Assembly (NCBI GenBank): GCA_965178125.1
Contig: OZ237747.1
Span: forward strand, 1,116,001-1,180,000
Source of the DNA: Bilabrum cf. latius
Lineage: Eukaryota
Length of the DNA stretch: 64,000 nucleotides
Reading direction: 5' to 3'
A program made the position numbers and the translations under genes. The notes under the pieces are model-generated. The model saw only the letters and a program-made list of their open reading frames with translations. It had not been told where the DNA came from and did not search any database. Positions 1 to 64,000 of this stretch are shown here, in pieces. The stretch's first letter is position 1, and each line of letters begins with the position of its first letter.

Positions 1-1377
1 TCATGCTTGGACGGACGCATTTGCTCACTACTCGATGAGCTGCCAAGCACGGCACCAACGCCAGGATAGCGACTAGCTGCACAAGATTCGGATGAAATTG
101 ACGTTGAATCAAGGTATTTCACATACTTACAAGCGTCGAGTCCCCTTCCGTCGCTTCTACTTGCCGAATCACAACCCACAGATGAGTCAGACGACGAGAT
201 GCCTCAGTGGGAAAGGCTCCCAGAGGACCACCCCGACAACGACATCCCGCTGGATGCATGGATACCCCAGCTGGGGATGGCTGTGGGTCAGCGCCAGGAG
301 GTCGGGGAGGCCACCTGGGGCAATACCGAGTCAGACGGAGATGGCACCGTCACTGTGGTCGACTCCGAGTGCTCTGAGCGAGCATCCGAATTGCTTGGCC
401 GGGATATACCGCCGCAGAAACCTAGCAAGCCACACACAAGGCCTCGCTCCGCCGAAGTTCTAGATTGGTGCACTCCCCGTGGCAAAGGCATGAATACACG
501 GCGAGTACGCTACTCGAGCTCCCCTGACCTCGAAGCCGGCGTCGACGGCATGGCCCACGACAGCAGTATCTGCGACGACAGCTCTGTGTTGTCGTTCGGT
601 AAGGCCCAGCTTCGCAGCGAATGGGACGTCGCTCGAATGGATCCCACCGTGGGTGACCTGCCGCCGGACATATTCGAGCAGGCCTACCGGCATCATGACG
701 ACCTGCGCGCCTCTGCTGAGAGAGTGACGGACCCTGAAGAAGAGCTGGAGACCCCTGCTGGCAGCATGGCTGAGCAGGGGTGGCTGTTGCGAGAGGACGC
801 CATGCCGCTGCCTGACGCGCGCGATGTGGGGCCCTCAGCCGCGCTTTCTGCTCATGAGGATATTGCGCATCAGCTTGCGTCTCAGCTAGGACGCGGTATG
901 TCGCTGGGGGACGACGAGCACGATGATTGGGACGATGATTTCGAAGACGAGTTCGGAATGTCGCCGTGGGCGCTCGACAGGACGCACCTGGCGCATCGTC
1001 CCACTGGCACGCACTCTGGCGCAGTCTCTTCGGCACCTCCCGCAAGGTGGCGAGACTGGCAATCGCAACCAACGAGTGATTCACCTACTACTAGTAGCGG
1101 CGAGGAATTGGTGCAAGATTCGGCCCTGCCATCTCTGCCGGGCTTGTCCGGGAGAGCTGCACTGAGGCCAGCAGAGCACTTCCTGCGTGCCTCCCTCCCG
1201 TCTGGTTTAGCGACAACAGAGCAGAGCAGAGAGAGAGAGCCAGGAGTGCACCCGTAGTAGCAGCGGAGCAGGAGGGATTCCGTTGACTCCGTGCTTGAGT
1301 GGGCAGGGGTTGCAGGCGGGGGGACTGCTCGTGGTGGCGAGTCTGAGCGTGAATCTAGTGGGCAATACGACAACTGA
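1..1377 (+). CDS. Orphan acidic low-complexity protein, 5'-partial (TAG read as Gln)
   Basis: Frame 1 is open from the window start to TGA 1375-1377, interrupted only by TAGs at 67, 1255 and 1258. It includes ORF 199..1257. Confidence 0.6.
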
Positions 1378-1672
1378 CCTGGTGGACCTAGCTGCCGCGA
1401 TGGAGCGGCAGCTTTTCCTAGCCGCTCCCCACTAGGACTCCCCATCGGCCATTACTAAAATCGTCGGTGGAACGAACAAGTGTTGAGTCAAACAGGTCAC
1501 ACATACAGCCCGGAAATGACGCGTTGAACCCGCACAAAGCGTAATGAAATGATATCGCGGTCAGTGCTATCGAATCTGTATTGACGCAGCATCGGCCCGA
1601 GATAGGGTGTACTTTGGTTGCCTGGCTAAACGCACGGGCCCGGTGTGCACCAACGTGCGTCCCACTCGAATA

Positions 1673-4141
1673 ATGTTCGACCAGCGATCGCACGTTTTGT
1701 TTTGGCCTTGGTTACTTTATGCGCTATTCTTTCTGATTGTGTGTATCATGATTTGTCATGACTACCATTAGCACTTCAAAACCCATTTGATTGAACCAGT
1801 AGCACTAGACACAAGTTGCGTGGTTGGATTTCAGCGGAAATTGAAAGTGTGGAGACGATTGGAAGAGCAAATTTGGGAGCCTAAATTGATCGAACGGTAT
1901 GATGGAGGGCTGTCGTATGCTGAAGCTCTTGCAGGAAGTAGCAAGGATGCTCATGAGATGATCAGGTCGAATACTATTAGTCTTTGTGATCACATTAAAA
2001 AGGTTACCCACGGCGAAGTTGACATCAGCCATACCAGTTTTGCAAATATATAGGTCTGGGAATACCCTGTCAGGCAAGCAGACGACTCAACAGTTGCAGT
2101 AGCCAAAGTGCTGCCATACTGGCTGATGACTTCAAACGTTTCCCTTCAGTACTACCAGGTCTAGAACTGCCAGGATACTGACAAGAGCCGACGGAATGTA
2201 TGGCATGATATGAAGCCGTGGTTTCACACAATGCTTCGTTTCGCCTTTATGCAGTCATGGGCTGTCTTCGGGACGATAGCGTTGCACGGTTTGCCTATGC
2301 TGATTGCATCGTAGGTGTGCTTTTAGAAGTGCATTCGAACACTGTTGCCCCTCAGATGGTTTCAAGCCTACATTGTTCTTTCATGTCTAGCGTGGACAGC
2401 GTTATATGGGGTGCTGCTGTTCAAGTCGTATGATGCGGTGCCTTACATGCATACAGGCCCGCTCCTCTACAAGGTTTGGATGCACATGAGCCAGTAGCAG
2501 TTCGGGTATATCGTAGCCGATTCCACTAAAGAGTACAAAACTACATTATCGAACATGACCTACCTGAGATCCTTTCTTGGGCCAGGTCTTATTGTCGTAT
2601 GGGGCACCACCGTAGTCTTGTACGTTGTCCTCCAGCAGAAAATCAGTCTTTGCGCCGCGAAACAATCGTTGCTTGCGCCTACGAGCGCTAGGTCTGCTAC
2701 TTTTACGGGGTAGTTTCCGCCGGCTGCGGCTCATGAGGCAGGCGCGGGAAATGCATTGGGAGCATCGTCTGCTGCGGCAGCGGGTGCATCGTCTGCTGCT
2801 GCAGCGGGTGTATAGGAAATCTCGGCGCAAACAGACTCAGGCAAAAGTATTGATGAAATGACCCCCCTTCTCGGTTCTAGCCAAGATGATGGTTCGGGCA
2901 TGCAAAAGGCAAAAGGCCAAAAACGAGTACGCTTCGCTAGCGACCTACAGGTCACAGCCACGTTCCTACCAGCAACTAATGGATCCGCCGCGGAGAGGAC
3001 AGGTACTCAAGTTGCGAGCCGTGCAGGAGCTGGCGTTTCACTGGAACAAAATCCAGACAGCAATACTGCTATGCGTCCCATTTGCAACATCAGTGTTGGG
3101 ACAGCTGCGTCGCGTGTTGCTCGGTCGTCTGAGCACGGCCTATCTCTTCCTGGTAACTTGCAAGGCAGTGAAAGTGGACGGACTCCGGAAGTATTCAGCG
3201 AAATGGAAAGAAGTGCGAGAAATGCTCCACGATCAGAAGCGGGGCGCTCGTTTGCTCAATCCGCACGGTGGGGCGTGGATGACTCGTTAGAGGACGTGAG
3301 GGCAGATCAATTGTTGAACACCCCCCCGGACGAGAACACCAGATTGGCAAGCGACTGGGCGTCAACACATGACAGTGATGAGACTGACGTAGAGTCTGCT
3401 CCAAAGAGCAGAAAAAGTGGTCAGGATGGGCGTAGCTAGATCAGGACGCAGCGAAGGAAACGAGCCTATGCTAGTGGAGGCACCACAGGGAATCCGTCTA
3501 CGTAGCCTACCAGAGTCCCGCGTGCAGACCAATAGGAATAGTATGTAGGATCTGGTAGGGGCGCATCCCCTCTCCCTCGATCCAGTCGCGGCGAAGGCCG
3601 TTCAAAGAGTCGGGAGAAGCAAAGGAGCCCCTCTGTGAGCTTCAAACGATCGCTCGAGCGCAGCAAGTCTGAATCGTTCACCGAAGGGCTGGGCTCGTGT
3701 TCACCGAAAACGCCAACGCAGAAGCACTTGTTGGGGCTAAGTGGTTAGACAAACGGCGGGTCTGAAGCTGATTGCCTCGGTACCGTTGCTTCAAATTGCT
3801 ATGCAGATGACAATAGAGGCAACCATAGAATGGATGGGGGGGCATCTGCAATTGACCGTGCGAGTGGCAGGTAGCTTGGCCTGCAGGCGAGTGGTGCTGC
3901 TACAATTGACCGTGCGAGTGGCAGGTAGCTTGGCCTGCAGGCGAGTGGTGCTGCTACAAGTGACCGTGCGAGTGGCAGGTAGCTTGGCCTGCAGGCGAGT
4001 GGTGCTGCTATACGCTACAGTGGTGGCGGTGGTGGCAGGTAGCCTAACATGCAGGCGAGTGGTGCTGCTGCCCCGCTGCTGCTGCGTAGCGGAGCTGATG
4101 ATGACATGGAAGAAGGCCAGCACTGGCTAATTCGGGATTGA
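1673..4141 (+). CDS. Orphan ~822-aa protein with ~4 predicted TM helices and a long Ser/Arg/Ala-rich tail
   Basis: ATG 1673 to TGA 4139-4141 in one frame, with 17 TAG and no TAA/TGA. It joins ORFs 1787..2053 and 2858..3439. Hydrophobic segments: VLFWPWLLYALFFLIVCIMIC, FAFMQSWAVFGTIALHGLPMLIA, YIVLSCLAWTALYGVLLF, FLGPGLIVVWGTTVVLYVVL. Confidence 0.75.
3849..4070 (+). repeat. 54-bp coding minisatellite, ~4 copies (IDRASGR*LGLQASGAAT), each with an in-frame TAG
   Basis: Direct repeats of gaccgtgcgagtggcaggtagcttggcctgcaggcgagtggtgctgc; the fourth copy is divergent. Confidence 0.9.
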
Positions 4142-5583
4142 CTACGTTTCAATTGGCTGCAATCTTCTGTGTGCAAGGCGTCGTATGGAGGCCCATTCAT
4201 CTGCAATCTCAAGCGAGCAGTTTAGTGAAGGGGCGCATGCTGTAGATCATGACAGTTATGGTGCTAACCCTGACGCCAAAGGCCTGTAGCCCACTGCAGG
4301 TGGGTGGCATGCATGCTGCTAGAATGGATACCAGCGCTCAGGGTTCTCATCCTACCTGGTTCGTAGACTCGTCGCTGTAGGTGTTCCTGCAGGTCCGCTA
4401 AGGAAAGAGGATCCTGAATAAGGTCTTGGACCTCGGTATGCATCGGGTGCTGCAGCTGGAAGTGCGCCATCGGGTACCCAGCATGAGCAAAGCAGCAGGA
4501 GCTCGAAATCTAGAAGAGGTGGAATACAAGCCAGGGTCTTGGACCGTCTGCATCAATGATGGATCGTCGGGGGATCAATATTGTCCGTGCCTGCTGATCA
4601 CTATTGCGGAGTCAATATGCAACAGGAATGAAAAGGCAAGTCAAGCCAGGAAACCTCGTGATGAGCACCCCAAGGCCTGCACTAGGCGGAGCAGGGGTCA
4701 AGACAGGCGCGGCACCAGCGGTGGACTCGTTTGCGTAGTTGTACAATACACGGGAGGGTATGGTCTGTCGGGAATGCACATGGACGACGAATAGTATACC
4801 GATTCCACCTTGGGCGCAGAGGCACCGGCAGCCTGTGCCAACGCTCGCGTTCTTGCATGAGCAGTTGCCGGCTCCCTGTACCCTTGCTTGCCGACCGAAG
4901 ACGACATACGATACTAGAAAATCAGGAAAATCCAGAGTGCTCCGCCTTGCTCTCTTGCCGCCTACGACTGCAGCGCCGCGTCCGACTTATTTGTGACTGC
5001 CGATCCTTCCGATGACAGCATCTGGGTGGAGGAATTGTACCACCCCCATCATAACCCGGAATTCCTCCGGGCCCCACCGCCCCTGTCCCACATTCTTGCC
5101 CTGTCTGTGCCTTCTGCTTCATCCACCCCGCCCACCTTGTCCGCCATTCCTCCATTCCACCCATCTCCCTTTCCCTTCACCTTAATCACGCCAACGACAT
5201 AACGACTCGCCCAAGGGATGCGCCCAGCGCGCGACCTCAGCCATGTAGGTGCAAGCCCATCACGCATACTCGATCAATATTACCAACTTAGAAACCTTGT
5301 CTGGGACCATCACCCAAAATTAGAGCTCTATGGCACAAATAGAGTCTCTGGAGGTCACTGAAGATCACCCAAAGGCAAATGCAACCCGCCACGGTGGGGT
5401 TAGGAATTTAACTTGCGATGCCACTGGGACTCTTGGATACTCGAGCTCGATTTCCTGAGGTGGGGTTTCACCCGGGCTCGTAGCTGCGCCTGCGTTTCCC
5501 TAGGCTCCGACCTGTTGGTCGACTCCGACCCCTACTTACTCAATGCCTGCCATAAACGCATCGGTATTTGCCGCTACCACTAC

Positions 5584-5755
5584 TTAGCAGGTCTGGGGTT
5601 ACAATCAGTAAGACCGGAACTGTAGAAACTGGGATTGATTTGCGTGAAGGCCGACTCATCTTCCCGAGGGTACGCCGAAGATACTGATCTCGGCAGTGCT
5701 CAAGAAGACACGTACTACAATGTAGTGTAGTTCTGAGTCAGCTTGCAAAAGTTTT
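5584..5755 (+). repeat. Split direct repeat A1
   Basis: ttagcaggtctgggg...gcaaaagtttt, identical by eye to 11263-11434. Confidence 0.95.
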
Positions 5756-6066
5756 AAAAGTTTTCGAGAGGCCTATCGGCTGGCTCCAAGGGCAATCGGG
5801 ATGTGTTCGTCTCAGGTTGATCCCTATAAGGAAAAAGTAAACATAACCCATGTCAAACGCACGCTGGTATATGCACTTATTGCATAGTTGCTGCCAAAGG
5901 TCTGCTGCGAGTGCATTTCACCCGGCGCTGCTTCATAACGCACACGGCACGTCAAGGCACAACACTGCGCAACTCGACTTATGCTTGTATTGCATCCCAT
6001 AAACCATAGCAAGGCCGCTAGTGAATCGTAAATCAAGATTATCATTAACATTGTGTCGCAAACGGG

Positions 6067-8818
6067 GCCTGCCACTGGCCACCTTGCTGCTGTGGGCAGC
6101 TTGGCGAGCCTGGGTGGGTTGCTGCGCGTCGTCCACTTGACGTCCGCTTGCCTTTGTCTGTGATGGCGCCTTGATGCGCCTGCCACTGGCCACCTTGCTG
6201 CTGTGGGCAGCTTGGCGAGCCTGGGTGGGTTGCTGCGCGTTGTCCATTTGACGTCCGCTTGCTTTTGTCTGTGATGGCGCCTTGATGCGCCTGCCGCTGG
6301 CCGCCTTGCTGCTGTGGGCAGCTTGGCGAGCCTGGGTGGGTTGCTGCGCGTCGTCCATTTGACGTCCGCTTGCTTTTGTCTGTGATGGCGCCTGACTGCG
6401 CCTGCCACTGGCCGCCTTTGCTGCTGTGGGCAGCTTGGCGAGCCTGGGTGGGTTGCTGCGCGTCGTCCACTTGACGTCCGCTTGCCTTTGTCTGTGATGG
6501 CGCCTTGATGCGCCTGCCACTGGCCACCTTGCTGCTGTGCGCAGCTTGGCGAGCCTGGGTGGGTTGCTGCGCGTCGTCCATTTGACGTCCGCTTGCCTTT
6601 GTCTGTGATGGCGCCTTGATGCGCCTGCCACTGGCCACCTTTGCTGCTGTGGGCAGCTTGGCGAGCCTGGGTGGGTTGCTGCGCGTCGTCCATTTGACGT
6701 CCGCTTGCCTTTGTCTGTGATGGCGCCTTGATGCGCCTGCCACTGGCCGCCTTTGCTGCTGTGGGCAGCTTGGCGAGCCTGGGTGGGTTGCTGCGCGTTG
6801 TCCATTTGACGTCCGCTTGCCTTTGTCTGTGATGGCGCCTTGATGCGCCTGCCGCTGGCCGCCTTGCTGCTGTGGGCAGCTTGGCGAGCCTGGGTGGGTT
6901 GCTGCGTGTCGTCCATTTGACGTCCGCTTGCCTTTGTCTTTGATGGCGCCTTGATGCGCCTGCCACTGGCCGCCTTTGCTGCTGTGGGCAGCTTGGCGAG
7001 CCTGGGTGGGTTGCTGCGCGTCGTCCATTTGACGTCCGCTTGCCTTAGTTTGGGATGGCGCCTGACTGCGCCTGCCACTGGACGCCTTTGCTGCTGTGGG
7101 CAGCTTGGCGAGCCTGGGTGGGTTGCTGCGCGTCGTCCATTTGACGTCCGCTTGCCTTTGTCTGTGATGGCGCCTTGATGCGCCTGCCACTGGCCGCCTT
7201 TGCTGCTGTGGGCAGCTTGGCGAGCCTGGGTGGGTTGCTGCGCGTCGTCCATTTGGCGTCCGCTTGCCTTTGTCTATGATGGCGCCTTGATGCGCCTGCC
7301 ACTGGCCGCCTTTGCTGCTGTGGGCAGCTTGGCGAGCCTGGGTGGGTTGCTGCGCGTCGTCCATTTGACGTCCGCTTGCCTTTGTCTGTGATGGCGCCTT
7401 GAAGCGTCTGCCATTGGCCACCTTGCTGCTGTGCGCAGCTTGGCGAGCCTGGGTGGGTTGCTGCGCGTCGTCCATATGACGTCCGCTTGCCTTTGTCTGT
7501 GATGGCGCCTTGATGCGCCTGCCACTGGACGCCTTCGCTGCTGTGCGCAGCTTGGCGAGCCTGGGTGGGTTGCTGCGCGTCGTCCATTTGACGTCCGCTT
7601 GCCTTTGTCTGTGATGGCGCCTGACTGCGCCTGCCACTGGCCGCCTTTGCTGCTGTGGGCAGCTTGGCGAGCCTGGGTGGGTTGCTGCGCGTCGTCCATT
7701 TGACGTCCGCTTGCCTTTGTCTGTGATGGCTCCTTGAAGCGTCTGCCATTGGCCACCTTGCTGCTGTGCGCAGCTTGGCGAGCCTGGGTGGGTTGCTGCG
7801 CGTCGTCCATTTGACGTCCGCTTGCCTTTGTCTGTGATGGCGCCTTGATGCGCCTGCCACTGGACGCCTTCGCTGCTGTGCGCAGCTTGGCGAGCCTGGG
7901 TGGGTTGCTGCGCGTCGTCCATTTGACGTCCGCTTGCCTTTGTCTGTGATGGCGCCTGACTGCGCCTGCCACTGGCCGCCTTTGCTGCTGTGCGCAGCTT
8001 GGCGAGCCTGGGTGGGTTGCTGCGCGTCGTCCATTTGACGTCCGCTTGCCTTTGTCTGTGATGGCGCCTTGATGCGCCTGCCACTGGACGCCTTCGCTGC
8101 TGTGGGCAGCTTGGCGAGCCTGGGTGGGTTGCTGCGCGTCGTCCATTTGACGTCCGCTTGCCTTTGTCTGTGATGGCGCCTTGATGCGCCTGCCACTGGC
8201 CGCCTTTGCTGCTGTGCGCAGCTTGGCGAGCCTGGGTGGGTTGCTGCGCGTCGTCCATTTGACGTCCGCTTGCTTTTGTCTGTGATGACGCCTTGATGTG
8301 CCTGCCACTGGCCGCCTTTGCTGCTGTGGGCAGCTTGGCGAGCCTGGGTGGGTTGCTGCGCGTCGTCCATTTGACGTCCGCTTGCTTTGTCTGTGATGGC
8401 GCCTTGATGCGCCTGCCACTGGACGCCTTTGCTGCTGTGCGCAGCTTGGCGAGCCTGGGTGGGTTGCTGCGCGTCGTCCATTTGACGTCCGCTAGCCTTT
8501 GTCTGTGATGGCGCCTTGATGCGCCTGCCACTGGACGCCTTCGCTGCTGTGGGCAGCTTGGCGAGCCTGGGTGGGTTGCTGCGCGTCGTCCATTTGACGT
8601 CCGCTTGCTTTTGTCTGTGATGGCGCCTTGATGCGCCTGCCACTGGCCGCCTTTGCTGCTGTGGGCAGCTTGGCGAGCCTGGGTGGGTTGCTGCGCGTCG
8701 TCCATTTGACGTCCGCTTGCCTTTGTCTGTGATGGCGCCTTGATGCGCCTGCCACTGGCCGCCTTTGCTGCTGTGGGCAGCTTGGCGAGCCTGGGTGGGT
8801 TGCTGCGAGTCGTCCATT
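6067..8818. repeat. 111/112-bp tandem satellite, ~24.6 copies
   Basis: Unit starts at 6067, 6178, 6289, 6400, 6512, 6623, 6735 ... 8747. The mixed 111/112 period shifts frames, so it is non-coding. Confidence 0.95.
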
Positions 8819-8858
8819 GGATAACTTAAGGTTGTGTTACGATGCTCAACCGCGACAT

Positions 8859-9307
8859 CACTAGCCGCCAAGGAGGAGATGACCACCCCCAAGGCAGCCT
8901 GTGTGAGCAATTGCACCATATGCACCATGAAACAGCTCGACCAGAAGGTCTTGTCATAGCGACAGCACTAGCTGCCAAGGAGGAGATGACCACCCCCAAG
9001 GCAGCCTGTATGAGCAATTGCACCATATGCACCATGAAACAGCTCGACCAGGATGTCTTGTCATAGCGACAGCACTAGCTGCCAAGGAGGCGATGACCAC
9101 CCCCAAGGCAGCCTGTGTGAGCAATTGCACCATGTGCACCATTGGACAGCTCGACCAGGATGTCTTGTCATAGCGACAGCACTAGCTGCCAAGGAGGAGA
9201 TGACCATCCCCAATGCAGCCTGTGTGAGCAATTGCACCATATGCACCATGAAACAGCTCGACCAGAAGGTCTTGTCATAGCGATAGCACTGGCGGCCAAG
9301 GAGGAGA
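8859..9307. repeat. 107-bp tandem repeat, first block (~4.2 copies)
   Basis: cactagc...aaggaggagatgaccacccccaaggcagcc units start at 8859, 8966, 9073, 9180 and 9287. Confidence 0.95.
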
Positions 9308-10124
9308 ACATCTACTAGCGGCGCGACGACAGCACCCCCAGCGCGAGGCGCAGAAGGGCCAGGTCACAGGGCAGCCGCGGTAGTAGGAAGCAGCACGAAC
9401 ATCAGCACCGACGTAGCAGCAGCAAGGCGGCAGAGTGCCTCCGACGTTCGCACTAGAAGGAGAGGTCCGACTAGGTCACGGCGAAGGGGGACTCATACTG
9501 CCTGTCAAATCCACGGGACCATCCCTTGATGCTAGAGTTAGCCTTGGGGGGACCCGGGAGGAGGCTTCGAGGAATTAGTCGTCCGCTGTAAAGCAGGCCA
9601 CCCAGGAGCGAACTCTCGTAGCCCGTCAGGGAGCCAGAGCAGAGCACACCGAGAGGGCTATTGTGGAGCAACGTAGCGGCATGAACTCGCAGAGCAGCGC
9701 ACTGAGGAGCATGCAAGTGCACAGTGGGGACAAACTGTATTGGATGCATCCAGCTACATTCTCAATCTGCACCACGCAGTGTTGTCCGGTGGCGGAGGTG
9801 TTGCACGTCTTACGCAAGTATGGCGCGCCTTTCCACTGGTACCTCGAGCCTGACGCAGCGATCAAGGCTCCACGAGACGGTGGGGACGCCGACTGGCACG
9901 AAGGTACCTCAACGCAATCAGCCCTGTTTACTGAGATTCGCAAGCAGGTTGAGGCAGGATTCATTCGAGTTACATCGAAACCAGCAACATCAGATATGCC
10001 GAGAGCCTTGCTGGTCCGGAAGTACGCTTGGAAGCTCAGCCCCGGCGTGGGCATGCAGCGACGCATAGTACCAAGTGAATAGGCCAGGATCGTCGTGGAT
10101 TTCTCGGGACTACGACCACATGCA
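9308..10124 (+). pseudogene. Fragment of a DIRS/Ngaro-type pol (region upstream of RT plus RT N-terminus)
   Basis: ORF 9663..10082 reads through a TAG: TEIRKQVEAGFI...LLVRK...VPSE*ARIVVDFSGL, resembling the 'EI..L...G.I...V.K...R...D...L' start of DIRS/LTR RTs. No YxDD is present. Confidence 0.55.
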
Positions 10125-10790
10125 AAGGAGGAGATGACCACCCCCAAGGCAGCCTGTGTGAGCAATTGCACCATGTGCACCATTGGACAGCTCGACCAGG
10201 ATGTCTTGTCATAGCGACAGCACTAGCTGCCAAGGAGGAGATGACCATCCCCAATGCAGCCTGTGTGAGCAATTGCACCATGTACACCATTGAACAGCTC
10301 GACCAGAAGGTCTTGTCATAGCGACAGCACTAGCTGCCAAGGAGGAGATGACAACCCCCAAGGCAGCCTGTGTGAGCAATTGCACCATGTACACCATTGA
10401 ACAGCTCGACCAGGAGGTCTTGTCATAGCGACAGCACTAGCTGCCAAGGAGGAGATGACCACCCCCAAGGCAGCCTGTGTGAGCAATTGCACCATGTACA
10501 CCATTGAACAGCTCGACCAGGAGGTCTTGTCATAGTAACAGCACTAGCTGCCAAGGAGGAGATGCCCATCCCCAAGGCAGCCTGTGTGAGCAATTGCACC
10601 ATTTGCAGGGACGCAGCTCGACAACAGAGTTTTGTAAGTTCCGGATGAACAGCACTAGCAACGACAGGACAAAATGAGCAGCACCATATGCACCATTTGT
10701 AAGCTAGACTGGGAGGTCCTGTCGAATGGATAGCACTAACAACGACGAAAGCGATGATCACTCCCGCAGCAACCTGTGTACTTGAATGCA
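10125..10790. repeat. 107-bp tandem repeat, second block (~5 copies plus degenerate copies)
   Basis: Units at 10221, 10328, 10435 and 10542; the array decays after ~10600. Confidence 0.9.
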
Positions 10791-11109
10791 TCTTAGGCAC
10801 CAGTATTAAGCTCGGCGAGGATTTCGTATATAATTGACATCTCTGGTTGCGATCAACGACTAGGCTCATCGGTGGTACGGTGAATGCTGCAGATCAGCCA
10901 CCATAACCTGACAGTTCAACACAACAGTCGATGCAAGTGGCTCCACGGTGGTCACCACCGACAGATGACTACCACTAGTGGCAAGCAAAGCGGACAGCAG
11001 CCATCGTGGCGACTATATCCAAGGAGCGGATTAATGTGACCCACAGGTCAGTATGCGTAGGGCGGCAAGCCGCAGTGGCCACAGGTGGCCAAATCTGCGG
11101 GTCAGTACG

Positions 11110-11434
11110 GCGCAGGCTGCACCAGCAGCCGGGTCCCCTTGTGGCGCCACGGGTGGTCAACCGCCCGAGGAGCCGGGGCCCAGCACGCCCTCGCATTTTC
11201 TAGCAACCCTAACCGGAGGTTCTAGAACTGATTCGATGTAACGTACAAATCAATGTCAGTTTTTAGCAGGTCTGGGGTTACAATCAGTAAGACCGGAACT
11301 GTAGAAACTGGGATTGATTTGCGTGAAGGCCGACTCATCTTCCCGAGGGTACGCCGAAGATACTGATCTCGGCAGTGCTCAAGAAGACACGTACTACAAT
11401 GTAGTGTAGTTCTGAGTCAGCTTGCAAAAGTTTT
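11110..11434 (+). repeat. B1-A2 junction (copy of the right end fused to a copy of the left end)
   Basis: ...caatgtcagttt|ttagcaggtctgg... Confidence 0.95.
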
Positions 11435-11989
11435 CCCGCCCACCCGCAAAGTGTAGAGGAAGTGCAGAGAGGAGTGTCATGACTCAAGTCCCTGAATGAT
11501 GGGGCAAAGAGCCCACGCGTACCACAGCAATTTGGAGCGCGAGGACAGCCCAGGGCCTGCGATTTGGCGCAACGATAGCGCATATCTTGCAGGGCAGGGA
11601 TCATGACTCAACACCCAGAGGTACAGGGGTCGCCACCGGACACCGAAGGGCGGCACCCAGGATCGCGCGTGAGTTTGTCGGCATCCTCAGCCAACAAATC
11701 ACACCGCGGGACAGTCAGCAGAAGACGGGGTCGTCATCTCAACGAGAGGGCGGCACCCAGGCATGGATAGTTTTCTTCCGGAACATTTTCGGTCTTTATA
11801 GTCCAGGCCATGCAGACACTCTGAGGGATTTGGATGTAGGGGTCGTCACCTCACTGAGAGGGCGGCACCGAGCTCGGGTGACTTTTCCCAGCCACTGGCT
11901 GGGTGTTTAGATCTTCGAGCGCATCTGCTTACATTGTATGATTGAATGATACCTCCGGTGGGTAGGCACTTTGCTTACCCGCGTCAGGC

Positions 11990-12142
11990 GCGCAGGCTGC
12001 ACCAGCAGCCGGGTCCCCTTGTGGCGCCACGGGTGGTCAACCGCCCGAGGAGCCGGGGCCCAGCACGCCCTCGCATTTTCTAGCAACCCTAACCGGAGGT
12101 TCTAGAACTGATTCGATGTAACGTACAAATCAATGTCAGTTT
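11990..12142 (+). repeat. Split direct repeat B2 (right end of element)
   Basis: Identical by eye to 11110-11262. Confidence 0.95.
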
Positions 12143-13560
12143 CTCTGCCTGCCGTAATTGGTGCCGAGCCTTCTTTGCTGCCTCCATCCTCTGCTCTTCC
12201 TCCATGGCGGCATCATACGCATTCACCAGACGGACGTGGTTGCCATTGTCTTCCATGGTGTGTAGCCTGCGACACGCCTCGTCTAGTCCCTGGGATAATG
12301 GTACGTGAGCAAATTGCCATGTTCTCCGGCGCACAGCGCGCACTCGTCCTGCCATTCTGCCCCCATTCGCTTGTTATGCGGTGTGCATACTTACCTGTGT
12401 GTGTATGTTTGTCACACGTACGTCGATGATGACGTCTTTACCGTCTTCCCCCGTGTAGATCGCGTCCGCGTACCTGCTCTTCCCTTTGAGCAGCCCACTT
12501 GGCTTCATGGTTCTTTGGCGTCCTACGGCGATTCTGATTACTTTGCCGAGGGTCTCTTCGATTGCCATACTGCCTCACGTGGCGAAGTGTGCTGTTGTCT
12601 GATCCGCACCGGGCCCAATGCAATGGGTCATGCAGATGCCCCTACTTGCCGCACCTGGGCATCGGACAGGTGTGATTCTTCTCCTTCTTGAGGTCGTGCT
12701 GCCCCTCTGTCGTCAGTTTGGTCCGTAGCTGAGCGATGGGGCGCGCCTTGATCTAGGGCACCTCGGTAAGACTTGGGATCAGGCCCGACTGATTCCGAGT
12801 CGTTCGGGTCCTGGTTTGTGCTCCCGAGGCACTTCCCTGGGGGCAAGTGCTCGAGTGGAGGCTGAGACGGAGCACGCAGCGCCACAGATATAAAGATCTG
12901 GACACTGGAGTTCTATTGAAAGGTGGTGATTCCACGGATTCTCTCGAATCTGCCGACTGTTGGCCAACGACGGGCTCAAACTCCAACATTCACGCAGCAA
13001 CTCAACTGATGCATACTTCGACGGCCTCAGTGATGCCTCCGTGGTATTGAAGGATGGGTTCTGCTGTGTGTGCCCTCCTGCGCGAGCGAATGCTGATCCT
13101 CACGTCCTGCACTTGTTGCCTTTCTAGCCGCATGTAGTCAAGGGGGTACTCGTCCAACAGTTGCCCTGCTTCGTGCTTCAGCATGAAGCGTTCGCACTAG
13201 GCGTACGCTGCTGCAGCCTTTGAATATGCTCTGGGGGTTGCCTCCCATGATGACGCGCTCTGGTCCTGCCTATTCTAGTTTAAGATGCACCCAGTCTGAC
13301 AGGTTATTGCACTCCATGAGCCATGCTGGGGGTTGCTGTATCGCCTTCTATGCTCGTGCGAGACGGTCCGTCCCGGTCGACGGTCCCCTATTGGCGGCGG
13401 GGTGGTGGACGGCGACGCTGATTCTATGCACCACGCCGAGACCGGGAAAGAGCAGCAAGAGACCCGAGAGCACACTCAGAGTCTGCCCAGAGCTACAGCG
13501 CCATGGCAAGCCAGTCTTAAGTCACTCGTCGCGGCGGCATTTACGGAACCTATAAGTAGC
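12143..13560 (-). mobile_element. Degenerate 3' part of an RLE-type (restriction-like endonuclease) non-LTR retrotransposon
   Basis: Minus strand: CPMPRCGK*GHLHDPLHWARC (CCHC, 12668-12606), then RH, then after a frameshift YADAIYTGEDGKDVIIDVRVT (PD..D-like endonuclease). TGA/TAA stops and frameshifts are present. The upper boundary is approximate. Confidence 0.6.
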
Positions 13561-13798
13561 ACTAGCAGCACACCAACCTCTGACCCACTTTCTGCGACCC
13601 TAGCACGATAATGGGCAGTCGAAACCATGAACTGGGGAAAAAATTCCATTGCCACGTGTTAAGGTCCCCGTAGTCTGTTCAATATGGCTCTATTCACTGG
13701 TCTGTGCCGCCACACTTGACGCGTCATCCCGTACGGAACCCGTTGCGATTGCCCTAGACAGTTAGATGGCGGACGCAATAGAGCGTTTCCAATGGTAA

Positions 13799-16700
13799 GA
13801 CAAGTACAGGCATAGTTATTATAGCAACCATTGCACGCCGACCACCGCATATAACCGCGGCGGCTACAAGGACTGCACGGCAAATCTTGGAATCTTCCGC
13901 ACGATTGCGAGACCACCTTGCCTATTTCATTGTATTCCTGTCCCAGCAGAGGACTTGCGTATTTTGTTGTATCCTGAGATTCACTGTTGGAGGGGTTCAC
14001 TTCCGGAGACACTGCTACAAACCGCCAACGCAGCGTAGTGTTCGGGAATATCGTGCACTTCACAATGTGGGGAATTACACCAGAAGGCTGCGCTACGAAA
14101 GCCGGCTGCAACGCTGTCGTTTAGAAATTATGATACGGCGTGCCGCTTAATGTTAGTATTGGGAACCACCCGCGGTACTACCACGGAAGTTGCGGGGAAA
14201 CTTGCAGACGCGTCGCCGCACAAGCACCTCATGAATGCAAAATCCGTGGCCGGAAGCAGTCACCTTTAGCTGCAGTCTAGCCATACAAGGTATATAAATA
14301 CAAATACTGGTTGGATTGAACCATGTTCAGCTCATCCGGACTCCAGGCCTACTCGATACGAACCCAGCCTCGTGGACGCGGCGACAGGTTGCGCCAGTCC
14401 TGGCAACTGGGAACCCAAGACAACGCATACTGCATCAATACAAGAGACGAAACTTCTATTAGGCAAATTTCGAGTGAGGAAGGATGTTCATCCCGGGATA
14501 GTGCGGCGTCGCAAGCCCACGTCGAGCAAGGATGCCTCACTTGCCGTGCAACGATCGGAGCATTGTGGCCGCGAAATGTCCAGGCAAATTCGCAGCCTGG
14601 GCCGCCATCGGCAGCGAAGGAGAAGGCAAGTTGTCGTCATCTCATGTAGCCTTCTGGTCCTGGCAGTACTGCTGACCATTTTGTGCGGAGCATGGGCGAT
14701 TCCTTCGCTTCCTTCAAGCTGCTATGCTGGCACTGGCGGTCGCCTGCTGCGATAGACAGGCTGCCTTGAGCAGCCGCCATCAGCAGCGGCAATCCACCGA
14801 ATCGACTTGCGGCTTGCCTCTAAATCTGTTCCTCAAGGCGTTTTACTAGAGCATGCCATTGGTGTATGTGCGACGGATAACTTTTGGGAATGGGACTCAA
14901 CCAAGCCGCTCCTTGGACTCCGGTATCAGGCGTGCATCAGCGACACTGGTGCGAGGGCATCAAATAGAAGCAGCAGGGTTTCCGATTACACCCGAGATTC
15001 AAATCAGCACCGTGATGAGTGGAAGCTCCCTCCAACGTACGTGAATGCAGTTGAGGGCTTGCTGATCCTTCTTGCGTGGGGATATTACACCAGTACGCAC
15101 GATCCTGTCGGGCGCTGGGCACTGCAGTACATCCTTCTATGTGATGTTCTGCCGTTCACCCGCCACGGAATGCAGTTGCTCTCCACATCATGGTCGTGTG
15201 CCCCGGCTCTGGGCACACCTCGGGGCGGACGAAGGCGCCTGCCAGTGGGCGACGACGGCATTCGGTTGCACGCCCAGCACAGAAGCAACCGAAACAACCG
15301 AGTGCAGCAGTTGCCTTTCAGGACAGATCCTGCTGAATGTTCTACCCGCTTGGCAGCAGCCGCTCACCTACTCGACACCGAGACGGACCACGTCTGTGAT
15401 CGCTCGAGTGAGGGCCGAATGCATCGTGCTCAGTTTTCGGGTGCATGTGTATGTCCCTTGCAGACATCTGTCGACCCTACGGGAAGCTCGCTTGGCTCCG
15501 CAGCTCAAGGACGCATGGAAAGACAGCTTGTTACTGGCAGAGACGTGTATGCCCGTGGCGAGACTACTTCCTGTGGATGTGGAGCTCACCTTGCAGGCGA
15601 GCCGTCCGAGCACAATGTACGGGCGCCGGTGCGGCAGTCCCCGGGCGAGGCACCTTTTGCGCTTAGCCTGCGAAATGACGGCAATGACCAGGCCTTGTTC
15701 AGGGTCCATGATGCTGGAGGCATCCGATCTATGCTGGATGCCTGGTCTCCTGCTCGCTGTGAGATCGCTGACGAAGTACACCGCTGGGCAACCTGTGGCG
15801 ATAGAGAGCTGCTGATGTGGCCCGAGACGACAGGGATGCAGCAGCATGTCGACTCACAGCAGGAGCAAAGAGAAGCGGCCACGCAATTGCATCCTGAAAT
15901 CTGGTCTTGCGTGCACTACGTCGAGGTGTTTGGCGCAAGAAGTGCATTCAGTATCGTGACACATGCAACGAATGATAATGATCCCGCCACCAGATAGAAT
16001 GACTGGGAAGATGGATGGTCCAGTGCAGTTTAGGCGGGCGAGATTCCAAACATAAACCACGAGGAAGCCGACTACGCCAGCACAATCACTGCAATCGGAC
16101 CGCACTCTGTGGCAAGCGTACAACCAGGGATGCCCCAGCAAGGCTAGCCCTAGATTTAGTGGCCTGCACCAGCACCCGGAGACCAAGTAAGGGCGGCTCA
16201 ACAACAACAAAATCCCAACAACTGCCAAACGACCGAGTCGATTCCCAATTCTGGATCGGGGGCTGAAGACATCAAGACGGTGACTGCTGCTCGTGGCTGC
16301 AGAGAAGCAGACGCCTGTCGCCACGACGGCCAACTTGGCCAGCTCCAGGAGGCCCAATGCAGTCGCCGTTCAAGCCAACAAGGCACCGGCCGAAGTATGG
16401 GCCTACTTTCGTGGGGCGAACGCCCGGGCAGCGGCAGGGACAGACTGCATGCTCTGTCAGATGCAATGGAAAGCAAACTCAGGTGGGTTTCCAGCCCAAG
16501 CTTCCTCAACAGAATTTCAAGAGGAGCTTTCAATGGATTTAAAGCAGCTGAGCAAACCACATGCATGCGTGCAGACCAAGACGATTGCGGTGGTTCGGGC
16601 AGCGATGCAGACGAGACAGCGTGCAGTTCCAGTGAAAGTGAGGACGACACGGGCAGCGAGCAGATCCTTATGGCAGTGAGGATTTTCCTGCGTAGTCGGA

Positions 16701-17848
16701 CAACACAAGCTTGGGTCGTTGGGAGTGGTGAGGTCCACGGAGAATCCCAGTGGCAAGCCGAGGCCGAGGGACCCGAAATGCCACCCGCGCCAGCCGAGGC
16801 CCAGGGACCCGACATGCCATCCGCGCCAGCCGAGGCCCAGGGACTCGACATGCCATCCGCGCCAGCCGAGGCCCAGGGACTCGACATGCCATCCGCGCCA
16901 GCCGAGGCCCAGAGACTCGAAATGCCATCCGCGCCAGCCGAGGCCCAGGGACTCGACATGCCATCCGCGCCAGCCGAGGCCCAGAGACTCGAAATGCCAT
17001 CCGCGCCAGCCGAGGCCCAGGGACTCGACATGCCATCCGCGCCAGCCGAGGCCCAGGGACTCGACATGCCACCCGCGCCAGCCGAGGCCCAGGGACTCGA
17101 AATGCCATCCGCGCCAGCCGAGGCCCAGGGACTCGACATGCCATCCGCGCCAGCCGAGGCCCAGGGACTCGACATGCCACCCGCGCCAGCCGAGGCCCAG
17201 GGACTCGAAATGCCACCCGCGCCAGCCGAGGCCCAGGGACTCGACATGCCATCCGCGCCAACCGAGGCCCAGGGACTCGACATGCCATCCGCGCCAGCCG
17301 AGGCCCAGGGACTCGACATGCCATCCGCGCCAGCCGAGGCCCAGGGACCCGACATGCCATCCGCGCCAGCCGAGGCCCAGGGACTCGACATGCCATCCGC
17401 GCCAGCCGAGGCCCAGGGACTCGACATGCCACCCGCGCCAGCCGAGGCCCAGGGACTCGACATGCCATCCGCGCCAGCCGAGGCCCAGGGACCCGACATG
17501 CCATCCGCGCCAGCCGAGGCCCAGGGACTCGACATGCCATCCGCGCCAGCCGAGGCCCAGGGACCCGACATGCCATCCGCGCCACCCGAGGCCCAGGGAC
17601 TCGACATGCCATCCGCGCCAGCCGAGGCCCAGGGACTCGACATGCCATCCGCGTCAGCCGAGGCCCAGGGACCCGACATGCCATCCGCGCCAGCCGAGGC
17701 CCAGGGACTCGACATGCCATCCGCGCCAGCCGAGGCCCAGGGACCCGACATGCCATCCGCGCCACCCGAGGCCCAGGGACTCGACATGCCATCCGCGCCA
17801 GCCGAGGCCCAGGGACCCGACTGTACGAAAAGCCGTGACTGCGACTGA
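13799..17848 (+). CDS. Orphan >1200-aa protein with hydrophobic segments and a C-terminal 12-aa repeat; true start unresolved
   Basis: One frame is open from 13799 to TGA 17846-17848 with 8 TAGs, joining ORFs 14372.., 14807.. and 16280... A possible first exon starts at ATG 13766, with a GTAAGA donor at 13795. Confidence 0.65.
16756..17821 (+). repeat. 36-bp coding minisatellite, ~29-30 copies (DMPSAPAEAQGL)
   Basis: Tandem units of gacatgccatccgcgccagccgaggcccagggactc. Confidence 0.95.
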
Positions 17849-18932
17849 TTTGTTAGCCCATTTACGTGTGGATACTCTAACTCGTAAGCAGTTTTGTTCG
17901 TGTTTGCGAAACTTGTCATCCGGATCTTGTAGGCTGCGTATCCACTCTGGCAGGCTACACAGCTTGTACCTAGTACTTCTGAACACGCTGCGGCATCCGA
18001 TATTTTACGAGTGTACAGACCAATACTAATTGGATGGTACGTTGTCTTCAACTTGTCCTTAGTGTAGGATCCAATGTCAGCGAGACGCTTTGGCAGCTCG
18101 TTGAAAACAAATCTAGCAGAGGCTCAGCACCACGTAGGGGTATGGAAAGCGACAAGGCCATTGACACGGTCGCAATACCTAACAAGGCTGCATATCCCGA
18201 TTAGATCTACGTGCAAAAGTCGGCCACAAAGTCAACTGGGTGGGCACAGGCGTGCGTCCACAGTGGTGAAGCAAATCCAGGCATTGGTGAGACTGTGCAC
18301 GCGGGTAAATACTAAATTCTCCGTACAGTATGTTCATTGCAGTACTTGCAACAGAGCCACAGCTTACAAGGAGTCTTAAATTTCCAGGTACATACATCCA
18401 CCGGATACGCTAGTGCCAACGAAGCAGAACAACAACATACTGTTACACACTACTTTGATTTGACTGGCTTTAGTGAGACGACAAATGGATAACAGTGCGA
18501 CGGGTTTGCGCGGTAGTTGGTCGCACCCGGCAGAGCCGCGTCATTGCTAGCGCAGCCAAGCATTTTGTCCATCACAGGGGAACCTCCTGGCGTAATTCTG
18601 AGGCTGCTATCTCGATCGACCGCAGAAAACACCCGTGGAAGCCAAAAGAAGCTACTCAATTCGCAAGATTTGATCTAGACGGCTCCTCCAAACTCTTCTG
18701 TTGCAGTACGACGAGGACCCACTGAATGTCGTACATGTACGATTAACGGTACCTGTTCAATTCGACTCGAAAGGTGGGTGATAACAACGATTATTTAAGT
18801 TATGTTTCAGGCTTGAATGCATGGCAACCATGGTTTAGCATGATGCGAAAGAATCATCCCTGGAAAGGGCGACGGCTGTGTAGTCCAGCTACCAAGTTTG
18901 CCGACCAAGCCTGATTCAGTGATACCGAATTG

Positions 18933-21704
18933 ATGTCCAAAACATGTCTTAGAACCAAGATTTACTTGTTTAGAGTCGTAGCCCCCACCGCAGAGACGAT
19001 GCCTGCCTGTGGTAACAATGATAGAGAGCTTCCCAGCGAGTGTGACCCTTTTGTCACAATGGGAATTGATTGCTACGTGCAGGACTCGATTAGATTCCTT
19101 GCTACATGGAACATTGATGCCCTCCGTCGGCTGCAACCTGCCCTTCAGCTCTATTTCGGGAGTGGAACACTCGACCAAACACGGTCTTTACAAGAGTTGT
19201 GCGATATGGAAAAGAGTTACCTGCTCGGATTCATGCTTCAGTAGTTGGTTGACTCGTTTCGAGACTTGCAGCGATCAATGAATGAGATTCCGAGCTTATT
19301 CAAGACTGCTGGTGGAAAAGTCGTCTACGACTCGGAGCAGTCATTACCTTCGCTTCAAGTTTGCACGACTAAGTAGTTCCCAGCTATCAACCAAAATCGC
19401 CAAACGCGGCTGGTGCGTAAAATCTAGTGGTCCGCAGCGCCTGTACTAGAAATGGGGGGTCCAACGAGTAGGCGATCTTCCAGCCACCAACGACAACTTC
19501 AGGATGCCTCACGATCGGACGTCCGAAATGCTGCCGTGGGATCATCGTAGCGTAGAAGTCGCTTTGTACTTTTCCTGCTAGTTGGATGCTGCAGCTGTGT
19601 TGTCCAAGCATCCCAATTGCCCTGCGCGGACGCATTGGGCCCACTGGGGAGGCCTTCCAGCGCTGAAATAGCAGCGGGCCGGAGGCAGTGGATGCCCAGC
19701 AGATCCAGCAGCGAGGAAGTAGGGAGACAAGACGCTGAGCTCCTGCGAATCATTGCTCAGGTATTGTTATATTGTCTGCGGGTAGCCATTCCGATGGTCT
19801 GGGCCTACCTCTCTGACCTGTGGACTGGACAAGGTAGACTGGATCTAGATGATGACATCCCGAGGGGGCGCCGTCAGGCCACTGTGGCGACTCGCGCCTT
19901 AACCAACGGTACCGAGGCGCATGCAGCAGGAGATGGCAACTAGTCTGCCGCTGGCAGCCCATACGAAGCTGTAGCAGGTCCAGATAGCCCTACAAGCCAG
20001 CATGGGCGCCATCGAGGTCTGCCCGCGACTGGTGCAGGTGCAGGCCAAGAGCACACCACTGACAGCGATTCTGGCCTGCCGCCCGTGGTAGAGCCTGCCG
20101 CGTGGCACCGTGGGCAGTCCAATCGCGAGGAATTGGATGCTGCTTGCAAAGACTTGATGGCTCGGGTGCAACAAGGCGCCGCATCTGAGGTTCCTGATGG
20201 CGACCCTGAGGTCGGTGGCAGCAGCCGGGAATGGACCCAGGCGGAAGAAGACGCCAAACGCAAGCAAGCCGAGCACCTGGGCTCTTACGCAGAGACTGGA
20301 GTAACGATCGACCCGCTTTTAGAATTGTGCGACATGGAGTTGGAGGATGACTTCGATCAACAACACCAGGACGCCCCGGCTGGTCGAGACCAGGCACAGT
20401 ACCAAAGGACCTTTCTGCCACATCACTCAAGTTCGCAAGTGTCAGATAATGGATCTACCAATGATTCCCTGTCGCAAGGGTCCGTTGATCATGCGGCGCC
20501 TTCAAACATCAACGCCTAGGCCCGCAGTATCGTCGCGAGAATGCGACTGCCGGGCGATCTGCGGTGGAGGTTCACGGTGGACTCGGAATCTGGCAGTTCG
20601 GTGCCGAGCTTGTCTGGTCTGCTCGCTCCTGGCACTCACCCCGACGAGCAATCTGCATCGACCGCTGGTGATGTAGATGCTGCAGATCCGAGTCTTCGCT
20701 CCGTGCAGCCGTATCCTACCGGTGCCACGTGTGACAATGACGAAGTCGACGAGCTGTATGAGCAACACTGGCCCACCAATGAGGACTGTCCCGCCTTGGA
20801 GTTGGAAGTACATCTTGGCAGGAGCATGGGAGGGGCATCTGACGATGCAGGGTTGAATCCCAGGAGGCCCGAAGACCCATCACGTGAGTGGGATGATGCA
20901 TTCTAGGCAGCCAGAGAGATGAGAGATGACAACTGCACCGCAAGTATTGCCTCCTGTGAGCCATGGCGATCAGTGAAGTGTACCAGCGAGGCAGGTACAT
21001 CTCGCGCTCCTTCGACGGCGACTCCACCCGGCAGCAACGCTGCAGCAGCCGCCAACGCAAGGAGCATATCGTGGATCCCCCTGGCCCTTCTTGATCGCCA
21101 AGATGCGCAAAGCGTCGCAGCTGGGGCAGCTTCCTTTGCCTGGGGCTCCGATCCTGCAATAGCTCTTGACCTGGACGCAGCACACAGCGTTCGAAGTCGG
21201 GCCCAGGAGGAAGGGAGTAGTCGTCCCCAGGAGGAGGGGAATAGCAGATGTCCTCCGATACAAGGGGCTGCCGTGGGCCCAGCCGAAGGCGGTGCATGTG
21301 CTGCTCCTTGCGGCAGGCAACAAACCAGCCAGGGGCGGCGCAGGTCTGCCAACGTTTAGCAAGCCCAGTCCCGCCGACTGCTCGATCGTTAGACGAGAGT
21401 GGAAAACTAGAGGAAGAGGGCCGCCTCAGATGCTCAAGCTGCTCTGCCTGCCAGTGGCAGGGGCCGCTTCCAGCGTAGTGCCTTTGGCGGAGTGCCCGCT
21501 CGCTCGCAGGGAGGCAGAGCTCGATCTGAGACGCAAGAGACGGAGGCAGTCGCAAGCACGGCTGCTAGTCAGTCTTCTGGGTGTTCTGACGTTGGCGATG
21601 CACGTTCAGACAGGAGCCCCTCAGATCTGAGCAGCGATGACCTCAGTGAGGGCGATTGCCCTCATGCCGGTCGCGAGGAGAGAAGTGCCGCTGTTGTCTC
21701 CTGA
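18933..21704 (+). CDS. Orphan ~923-aa protein with two hydrophobic segments and an acidic disordered C-half
   Basis: ATG 18933 to TGA 21702-21704 with 10 TAGs, joining ORFs 18930, 19617, 20085, 20541, 20919 and 21492 in the same frame. Confidence 0.75.
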
Positions 21705-22482
21705 TTCAATGCGTTTCTACGCGTTTATGCACCGATTTGCTTGCGATGCTTCACATGATTCATTTGGTTTGCTTGCTGTTGCGATACAAGAATCTAGATG
21801 AACTTGTAAACCCGAGCGTTTGCTTTATTGCTTCAAGTTCATGCCTGCCTGCGTTCTCACAGGTGCCCCTCATAACATCGCAAAATGGTACTGATAACGA
21901 CGCTAGAAATAGTGAGCCACGGACTTGCGAATTGCTAGTAGGTCTAGGTGGCAAAAGTTTTTGAAAAGTCCACACTACTTATAGTCTGAAATTCCGATTT
22001 ATCTTGGTTTTCTGAGAAAACCTTCTTGCGTTACAGTTGTGCAGTTTCGATTCTTACGGAGGAGATTTAATCGTGTAAGGTCTTAACCATATCGATTATT
22101 TTGGTTGGAGATGCTGGAGTCTTCAATTGCTTGATAAAGTGCTGATACCAGCCGTATTCTCGGCAGCTACTCGGCTGTATCAGATTCGATTCGGTTGACT
22201 TATGGTTGTATAAATAGCATTTTTCTAGGCAAAACGATAATCTCTGGCGCTCTGTAGACCACAGCAAATTTCTGCCGCGGTTTTGCACTCGCTAAACCCT
22301 TCTTCTCGGTGTGCTACCGCTAGCATGCCGCTAGCCTGTGCTAGCTTTTGTGGCGCAGTACGAATTTGACGCGCCGAAATCTACGAAGCACGTCAAATCT
22401 ATGCTTATTTTCTTGCCGCAGTCTAGTCTGGGCCTGCATAATAGCGAGACTGCGGCTCCAAGGCAGCAATCCCCGATTGGAC

Positions 22483-25400
22483 ATGCAAAGCCCAAACGGG
22501 GACGACTAGGAGCAGCAGCCCCCACCGGTACCTCCCGGAGATTTACGAGTGCATTAGGAATTGTAGCTTGCTGACTCTGAAGGCGCAGATCCAGGGGCTG
22601 TTCAGCCGTTGGTCACCGAAGCAGAGACCGCCGGTGCAGAACCAGCCGAGGCCGAGCTGTCGGTCGCCGAAGCAGGGATCGCCGGCCCAGAACCAGCCGA
22701 GGCCGAGCTGTCGGTCGCCGAAGCAGGGATCGCCGGCCCAGAACCAGCCGAGGCCGAGCTGTCGGTCGCCGAAGCAGGATCAACCCGTGCAAGGCCATCC
22801 GGCCCGCCGGCCATTGAGCCACATACGGCGGGCTCCGAAGACGGTGATCCGATTAACCCCGAAGAGGATGCGGGTGGGACGGGAGACCCACAACCGTGCA
22901 AAGGATGCCCACCAGAGGCAGCTGTTAAAGCTACGCCCTCTACTGTTCATATGAGCATCACGAAGGCAGCAGCAGATCAGCGTGTCACTCAAATTGCTAA
23001 CGAAGTTGCCTCGAAGTACGCCCTGAGTATGGCCACCGAAATCGCGGCAAGGATCAGAAGCGAAGTACCTGGATACGCTGAATAGGACCCAGATTTCGGA
23101 TGTGAGCGAGAGGGGTAGGCCCAAGGGGCGCCCCACTTCCAGTCTGGCGCGGACCTCTCCTCGAGCCAGCCACTCGACAACATCGCATCGCAGCCATCCC
23201 CTGCTGCTCGCCATGCTGGGCCGTCATCCACTCAGGGTCACCGTAGGGAGCGTCCGGAGCCAGCATGCTCAGACATGATCACTAAGGCTGAGTATCTCAC
23301 TGATGATGGAATGGTAGATTCGGCCGAAGAAGATGGAATGGCCGGTTCAATTGAGGCTGGGGGAGAGAATAAGCTGGCCAGTGGCTCGATCCAGACCCAG
23401 ACTGAGAGCGAGCCGCACATGGGCCCGATCCAGGCCCAGCCCGATGCGAGCCAGACGACCGGTGCCTCCGCGCAGACTGAGAGCGAGCCGCACATGGGCC
23501 CGATCCAGGCCCAGCCCGATGCGAGCCAGACGACCGGTGCCTCCGCGCAGACTGAGAGCGAGCCGCACATGGGCCCGATCCAGGCCCAGCCCGATGCGAG
23601 CCAGACGACCGGTGCCTCCGCGCAGACTGAGAGCGAGCCGCACATGGGCCCGATCCAGGCCCAGCCCGATGCGAGCCAGACGACCGGTGCCTCCACGCAG
23701 ACTGAGAGCGAGCCGCACATGGGCCCGATCCAGGCCCAGCCCGATGCGAGCCAGACGACCGGTGCCTCCGCGCAGACTGAGAGCGAGCCGCACATGGGCC
23801 CGATCCAGGCCCAGCCCGATGCGAGCCAGACGACCGGTGCCTCCACGCAGACTGAGAGCGAGCCGCACATGGGCCCGATCCAGGCCCAGCCCGATGCGAG
23901 CCAGACGACCGGTGCCTCCGCGCAGACTGAGAGCGAGCCGCACATGGGCCCGATCCAGGCCCAGCCCGATGCGAGCCAGACGACCGGTGCCTCCGCGCAG
24001 ATTGAGAGCGAGCCGCACATGGGCCCGATCCAGGCCCAGCCCGATGCGAGCCAGACGACCGGTGCCTCCGCGCAGACTGAGAGCGAGCCGCACATGGGCC
24101 CGATCCAGGCCCAGCCCGATGCGAGCCAGACGACCGGTGCCTCCACGCAGACTGAGAGCGAGCCGCACATGGGCCCGATCCAGGCCCAGCCCGATGCGAG
24201 CCAGACGACCGGTGCCTCCACGCAGACTTAGCATGCGTAGCATTGTGGGTTTATCCACAGCCAAGCCATCGCAGTCTAGCCGTTTGCAGTCGTCATGCAA
24301 CCTTGCTTCGTGTTCATGTTGCCTGGTGTGTAGTCAGGCTGTATCGTAACGTTTAGTGGGGCACAGGTGCGTGGTGGACTCTTTCCCGTACAACAGGCGT
24401 TATCTGACCCCTCCAACAAGATGGCTGTAGCGATGTGCAATGTGCCGATGCCCCCTGCCAATCCACTAAATGGACTTTCAGCAGTACAGATGGACTAGTT
24501 CATGCGATTCGTAAGATGCACGATCAATCAACAGCCGCAAAAGTTTTGGGCGCCCTCCGACTACGCGCCGCAGAAGCTACTCATTACAAACCCGTCGTCG
24601 GATAACTGCCAGACTGGTGCATCAACTCATGGTGAAATGGACCCGCCGGAGAGTAAGCACACTGTATTTGAGTCTCCTACTAGAGTGGACTTGGCAATGA
24701 GCGTGGCTCCCATGGCCGCATCTGCCGACTAGATGCGCAAGGCAGACAGCAAGAACACCGGGGCCGAGTCTGCAGGCAAGAAGGTCTCGTTAAATAGCCG
24801 GAACAAAGACAACCGGATGAAGATGCAGGTCTACAAGTACAGAGAAGTTATTCGCCGGGATTTGGTGCGTCGCATGCGTGCATCTCGATCAGGCATGATC
24901 TGCCGTCAAAATGCAGGAGCACACCGACCTCAGGACGCCCAACGCGAAACTACTTGGAATCAAGTTGCAATGATGAACGAAAGATTTCAAGTGGCTATTT
25001 CGCCTGGCGACCTGCGCGAGTCCGTCTGCAAGATTCCGGCGCTGAAGCTTACGAAGCACAGTCAGGTCGCCATACCACTACCTGGGATAGAGGTACGTAG
25101 TGTGACCTGGATAGAGGCGGATGATTGGAGCGCTACTTGGCGTTGGGGGGGCACCCCTGGCCATAATAGGCGCCTTCATGCCTGTTTCCACCGCCCACTT
25201 GAGGAGCTGTCTCCACTGGAATCGCGATAGATTCCACTGGATAGTTTCGCCACTCAATCTAGGGCGTGCTGCCCCGATGAATCGGAGACCCCTTGGGAGC
25301 TTCAGCCTAGGATCGCGGACCCCAGTTCCGATGCCCCCGTGCAGTACCGTGACTCTAGCGGCGCCCCTATGCACGCGCTATATCGCCAGGCAACAGACCG

Positions 25401-27147
25401 TCACCCTTATGCCCTTTCCCGGAAGGATGGACATTCTGAAGATCCAATCAAGGGCCTGCATGGACTCCTCAGGTGTGGGAGTCCTGCTCGCGAGGAGTCT
25501 GATCACGACGAGTGGGTCTAGCTGGCCAACATGCCTGGTGTCTCCTTTGGGCAAGACTGGGTCTCTAACCTGCCTGACATGGAACACTGCTGTTTTGACA
25601 TGTCTGCCTCTTCAGCAGCTAGGCAGGTAGCCCCGGCTGCCTTTCCAGCTTTGCTGCAGCCGGAGCTGACCGAAGCTCGTCCAATCGATAGAACTGCCGG
25701 TGCCTGTGCTGCAGATGATATCTGGCGGACCGTAACTTCTGGATACCCAACGCCCACGCCTGCACGGCGGCTGCTCCCTCACCAGGTCCAACTGACACAG
25801 CAGGCGGGGACTGAATACCACGAGGAGGCGGACCGGGAGTTCGCCGAAAATTCAAGAATGCAGTGGGAACAAGCCAACGAGCATGCAAGCGCTTTATGCA
25901 CGAATAGGTCCCCAGGCAACGTCGCAGCTGCACTCGCTGACACTAATCAGGGCCAAGAAGTGGACTACGGCTGCTGGGTGGCAGCTGCAACTTTTCGTGT
26001 CACTACTAGTGCCACACTCCAGAGGGTTCACAAGGTGGGAATCCGCATCGGCCAGGGTCTGGCACCAACGAATTTCAAACAGCCTGCCCAGGGACTAACA
26101 GAGCCAAACTTCTTTGTTGAGGACAAGGCCGAGGCAGATCCCCGCGATTTGATTGATCAGGAGCAAGCTGGTGACACCGTGCTGGGCAGCAACGTCGGGT
26201 GGGGCTATCATGGCGTGGAGGGCGACACCCACTTGGAGCTCAATGACGAGTTGGACCATTGTGCCAACGGCAGGTTGAGTTTCTGCGGTGAGCAAGGCGA
26301 CACCCGCCTGGACATCCAGGGCTTCTTTGAAATGGAGGAGGCAAGCGCCTCCAATGGTGCGTCTAGTGCCCAGGGCGAGCAGCAGGAAGATCTTTTTTAT
26401 GACCTGAAGTGGGCAGATCGGGCCGACTACCAGTCGGCCGTGGCAGGCGAGAGCAGTGGCCGCGATCGGTCGTCCCAGTCCACTTCGGCAGGGTCCGAGA
26501 GCGACGACCTAAATGTGCCGATTGAGTGGAGCGTTACCGATGACCCCGAGAGTCTTGTCCGCTTTGGTGTCGCTGTGCGTTTAGGTGATGATTCCGGCCG
26601 GACGAACTCCAGTGGTCAGCAGACTGAGCCACACCAGGTTGAGCTAAAGGAGGAGGACGATTCTGCCGGACTTGCCCAGTCCCCCGCGCGGCCATCGTCG
26701 CCCAGGCGCAGGCGCAGCTCCATCGCCCACGGCAGAGCGGTTGTCCACGACGGAATCTTGCCCCTGCGTGACGAGCGTGTACTGGCAACCAGGCGCAGGT
26801 CGAACTCGATGAACCACGACCAGCGAAGCCCGCTCAGAATCACCGTACCAGCGATGAACCAGGGATGCAGGGACCCCGGCAAGAGTCATGCCGAGGTGTC
26901 GCCCCATGGCGATACCTCTGTGGGAGAGGCAAGCGTACTGACCGGGCTTACAGCACTCGACCAAACGCCTGTTGTGAACCCATTAACTCGGCAGCGGTCA
27001 CCTGGAGAAGCCAGCAGCTTGTCCTGCGCTACCGTGCGCTCGGAGCCGAGTGACGACTCAGCCCGTTCCCGTGCCTTCTTTCCGCCAGACAATGACTGGT
27101 GGGGGATGATGGCCGACACCTGTGGAGTGTGGATCTACGGTGTGTGA
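22483..27147 (+). CDS. Orphan ~1554-aa low-complexity repeat protein ending DWWGMMADTCGVWIYGV
   Basis: ATG 22483 to TGA 27145-27147 with 13 TAGs and no TAA/TGA, joining ORFs 22609, 23275, 24502, 24733, 25339 and 25531. Confidence 0.75.
22612..22777 (+). repeat. 51-bp coding repeat, ~3 copies (EPAEAELSVAEAGIAGP)
   Basis: Period 51 (22642, 22693, 22744). Confidence 0.9.
23398..24228 (+). repeat. 75-bp coding minisatellite, 11 copies (QTESEPHMGPIQAQPDASQTTGASA)
   Basis: Near-identical tandem units. Confidence 0.95.
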
Positions 27148-29475
27148 GCCGCTCGAGTGGAATCACGGCGAGGGCCCGCACGGGGACGCTCGCCAGAGTC
27201 TCCCAGGCTTGGGCCCTTAAATTTAAATCTTTGCTTGTAAACTGAGTCGCTACTATATGCATGCAGCTGGATAACGATCGCAATGGGATGCTTGTGCTCA
27301 TCTGAATGAGTGCAATCTTTCCTGGTCGACCCAGCTGCACAATGGCTTTGAACCAGTGGGTGTCAAAGGCTGCATTAAAGTTATGCAGCGGTGTCGGCAA
27401 CACGACTCAGATGCGGTTACAGGATCTGGATCGTGCTGAAGTCAATCTGTTTTTTTTTCCTCCGGGCATTTGATGCTACCGCAAACAGTAGAAAATGCGT
27501 TCAGAGTTTAAAGGAAAGCAAGCATGGGTTTGAGGACCGAGCGGCGCTCCTCGTTCCAATGGAGATAACACCTCAAATCCTGGGATAAGACATCCTGGGA
27601 TAACACCCCAAAATCTCGCAGACAGTCACACATCGATACACTTGGTTCCTCCGAGAACCCATCCTCAAAGTTACCTGGTATCAAAAAACTGGCGAGCGCT
27701 GTCCCACAGAGCTCGAGTAACCCGTAACACGCGGCTTGATTGCCGCTCAAGTTAAATTGTGGACGCCCAACTTCTTCATCCTCCCGCACGTGGTCGCGTG
27801 ATCCGATCCCCTGATCCGAGTCACCAGGGACCCACACGCCCGCACCTCCACCTCAAACTGCCCGGCCTGTGCCTACCCCTTCCAATCCGGATTCCGGATC
27901 CGCCGTATCAACCAGATACACCCACCAATTTGTCCTCCTCCTTTGCTCCCTCACCCACTTGGTGAACCGTCACCCTCCCTACTCCGCGCTCACCTCCTTT
28001 GTACGCCCCTAGCTGCCGGTCCTGCTCGTACCTCCCTGGACTGGGCTTCTCGACTGCTCTGCCCTCTGCGTCGCTGCGTAGCATCTGATGCTGCAACTCT
28101 AGTGGGTACTACGAGCAACGCGAGACCTTGAGACCGCCTTAGCCTCACTTACTGCTTGCGACCTTTCTGAGCCGCGGTAGCCAACTGCAGAACTAAGTGA
28201 AAGATTCCATAACTCCTGGGTGAGCACCTGTAGCAATCCGGATCAACCGACCAATTATGCTTGATAGGGCTATCGAGACATAAAGTGCCGTGTCCAGTGT
28301 GTTTCCCTGTGTGTTCCGTGCATTTTATGTTCTGTTTGCCTAATGCGCTTCACGCTGTGAAACAGACAAAGTGCGAGCTGCATCCATCCAAGGCATAGAA
28401 TCGCATCAACTCCTTCACGCTCTGTAGCTTCTGACGGCACTGCTCTTTCCGCTTTTTTTTGGTGTGGCCGATAGCACCCCTGGCACGGCTCAGATCGCCA
28501 TGAAGCACGGTATCCAGGATGGGCATCCACAGCGACAATGACCTCGAGAGCGTGCTGCTGTTAGTTATGCACGGCGGCCAGAATCCAGGTTCCACACTTC
28601 GATGTCGCAGTGCTTACAGTTGCAATAATGTCGATTGGGTTGACCTGAAAAGGGGCCTCCTTGTTCTAGTAGGCCGAGAAACTGTCTATTTATCACATGT
28701 TCTCTGCGATGACTTAAGAATCCGAGGGCTTCTACATCACCCCAACGTTGCAGGGCAGCACGTCCGGCGGGCCATCTAGATCCACTGAGGACCCATTTTA
28801 CCCAGGTGAGCGTTCGAGAAGCGTCAGCGCTAACGTTCCCTCCGAGTCCGTTGTCCGCCGCTGGCACCACGTTCTGCTGCCCGTTTTGGTCCGACCCTGC
28901 CTTGACGTTGGCAACCACCATGGCGAGGTTGTTGTTTTCGGTTGCTAAGCCAATCCTCCCAATCCGCCCTGACGAGCGCCCTTATGGTCTTCGCTGCAGC
29001 CCTCCTCGAACTCATCGAGACAAAGAGAGGATCCTTGAGTGGTACTGTATGACCCGTGTGTACATAGCGTTGTGCACCCGCTGCTCCGTACGAATCACCA
29101 GGTGGACAAAATGAGTTGCGTGTACACTACAATCTGATTAATACAAATATCCAGGAAAACGGCAATCATGGCTTTTTGTTCGAGTTTTCTCGAAGACGCA
29201 TCTTAAAATTAGCATTTCTGTATCATAATCACATCATCCGTGAGGTTTTGAGTGTTTGATGGCCTCAAATACAATAGCAGCAGCTCGTTCTTGCCCGTGA
29301 CCTCAATCCACTTAATTCAATTTTATAACCCTAAAGCTTGAGGGCCCTCTGACTGCCTAACTTATAAAAAGATTCATAGTCTATCAGAAGCGTAGTTACT
29401 TTGGTGATAGTCTCTAATGTCACGCACTATGACTTGGCATCTCCCCAGAAAGAGCGTCTCAGTTTTTTCAGCTCC

Positions 29476-32110
29476 ATGGATGGTTTAATTGCTCTTGGCA
29501 CACATTCAATGCTGACTACAGTTGATAGTGTAGTCATCAACGTTTATTTCGCAGTGAGTTGGACTATATACGCACATCACCTCAGGATAGCGGCACCGCA
29601 CGCGCTTTGGCCATGCTGTGCAACTTACAGGAAGCATTTCGTCGTGATGCTACAGCATTGTCTGGAACGTCGATCGATCGCGTCTATAGGCTGTGGTGTG
29701 GCCCAGAACCACCCCAAGTACAGCTTGGCTAGCCCATGGTCGCACCGCAACTAGACACCGTGAGATGTCGGACGCACAGCATGGATGTAACTGTTTCACG
29801 GGCCCCAGCCCCCGACTACCGGCTACTCTAGTCAACTTATACGAATTGATCTCTTGATTGTTGCAGGAGTATTGGATGTTGTCGAGTTAGTATGATGAGG
29901 CCGGATATGACTACACGGCATGCACGCCATGTGCAACTCTCACGCTAGCGCTTCTATGCATCGCGGTGGTAATCGGAAAGATTCTGTATCAGTGCGGCAG
30001 ACTTGCGGTCTGCAGGCTTGCAAGGCTCACGCAGCAGCTTGACTAGAAAGCTGGAGCCGCACCGCAGCAGAAAGCGAGTAACTAGCCTATTGCCGAGGCT
30101 TCAGCGATCCCGGCAGGAAGGGGCAAACCGAATGACAACGATCAGTTCGGATGTGAGGAAGATCCTGGTGGGTCTCCCGCATCGCAGGATCGTGAGCAGT
30201 AGGACACGGACGACGACCCCGCAATGCCTGAGAATGATCAAGATGCGATCGATGCATGCGGCTCCTGCGCTGGTGGTGATCGCAGTCCCGCAAAATTGGA
30301 CCGAGAGTGCGACACCAACACGAGCAGCCTAGGCGCTCGACCGATCAGCAGGCAGGCTCTTGTACCCGTACCTCAGAATCCGACCGTGCCAGACAGCATC
30401 AAAGTCGTGATTACGCCCGATACTGAAGTAGCAGTCATGAAGTGCTAGCAACAGACCGGTGCATTGGCAGTCGACAATACGCCGAAGCCTAGGAAGTTGG
30501 AACAGTGCGGCATGTCCTCCTACGTAGGTGCTGTCAACGTGTCACCTGGATGCACGACGTCATCGAGGCCCACGGTCGTGGTTTGCGGGCAGCTCAGACC
30601 GTCCCCTCCCGATGAGAATCTGACTGCCGACTTGGGGGTTACGGGTGGTCCCGGTGGTGCGGATGAATCCATGCCCCCGCCAGCGCAAGAAGACAATAGT
30701 GCCACACCTCCTGTGAACAACAGCGAGGTTGCTGCTCAAGAGAGTGATAGTGGGCAGACAACCAACGGCGAGGCCAGCGAAAACCTGCCAGTGGTGCTGG
30801 CCGGCTGCCCAGCGCCAGCGCCAATCAATGGAAGCAGGGATGTCGTTGTGCTCTTGTCATATTACGGTGAGCTCTGGGCGGTTGATGCAAACAGTGGTAT
30901 ACGTCCACTGGAGCCATCTCACGAGCAACTAGGTGAGGATCTGGAGCTTGCCGGTTTGAGTCGCCAAGCATGTGAGGAGACCCCATTCGAGCTTCAGGAA
31001 GAGCGGGTCCGTGAGGAGCAACACCCTGCTGTCAGAGTTGCCGGCTTTTGTGGAAGCATGAAGAAGCTAAGTTTATGTCGGAAGTCAACTGACTTGCCCC
31101 CTGAGTGTTCTGCTTGTGTGGGTGGGCAGTATCCTACGACCCAAGCAGACCAATCAATGTCCCCGAACAAGAGAGAAGGGGGGTGGCTAGGGGCTCACCC
31201 AGTCGAAGACTCGGCGGCTAACTTGGACCACTTGTGGCCAAAGGGTCTGAAGGCCATGGGAAACTCCGGGGATGCGTCAACAGAGATGCCGCCCCCCCTC
31301 GAACAAGACCAGCTTCGACAAGAGTCGGAGACTGGGATCATGGACAGTGACAGCGCGGACCAGCAGGAAGCTGAAGACTCGGAAGGATCCTGGGACCAGG
31401 CATTCGAGCAGGCAGAGTCTAGTGCCAATGGTAAAGCTGTCGACACAATCTTTGGTAGCTTGATGCACCCCCCAGATACCGAAATGGAGAGCAATGCCTA
31501 GTCGCATGGGTGGGGCGTCACTGATAAACCCAAGATTCTGATTCGTCAAAACGTTGCTGTGAAAGCGCGCGACACTTCCGGCATATTGCACTCCAGTGGT
31601 TAGCCGTTGGGGTCTCAGCGCGCTGTGGGTACGCGTGCCGGAGCTGGTGATTGCAGACTCACGCCCCCACGTGACGAACGCAATCCTGGAGCCAGGAACA
31701 GGTCCAGCCCGATGATTTGCAACGCAAGCACGCCGATACAGCGAATGCAGCTCAGAATCTCCGTGCCAGAGGGGAACCTGAACCAGGCACGCGGTGGCCA
31801 GGGCGAGAGTCAGGTTGAAGTGTTGCCGCGGGAGGGCACGCCATTGGCAGAGGCAAGCGTATCGGTCCACCATGAATCGCTCGAAGAGGCAACGGCGGCA
31901 AACCAGCTGACGCGGCAGAGGTCGTCTGGGGAAGCCAGCAGTTTGTCCTGCGCTACCGTGCGCTCGGAGCCGAGCGCCGACTCAGCCCGTTCCCGTGCGT
32001 TCTTCCCACCAGAGAATGACTCAGCACGTTCCCGTGCTTTCTTCCCACCAGACTATGACTGGTGGGGGCTGATGGCTGATATCTGCGGCGTGTGGATCTA
32101 CGGTGTGTGA
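29476..32110 (+). CDS. Orphan single-TM low-complexity protein; C-terminus paralogous to 22483..27147
   Basis: The last exon, 29867-32110, is open with TAGs only (ORFs 30224, 30464, 31607). Phase-0 introns are inferred at 29554-29630 (GTGAGT..CAG) and 29760-29866 (GTGAGA..CAG). Predicted TM segment LTLALLCIAVVIGKIL. The 5' exons are tentative. Confidence 0.6.
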
Positions 32111-32703
32111 GCCGCTCGAGTGGAATCACGGCGAGGGCCCACACGGGGACGCTCGCCAGAGTCTCCCAGGCTTGGACCCTTAAATAAATCTTTGCTTGTA
32201 AACGAAGTCGCTACTATATGCATGCAGCTGGATAACGATCGCTATGGGATGCTTGTGCTCATCAGAATGAGTGCAATCTTTCCTGGTCGACCCGGCTGCA
32301 TGGAGGGCTCCAAGGGTGGCCACATTAGATGCCGTCGGAGCGTGTCGGCTTGCTTGCTGCGACGAATCTGTGCCTCTTGTACTCAATAAAACATGTATGC
32401 TGCTTCTACAAACTTCAATTCAAAGCAATACAAACGCTCTTGTCTATCTACCTCGACCCGGAATCCGGATGGAGCTACCCGCAGGGTGGGCGTGGCGGGA
32501 TCTAGATCTAGATCCCACAGTGGACCGTGGCCATACCACGGGCTTGCGCACGATATCAATGACAAATACAGCGCAAAGGCCCGCCGCATGGACCCGGACA
32601 GCTAGCGACGCGGACGCAGTCATCCTGTGACCCGCGAGCTCCGCACCTGTGAGGAGGACACCCGGGATACGCCCGGTCCATATTCAACCCCAGCACAGAG
32701 GTA

Positions 32704-34613
32704 TCAGAACTTGGTGTACCCAGCCTTGTCCCACAGGCCGTCGCACACCTCCGATTCCCTCGCGCGCTGCACCTCAAGAGGGATATCCAGGCTCATGCTC
32801 AGGTCGGAGGAGGCCGAGTAGGCAGGCCAGTCGACCGCCCCGAGAGTCGCGTTGCCGAGGAGGGCCCCAGAGGCAGCGTCGACCCTGCCGTGGGCAAAAC
32901 CGGACCAGTAGGCCCGCAGCTGGTCCTCGAGGGCGTGCTCAGCCTCCGTGGGCTTGTAGAAGAAATCCGCAGACCCGAAGAGGAGAGGCAGCTCGGACCC
33001 GTGGCACACCTGGGTTGAGTTCATCCAGCAAAACGTACAGTTTTTGCCCCAGCAATCGAAGCTCAACGGGTGGTCAAAGGTGTACAGGTACACCTGGCCC
33101 CCACCGGCCTTGTGATCCGCCAGACCCCGCGCGATGGCCCGGTTAGAGCAGCGGAAGACGTACTCAGTGCCTATGAGACTCATGTGGTCCCGCGCGTCCG
33201 ACACCCCGCCAGGGAGTGGGTAATAGTCCTGGACCTGCTGGGACCAGTTGCCGAAGAGGAGCACGCGGACGCCCTCATACTCGAGAGGGGAGATTACCTC
33301 GGGCAGGGGCTCGTAGATGAACTGCCTCGCGTCGTTGCGCGTGTCACCCAGCATGACCGCTTTGTCCTGCCCGAACTTGCCGGCGAGTACGAGGTCAAGG
33401 GGCTGCCCAGGCACGTCCACCGTGCCGACCACCGGGCTGTACGTGTACACCTGCTCGATGAGGCCCGGGAGCTGCAGGGGCAGCCCCGCATGGAACTGAA
33501 CGGACACTACCTCCTCGGCGGTCTTGCCCCGCATGCACTTGATCCTCGCCTGGGGGTCCGTGGTGCCGTTGCAGCCCAGCAGGCCGGCCAGCTTCAGGCC
33601 CTGGTACTGCGCCCCGGTCACATTCTTGTACCCTCGTACCCGATCGAGGCCGGGTTGCTCTGGCTGATGACCCTTGAGAACAGAGGCCACGAGGGGGGCG
33701 ACACCAGGTGAGCCGCCACGGAGCCCCGCCTGCCGACTGCCCGAATATGGTGACCCGGCCGGGGTCGCCTCCGAACTGCTGGATGTTGTCACGGACCCAC
33801 TCCAGGGCCAGCCGCTGGTCCAGGAGCCCCAAGTTGCATGGAAGACCGTCCCAGCAGGCGAACCCCAGCGCGCCGATCCTGTAGTTGAGGAGCACGACGA
33901 CCACGTCGCCTTGGGATGCCAGCTTGCTGCCGTCGTAAAGCTCAGCATTACCCGCCATGACGTCGTAGTTTCCTCCCGTGATCCAGAACATAACGGGTTT
34001 GAGGCTGCCAGCCGTCGTGGTGTTGCGCTCCTGGGCAGGCGATGCCAGACCACCGGTTGGCGCGAACACAGAGAGCCGCAGACAGTCCTCGCTTGTTATT
34101 GGTGGGCATACATGGGGCTCGTCGTGGCAATGTTGCGGGCAGCCCGGCCCGTAGTCCCACGCGACGACCGTCTCCCCGTGACTAGGCGAATGCGGCGTAG
34201 GCATTGCCCAGCGGAGATCCCCAAGGGGTGGCTGAGCGTACCGTATCCCTTTGAACCACTGCATTGCTTTGAATTAGAGCATGGCGCTAGGCAAGATTCT
34301 GTCTATGCCGGCTACGACACTGCAATTGGCACGATATTAGTTGGCAAGGAGCTGAGTCAACGATCGCTGCGCCAAGCACTCCACTAGCACATGCGCTGAT
34401 CCATATACGGATTACACTTACTGAAACAGTTTGTTCGAGTCCTTCCGAGCGCGTTTTCCCTATTATTGTAGCTTCGGCGAAGGAAGGAAGCTACACGGTT
34501 GCGTTCGGGAGTGTTTGCGGATCGGGTGGCGGGGACTATGCTGACGTCGAGCCAAGGCAGATGCAAGCAATGGCGCAACATTTCTGCAGTGAAATGTAAC
34601 GGATCCATGACAT
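32704..34613 (-). CDS. Secreted type-B carboxylesterase/lipase (acetylcholinesterase-like fold), with two apparent 1-nt frameshifts
   Basis: Motifs FKGIRYAQPP, SEDCL, NYRIG, GLLDQ, FGQSAG, CHGSEL. Exon 1 (34613-34422) encodes a signal peptide and has 2 TAGs. Intron 34421-34259 (GTAAGT..CTAAT..CAG). Adding a G at 33724-33727 and at 33631-33633 restores SVAAHL..SQS. TGA stop. Confidence 0.85.
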
Positions 34614-35348
34614 TTCGCACGCGTGGAGTCCTCAGAGCTTCCAAAGGCAGTTGGTGCCGCGCACACTGCAGGCGGACTCCGGAACCACTGGCAGGACTCA
34701 TTGACAACACCAGCCTCGCGGCAGGAGCCGCTTGGCCAAGCGGACAAGAAGTGACGGCATCTCAAGTCTGTTGGCCAGACGTGCAAGCCCCGCATGTCAT
34801 GCAGGAGCCGCATACTACAGCTTGGTACTTGTAGGCGAAGGCAGGGCGTCACGACGAGCAGGCGGCTTGGAATGCAAGAGATCGGATCGACCCTACTTGG
34901 ACGTCGACGGTGACTAGCAGTATCGGATTTTGCGAATAGAAAGGCCAGGAAAGGCGGCTGGCACCTATTGGGCCTATCCAGGATTGATCTAGGCACGTTC
35001 AAGCCGACGTGGTGAACAGAACCATGGCTCACTTCCAGCACGTAGGCAATGGATACTTCAAAACCACGAATAGAAGTACTACGGGAGCCCCTTTATGAAT
35101 TGATTCTCCGTGAAATCAAGATGGCTTATCTGTGCTCGCTCTGTACCACGTCCCTGCTTCCCAAGCGGTGCTGCCGTGTCCATCTTCCATGCCCAGCCTA
35201 ATACGAACCGCTGCTTCTATCTGTCTCTTGCGAGCTGTACTTCACTCACTGTTGCAAGACCTGAAAAACCTTCGCACACCTGTCCAGTCGGCTAGTAGAC
35301 TGCACGTGTTGTGATGCTCTTGGGGGCAAGCTGGACTTGTATCGGCCA

Positions 35349-36032
35349 TCAGCCCGTGCCAACATCGGCAGCAGGTACAGTCAGATCTCTAGCTTGTACT
35401 GATACGACTCGAGTTATTGCTGTCCGTGCACGGCAACGGCAACACAAACAATCCAAAGCGCGGCCACAACTTGCTGCGCACGTCGCAACCACTGCCTGTG
35501 ACGCAGCTTGCCACTGGTCTTGGATCTCTGCAACCCTGAAAAAGTCGTCTTGTCGCTAGACTCGACGAACGAGCTTAAAGATCAGTCCGAAACACCCTAC
35601 CGGCATCACTCCGACTTTGACAATCCTCGAAATGACGATGTTGAGTGCCTGTTGCTGGTCTTGCGTAGTAACTGCGCAAGTAATAGCGACAGCCAGGACG
35701 CAGAGTCCAAACAGTCGTATAGGATTCCTTGGATTCAAGGAAGGGTCCTTAACGTTGGCTGCGAATATCGCAACAAAGGCAACCATGAAGAGCTATACAG
35801 TCACGGGTATTTGCGCCCCACTGGCTGCCACCAGAATCAATCCAGACAGGAGAAGTATAGCAGCAACGAGACTGTAATTAGACGCACACGCCGGATAGTC
35901 CATTAAGAGCTGGTTTCTTGCCCAAGCTGCAGCTATGAGGCCAGTTGGGCGAGCATGCACTGGGCGAGCATGCTCTGCTCCGGTTCCGGTTCCTGTGGTC
36001 GCACAATCATCACTGCAACGACGCGGTCGCAT
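35349..36032 (-). CDS. Possible small membrane protein, structure uncertain
   Basis: ORFs 35793..36032 and 35556..35786 join in frame across a TAG, with several hydrophobic stretches. The 3' end is unclear. Confidence 0.35.
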
Positions 36033-36240
36033 TTGGGATTACTAGTCTAGACTAACAACGACCTGAGGATGCACAAAATTGTGTAAAATAACCCAGGGAC
36101 ACCCGAACTATGGGAATACTTCATGTTTGCATCAAGCATCATCGACATCGATCGTCTTGCGGGGCTGCTTCATACCAACGCATTGCTAAGGTAGCTGAAT
36201 TCAGACCAACATTCGAAGCAGCGGCCGCAAAATTAAGCTC

Positions 36241-36849
36241 TTATGCTTTCTTGTACTTCATAGACGGCAAAATAACCGGCTCCCATGTTTCGCCGAAGGC
36301 AAAAGCAGGCTCCGGACGTTCCTTGCCTTCGCCAAACCCGTTTCGTTCTATTGCTGCTTCGGTTCGATCAAGCGCACTATCCAATTCCGTGAATTTCCCG
36401 TACCAACGTGCCGAAGCCAAGAACTTGGATGCAGAGGGGTCAGCAGACATGAATGCCTTGCTGAATTCTTGGAAGCTTGCATACTTGTACAAGGGAATCT
36501 TTGATCGAATTCGCTCTCTGGCTTCGTCTTCATCGATCCAATCAAGTCGAATATTGACTATGTACGGCTAGGATCCATCTCCCTGCTTAATCCACTGAAC
36601 ATGCAGCGTAACGAGAGCAACGTGGCCGCCGTCCACATCCTTCAGCAACCTCTCGAAGTGTATAACGTGAAGAGTGTGACCGAAAGGCACTAAATGCTCA
36701 GGAAGGTCACATTTATAAATGAATACGTCCCTATGCGTTCGTTGCTGACCACCAATGCCTTCGTCTCGGCGAAAGTTTCCGTGCACTGTACGTAGACGCA
36801 ACTCGGCTTCATGGCGCATTGGCTGCAATCCTTGCTACGCGTGCTCCAT
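36241..36849 (-). CDS. Hypothetical ~202-aa protein
   Basis: ATG 36849; two TAGs; joins ORFs 36568..36828 and 36241..36492 in frame; ends at TAA. Confidence 0.55.
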
Positions 36850-37165
36850 GCACGCTAGAATTCGTTATTTAAATGTCATTGCCGTGGCGGCGAGTCTTGG
36901 CAACGCCTGTGATCCAAATCAGAACCAATTTCCTCCAGGACGGCGCCGCGCATTCCAGCGTGGGTGGCTGACGGAACTTCTTGGCCTTTTCGCGGTTTCA
37001 TCGAGGGTGCTTCGATCATTTTCTGAACAAAGCAGCTTTCTGACAAGTCGTCTCCTGAAGCCGAGTTTTGTTAGTTAGCATATAATACACCACCTCAAAC
37101 CGATTATCTTGGTGATTACGACCGGGGAATCGAAGTACCAACCCGCCGTCTTATCCGGCTGTTTA

Positions 37166-39334
37166 ATGCGCACCTCAACGGCTGCGCTTGCCTTGCAAGC
37201 GCTCGCGTTATCAACAATAGCGCATGCACAGGTATCTAGTGATGTGCAGGAAGCAGTTTCGGCAGCCGAAACTGCAGTGCAAGCGATCGGGAACAGGGCA
37301 GTTGAGCTGTTCACGGGGCGATGCACTGATCGGAGTTGCTCATCTTGTACGCATAGTGCCTGCCGGTCAGGCATGCCAAGCGACTCATCGTGCGTTTCAG
37401 ATTTTGGCACACCGCCAGCTTGCGACAACTCTGGCCAAATCTTGAGCGAGTCAAGCAGCATCGTGCGAATCGCAGATTTGCAGTCGGAGACGGACGCCGA
37501 GGTCGAGGATGATGTCTGCTCGTTTCGCGGCCTGGATTCAGTGTACAGCAATAATCGTGAAAGCTCTGCGGGCCTTCGGTGGCAGTATTTTGCGACGCAA
37601 AGCGGCGTTCACCGGCAGTATCCCGGCTTGCTGTGGGGCACGAGCGCCGATGACGGGCAGTGTTCGGACTACGACCCGCGAGGCCGTCCCTGGTACGTGG
37701 CGGCAAGCAGCGGCCCCAAGAATGTCATCATCGTGGTGGATGACAGCGCCTCTATGGGCCAGTCCATCGCCGGATCCAGCGTGCTCCGGATCACGAGGGC
37801 GCGAGACGCAGCCATCAGCATCATCGAGACTCTCACGCAGGCAGACTACTTCAACGTGGTGCGCTTTAGCAACGCGGTGGGTTCCTGGAACCCCTCTTTT
37901 ATGGTGCGCGCCACAGAGGAGAATAGACTTGATGCGATCCGCTGGGTGGAAAACCAGATATCCGCGAGGGGGTCCAGCACGCAGTACCACCTGGGGATCA
38001 GGGAGGCCTACGGACTGCTGAGGAACAGCATCGAAAACGACCCGGAGAACTCTCGCCACACGGACTGCCTCAGCACCGTGCTGTTCCTCACGGATGGACA
38101 GGCCTCCGATGAGGCCATGGGCGTGACTGAGCTCCTGCAGAACCAGGACCTGATCGACGGCACAGGCAGCTTCCCGCCCACGTCCTTGTTCACTTACTCC
38201 TTCGGCAGCGAGGACCTGCTTAGCCTGGACGACTCGAGGAACTTCGCCAAGCAGATGGCGTGCGCGGGCCGCGGGGTGTGGGCGGGCGTGGAGGCCTTCA
38301 CCGAGCTCAGGACGGCCATGTCTCAGTACTACTCCTTCCTGGCCGCGGGGCAGCAGAGGGACAGCCAGGTCGTATGGACGGAGCCCTACGAGGACGCCAC
38401 TGGGCTCAGAGACATCGTCACGGCGGCGCTGCCCGTGTACGACCAGCGGCAGGTGCTGGTGGGCGTGGCCGGGGTGGACATTGCGCTGGCAGACTTCGGG
38501 GTGGGCGTGGACACGACCCTCCTGAACTTCTTGGCAGCGAGGTCAGCCGCCTGCGCCACCGTGCAGCTGTCGGCCTGTTCCCTGCAGCAGCTGAGGGAGG
38601 TGCAGAACGAGAGGTACAGGGTCAGGGCACAGGCAGCCGGGACGACGTCTCGCCTGGATTCCGTGTGCAGGTACTCGACCAACGAGACGGACTCGCTGTA
38701 CGCGCCCGATCTGACCTGCGGCAGCACGCAGGACGAGGAGCTGGTGCAGTGCAGCACGCCCATCGACGCGACGGCGCAGCCCATCTGCCAGGGGTCGGTC
38801 CTCACCCAGGGCAACTATGAGGACGGGGCTTGCTGCGACGCCGGCGGGAACGTGGTCCTGATCGCGGTTCTATCCGCGGTGGCGGTGGTGCTTGTGCTGG
38901 CGGGCGTGGGCGCGTACTTTTGCTGCTGCAGGGGCGAGGGCAAGGCGCCTGCGCCTGCCGCCGCTCCCGCACCGGCACCGACCCCGGCCCCGGCCCCGCA
39001 GCACCACACTCAGCCGTACGGGCAGCCGCCCAGCTTCAACCAAGGGGGGCATGGGGGGCAGTACCCTCAGCAATCGGGGGGTGCAGGGCTGGCCCCGTAC
39101 CCCTCGGCCCCCAATGCACCCCACCATGGGGGCGCACCGTACCCCCAGTACGGCGGGGGTTCGTCGGGGGGCCCCGGGGGAGGCACCGCCAGCTGGTCCC
39201 AGTCCCACACTGGAACTGCGCCGTATCCCCAGGGGCCATCCGCTCCTGGTCAGGGCGCGGGGGGCTACTATGGGAACCCCAACGGCGGGGGCGGGTACCC
39301 TGGGTCCACTCCGTCGTAGGCGGTGCACGTGTGA
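37166..39334 (+). CDS. alpha2delta/CACHD1-like VWA + dCache type-I membrane protein with a Pro/Gly/Tyr-rich tail
   Basis: Signal peptide, YDPRGRPWY, VWA MIDAS DDSASMG, FLTDG, WTEPYEDA, GVAGVDI and a TM helix. Reading TAG 39317 as Gln gives ...PSQAVHV then TGA 39332-39334. Confidence 0.88.
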
Positions 39335-39660
39335 GGGTGTCGGGTCGGGTGTCGTGTCGCAGGGGGAAGCGGCACTGTTTCCAAAGTGTCTCATGTGTTT
39401 ATCTACTGATACTGTTCGTTCTCGAGTCGGACTCCGGCAGCGTAAGGTTACGTAAGCTCTTTTGACCCAACAACCCCTACACAGTCAGACTCATCACCAA
39501 TAAGATGCGCTGTCCCGTTGGCCAGGGTATCGCGCACGCGACATGTCGGCTAGTCTCATGAGCCATCGCGTCCACAACCTTCATGCATCACGGTCAGCCG
39601 TGGTCACTTTCTTTGCTCTGTCTCTCGGTCGCGTCGTCTCTCTCCTGAACAATCTGCAAC

Positions 39661-40239
39661 ATGCAGGCGTACAGCGATTTCCTCAAAGGGTCGATTGACT
39701 TGGATGCGTACAAGGAAAGGCTAAGCCATGATGGACGTTCGAAGGTCACAGCTTCTGATGCATGGTTGGGGACTATAAAAGGAAGAGCGCACAGAGGGCT
39801 CCCAGCGTGAAGGAGCTGCAGCACTGTCGGTATGTGGGATATCCCGCCATGGCCCTGTGCGCTGGTGGGAGCATGGACGCGGTGCGGGGCATGCAGGCGA
39901 TGGGGCGGGAGGTGCTGGGGGCAGCCGTGGCCGACCACTGCGACGATGCTTTGCAGCACGATCGGGATGCGCGCCTGAGTCGTTTACTTGCATGTCATCG
40001 GACGCACGAGGCTAAGTGCGACACTGACATGCTTTTGAGGCGGCAAGTGAGGGGAGGCCTCTGGAGCTGGGAAAGCGTCTGAGGCTGGGCAAGCTTGCTG
40101 CCAGTGGTGGCCTCGAGATGAAGGGCGAGGTAGTAATGGGTGACGAGGGGATGTCTGGGGAGCGTCGTTCGGTGGGTCCGTTGGAGGTGGCTCGTCTGGG
40201 GGGCACGATGAGTGCGTATAACTATTGCTGCAGGGGTGA
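39661..40239 (+). pseudogene. Internally deleted, inverted paralog of the LRR gene at 56587..59118
   Basis: MQAYSDFLKGSIDLDAYK matches MQAYRDFTSGSIDFNEYK. 39803-40239 matches the reverse complement of 56587-57023. Frameshifted, and the LRR core is absent. Confidence 0.8.
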
Positions 40240-40375
40240 TCCAAGCAGCAGTGGCCTGGATGTGGGTCGCATGCTGTTGTAACTCCAGACTAATACCTAG
40301 AACTGACCTGCACGAATGTTTGGATGTAGCTAGTGGCGTCTCCATAATTACATATCGGATCCTTTGACAAATCCA

Positions 40376-42172
40376 TTAGTGCGGTAGAAATACCCCATCA
40401 GTACTCGCCTCAACCTGATTAAAGCTAGGCACAGGTGCGCAGCCGCCGGCAGGTGTGTTGCTGCAGCTGCAGTCGGTCTCGGGGCACACAGCGGGGTCCT
40501 CGTCGGCCACGTCCTCCCACCCGACGCACTGGTAGCAAGCCATCCGGTTGGTCGGATCGTAGCGCTTCTTCACGTCAAGCAGCTGGCTGTACCGGTCGGC
40601 AGAGCCCCAGTACCTCTGCTGCCAGTCGCTGGCGTTATTGAAATTGTGGTTCGGCTCGTTCCAGTAGACCCACCGGTCTACGCCGAGCGGGCTGAGCACC
40701 TCACTACCCCATTCGTCCATTGCCTGCACGAGCTTGTTGGCATTGGGGTTGTCTGCCTCCCATGACCCGTAGCATGTGATGGCCATCAGAGATCGGCGCA
40801 TGGCGGGGGCCACGCTCGTATCGGTCCCTTCCGGATCCATGCCGCTGGCGAGACCCCCGAGCATGGCGTTCCCGGAGCATCCGATGGAGGCGCCCAAGCG
40901 GAACATGGCCGGGCCCGCCTGCCATAGGCTGCCCATCACCTTGAGCAGGGAGTCGTTCTGGAACCCAGCGGCATCCATGGCCGTTGACTGGAAGTACACG
41001 GCACCCTTCCGGCCAACGTCACCCGGCAGCCCGATAGTCGAATCGTAGTACGACCCGCACTGCATCGGTGGGCTGCCCACGGAATCACTCAGCGGCTTCA
41101 GCGCAGACTCGCATGAGATCGGATCGCTCGAGCAAATCGCACTGATCTCCACTGTTGCAAGAATGCCGTACGTGGCGCAGGGGCTGTCCAAGTAGCACGA
41201 CCCGCAGCCTGCCTCTACGGCCTTGTCGCAGCCTTTTGCTATTCCCTCCTTGCTGATGGTGCCGTTGGCGAGGCAATACTAGGAACCATAGCACACCGAG
41301 GCGGCCTGGCAGGACTACAGGAGCTCTTCTGAGCAGGAAAGCCCATAGTGCGGCAGGTAGTAGAGACCGACGTAGGGTGGAGCCGTCGGCATAAAGTTCT
41401 GGACGGCCCGGGTGAGGTTGCCGAGGGCGATCCCAGCCGCGGCCACGCTGCAGATGGCGGGCGGCGTATCGTGCAGACGAATTGTCAGCGAGACGGCGAC
41501 ACCGTACGCGGAGCCTCCGCTGCCCCGGAGCGCTCGGAAGAGCTCCAGGTGGTGCGTGCGGTTCGCCGTGATGAGGGTCCCGTTGGACAGCACCAGGTCG
41601 ACTGACACCAGGTTGTCTGCGCCGTAGCCGTGCATGCGAGATAGAAACCCGTGACCCCCGCCAATCGACCATCCGTACGGACCCACAGTGTTGTCACCAC
41701 CGGAGACGAGCGTTTTCTGGCCTGCTGTTGTGGCGTTCAGATACAGCAGGATCTCCTTGAATGACTAGCCCGGCCCTACAGTTATGACACTCTGGTCATC
41801 GCTGACCTATTTATGATTCAGACTCGAGCAATCGATGAGGACAGCATTGTCTGCAGTGTTGCGCACATCCTAGTGATGGCCTGTTGAATTCACTACAACT
41901 CGCATGTTGTGCTGGTTAGCGAACCGCAACGATGATGCAACGTCATCAGCATCCTGAACTTTAACTATTATTGCTGGTTTCGGGGTGTGCGTGCGGAGGT
42001 TGTACGTCAAGGGGTCGTAAGATGCAGCGCCGTAGACTACAACACCGCCGCTGATCCCGCTGGAAAACTATGCTACGTCCGCCTCTGTGGGCCACTGGGC
42101 GTCGCCAGGCTGCGAGAAGTGTATCTTTGCATAGCATGACGCTATTGCGAGCGCAAACACGGTCGTTTGCAT
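40376..42172 (-). CDS. Secreted FAD-linked oxidase (berberine-bridge-enzyme-like)
   Basis: ATG 42172 with signal peptide. Motifs KPAIIV..DV..., STGH, VGPG, GWSIGGGHGFLSRMHGYGADN and C-terminal YWNEP..YWG..L..VKKRYDP. 6 TAGs; TAA stop. Confidence 0.9.
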
Positions 42173-42393
42173 CGCAAAGAGTGGGTCTGCGACATTGGAC
42201 ATTTCGCGGCTACTAGTTCCGTCGCAGGCATTTGTGCCGCCGCCAGCCGGCCGGAGGCCCGGAGCACAGCAGGGTAAGTGCGGCCATGACTTGCTAGCGA
42301 CATGCCGTTCTAGGCGCCCAGAAGGCGATAAACTTCATTGGTCGCTTCAGACTGCCACGCAACCCAATACCCAATACACACCCCAAACACTTC

Positions 42394-45300
42394 TCAACCG
42401 GGCGAGGTAGAAGGCGCCGAGCTGCCTCCCGGACTCACCCGCGTCAACGCAGGCGACCGTTGAGCAGGAGGCGATCGGCTGCCTCTGCCCCCATGCTGCC
42501 CCAGATCACCCGCGCGAAACCCGCCCTCCCCGCCCAGAGGGCTCCCGAGCGGGTCCCCTTTGCCTGCCACGCGCCGACTCAAGCCAAGATCCCCGGCACC
42601 ACCGATCGGCGGTGTCCCGCCCCTGCTCCTAGTGCCCTCGTTGTCTCCACTGCCTGCTCCCGCCCGAGTTCGCCCGTTGGTCGCCCGCTGCAGCACCCCC
42701 TCCAATGGCCTGCCCGAAGACCGCGCCGCTGGTGACTCCCTGGATCCGGAGCCGGAACCCAGCGCACGAGCGCGCCAGTAAGCAGGCGACCGGGGAGCGG
42801 GGGCGGGTGCCGGGGCTGGCGCTCGCCACCTGTCACCATCGTGCGATGCACCCGCCAGCGCAGCACCCCCGACCAAGTCTCGCCGAGACCCCGCGCGCGA
42901 CGGCGGCACGCTGCCAATGCGCCTGCGACCCTCGCCTGCACCACCGTGCAGTGCGCCCTCCAGGCCACCACCCCTGTGCCCTCGGCCCGCACCAGCCCCA
43001 GCACCCCCGCCAGCGCCAGCCCTGCCCCCGCCCCGCAGACTGGCCACTGAGTGAGACGCCACCGTCTGCACATCATCCAGGTCCCTCCGAGCTGCCCTCA
43101 CCTTGGCCTGCAGGCTGTCCACCACCTCGCCAGTGCGGCGGTTCTCCCGACCCAGCGCCTCCAGCCGAGAGAGCGCAGACTCCGCGCGAGCCGCCGCCAG
43201 CGCCTCCTCCGCCCTCCTGGCCCTGGCCCTCTGCCGCGAGGCCTCCTCCCGGGCCTGCTCCGCTTGTTCCCTGGCCGCCTGCACCTGGGCGCGGGCCTCG
43301 ATCAGCTCCTCCCTGCCCGCCCCAGCCTCCCTCGAGGAACGCTGCAGGTCCTCGGAGAGCCTCGACGAACGTTCTTCGGCGTTCGACGCGCGCAGCTCCG
43401 CGGCGCTCTTGGCTCGATCTAGCCGTTCAGTTTCCTCCCTGGCCCTGTCCAGCATGTCCTGCAGCGCCCGTGCCCGCGCCTCGGCCTCCTCTGCCCGCCG
43501 CTCCGCCGATGCCTTGGCGTCCTCTGCGGCTCCCGCCCGGCTGGCAGCGGCGCGGGCGGCGTCCTCCGCCAGCGTGCGCGCCCTGGAGGCAGACTCCCTC
43601 GCCTGTTCTGCCTCTCGGGCCCGGGCCTCGGCGGCAGCAGCGCGGGCCCCCGCGCCCCTCCCCTCCTTGGCGTTCTCTTCTGCCCTCTGCGCCCGCCTCT
43701 CGAGCTCTTGTTCCCTGGCATGCCCGCCCGCCACCTGCGACTTGAGATCCTCGTGCTCCCGCAGCGCTGCAGCCACCCTCCGCTCCGCCTCCTCCCTCCC
43801 TGTAGCCTGGGCCTCTGCCTCTGCTCTGGCCTCCTCCAGACCCCTGCGCTCCCCTCTAAGCTCGGCCTGCAGGGAATCCAGCTCCCGCTGCAGGTCCTGC
43901 GCCTTGCGTCGCTCCGCCCTGAGCTGTGCCTCGAGCCCGCTCGCCTCTTCCTGCATCCTCCTCGCCTCCTGCTGCAGCCCCTCCTTCTCCCCCTGCGCCT
44001 CCCGGAGCCGATCCAGGGCCTCCTGCCGCTCCTAGGAGGCCTGCCGTCTGGCCTGCTCGGCCCGCGAGGCGTCGTCCAGAGCCGAGTCCGCCTCCCGTCG
44101 GGCCGCCTCAGCCGCCGCGCGGGCCTCAGCAGCAGCCGCCCGCTGCTCCTGCGCCTCCGCCTCCGCCGACCTCCTGGACTCCCTCGCCTTCCGGGCGTCC
44201 GATTTCTCCGCCTCCGATGCGCCCCTCGCCTCCTCCTTCGCCTCCTCTGCCGCTTCCCGTCTGCTCCTCTCCGCCTCGAGGTCCGCTTCCAAGGCCGCCA
44301 GCGCCTCCTGCCCCGCCCTGCCCTCCTCCTCCTTCTCCTGGCGCAGGCGGTTTGCCTCTGTCTCCAGCACCCGCCGCGCGGCCTCGCTCGCCGCCAGCCG
44401 TCCCTTGAGCGCCCCCTGCCCCTCCTCCGCCTCCCGCGCCCTCTCCCAGTCCTCCGCGCTCTGCTCCGCCGCCTCTTTGGCGCGCTCCTGCAGCTCCCTG
44501 TGCCTCTCGCTCAGCTCACTCAGAGCCAGGCGCACCGCCTCCACCTCGCCCTCGGCCGCCTCCGCACGGCCTTGTTCCCTGGACGCCTCCGTTTTCTGCG
44601 CCTCGAGTGCCTCCCTGCAAGCCCTCGCGTCTTCGAGCAGCGACTGGAGCCTCTCCTGGAAGGCCTGGGGGGTGAAGAGGTCCTCGGCGAACGTGGGCTC
44701 GCTCAGGTAGGCGGGCCTGGAGCTGGGGCCAGTCAGAAGGGCGGCCGCGGTGGGGGAGCTCCCTTTGCCCCGGCTCGCGGACACCATGGTACCGTCGGCG
44801 CCGTCGTGCCCGTCCACAGAGCCGGGCCCGGGGCTGGTGCTGGGCGTCTGGAACCTGCCTCCTGCCGGTGAGCCGTCCCCAGGAGGGGAATTCCCCTGGC
44901 CCCCACCCTGGGGGGACGCCACGGACCGTGCTAGGGGCGATGAAACATGGCCCGTGCCTGCTCCAGCCCCTTGGCTCGCTCCGGCACCGGTCTTGCTCGG
45001 AGACACCGCGAGGCCGCGGGAACTGCCGCCGAGCATGCCGGTGCCGTGCACCGACGGAGCCACCCCCGAGTCGATCGCCCGACGGACCCGCCGCACTACA
45101 CCTGCACCGAGGCCCGGTGCCAGCCTAGCCAAGAATGCCTGCAACCCGTCCGCGGCTTCCAGCAGAACGGCTTCCGAGCGCACGGTGCTGCCCCCTCCTC
45201 CACCGCCCCCTAGAGCTCCAGTGCGCGGCGATGTCGATGCAAAGCCCCCCCCTGGCAGCTCTCCGCCCTCATTGCCGTCGCCGTCCGCTGCAGCATCTCC

Positions 45301-47892
45301 TGCGACCCCGGGTCTAGACTGCCCCAAGGGACTCGTCTGCATGGGCGTGCCTGCGTCTGCCAGGCTGCGCCCGCCCGCGCTGCTGCCGAGCTGCACCATC
45401 GTGCCCCCGCCCCCCTGGATCTAGGACTGGTCCGTGGGCTGGGACCGGGCGTACTCGGCAGGGTTCACCAGGAAACGGGCCAGCTCCACCACCGCCTCGC
45501 CCGCCGATTCGAGCCTCCCGCAGGCGTGCAGGGCCAGAAGCGCCACGAAACGAACCCTGTCCACGCCGGAGCGAACCTTCCTCAGCGCCCCCTCGGCCTC
45601 CGCGCGCCTCGCGTCTGCTTCCTGCAGCGCCTGCTGCTTCTCCTGCTGCAGCTGCTGGATCACGTCCTCGGACCGAAGCAGCTCCCCGCCGGGTGTCACC
45701 ACCACGCCGCCCCTCCCCTCCAGTAGGGCAGCCCGTAGCCTGGCAAGCTCCCTCCTGTACCTCTCTATGATGGTGGCCCGCGTGGTGACCTCGTTCACAC
45801 GGGCCGTGTTGACCACCCGCATGGCCCGCTCGGCGAACTGCAGCGAGGACCTCGTCTCGCCCAGGTTGCTCTCCGCTGGGCTCACCGTGACCACCACGGC
45901 CGTCTTGGCGTTGCCTCCCAGCGAGGTGGACAGGAGCCGCGTGAGCTTTGAGTCCCTGTACGGGATGTGCCTCTCTCCGGTGATGAGCTTGTTGATGACC
46001 GTGCCCAGCGTCAGCAGGCTGGTGTTGATCATGCCTCCCTCGCGCCGAGTCACCCCAGTGGCCCCGCTCTTGCTGATCCGCTCAGACCCGGCAAGGTCCA
46101 CCAGGTTGAGGCAGGAGACGCGCACGGCGCGGCCCTTGGACCCGTTGCCGCCCCTGCGCCTCCCCGCGCCTGCGTTCCCGTTGGCAGCCGGCGAAGGGGC
46201 CCCGATCTGCCCGTAACCGTTACCCAACGCCCCACGTGCGGCCGACAGCTGCTCGTCTTCCTCGTCGTCGTCCTCGTCCTCAGCCGCCCCCGACCTGCCC
46301 CCCGCGGCCCTGGATTCAATCACCATGCGGAACAGCGTGTGGCTCCGAGAGGACCGCGCATTCATCGATGTGGATGCCACCGCCCTGTGCCCCTCCCCGA
46401 TCCGCAGGATCTCCAGGATCCGCGTCGGCGTGAGCACCACCTCCTCCGTGAGACCCCGCACGTAGGGCCCCGCCACTGGGTTGTCCACGATCCTCAAGGC
46501 GCCGTTCCTCTCTCTCGCCAGGGGGTTCAGCAGGTCCCTGATCTCCTCGTTGTAGATCTCCAGGTACGACACCCGGATGAGGAATTCAAGCTGCGGCCTC
46601 TCCTGCGCCCACTAGAACACGTCGTGGGCGGCGAGGATCGTCACACCGGGCTCCGACTCCGTCCCGAGGAGCGTGTGCGTCTTCCCGCTGCCCGTCTGGC
46701 CGTAAGCGAACACGGTCGCGTTGAAGCCCTCCATGGCGCTCCGTATGATTGGCACCCCGACCGAGTCGTACACCCGTGAGGTGCGGGTGCCAGGGGCAAA
46801 CACCTGGTCAAAGGTGTGACGACGACGGCCCTCCCTATCCCCCCTCTGGCCGCGCTCCCTGAGAGTCGGCCCGTCGCACCTCCATGCGTCTGGGTCGCCC
46901 CTTGCGACCTCCATGTCGGACAGGGGCCGGACTCTGACGCCCACCACGATGTTGGTGCGCTCGGGCCCGCGCCGAGGGGAGCCAGCCTCCTGCATGGCGC
47001 TGCCTACCTGGCTGGACAGAAACAGCGCCGCGCCACCGCTGGAGTTACCGTGCAGTGCACCCGCAGACGACTGCACCCCACTCTACCCGGCCATGGGGTG
47101 CACGGGCTGATACTGCATGAGCTGTGTCTGTGTCTGTGTCTGTGTCTGCTGGCCGGGGCCTGCCCTCGCGGACCAACCGCGGGCCGCCCCGTGGCTGGCT
47201 GCAGGAGACCACATCACCTGGGGAACTGCCGCCTCGGCTGGTCCGCGTGACGAGTGTGGACGCAAAGCCGCTGTGCTGCCGGCCTCGGGGCTGCCGAGTA
47301 GCTGCCATCCCGGGGTCCCATCCGCTGTCCGTACGCTGGATCTACTGCTAGAAGGGTATTTCGAAGCTGCACCTGCCGCGGGGGGCGACAGGATGGCGCC
47401 CGGAGAGGCAGACACGAAGCCTGCTCGAATGGTGGAGGCCCGCGCTCTTGCGGTGCGCGGTGACGGCGGAATGCTCTCGTTGTGGGCAAGAAGCGCGGTG
47501 CGAGACGCGCCTCTGGATGATGAGCGGCCGGTTTGCACTGGGGGCGGCGGTGCAGCCAATTCGTGCCTCGTTTGTAGGGCAGAGGCAGTTGACGCCGCTT
47601 GCCTACTAGGCGGCATGGACGTCAGTCCGGCCTAATCGGTGCCGATCCCGTGAGAAGGGTCCCATACAGCAGCTAACGCTGCATCATTTGCTTCCAGGTC
47701 TGCTCTCATGTTCGCAAGCTCTCGCTAGACTTCGGGGTGGCGAGCAGCAACGGGTTCTGCCTCCTGGATCCCATGCTTTCGCCTAACCCGCCGGGCACGC
47801 TGGCCTTGGGCATCGCGAGAATGATCAGAGCTCTTCTGCGAGCTTTCAGTTCTCCAGGCATCTCCAGATCGCTGCGGGGCATCCGGATGCAT
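42394..47892 (-). CDS. Kinesin (kinesin-7/CENP-E-like) with an N-terminal extension and long coiled coil, ~1830 aa
   Basis: Motifs VGVRVRP, AYGQTGSGKT, SYLEIYNE, NARSSRSH, LVDLAGSE, HIPYRDSKLT. One frame runs from ATG 47892 to TGA 42396-42394 with 6 TAGs (e.g. 47083, 46612, 45421, 44032). The start could be a downstream ATG. Confidence 0.9.
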
Positions 47893-48313
47893 AAGGAATC
47901 ACTTTCAGAGACAGTGGGTCTACGCCACCGTCGTTCGTGAGCTATATATGCAGCTTTGATCACGAAAATGAAAAAAACTAGTTTTTTATTTAAAAAAACA
48001 AAAGAACGTGGTAAAGATCCTTACGTCAGCCGGTAATGCTCGAAATTTTGGTCTTGAAGATTCTGTGTGCTTGGCGAACCTGCCCAGGCTGCCTTGCGAC
48101 GACATGCACAACAGAACCGAGGTGCGATCAGCACAGCCAAGCAGCTGTAAATTTACCTGGCTGGCAAACAGCGACTATTGTCAAGCTGGCTTGCCCGATC
48201 ATGTCCGCCTGAACCCAACGGCAAGGCTGCGAATCGTGACGAGCTCGCGTGTGCTGCACGAATTTGGACTTGAACCAACCTACCGCACCGGATTCCAAAC
48301 AAGAGCGCATCGC

Positions 48314-49819
48314 TTATAGCGTGTTTACCAGTTTTAGACGAGGGCCATCGGTCCCAACGCTCTCGCTTCCTTCAATGACCCTTCCGCCAGCCCCAGACCC
48401 AGCACTACCCCCATCACTACCCCCATCACCAGCGCCAGCGCCAGCGCCCTTCCTCTCCTGAGCCAGCAGCGCAGCACCCTCCTCCTTGGACAGACACTTG
48501 CTCCTCAGGCCCCAGCTCCCATCGATCACAGCCTGGGCAAGGCACTGGGCCAGCCGCGGGGCCCGGCTGGAGGGGTGCATGGGCACCGGGCCCATGCCCC
48601 AGGGGCCCGCTTCATCCATTCCATACGGAGGCGGGGCTGTGCTAGGGGCTGTACTAGGGGCTGTGCTGGGGGCTGTGCTGGGGGCTGTACTGGGGACATC
48701 GCTGCTGCCAGTGCCAGCATTGGCCAATGAGGCTGAACCCCCTGCAACACCTGACGTGCCATCCTCGGCCCCGCCTGCTGGCTCCACGGGTGGATCCACG
48801 GGGAGATCCATAGATGGTTTCCAGGCGATGAATACGTGACAGCCGCGCATCACACCACTGGGCTATGCCTCGATGAGATCTGCAGCTGGCGATTTGCCTA
48901 CCGGCGCGCACATGCTAGGGCTAGCAGGTTCCTGCGCGCCTCCAGTATCATCATGTGCGGCAGAATCTGGTTCCTTGGACGCAGATGGAGGAGCAGGTAG
49001 TTTGCTCCAGCCCGCCACGGGCAAGAATTCCAGCCGGGCGCTCCAGCAGAACAGGTTCTGCTCGAGGAGGCGGTCTTCGAGCTCCAAGGCACCCCCGCGG
49101 CACGGATCTACTATCAGAGCCGTTCCAGAGGGACCCAAGCTTGCGCTGATAGACCTTGCAAGGGGTTTCGCAAATGACGTGAGGTAGAGGATGTCTGTGC
49201 CAAGCACAAGGTCGAAGCCACTGGAGGATTCTTCAGTTCTCGTGTAACTGGACCCAGCGCCCGGTGAAACAATGTCAGGCCCTGCACTACTCTTTGGCAG
49301 TGCTATACTAGCAGTGAAGCGTAACATGGACTCCACATCTTCGTTCTTTGATATATTTGCCTTCAAAGCGGTCAGGTCGCCTGACGCTCGAACTCCAGCC
49401 AGAGGCGAAGCAAACTCCTCATCTGTAAGACGGGTAGGTATTCCTAGCTTGGATGCATTACGAGACAACAATGTTGTGGCGTCGTCTGCAATGTCTGTTG
49501 CAACGACGTGCGCCCCACATCGGGCAGCTACTAGTGAAGGGAGGCCCAGACCGCACCCGTATTCCGCAACCTACTTTCCTTTCAGTTCCGTTGAAATTGA
49601 CAATAGCAACTAAGACGTCGGAAAACAGCTTGCCCATGTGAATGCCCACAGGTCACACTGATCTGATCTTCGCGTGCTTTCAGAGCGAGGCTTTTCGATC
49701 GTGTCCACTGTCAACCGTAGCTGTCTATGCTATGTTTCTGGCGCACATAGCGACTCAATGCATGTATGCTTTGCTTCCAATGGTGGCAGTGACGGTAGAC
49801 TTTCATTCTTTGCGGCCAT
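48314..49819 (-). CDS. Seven-beta-strand lysine methyltransferase (METTL21/Methyltransf_16-like)
   Basis: W..., GK*VAEYGCGLGLPSL, VVATD, FDLVLGTDILY. 4 TAGs; ATG 49819; TAA stop. Confidence 0.85.
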
Positions 49820-49900
49820 ATCAAGATGGGACCTCAGTTGCAGTTGGCCTCCGCAGGCTCCGCAGATCAAAAGGATACCTGCGCGGCGCCAGCTCCGGCA

Positions 49901-52900
49901 TCAAGACGATGCATCGGGCCTCGCGGATCCGTCCTCCTTTTGCGCGGATTCTATCCATCGCGCACCGATCCACCCAGGCCTACCTGGGACAGCGCTGTGC
50001 CAGTAATCCGCCCCGGCAGCGGCAGCGTACTCGAACCGCTTCTACCAGGTCCCCGCGTGCTCCTGGTCCTCGCGTTGGCGGGCCAAAGCTCCATCTCCTG
50101 CCTGCCCATTGCCACCACCGCCCTCACCCCCCGCCTCACATGGCGCCTCCACGCTCCTGTCCTCCTTTCGCATCGCAGCCAGCTCGCTCAAACCAACTTC
50201 CCGCATCGCCTACTTCTCCCTGCGAGCGCGCTCTGCAGCCGCACTCATCACACCGCGCTGGGCCTCATCGGCCGCCTCGCGCTGCCTCCTCACCATGAGG
50301 GCACTCAGCTGACCCGCGTCCGGCCACCGGCCCCTGTCCACGGCCTCTTGCATCAGGGCGAGGTGCGCCGCGCGGTCGGGATACGCGTGCTGGCAGGCAT
50401 CCACCGCGCGCAGGCGGGCCAGCGCGCGGGCGGGGAGGCCCCTCGGATCCGATGGCAGGGGAGCTCGGGCTGCTGTGGCTGCGGGAGCTGGCGAGCCGTC
50501 GGAGCCCGCCCCGCTGGCAGCTGGCACTACACCACCGTGCGATGCAGCCTGCTTCAGCCACTCCGTGGCCAAAGTCACGCTGACAACCGGACACACGGCC
50601 TGCTCGGAGCGGTACAACCAGAGCCCTCGACGGGTGCATTGCACTGTCGTGCTGTCCGATAGACTGCCGTCAGCACCACTGGACTCCTGCGGTGCACGGC
50701 CCACCACTACCTCCACGGCAACGGAGCCGCCCTCGCTCTCGATGGCCTTGAGGGGGTCCTCCTGCGCAGCCGATGCGTCACTGGGCTTGACTCCGCTATT
50801 GCCTCCCTCTTGGCTGTGTTCTTCTGCTTTGCCACGATTTGCGCTGGACACCGGCTTGCCCTCAGCTGCATCCGCGGAACCGGCCGCAGAACCATCGCCA
50901 ACACCCGCACTACCGCCCTCCCCCTTGGTTTGCGAACCAGCAGAGGCCTATGCACCAGCGGTCCCTTCTCCACCCTCCTGGTCCTACTCCCCTGCAACGG
51001 GCAGCACCCGCCCCACTGCATCCGGTGGCAGCGACCAAGCGCTCTCACCGGTGCCCTCATGCTGGTACCATACTGCACCGCTCGTGGCGTCGTACAGCTC
51101 CACCCACACGTCACCTGCCGCCTCTCCACCCCCACCCACGCCTTCAAAGCGACGCAGCGCCACGGCACGAGCTGCCATGTCCGTTGAGTACGACTGCTGG
51201 AACCAATCACCACCCGCCTCCTAACCCTGACCCTGGCCCTGACCCTGACCCTGGCCCTGCCATGCTCCATCCCCCTGAGCCTCGCCGGCAGCACCCTCTA
51301 CTTCAAATCCGCTGCCTGCAGGTGGCATCCACCTGTACTCTCCGCTCTGCTCGTGCCAGTAGTAGTACGCGCCCGCATCATCGCTCCAACCACGCCACCA
51401 CCCGCTCCCAGGCGCCCCTGGCTGCAGCGCGAATTCATAGCCAGTCACGCTGCCAAGGTCCTGCGGTATGCCCGCGTACGATTGAGCCTACGACTGGGCA
51501 TGAGACTGGTCGTTGGGCTGCTCATGCTCAGCAGCAGCGATAGCCTCGGCTTTAGCACCAGATGCGCTGTTCGATACGTCGGGCTTGCCTTCGTCCTCAC
51601 TCTCGTCACCACCGTCCTTGTCGTTGTTGCCCCGCTCCTGCTTGCCGCTTTCCTCACGCTCCTGCCTCTCTCTCTCCGCCTTGTCTCGCTTCCGCTTCGC
51701 GCACTGCTCGATCCAGGCCAGCCGATCCGCCTCCTGGTGCTCCACGATGCCTCGGGGCAGCCAGCCTCCCCACACGCGGTACTCGAGCGGAACCGTCCAT
51801 TTGCTGGCCTGCGTGACCGGGTTGTAAAAGTACCACGCGGTTGGGTCATCCTCGGCTCCAGACCCAACGGCGGCGCCAGGCACCTGCACGCACACCCACG
51901 GGTTGCCCCCGCGCGCCACAGCTGCCCGTACCACGGTCCCGCGCCAGCCCGCCTGCAGCGCCGCCGCTGCCGCCGCCCGTCTCGTTCTCCACCGCTTCCA
52001 CCGCAGGCGCCTCTGTTCCTTGGCCCAGCCCAGCGTGCGCCCCTGCAGCGGGGCCACTTCCCGCTGCGCCGCCCGCAGCCTCCTGCTGGCCTCGTTGGAC
52101 TGCTCCTGGATCCCGTCCAGCTTGAGCCGCAGGACGCGCCGCTTCCCCTCCATCCCTTTCAGTGACTGCACGAGGCGCTCCCTGAGCCAGGGCACGGGAT
52201 ACCTCTGCGAGGAGCCAGAGATCTTGTCGCTGTCCACTTCCTGGGCCCTCACGGATGACAGCGCCTCGAGCTCGGCCTCCCACTCCTTCTCCTTCTCTTC
52301 CAGCTGGCCCAGCTCCTCCTCTGCTTCTGCTTTCTCCTTCTGCAGCTTCTCCAGCTTTGCGCCCAGCACCTCCACCACGGCCTTCATGGCTGCCTCGCCC
52401 TCCAGCTGCATGGGCGCATCATCCCCGGCCTCCCTGCGCGCCTTGGCCTGCCGGATCGCCTCCTGTTCCGCCTCCAGGTCGCGCTTGTGCTGCGCGAGGG
52501 CGGCCGCCTCATCGGCGCCCAGCACGCCCCTCCACACCTTCTGCATGCCGATGGCCGCCGCGTGCTTGCGCTGCTACAGGTCGCGGGCGGCCTGCAGCAC
52601 TGCCACGAAGCCACGGGCCTGGTACACCCGCCACCGGGTCTGGATCCGCATGGCAGCGTCTTCTTCCACCATCAAAAGGTGCGCCCAGGCCCGTCTCACT
52701 GCAACCTGCTGCCTCCCCAGCGCGCCCCGCCACGTCCTCTGGATGTCCGTGGCGGCCTTCTTGCGCCTCAGTCGGTACTTTTCGTCCCACAGCCTGGCAG
52801 CGATCCCACGGGCCACCATGCACCGCCAGCAGCACTAGATCCGAACGGCGGCCGCCCTCCGCCTGGCCGCCTCCTCCCTTGCCAGCCGAAGCGCGTGCAT

Positions 52901-55900
52901 GATGCCCCGGGCCTGCCTTCTTTGCCAGGCCCACTGCAGCCGCTGGGCCGCACGGTGCTCGGCGATCTTTCGGGCCGCAGCTCTGGACGCCTCGTCCCGC
53001 AGCAGGTGCATCCTCCAGCGCGCGAGACACGCCCTGAGTCCCGCCTGCAGCACCCGCGCCGCGACGTCCCTCCTTTGCTCCTCTCGGAGTGCCGCAGCGG
53101 CCGCCTCGGCCTTGCGTCGCTGCATACCGTCGGCCACCTTGCGGCCCTCGTGCCCCCGCCACAGCTTCTGCAGCTTGAGCGCCGCCCTGTTCTGGCGCCT
53201 CAGCTCCCTTGCCTCTCTTCTCCGGGCCTTCTCCTCCCAGGCTGCCTTCTGCTCTATCCACGCACGCTGGATCCGCAGGGCGCTCGAGTTCAGGAGCAGG
53301 CGCCTGCGGATGCGCGAGACACGGCCCCTGGCCAGCGCCCCCCTGTGCCTGCTCTGCAGCCGGAGGACGGCCCACCGCCCGGCCTTTTCGGACCGCAGCC
53401 GGTGGGCCAGGGCCTGTGCCATCTTCATCCTCCACCAGTTCTGGACCCTCATGGCCCTGAAGTGCTGCTGCTTGCGCTCCTCCCACAGGTACTGCCTGTG
53501 CTTCTCGTCCGCCAGCGGCTCGAGGCCGTACCACTGCCGCCCCAGCCGAGCGAACGGGTGGTCCTCGGCCAGGTCTGCCAGGAAGTGACGCTGCACGAGC
53601 TTGCACCTGTCCAGCACGAGAGAGGTCAGCTGCGAGTAGGCCAGCACGAGCGAGCGGACCCCGCGCGGCTCCAACCGCGGGCTGCCGCTGAGGTCGAGGA
53701 GGCGGAGCCTGCCGAGAGCACCCGGCTTAAGTGAGGGCTTGGGCCGGTGCTGGGGAGCTGGAGAGCCCGTCTCGCCAGCCCCCGCATCCTCGTCCTCCTC
53801 GTCGTCGGAGAAACCATCATCCCAGCCCGCCCGCTCCGTTCTCTCGTCCCGTCGCGCGGCCGCCTCCACGATGGCCGCCCCTCGCACGGCCTCGTCGTCC
53901 TGTGCCCACCACTCCCCCGCCGCGGCCCGCTCGTCCCGCAGCAGCGACTCCCTGAGGGCGGCGGCCCGGCGCAGCGCGCCCCGCTCCGATGCCCCCATGG
54001 TGCGGCGGGTGGCCTGGGCGACGTCGGCGCCTTCCAACGTCGCGATGAGCAGCTCCGATCGAGCGATGATGCCTCGCGCGGCGTCGCCGGCGGGCGCCTC
54101 GTCCTCACCCTCAGCCCCTGCTGCGCCTCGCCTCGCCCGCTGCCTGCGCTTCCTGGCCCGCTTGGCCCGCTTCAGGGAAAGCACCCCGAGACCTGGGCGA
54201 GCGAGTTCCATGGCCAGCTCGGTGGAGACTGCGTCGGGCAGCCGCCCCAGCCTCAGTTCGCGAAGGTTCGCCACGGCTGCCTCTGCCTCCGGCCTCGCAA
54301 ACCATGCGAGCCCAGACGCCTTGAGCCCCAGGCAGCCGCTGAGGTCCAGTCTCACGAGCGACCCGCACTCTGTGGCCAGCCGCCTAGGAGCCGTGGATCC
54401 AGAAACCCTCGCGCAGTCGGATAGATCGAGCCTCTCGAGGCAATCGGACAGCAGGTCCACAACAGCCGACACGGTGCCCTCGGTCAGCTGCTTGCACGAC
54501 GGCAGCAGGAGCTCGTTGATCCGCCTGCACCCGTGAGCTAGGTCACGCACCCCTGCATCTGTCACAAAGGAGCAGCCACGCATGGACAGCCGCCTCAGCC
54601 CCGGGTTGTATGAGGCCAGGCCCCTGAGGACCTTGTCGGACACGTTCGGCGTCATGTCCAGCTCAACGTCCTCCAGCTTCCTGCAGCACTTGACCACCTC
54701 GCACACGCCCTCGTCCATCACCTTCTTGAGCCGGTTCAGCCGGAGTGTCCTGAGCTCCCAGAGTCCCCCTGCGATGCATCGCATGCCCTTGTCCTCCACC
54801 TGCCTGCACTCGCTGAGGTCGAGCACCTGCAGCTCGCGGCACCGCAGCCCGACCGCTCGCAGGCCGACGTGGGTGATCTCAGGAAGCCCGATGACTTCAA
54901 GTCTCCGCAGACCGGTGCACGCACGGGCGATGGCCCACAGACCCGCGTCCGTCACGGGCTTGCACCCGGGCGCGCCAAGCTTAAGCCCGGTCAGCGCGGG
55001 GGCCACCTCGGCGATCTCTTGGAGGGCGACGTCGGTCACCAGCGCGCCCGTTTCCGCGGATTGCTCCGCCAGGTCTATCTCGGACCGGAGGGACTGCAGG
55101 TCATCCGACAGGAATCCCCGCAGCAGAGTGGGCAGCCCGCTCTTGCGCTGCGACACCGCCCCCGGGGGTGCGCTGCTAGCGGATCCCCTGCCGGGCCCGC
55201 CCGCCATCGCCTCTGCCTCGAGCGAGCCGGGCAGAGGTGGCTCCCGCAAGGCCCGCAGGTCTCCCGTGCGGCCCAGACCCTGCGACTGTGGCGTTCCTGG
55301 TGCATCGGCAGAGGCGGCTCTCCTCCCCGGCGCGAGCAGCAGTGGCAAGGGCACGTCCTGTGCCCAATCCGGCACCGGTGGCTCGGCCGCCGCCGCCACT
55401 CGGTCTCGCACGCTGGACGGCAGCCGTGACGTGGCTGCGAGTCGCTTGGCGGAAGATGCCGCGGCTGCTTGGGCCGGGTCCGATGCCTTGCTGGGGTCGG
55501 CGGCCCTGTCCCTCTGCAAGATGACCGCGCGCGCTGTGCGCCTGACTTCTGCACCGGCGAGTCGCTGGGTGCGCACCACGCCCGAGCGGTCTGCGAGGGG
55601 CACGCCAGCGCCCGTCAGGTCTGGCGCATCAAGAGGGTCAAGCTGTGCCAGTGGGTGTGTCTCCGGGATCCCCAGCCTTGCTGCCCTGCGACGGACTGCG
55701 GGGTCCGCTGGCGGAGACACGCCGGGCGGGACATACCGCGTAGTGGACGTTCTTGATGCCGCGTGCTTTGCTTTCTTGCGCCTGCTCCGGCCCTTGGATC
55801 CAACCTGCCGCTCCACGGCTGCCATGATCTCCGTGGCACCAGAGGCAGCCAACGCGGCGGCGGCATGGCCACCGAGTGCCTTTCCGGCGGGCGTAAGGGT

Positions 55901-56380
55901 GTGGAGCAAAGAGCCACCAGGCGCGGCCTTAAGTCGCGCTTCTGTTAATGCATGCAAAACGGCCGAATCGGTCCCAAGCCCAAGGCCACCGCCTGGCGGG
56001 GACCCAGCCGCGCGGCTAGCAGCTTCATGTGAAGACTCCCACGCCTGCGCCTGCCCACTGCGCTCCATGGCGAATGCCTCTCTGCCAGCTGTCATGTCTA
56101 ATTGACGTTTCGAATGATGGCTCGGAGCTTGTCCACGCTGAGACCGCATAGATGCCGCTGGCCGGCCATCAGAATCGCGTTGCATGTGAGACGGGAGCTG
56201 TGGGAGCGAAACAGCCCCCATCTGCCGCATGCTGGAGTTCAGAAGCCCATATGCATGCGTTTCTTTGGTTTCTTCGAGGGCGTTGGAACCCGCGTGCCCC
56301 GCCACGCCCCTAGACTTGAACTGCACGGACGATCCGTTGAACGAGCTGCTTCGGTCCCTTTTCGATGATTTGCGCATCAA
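49901..56380 (-). CDS. ~2159-aa protein: FBXL-type LRRs + multiple IQ motifs + coiled coil + 3 WW domains
   Basis: LxxLxLxxC LRRs; IQ motifs (IQRAW, IQRTWRG, IQTRWR, I*CCWR); WW-like WYFYNPVTQASKW, YYYWHEQSGEYRWMPP, VWYQHEGTGESAWSLP. 8 TAGs in one frame; TGA stop. Confidence 0.85.
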
Positions 56381-56586
56381 ATTCTTAGGAGGTCACTAAC
56401 AGTGCAACAGTAATTGTGCACTCTAAAGATACAAGCAACAAGTATTGAAAAAGTCACTTCGGACGCTCGAAAAGTGGGATATGGTGTGTCCGCTGATGTG
56501 ACGATTTGGTTGCTGGGCAGGGCCCCGGGTTTAGTGAGCACGACAACGCCACAATGCGACCAAGGGGCTGGCGCGTACCCGTAGCA

Positions 56587-59118
56587 TCACCCCTGCAGCA
56601 ACAACTTCACGCACTCATCGTGACCCCCCAGACGAGCCGCCTCCAACGGACCCACCAACCGTCGCACCCCAGATGAACCGTCACCTCCACCGACCACCAC
56701 CTCGCCCTTCTTCTCCAGGCCACCAGCCAGTCGCCCCAGCCGCAGACGCTTTCCCAGCTCCAGAGGCCTCCCTTCACTTGCAGCCCTAAACACCATGTCA
56801 GCGTCGCGCTTAGCCTCATGCGCCCGACGACATGCAAGTAAATGACTCACGCGCACATCCCGATCGTGCCGCAAAGCATCGACGCAGTGGTCGGCCACGG
56901 CTGCCCCCAGCACCTCCCGCCCCATCGCCTGCATGCCCCGCACCGCGTCCATGCTCCCACCAGCGCGCAGGGCCATGGCGGGATATCCCACATACCGACA
57001 GTGCTGCAGCTCCTTCACGCTGTCAGACATGAATTCGCGATGGCAGTCGAAGTCTTTCACCATGAGGCTGCTTGCATTCATGCCGGCCTCGTCCTGCACG
57101 TCTCCCACGGCCAGCAGCAGCGCCACCACAGATGCCACCAGGTCACGCCGCCCCGGCGCACGTGCCTGGTCGGCCAGTTGCTCGCACGCGCCTCGGATGG
57201 CCCCTGCCGCGTACCGAGCCACAGCCATTGGATCTAGGTCCTCTTTCTGGGTCACCATGCGGAGCAGCACAGAGGCGCGGCCGCAGACATCGGGCAAACT
57301 CCCTGTTGCGGGCGGTGATGAGTCGGCCGCTCCACCTTCATCTCTGGCATTACATGCATGGCCCACTACTCCCGCACCACTGGTACGTACTTGGGGCGCT
57401 TCATCCAACCATTGCTGCGCGATGCGGCCCCGATACTACGCACTCGCAGCAACTTTGGCATCGATGGGATGCAGCCGGAACTTGAGGCTGGAGCCGCACC
57501 AGATGCTTGGCAAGCTGTCGTAGACCATGCCAGTGGTTTCTCTGGACCCGAGACCAAATGCATCGCGGAGAGGCTCAAACTGGGCTTTCTACTCGGCGTT
57601 GTCACCACTCTTGTTTAGGCGCATGCCCAGCAGGCTGGCGTTGGATATGAGCCCCTTCGACAGCTCTTCCATGGCTAGTCCGAATCGGTCCGAATACATT
57701 ACACCCATCTCTTGCAGCGCTGATTTGCCTGAACTACTTAGTGCAAGCCCAAGTGCTTTGGACGCTGATACGTCGAATCTGCCCCCCCACTGCTTCAGTC
57801 TCAGCATCGACCTGCTCCCAGCGAGGCCCTCAATCCATCGCGGTGATGCTGATTCTTTGCGAGCTCTGGCCTGCATGTTGAGCTCCACACTCTGCAGACT
57901 CACACATCCCTCGATGATACGACTCGTTGCTAGTTGGCATGCGTCGGGCACGCTTCCTGTGATCAGCCTTAGCTCCCGAACCGAGTGGTTCTTACCCATC
58001 GAGTCTGCTAGCGCCCCCAGCAGCACATCCTAGTCCTTGAACGCCTTGACCTCCAGCTTGCGGAGTGTCTGGTTGGTCTCTAGAGATCGGCAGAACGCCT
58101 TGGTGCCGTCTCCTAGCGCATCGCGAAAGGAAAACTTGAGCGATCGCAGCGTGGTGTTGCCAGCCAGGGCAGCTCCGATCTCGCCGGCAGACTCATCGGT
58201 AAGCCCTCCCTTAATGCGGAGGTGCCTGAGGGTTTTGCTGTGCTGTAGCACACGAGCAAATCCACGTGCCGTATTGTCGCCGTTCGTGCGCAGGATAGCA
58301 TGCTCTAAGCCAGTGTTGCGCTCCAAACCCTCCAGCATTGCCAGGCACCCCGCGTCTGTGGCTTCGACCCCTTGAATCGACAGCTCCCGCAGGGTACAGT
58401 TTGCCGCAAGCGCTTCGCCAATCTTGCGACCAGCTGCATCGTCAATGTACTACTAGTCTATGTCATCCTCCTCGCTGTGCTCCATAATCAGGCGTGATAG
58501 GGACGTGTTTACGATCACTGCGTCGAAGACCGCCAGCAAGATTGCTTTCGTAGCCCTGGTGTACACGATAAACTCGCGCAGGCTCGGTTTTGAGGCTAGG
58601 AGCTGTCGGATAGTGCCTTGCGCGGCTTCTGGTGACTGCTGCTGCAGCAGCCACCACAGGCCGTCGTCGAGAACACGGAGTGGAGGGCCGAACTTGCTTA
58701 GAACGGCTTCCATGAGGATATCAGCGCCCTTCGCGCTCATTTCAATATCACAGATACTTAACGCGTGTAGCTGCGGGCTGTCCTCGGAGCAAAGCCAAGC
58801 CGCAAATCGCCGCATTGCGTCTAGATCGCTCCCAAATACTCCGTCCGGCATACTGCAGCGCAATACAAGCATTTTGACGGACTTGTGCACCGAGAGAGCA
58901 TTACACAAATGGGGCAACATCTCAATTGTTGGATAAGCTACCCTTAGGCTCTGCAAATTTGGTGATGCCGTGATGAGCTCTACAGTGCCAGCCACGCAGT
59001 GCTCCCCGTCACTCTGACAGTCGACGGAAGCCGATACCACTGAAGGGTCATGTCTTAGCGCTGTTTTATATTCATTGAAGTCAATTGAGCCACTCGTGAA
59101 ATCGCGATACGCTTGCAT
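56587..59118 (-). CDS. RNI-like (NLRC3-type) LRR protein with a C-terminal ankyrin-like repeat, ~843 aa
   Basis: Repeats of the ALAGNTTLRSL type; PLEAARLGGHDECVKLLL. Four ORFs are joined by 5 TAGs; TGA stop. Confidence 0.8.
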
Positions 59119-59374
59119 TGTAGCTGCAAGTGGATACAGAAGACTTGAGTCGCACGAAATGAGGACGAGAACAACAACTTCAAGTTGAACCAATTTCCGC
59201 CGTGCGCGGTTTGCACACCACGCCAGATTGAACATGACTACCAACTTGCAAACGGAAGAGCGCAAGGTCTGGGCGCATGTCGATGAATTCCTTGCGCAGA
59301 AGAAATTCTAGCGGTTGGATAAACCATTGCAATTACGAATTCGACGTGCGCTATCGAGCATCAAGAAGGCTGCA

Positions 59375-62135
59375 TCACATTCCCGCGGGACCCCCTTGCG
59401 CGCCTCCAGCCCCCACTGGCTTGGCTCCCGGCCTCCTCTCTTCCTCCGCCTTGGCACTGGCCTTGATCGCAGACACGCGGGACCAGTCCACCCCGCGGCC
59501 AGCCACGGCGGAGAAGGCGGCCTGCATCTCCGGGATCGTCTCGGCCGCTTGCAGGGCCCGAGTGGCCTCAACCGCGTCGGGACCTGGTCCACCCGCCTTG
59601 GCTGCTTCCTCGGCGTCAGCGGGCGGCAGCTGCGGGATCACCCCGCCGTCGGCCTGGTGCCTCCACCGGTAGGCCAGCACCACCTGCTCAAGGTCACCGG
59701 CCTGGGGACCCCCGAACTGCCGCGCGATCTCGAGGGCCCTGGCCCACCGGAACAGACGAACGTTCATCTTCACGGCCCTGTACAGCAGCGGCGGGCTAGC
59801 CTGCAAAAGCACCCTCTCGGCCTCGTCGGGCCTCCTCCTCAGCAGTGCCATCTCGGCGGCCTGGCCCTCCCTCGAGGGCACCTCCTTCACGTGCTGCACG
59901 AAGTGCAGCTTGTCTGTCATGCGGAGTGCAGCCAGGGACACCTCGGCGGAGTCCAAGTGGGCCGCGTCGAGGGCCATGGCGGCCAGCGCGGCCCATAGGC
60001 AGTCCTCGCCCACGAACCGGCACAGCCGCACCGCATGCTCCCAGTTGGAGGCCTGGCACAGCCGGTGCAGTGCCGCGGTGTGCCGCCCCGCCGACTTGGC
60101 CACCATGGCCCCGTCCCCTTTCTCTGCCACCGCGAGGGCACCCCCGAAGGACCGGATCCGAGGGAGGGCTCCCCACTCGGCAGCGGGTCGCACCTCCCGC
60201 GCGGCCTCGCACAGCGTCCTATCGGTGAAGACAGCCGAAGGGGCAAGCCACGCGGCCAGCTGGCCGTCTCCCGCGGCCGCCAGCGCGTCTGCGTCATCGG
60301 CCCAAGCGCACGAGTCGCACATGCCCTGCAGCCTCTGGGGGTCTGGCGCCTGGAGGGGGGTGATCCAGAGGTCTCCGTTGGCGTCGAGGAGGGCGGCCCT
60401 GCGCCTAGCCAGCGTGTCGCTGAAGGTGGAGAGGGCCACCTGCTTCAGGGAACAAGTGTGGGAATAAGATGCGAGGGAGCGGCCGGTCCTAGTGTCGAAC
60501 ACACGGACCACCTTCGGGTCGCCCCCGTCGATCATCAGCAGCGCGTCACGGGCCAGCGACAACGTGGACGTGTCTAGCGTGTCGGCGCGCATGCCCGACT
60601 GGCGGGGCCTGCACAGCAGACGGCCGTCGTACGAGAAAATCGCCACGGTACCCGCAACGTCCACGGAGCAGAAATGGGCCCTGTCCAGCAGCAGCAGACG
60701 GGGCGGGGAAGATACTTCCACCGTGTGCGGGGTGGTGAAATCCGCCCCGGCCAGCTTGTACACGTGCAGGTGCGTGCGCGTGCCCACGACCATGTGGCCG
60801 TGCTGCATGGCCAGCGCGGTCACCCTGCCCCTGACCTCCACCATGTCACCGTCCAGGTCGCCCCCCGCCCCTGCCCCGCTGCCTGCTCCCGAGGAGGGGC
60901 CCCCGCCCATCCCGCTCGCAGCCGCAGTCCCGGCCGCGGCCGTCCCTTCCCCCGAGAAGACCTTGAGCGTGCTCCTGTCCACCAGCTCGGCAGAAGAGCC
61001 TCCGTCCGAGGCGGAGAGGCCGAGCACCGACGCAGCCACCGCGCGGCCACCAGCGCCTGCACCCGCGAGCGTGGTGCCGTCCGCGGACCAGCTCAGCTGC
61101 AGCAAAGAGCCCGCTGAGTGCACGTGCCTCGAGCGAGACCAGCCCAGCCGGTCGCAGAAACGGAGCGAGTCGTGCGAAGCGGCGGCGAACGTGGCACCGG
61201 AAGGGGACCAGGCGACCGCGGTCACGGCGTGTGGGAGGGCAGCCGAGGCGAAGAGCTGGCGCCCCGTGTCATCCCAGACCCTGTACTTGCCGTCCTCGCC
61301 CCCCGTCACCACCATGCCATGCACCGAGCTCCAGTCGGCGCACAGGCAGGCGCCGGCGTGCGCCTTCCACGTGGTGCGAGTCCGATCCGATCCCTTGGAT
61401 CGGATCACCACGTCACTGCCGGTGCACCAGAGCAACCGCTACCCGTCTGCGCTCCACCTAACTGCCCTCACGGGCCCGCTGGCCTGCTCTAGCTGTGAGC
61501 GGAGCATGCCCATCCGGCTCCAGAGCTTCACGCTGCCGTCCTCCCCGCCCGTTGCAACGTCCTCGCCGCTTGAAGACCAGGCGACCGCGGTCACGGCGCC
61601 CCGGCCCTTAGAGGACGCCTCGAAACGGCGCTCCTCCCTCCCCGTGCTGCTGTCAATCATACGAACAGATCCTGCGAGTACAGTCGGCGGAAACGCTGCC
61701 GTCGGCTTGCTGGTGGTCGGCTTGATTCAAGCCAGGACAGAGCATAGCTAAAGCGCAGCGGAAACTCACCATCCGTGCACGCAACTACGACTTGCGTCGA
61801 TGGGGTGCCCCTCCCAGTCACGACCCATCCAGCGGCAGCGACGGGAGCTGCCAGCTTGCAAACCTCTGCCGATGGGTCTCCTCCTTCACCCAGCGCCGTC
61901 AGCTCCGGGGTTCGTTTCATGGTAAGATCATCTGACATAGTCAAAAGCTATCCATCTGGCTACCATACACATGCGGTCACCGTGTCCTTGTCTGCGAAAT
62001 GCCATTCGGATCGAGCACAATCTACACCGATTCGTCCAGGGCAAGGGCAACACAGTAGCAGGAATCATGAGCAAGATGTAGCCCATGCATGGTCTTACGC
62101 AAGGACCTAGGAAGTTCGTTTACCTCCAATCGCAT
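59375..62135 (-). CDS. IFT80: Intraflagellar transport protein 80 (WD40 + alpha-solenoid)
   Basis: Spliced N-terminus MRLEVNELPRSLHKDTVTACVW*PDG*LLTMSDD. Motifs TGGEDGSVKLWSRMGMLRS, TGGEDGKYRVWD, WEHAVRLCRF, LYRAVKMNVRLFRWARALE. Introns at 62098-61992 and 61769-61672; 3 TAGs. Confidence 0.92.
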
Positions 62136-62276
62136 GGTTCAGCCCGCTAAGCAGTGCCACACGCACAGCTCCGAGCCGTTGCTGAGGCGCCGCGCATTCC
62201 AAAGCGGAACCAATCGTCAACAACTTGCTCCGGTTCTACGACCACGGACACCTCTGTATCCGACTGCCCTTGTCTC
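62136..62276. promoter_or_regulatory. Putative bidirectional promoter between IFT80 and the PRP38B-like gene
   Basis: Only 141 bp separate the divergent ATGs at 62135 and 62277. Confidence 0.5.
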
Positions 62277-64000
62277 ATGTCTAGAAGCTGTCTTTTGCGC
62301 AAAGAACGAATAGCAGCTAAGGCTGGGCGGCTAGGCGTCGATCCCTTCGAGCTTGCCGCCCGAGACAGCCAGGAAGCATCCGGGCCGCCTCCGGAGGACG
62401 CGCTGCCATTTTCCGGCAATCAGTCGAGCTTCAACGTAGAGCCTGCTCTGGCTGGGGCAATTGTACAGCATCGAGCATTCAGTCACAGCGCTGCGCGACT
62501 GGAGTCTTTGGAGGATGTTTGCGCAACTGCGGCTCTCTGCCCACATTTCGATCCGTGGGAGCCTGGGACGACTGCTCGAACACCTTCGAGGTTTTTCTGT
62601 CTTCTGTTCAAGCTCATGCTAATGCGACCGACCAAAGATCAGCTGCTTCGAATCCTGCAGAGCTCAATTGCCGGACCACAGGACGCCGTCTTGGAGGAGC
62701 AGACCGAGGACACGAGTGCGGCCGCGGCCCTGGCAAAGTGCGGCCAGCCCCAGCACAAGCCGGGGGCATCGTGCGCCCCGCGCATCCTTGCCATGCTGCT
62801 GCTTCGGTACTGCGCCGACCAGCGCACCCTGTGGTCCTGGCTGCGCCCCTTCCTGGACGACGCACAGCCAGTCCGAGCAGCCGGCGGCATGGACCCCGGG
62901 CTGAGGCTCAAGGCAGCACCCGATTCCCTGCCTGGGCCATCGGGACCCGACGCCGTGGAGGCCTGCAGATCGCTGTGGCGGGCCCAGTCGGATTCTCGGG
63001 CCGCCCCCACGGTGGGGGCAGTGGCCAGGCACCTCCTGCTGGCCCCTCGCTTCCAGGACGCGATGCTGCCGCGGCTGGCAGTTCCGGTATAGCGACGGGT
63101 TGAGGCGCTGCTGGGCCTGCACGCCATGTCCAGGCGGTGCATGGGCCGGGCCTGGGAGCTCCGGTCCAAGTGGGTACCCGGCGCGGCGGTGCGGTGGCAC
63201 GCGGGAGGCGAGGAGCAGACCCCGGGGGCAGAGGGGGGCATCGGCGCGGGCAAGGCCGCAGATGGTGGGGCGGGGTGGAAAGAAGGGGCGGTGAAGAGGG
63301 GGGCCACGACCGAGGAGGCCTGCGGCAGGCGCTGCGTGCTGTGGCTGACGGAGCGAGGGGGTGGCATAGGCGCTGGTGGGGGTGCGGGCGGGGCCGGTGC
63401 AAGTCGAGATGCGATGGTGGACATGGGGTACCTGGACATGGCTGGGGGGTTCGGTGCTGCGGCGGGCGGGGAGGGCGGTAGCTCCCTGCCACCTGGGCTG
63501 CGGCTGCCCGTCCTCTCTGAGCTATCCGGGACTGGCGGGAGTGTAGGTGCATCCAGGGGTGGGGCGGGAGGGCTCAAGTATGCGGGGGGGAGGAGCTCAA
63601 GTGGTAGTGGGGCGCGTTCGTCAGGGGCCCGGGGATACGGCCGTGGTGGCGGTGGCGGCGCGGGGGTGCGAGGGGGTGGCACTCGACGCAAGGGGAAGGG
63701 ACAGCAAGGCAGCATGGCGGCGATGATGCTGGAGGAGGAGGAAGAGGAGGACGAGGAAGAGGAGAAGGAAGAAGATGGGGAATACTATGAAGGCGTGGGT
63801 GGGTACGAGGATGAGGGGGAAGGCGCGTGGGAAGCGGATGGAGGCGATGATGAGGCACAGGGGCAAGAGGAAACAGCCAGCGGTGCTGGTGATCGTAGTG
63901 TGACGATTGAAATTAGCAGCTCTGGCCAGGTGGAGGGCCAGCAAGACGCCTCTGGCGCCACGAGCAGTGCCGAGGAGCCTGCCGATGCTGGGCCCGCTGG
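62277..64000 (+). CDS. PRP38 family splicing factor (PRPF38B-like), 3'-partial, with a Gly-rich/acidic tail
   Basis: LPFSGNQSSFNV, HFDPWE, FFCLLFKL, LWSWLRPFLDD, LPRLAVPV*RRV. The frame stays open past TAG 63090 to the window end. Confidence 0.85.

What the first reader, a model, noticed from the sequence alone, without database searches (positions are those of the whole stretch)
42394..64000. Nuclear genetic code variant: TAG is a sense codon, most likely glutamine
Seen in sequence: conserved genes are interrupted by in-frame TAGs with no frameshift. Examples are the kinesin motor HDVF*WAQE (46612), IFT80 WSADG*RLL (61439) and VW*PDG*LL, plus the methyltransferase and the LRR genes. Evidence for Gln specifically: (1) AAVRI*CCWR (52835) lies among IQxxWR motifs, where Q is the defining residue; (2) PRP38B-like LPRLAVPV*RR (63090) aligns to FPRIPVPVQK of PRPF38B as I recall it; (3) GQGQGQGQG* (51221) puts TAG where the repeat needs CAG; (4) Gln-rich context MPQQG*P*I*W at ~16145; (5) the esterase's predicted mature N-terminus begins at a TAG. 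About 90-100 such TAGs occur in the window, and no gene needs TAG as its stop. Inference: this is a genome-wide reassignment, not pseudogenisation.
Basis: partly seen in the sequence, partly recalled or inferred. Interest (0 to 1): 0.95.

Follow-up and report, generated by a model that had tools for sequence, protein, structure and literature searches.

The report
TAG read as glutamine codon
This stretch of a protist's nuclear DNA keeps its genes readable only if the usual stop signal TAG is translated as an amino acid, most likely glutamine, which is a rare but already known kind of change to the genetic code.

Summary
All six coordinates checked hold an in-frame TAG. I counted 98 in-frame TAGs in 15 long ORFs, plus 2 in IFT80 exon 2. 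The kinesin-7, IFT80 and BBE-like oxidase domains run straight across them with no frame change.

In 14,469 codons there are 92 in-frame TAGs but no internal TGA or TAA. Of the 14 complete ORFs, 12 end in TGA and 2 in TAA.

Contigs from three further runs carry two spliced IFT80 introns (GT..AG) and keep all three IFT80 TAGs unchanged. That argues against editing, splicing-out or assembly error.

A metagenome relative (L001, 85% amino-acid identity) also has in-frame TAGs. It reads CAG at two of the window's three IFT80 TAG sites and TAG at the third.

Glutamine is the best reading. One oxidase TAG falls in a column with Gln in 30 of 35 homologs. One of ten IQ motifs has TAG where the other nine have CAG.

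Glutamate is a real rival. Generic Pfam profiles do not favour Gln, and distant-homolog columns alone separate Gln from Glu only weakly.

The tRNA, eRF1 and genome-wide scope could not be tested, because no genome is held. The code pattern is already known from Iotanema and some ciliates. The lineage looks like a stramenopile, and I found no published stramenopile case.

The parts
42394..47898 (-). Kinesin-7 (CENP-E-like) gene. It is an ORF of 1834 codons ending in TGA, with in-frame TAGs at 47725, 47632, 47083, 46612 (inside the motor domain), 45421 and 44032.
   Evidence: Pfam Kinesin scores 1.9e-99. The best solved-structure hit is human CENP-E at 4.1e-77, which has Q opposite the TAG. X5 contigs cover 45248-46679 and 46656-47871 with 0 differences.
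48314..49900 (-). Class I methyltransferase gene (METTL21-like). It ends in TAA and has TAGs at 49730, 49610, 49571 and 48863.
   Evidence: Pfam gives weak methyltransferase hits, the best 9.6e-5. Solved structures METTL21A (5.8e-7) and 7oas (3.5e-7) match. The columns at the TAG sites are variable.
49901..56392 (-). Large LRR / IQ-motif / WW protein gene. It is an ORF of 2163 codons ending in TGA, with TAGs at 52835 (the Q position of an IQ motif), 52574, 51488, 51221 (end of a GQ repeat), 50984, 50948, 50210 and 50042.
   Evidence: Pfam finds LRR_6 and WW, both weakly. Of ten IQ-like motifs, nine have CAG and one has TAG. PF00612 matches only with TAG=Q. An X5 contig covers 51149-56453 with 1 difference whose position was not listed.
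56587..59637 (-). Leucine-rich-repeat-like gene with no Pfam match. It ends in TGA and has TAGs at 59308, 58453, 58450 (a tandem pair with the previous one), 58030, 57589 and 57436.
   Evidence: The ORF is open only if TAG is sense. An X5 contig covers 56681-59116 with 0 differences. 59308 lies upstream of that contig and may not be coding.
59375..62135 (-). IFT80 gene with three exons: 62135-62099 (starting at the ATG), 61991-61769 and 61670-59375 (ending in TGA). The introns are 61992-62098 and 61671-61768, both GT..AG. TAGs lie at 61960, 61948 and 61439.
   Evidence: The joints appear in contigs of X5, X6 and X7. The spliced translation starts MRLEVNELP. Chlamydomonas IFT80 matches at 1.8e-147. 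L001 has TAG, CAG and CAG at the three sites.
62151..63998 (+). PRP38-family gene that runs off the end of the window, with a TAG at 63090.
   Evidence: Pfam PRP38 scores 2.2e-16. The column in homologs is E13 A13 Q8 M7 T3 L2 G1 H1, and the best hit has Q.
40376..42334 (-). It ends in TAA and has TAGs at 42068, 41870 (STGHHxD), 41807, 41765, 41315 and 41279.
   Evidence: Pfam finds FAD_binding_4 (1.7e-20) and BBE. An alignment with 35 homologs gives Q in 30 of 35 at 41870 and N28 Q6 L1 at 41765.

Best explanation
The window is nuclear DNA of a GC-rich, intron-poor flagellate, probably a stramenopile. Its cytoplasmic ribosomes read UAG as an amino acid, most likely glutamine. UGA is the main stop and UAA a rarer one. 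This is the pattern of NCBI table 15 (that label is recalled, not from a call) and of Iotanema spirale.

Shown here: the in-frame TAGs exist in the DNA, persist in spliced transcript-like contigs, and are shared with or exchanged for CAG in a relative. TGA and TAA are kept out of the reading frames.

Inferred from what is known in other lineages with this change, and not tested here: a tRNA-Gln with a CUA anticodon (or a wobbling tRNA-Gln) decodes UAG, and eRF1 has lost or weakened its recognition of UAG while keeping UAA and UGA.
For: 1. Conserved domains continue across TAGs with no frame change. This holds for kinesin, IFT80 and the BBE oxidase.

2. In 14,469 codons there are 92 in-frame TAGs against 0 internal TGA and 0 internal TAA. 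Out of frame the counts are 519 TGA, 201 TAG and 102 TAA.

3. With TAG as sense there are 11 ORFs of 800 aa or more. In 100 simulations the mean was 0.05 and the maximum 1.

4. Contigs of runs X5, X6 and X7, from two studies other than that of the full holder X1, skip 61671-61768 and 61992-62098 with GT..AG ends. Skipping them restores a complete IFT80 frame starting at an ATG. These contigs cover 60961-61670 and 61769-61991 with 0 differences, so all three IFT80 TAGs are kept. No base differences at all were listed for X5-X7. The listed X5 pieces with 0 differences cover 15 TAGs.

5. Relative L001 aligns over 384 codons, with 325 amino acids identical but only 151 codons identical. It has TAG, CAG and CAG at the window's three IFT80 TAG sites, and a 1049-codon TPR ORF with 13 in-frame TAGs of its own.

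6. Evidence for Gln specifically:
- The STGHHxD column of the oxidase has Q in 30 of 35 homologs and E in none. A second column is N28 Q6 L1.
- Nine of ten IQ motifs have CAG and the tenth has TAG.
- Pfam IQ matches at 18.3 bits only with TAG=Q. It gave no match with E, K, L, Y, W, S, R, N or X.
- Human CENP-E has Q at the kinesin site.
- The summed log-likelihood over 10 distant-homolog columns plus the IQ paralogs and L001 is Q -31.8, E -38.8 and A -39.8.

7. 12 of the 14 complete ORFs end in TGA and 2 in TAA. The oxidase's TAA falls where its homologs end.
Against: The residue is less certain than the sense reading.
- Over the 10 distant-homolog columns alone, Q beats E only narrowly. The posterior for Q is 0.46 to 0.89 depending on the pseudocount. 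Without the single STGHHxD column the order becomes E > A > Q.
- Several columns are variable or favour other residues: oxidase aa298 A29; aa122 S23; IFT80 exon 2 T6 and E4 D2; kinesin R15 Q9 S8 K8 D8 E6; PRP38 E13 A13 Q8.
- Generic Pfam profiles do not favour Q. For the 7 TAGs in L001's TPR region, TPR_12 gives K 185.6, R 182.1, E 179.6, S 177.5, X 165.2, A 165.0, L 160.6, Q 154.7 bits. TPR_10 gives K 133.9, E and R 131.0, Q 130.0.
- FAD_binding_4, Kinesin and PRP38 scores differ by 3.2 bits or less between residues.

Other weak points:
- The ortholog evidence is two sites in one gene.
- The runs taken as RNA are only guessed to be RNA, and X5 is marked 'probably DNA'. All runs are contigs, which drop rare variants.
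- One X5 contig covering four TAGs has one difference at an unlisted place.
- There is no tRNA gene in the window or in L001 and no genome. The decoding machinery and the genome-wide scope are therefore untested.
- Whether some TAGs still terminate translation, for example the one 5 codons before the VWA gene's TGA, cannot be told.
Confidence: 0.78

Rival explanations
1. TAG is a sense codon but encodes glutamate, as UAR does in Blastocrithidia and peritrich ciliates. TGA and TAA would still be the stops.
For: Without the STGHHxD column, E is the best-scoring residue over the distant-homolog columns. E is the commonest or joint commonest residue at oxidase aa35 (E9), IFT80 exon-2 site b (E4 D2) and PRP38 (E13). 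For L001's seven TPR TAGs, TPR_12 scores E at 179.6 bits against Q at 154.7. By eye, the internal TPR repeats of L001 mostly have E at four of the seven TAG positions (sequence).
Against: The STGHHxD column has Q in 30 of 35 homologs and E in none, and the GPGxSF column has Q6 and E0. An IE motif would break the IQ consensus that the other nine repeats keep, and Pfam IQ is lost when TAG is read as E. The 85%-identical ortholog has CAG, not GAG or GAA, at both sites where it differs from TAG. No TAG occurs in the long acidic runs of the kinesin or PRP38 proteins (sequences).
Confidence: 0.1
2. Both TAG and TAA encode glutamine, as in the common 'ciliate/hexamitid' code 6. On this view TAA is simply rare in a GC-rich genome.
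For: UAA and UAG usually change meaning together (abstract of PMC5304391). The frames stay open for more than 40 codons after the two terminal TAAs. Freeing TAA lengthens a few ORFs: those of 1000 aa or more go from 1 to 3.
Against: There is no internal TAA in 14,469 codons, against 92 TAGs. By the CAA:CAG ratio of 160:540, about 27 TAAs would be expected if TAA were used as CAA is (the expectation is my own arithmetic). Out of frame TAA is not rare, with 102 copies. The oxidase ends at its TAA where its homologs end. Frames stay open equally long after several terminal TGAs.
Confidence: 0.05
3. TAG is still a stop. On this view the TAGs are pseudogene lesions or sequencing and assembly errors. 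Alternatively they are removed before translation by editing, splicing or programmed readthrough at a few sites.
For: No proteomic or ribosome data were available. The runs that hold spliced contigs are only guessed to be RNA. Contigs hide minority variants.
Against: About 100 lesions would all have to be of one kind, TAG and never TGA or TAA, spread over 15 ORFs with no frameshift. The same TAGs stand in contigs of four runs from three studies with no listed differences in X5-X7, and in contigs that are spliced at GT..AG introns. A TAG is conserved as TAG in a relative whose synonymous sites have largely diverged.
Confidence: 0.03
4. TAG is a sense codon for some other residue (Lys, Ser, Leu, Tyr, Trp or Ala), or it is read ambiguously.
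For: TPR_12 and TPR_10 score K highest. A and S rank third and fourth in the column likelihood. UAG=Leu and UAG=Ser are known in other eukaryotes (passages of PMC11687900).
Against: None of these residues occurs in the STGHHxD column except as singletons. None fits the IQ motif or the CAG in the ortholog. The total log-likelihood is at least 8 units below Q.
Confidence: 0.04

Closest known systems
Iotanema spirale (Fornicata) nuclear code: UAG = Gln, with UAA and UGA as stops (PMC5304391; abstract and outline read)
   Same: Only UAG is reassigned, and glutamine is the best reading. UAA and UGA still end genes. The organism is a non-ciliate flagellate.
   Different: The supergroup differs: here the nearest named relatives are stramenopiles. 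The abstract says UAA is the primary terminator in I. spirale, whereas here TGA ends 12 of 14 ORFs. The genome here is GC-rich. The tRNA and eRF1 were not seen here.
Ciliates Hartmannula sinica, Trochilia petrani and Protocruzia tuzeti: UAG = Gln only (PMC11687900; passages read)
   Same: The codon change is the same, and each is an independent origin. In-frame UAG is widespread in their genes.
   Different: Those are ciliates. Their assignments rest on hundreds to thousands of Pfam-aligned codons found by Codetta, against about a dozen informative sites here.
Code 6 lineages (many ciliates, hexamitid diplomonads and others): UAA and UAG = Gln
   Same: UAG is read as glutamine.
   Different: TAA is not used in frame here (0 in 14,469 codons), and it ends two ORFs.
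UAG = Leu (rhizarian exLh; uncultured phyllopharyngean ciliates) and UAG = Ser (Scotinosphaera) (PMC5304391 abstract; PMC11687900 passages)
   Same: UAG is uncoupled from UAA.
   Different: The residue differs. Leu and Ser fit the conserved columns, the IQ motif and the ortholog's codons poorly.

Membership tests
UAG-only to Gln nuclear code (pattern of NCBI table 15 / Iotanema spirale) | In-frame UAG inside conserved protein-coding genes, with no frameshift | tested here: met
   The kinesin, IFT80 and BBE oxidase domains cross TAGs. There are 92 TAGs in 14,469 codons.
UAG-only to Gln nuclear code (pattern of NCBI table 15 / Iotanema spirale) | The UAGs are present in mature mRNA, neither edited nor spliced out | tested here: met
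   Spliced contigs of X5, X6 and X7 keep all three IFT80 TAGs with 0 differences. The caveat is that the runs are contigs and are only guessed to be RNA.
UAG-only to Gln nuclear code (pattern of NCBI table 15 / Iotanema spirale) | UAG positions correspond to glutamine in homologs | tested here: inconclusive
   In favour: Q in 30 of 35 homologs at STGHHxD, the IQ motif, and CAG at 2 of 2 differing sites in L001. Against or neutral: most other columns are variable, E is a close second, and generic Pfam profiles do not favour Q.
UAG-only to Gln nuclear code (pattern of NCBI table 15 / Iotanema spirale) | UAA and UGA are kept as terminators and are absent from reading frames | tested here: met
   There is no internal TAA or TGA. 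12 ORFs end in TGA and 2 in TAA. This rests on one 64-kb window.
UAG-only to Gln nuclear code (pattern of NCBI table 15 / Iotanema spirale) | A tRNA-Gln with a CUA anticodon | not testable with these tools
   There is no tRNA in the window or in L001, no Rfam match and no genome held.
UAG-only to Gln nuclear code (pattern of NCBI table 15 / Iotanema spirale) | An eRF1 with altered stop-codon recognition | not testable with these tools
   eRF1 is not in the window, and no genome is held.
Code 6 (UAA and UAG = Gln) | In-frame UAA in conserved genes | tested here: not met
   There are 0 in-frame TAAs in 14,469 codons, while 102 occur out of frame. TAA ends the oxidase and methyltransferase ORFs.
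UAR = Glu codes (Blastocrithidia, peritrichs) | UAG positions correspond to glutamate | tested here: inconclusive
   E is frequent in several variable columns and in the TPR profile test. E is absent from the two best-conserved columns and does not fit the IQ motif or the ortholog's CAG.

The most novel reading that the evidence does not exclude
This may be the first nuclear stop-codon reassignment in a stramenopile. It would be an independent origin of the rare 'UAG only to Gln' code in a GC-rich, Cafeteria-like heterotrophic flagellate lineage that has at least two members, the window's organism and the organism of L001. TGA, not TAA, would be the main terminator.
Probability: 0.45. Interest if true: 0.75.

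Novelty: new member of a known kind. Interest (0 to 1): 0.66.

Why it matters
Changes to the nuclear genetic code are rare. Cases where UAG changes meaning while UAA stays a stop are rarer still, with a handful of lineages in the papers I read. A further independent case would add a data point on how UAG and UAA recognition by eRF1 can be separated. It would be especially useful in a supergroup where I found none reported and in a high-GC genome that mostly terminates with UGA.

There is also a practical side. Gene callers using the standard code will cut most genes of this organism and its relatives into pieces, so existing protein predictions for them are likely wrong. The DNA and transcript-like data are already public, in several runs from 2025. 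The depositors may therefore already know about the code, which lowers the novelty.

Tried and rejected
- Whole genome: none is held. Genome-wide Codetta, a tRNA search and inspection of eRF1 were therefore impossible.
- Tandem repeats within the window: single TAG variants stand against CAG, AAG or GAG units, one mutational event each. This says nothing about the residue.
- Inverted duplicate 39803-40240 against 57022-56586 (87.6% identity): it holds no TAG site.
- PRP38 against solved structures: no usable hit covers the TAG.
- Methyltransferase against solved structures: the TAG columns are variable (R, S, K, V and T, N).
- Pfam 'emission' tests with TAG read as different residues: decisive only for the IQ motif. 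They were uninformative for FAD_binding_4, Kinesin and PRP38 and did not favour Q for L001's TPR repeats.
- The IQ part used the wrong frame and gave nothing.
- Search for more relatives: two scans of genome contigs and two of viral contigs found none. The single metagenome scan gave only L001.
- RNA runs: no RNA holder is listed on record. That X5-X7 hold transcripts is my inference from the spliced joints.
- Reversed-sequence ORF control: a poor null, because it also gives long ORFs. I replaced it with Markov simulations.
- Taxon names: cluster look-ups gave names for only a few hits, namely Cafeteria, Baffinella and Diplonema. The placement rests on the IFT80 best hit and one kinesin tree.
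- Literature: six searches found no paper on a stramenopile nuclear code change. Subscription journals and supplementary files were not searchable.


Full report
WHAT THE WINDOW IS

The 64-kb window is GC-rich, at 55-59% over the first 40 kb and 60-70% after that. It holds no tRNA gene and no Rfam family. No whole genome is held for it.

Read with TAG as a coding codon, it holds a row of long ORFs. Pfam names several of them:
- a kinesin motor protein (42394-47898, - strand, PF00225 at 1.9e-99)
- a methyltransferase (48314-49900, -)
- a 2163-codon LRR/IQ/WW protein (49901-56392, -)
- an LRR-like protein with no Pfam match (56587-59637, -)
- IFT80 (59375-62135, -, PF23335 at 2.3e-61)
- a PRP38-family protein (62151 to the end of the window, +)

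The first 32 kb holds five orphan ORFs of 750-1670 codons.

CHECK OF THE OBSERVATION

I counted 98 in-frame TAGs in 15 long ORFs and two more in IFT80 exon 2.

In 14 of these ORFs (14,469 codons; the tandem-repeat ORF at 5933-8836 was left out) there are 92 TAGs but no internal TGA or TAA. The two other frames of the 15 ORFs together hold 519 TGA, 201 TAG and 102 TAA. TAG is thus tolerated in frame at about its background rate, while the other two stop triplets are excluded.

ORFs of 800 aa or more number 2 under the standard code, 11 with TAG free, 3 with TAA free and 6 with TGA free. In 100 second-order Markov simulations in 4-kb blocks, TAG-free gave a mean of 0.05 and a maximum of 1. TGA-free gave a mean of 2.33 and a maximum of 6.

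One control went the other way. The reversed sequence also yields long ORFs, with a longest TAG-free ORF of 1485 aa. In DNA this GC-rich, ORF length alone is weak evidence.

The stronger point is that conserved domains run straight across the TAGs:
- the kinesin motor match covers residues 322-532 and the TAG is at residue 429
- the alignment to Chlamydomonas IFT80 (E 1.8e-147) passes over the TAG
- FAD_binding_4 (residues 120-257) spans three TAGs

ARE THE TAGS REAL, AND ARE THEY IN THE mRNA?

Four runs hold the whole query stretch, and three more from two other studies hold 50-72% of it. I laid X1, X5, X6 and X7 on 44001-64000.

X1's contigs are colinear with the window. Contigs of X5, X6 and X7 each skip 61671-61768 (98 nt) and 61992-62098 (107 nt). 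On the - strand both gaps begin with GT and end with AG.

Removing them joins three exons into a complete IFT80 frame that starts at an ATG (MRLEVNELP...) just after an in-frame TGA. These contigs therefore look like spliced transcripts. The tool only guesses that the runs are RNA and marks X5 'probably DNA'.

The contigs cover 60961-61670 and 61769-61991 with no differences, so all three IFT80 TAGs are kept. No base differences were listed for X5-X7 anywhere. The listed X5 pieces with 0 differences cover 15 TAGs. One further piece (51149-56453, four TAGs) has a single difference at an unlisted place.

This argues against assembly error, editing and splicing-out. Contigs cannot exclude minority variants.

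A RELATIVE SHARES THE TRAIT

The one metagenome scan found L001, a 5186-bp contig encoding the first 311 residues of the query at high identity. Over 384 aligned codons, 325 amino acids but only 151 codons are identical, so synonymous sites have largely diverged.

At the window's three IFT80 TAGs, L001 has TAG, CAG and CAG. L001 also carries a 1049-codon ORF with TPR_12 repeats (2.4e-43) that contains 13 in-frame TAGs. The code is thus a property of a lineage, not of one assembly.

WHICH AMINO ACID?

Evidence for glutamine:
1. In an alignment with 35 homologs of the oxidase, the TAG in the motif STGHHxD falls in a column with Q30 M1 V1 T1 P1 F1. A second TAG, in GPGxSF, gives N28 Q6 L1.
2. The LRR/IQ protein has ten IQ-like motifs. 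Nine have CAG at the defining Q and one has TAG. Pfam IQ (PF00612) matches that motif at 18.3 bits (E 0.0019, below the 20.3-bit cut-off) only when TAG is read as Q. There was no match for E, K, L, Y, W, S, R, N or X.
3. The ortholog in L001 has CAG at both sites where it differs from TAG.
4. Human CENP-E, the best solved-structure hit, has Q at the kinesin site.

Evidence against glutamine, or neutral:
- The other columns are variable. Oxidase aa35 is E9 K5 D5 R3 A3 S3 N2 Q2. Aa122 is S23 R4 E3 Q2. Aa298 is A29, in a poorly aligned stretch. One further TAG lies in an insert.
- IFT80 aa77 is D4 N2 Q1 E1 S1 P1. The IFT80 exon 2 sites are T6 V1 N1 and E4 D2 V1 G1.
- The kinesin column is R15 Q9 S8 K8 D8 E6 A6 H6 over 76 distinct contexts.
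- The PRP38 column is E13 A13 Q8 M7 T3 L2 G1 H1, from the 48 of 150 hits that cover the site. The best hit has Q.

A summed log-likelihood over these ten columns puts Q first and E second. The posterior for Q is only 0.46-0.89 depending on the pseudocount. Without the STGHHxD column the order is E > A > Q. Adding the IQ paralogs and the two L001 sites gives Q -31.8 against E -38.8.

Scoring generic Pfam profiles with TAG read as different residues did not help Q. For the seven TAGs in L001's TPR region, TPR_12 gave K 185.6, R 182.1, E 179.6, S 177.5, X 165.2, A 165.0, L 160.6 and Q 154.7 bits. TPR_10 gave K 133.9, E and R 131.0, and Q 130.0. FAD_binding_4 ranged only from 76.8 to 80.0. Kinesin and PRP38 put Q on top by 0.5 bit or less.

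I conclude that Gln is the best reading, at about 0.8 given that TAG is sense. Glu is the serious rival.

TAA AND TGA

Of the 14 complete ORFs, 12 end in TGA and 2 in TAA, namely the oxidase and the methyltransferase. The oxidase's TAA lies where its homologs end.

No TAA stands in frame in 14,469 codons. If TAA were used as a Gln codon in the proportion CAA:CAG = 160:540, about 27 would be expected (my arithmetic). This points to a change of UAG alone, not to code 6.

Whether some UAGs still terminate translation cannot be told from these data.

WHO IS IT?

The best IFT80 hit, at 48% identity, is a cluster that includes Cafeteria roenbergensis/burkhardae proteins.

In a tree of 28 kinesin-7 motor domains, the window's protein sits in a clade of 13 rows with 98/98 support. 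The only named members of that clade are Hondaea (a labyrinthulomycete) and Triparma (an ochrophyte). Plants, fungi and an insect fall outside it. I picked those 28 rows by hand from the 120 hits listed.

High GC and few, short introns also recall Cafeteria (that comparison is recalled, not tested here). The organism is therefore probably a stramenopile. This rests on two genes.

HOW IT MOST LIKELY WORKS

By analogy with other lineages, and not tested here, a tRNA-Gln with anticodon CUA reads UAG. eRF1 would no longer release at UAG but would still do so at UAA and UGA. TAG makes up 92 of 792 (11.6%) of the presumed Gln codons in these ORFs. It is commoner in the lower-GC orphan ORFs.

COMPARISON WITH WHAT IS KNOWN

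UAG = Gln with UAA kept as a stop is described for Iotanema spirale (PMC5304391, abstract and outline). It is also described for the ciliates Hartmannula sinica, Trochilia petrani and Protocruzia tuzeti (PMC11687900, passages).

UAG = Leu is known in a rhizarian and in uncultured ciliates, and UAG = Ser in Scotinosphaera (same sources).

Six full-text searches found no report of a nuclear code change in stramenopiles or bicosoecids. Subscription journals and supplementary files were not covered. The public runs date from 2025, so an account may be in preparation.

VERDICT

It is a new member of a known kind of code variant, probably in a supergroup where none is on record.

The sense reading of TAG is very likely (about 0.95). 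Glutamine is likely but not proven. The genome-wide scope, the tRNA and eRF1 remain to be shown.

Noticed in passing
window 1-32110: This region has lower GC (55-59%) and five orphan ORFs of 750-1670 codons on the + strand with no Pfam match. They carry long tandem peptide repeats and a higher TAG density, for example 17 TAGs in 863 codons at 1553-4141 and 16 in 1670 codons at 22138-27147. Two of them (22138-27147 and 29858-32110) share a C-terminal end, ...WWG(M/L)MAD(T/I)CGVWIYGV.
   Followed up: partly
window 5800-9060: A tandem-repeat array is open in several overlapping frames of the - strand (ORFs 5812-7044, 5933-8836, 6045-8825 and 7045-9060). It is unclear whether it is coding, or in which frame. 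I left it out of the codon counts.
   Followed up: no
window 39803-40240 and 56586-57022: This is an inverted duplication at 87.6% identity over 445 bases. It is a copy of the 3' end of the LRR-like gene, with an in-frame TAA in the copy, so it is probably a dead fragment. The contigs of run X1 break or fold back at 56.6-57.0 kb.
   Followed up: partly
window 62099-62160: IFT80 (ATG at 62135-62133, - strand) and the PRP38 ORF (+ strand, open from 62151) lie head to head. They have almost no spacer, which implies a very short shared promoter region.
   Followed up: no
window 49901-49903: The methyltransferase ORF follows the TGA of the big LRR/IQ gene in the same frame, and its ATG is 27 codons downstream. 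This is probably coincidence, but TGA readthrough would fuse the two.
   Followed up: no
window 32704-34640: The carboxylesterase gene needs at least two frame changes, which are probably introns. The pieces are the signal-peptide exon, then FKGIRYAQPP...GQSAGGA, then the C-terminal half. Its two TAGs both lie in the first exon.
   Followed up: partly
window 40376-42334: The closest homologs of the BBE-like oxidase (35-47% identity) have a patchy spread: unnamed metagenome and transcriptome proteins, Diplonema japonicum and Brachionus rotifers. This may reflect gene transfer or contamination in those data sets.
   Followed up: no
L001 2-3151: In the relative, the gene upstream of IFT80 is a 1049-codon TPR_12 protein on the same strand, not PRP38 as in the window. 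Gene order around IFT80 is therefore not conserved. That ORF has a run of three TAGs within five codons (ACxMDxxLL).
   Followed up: partly
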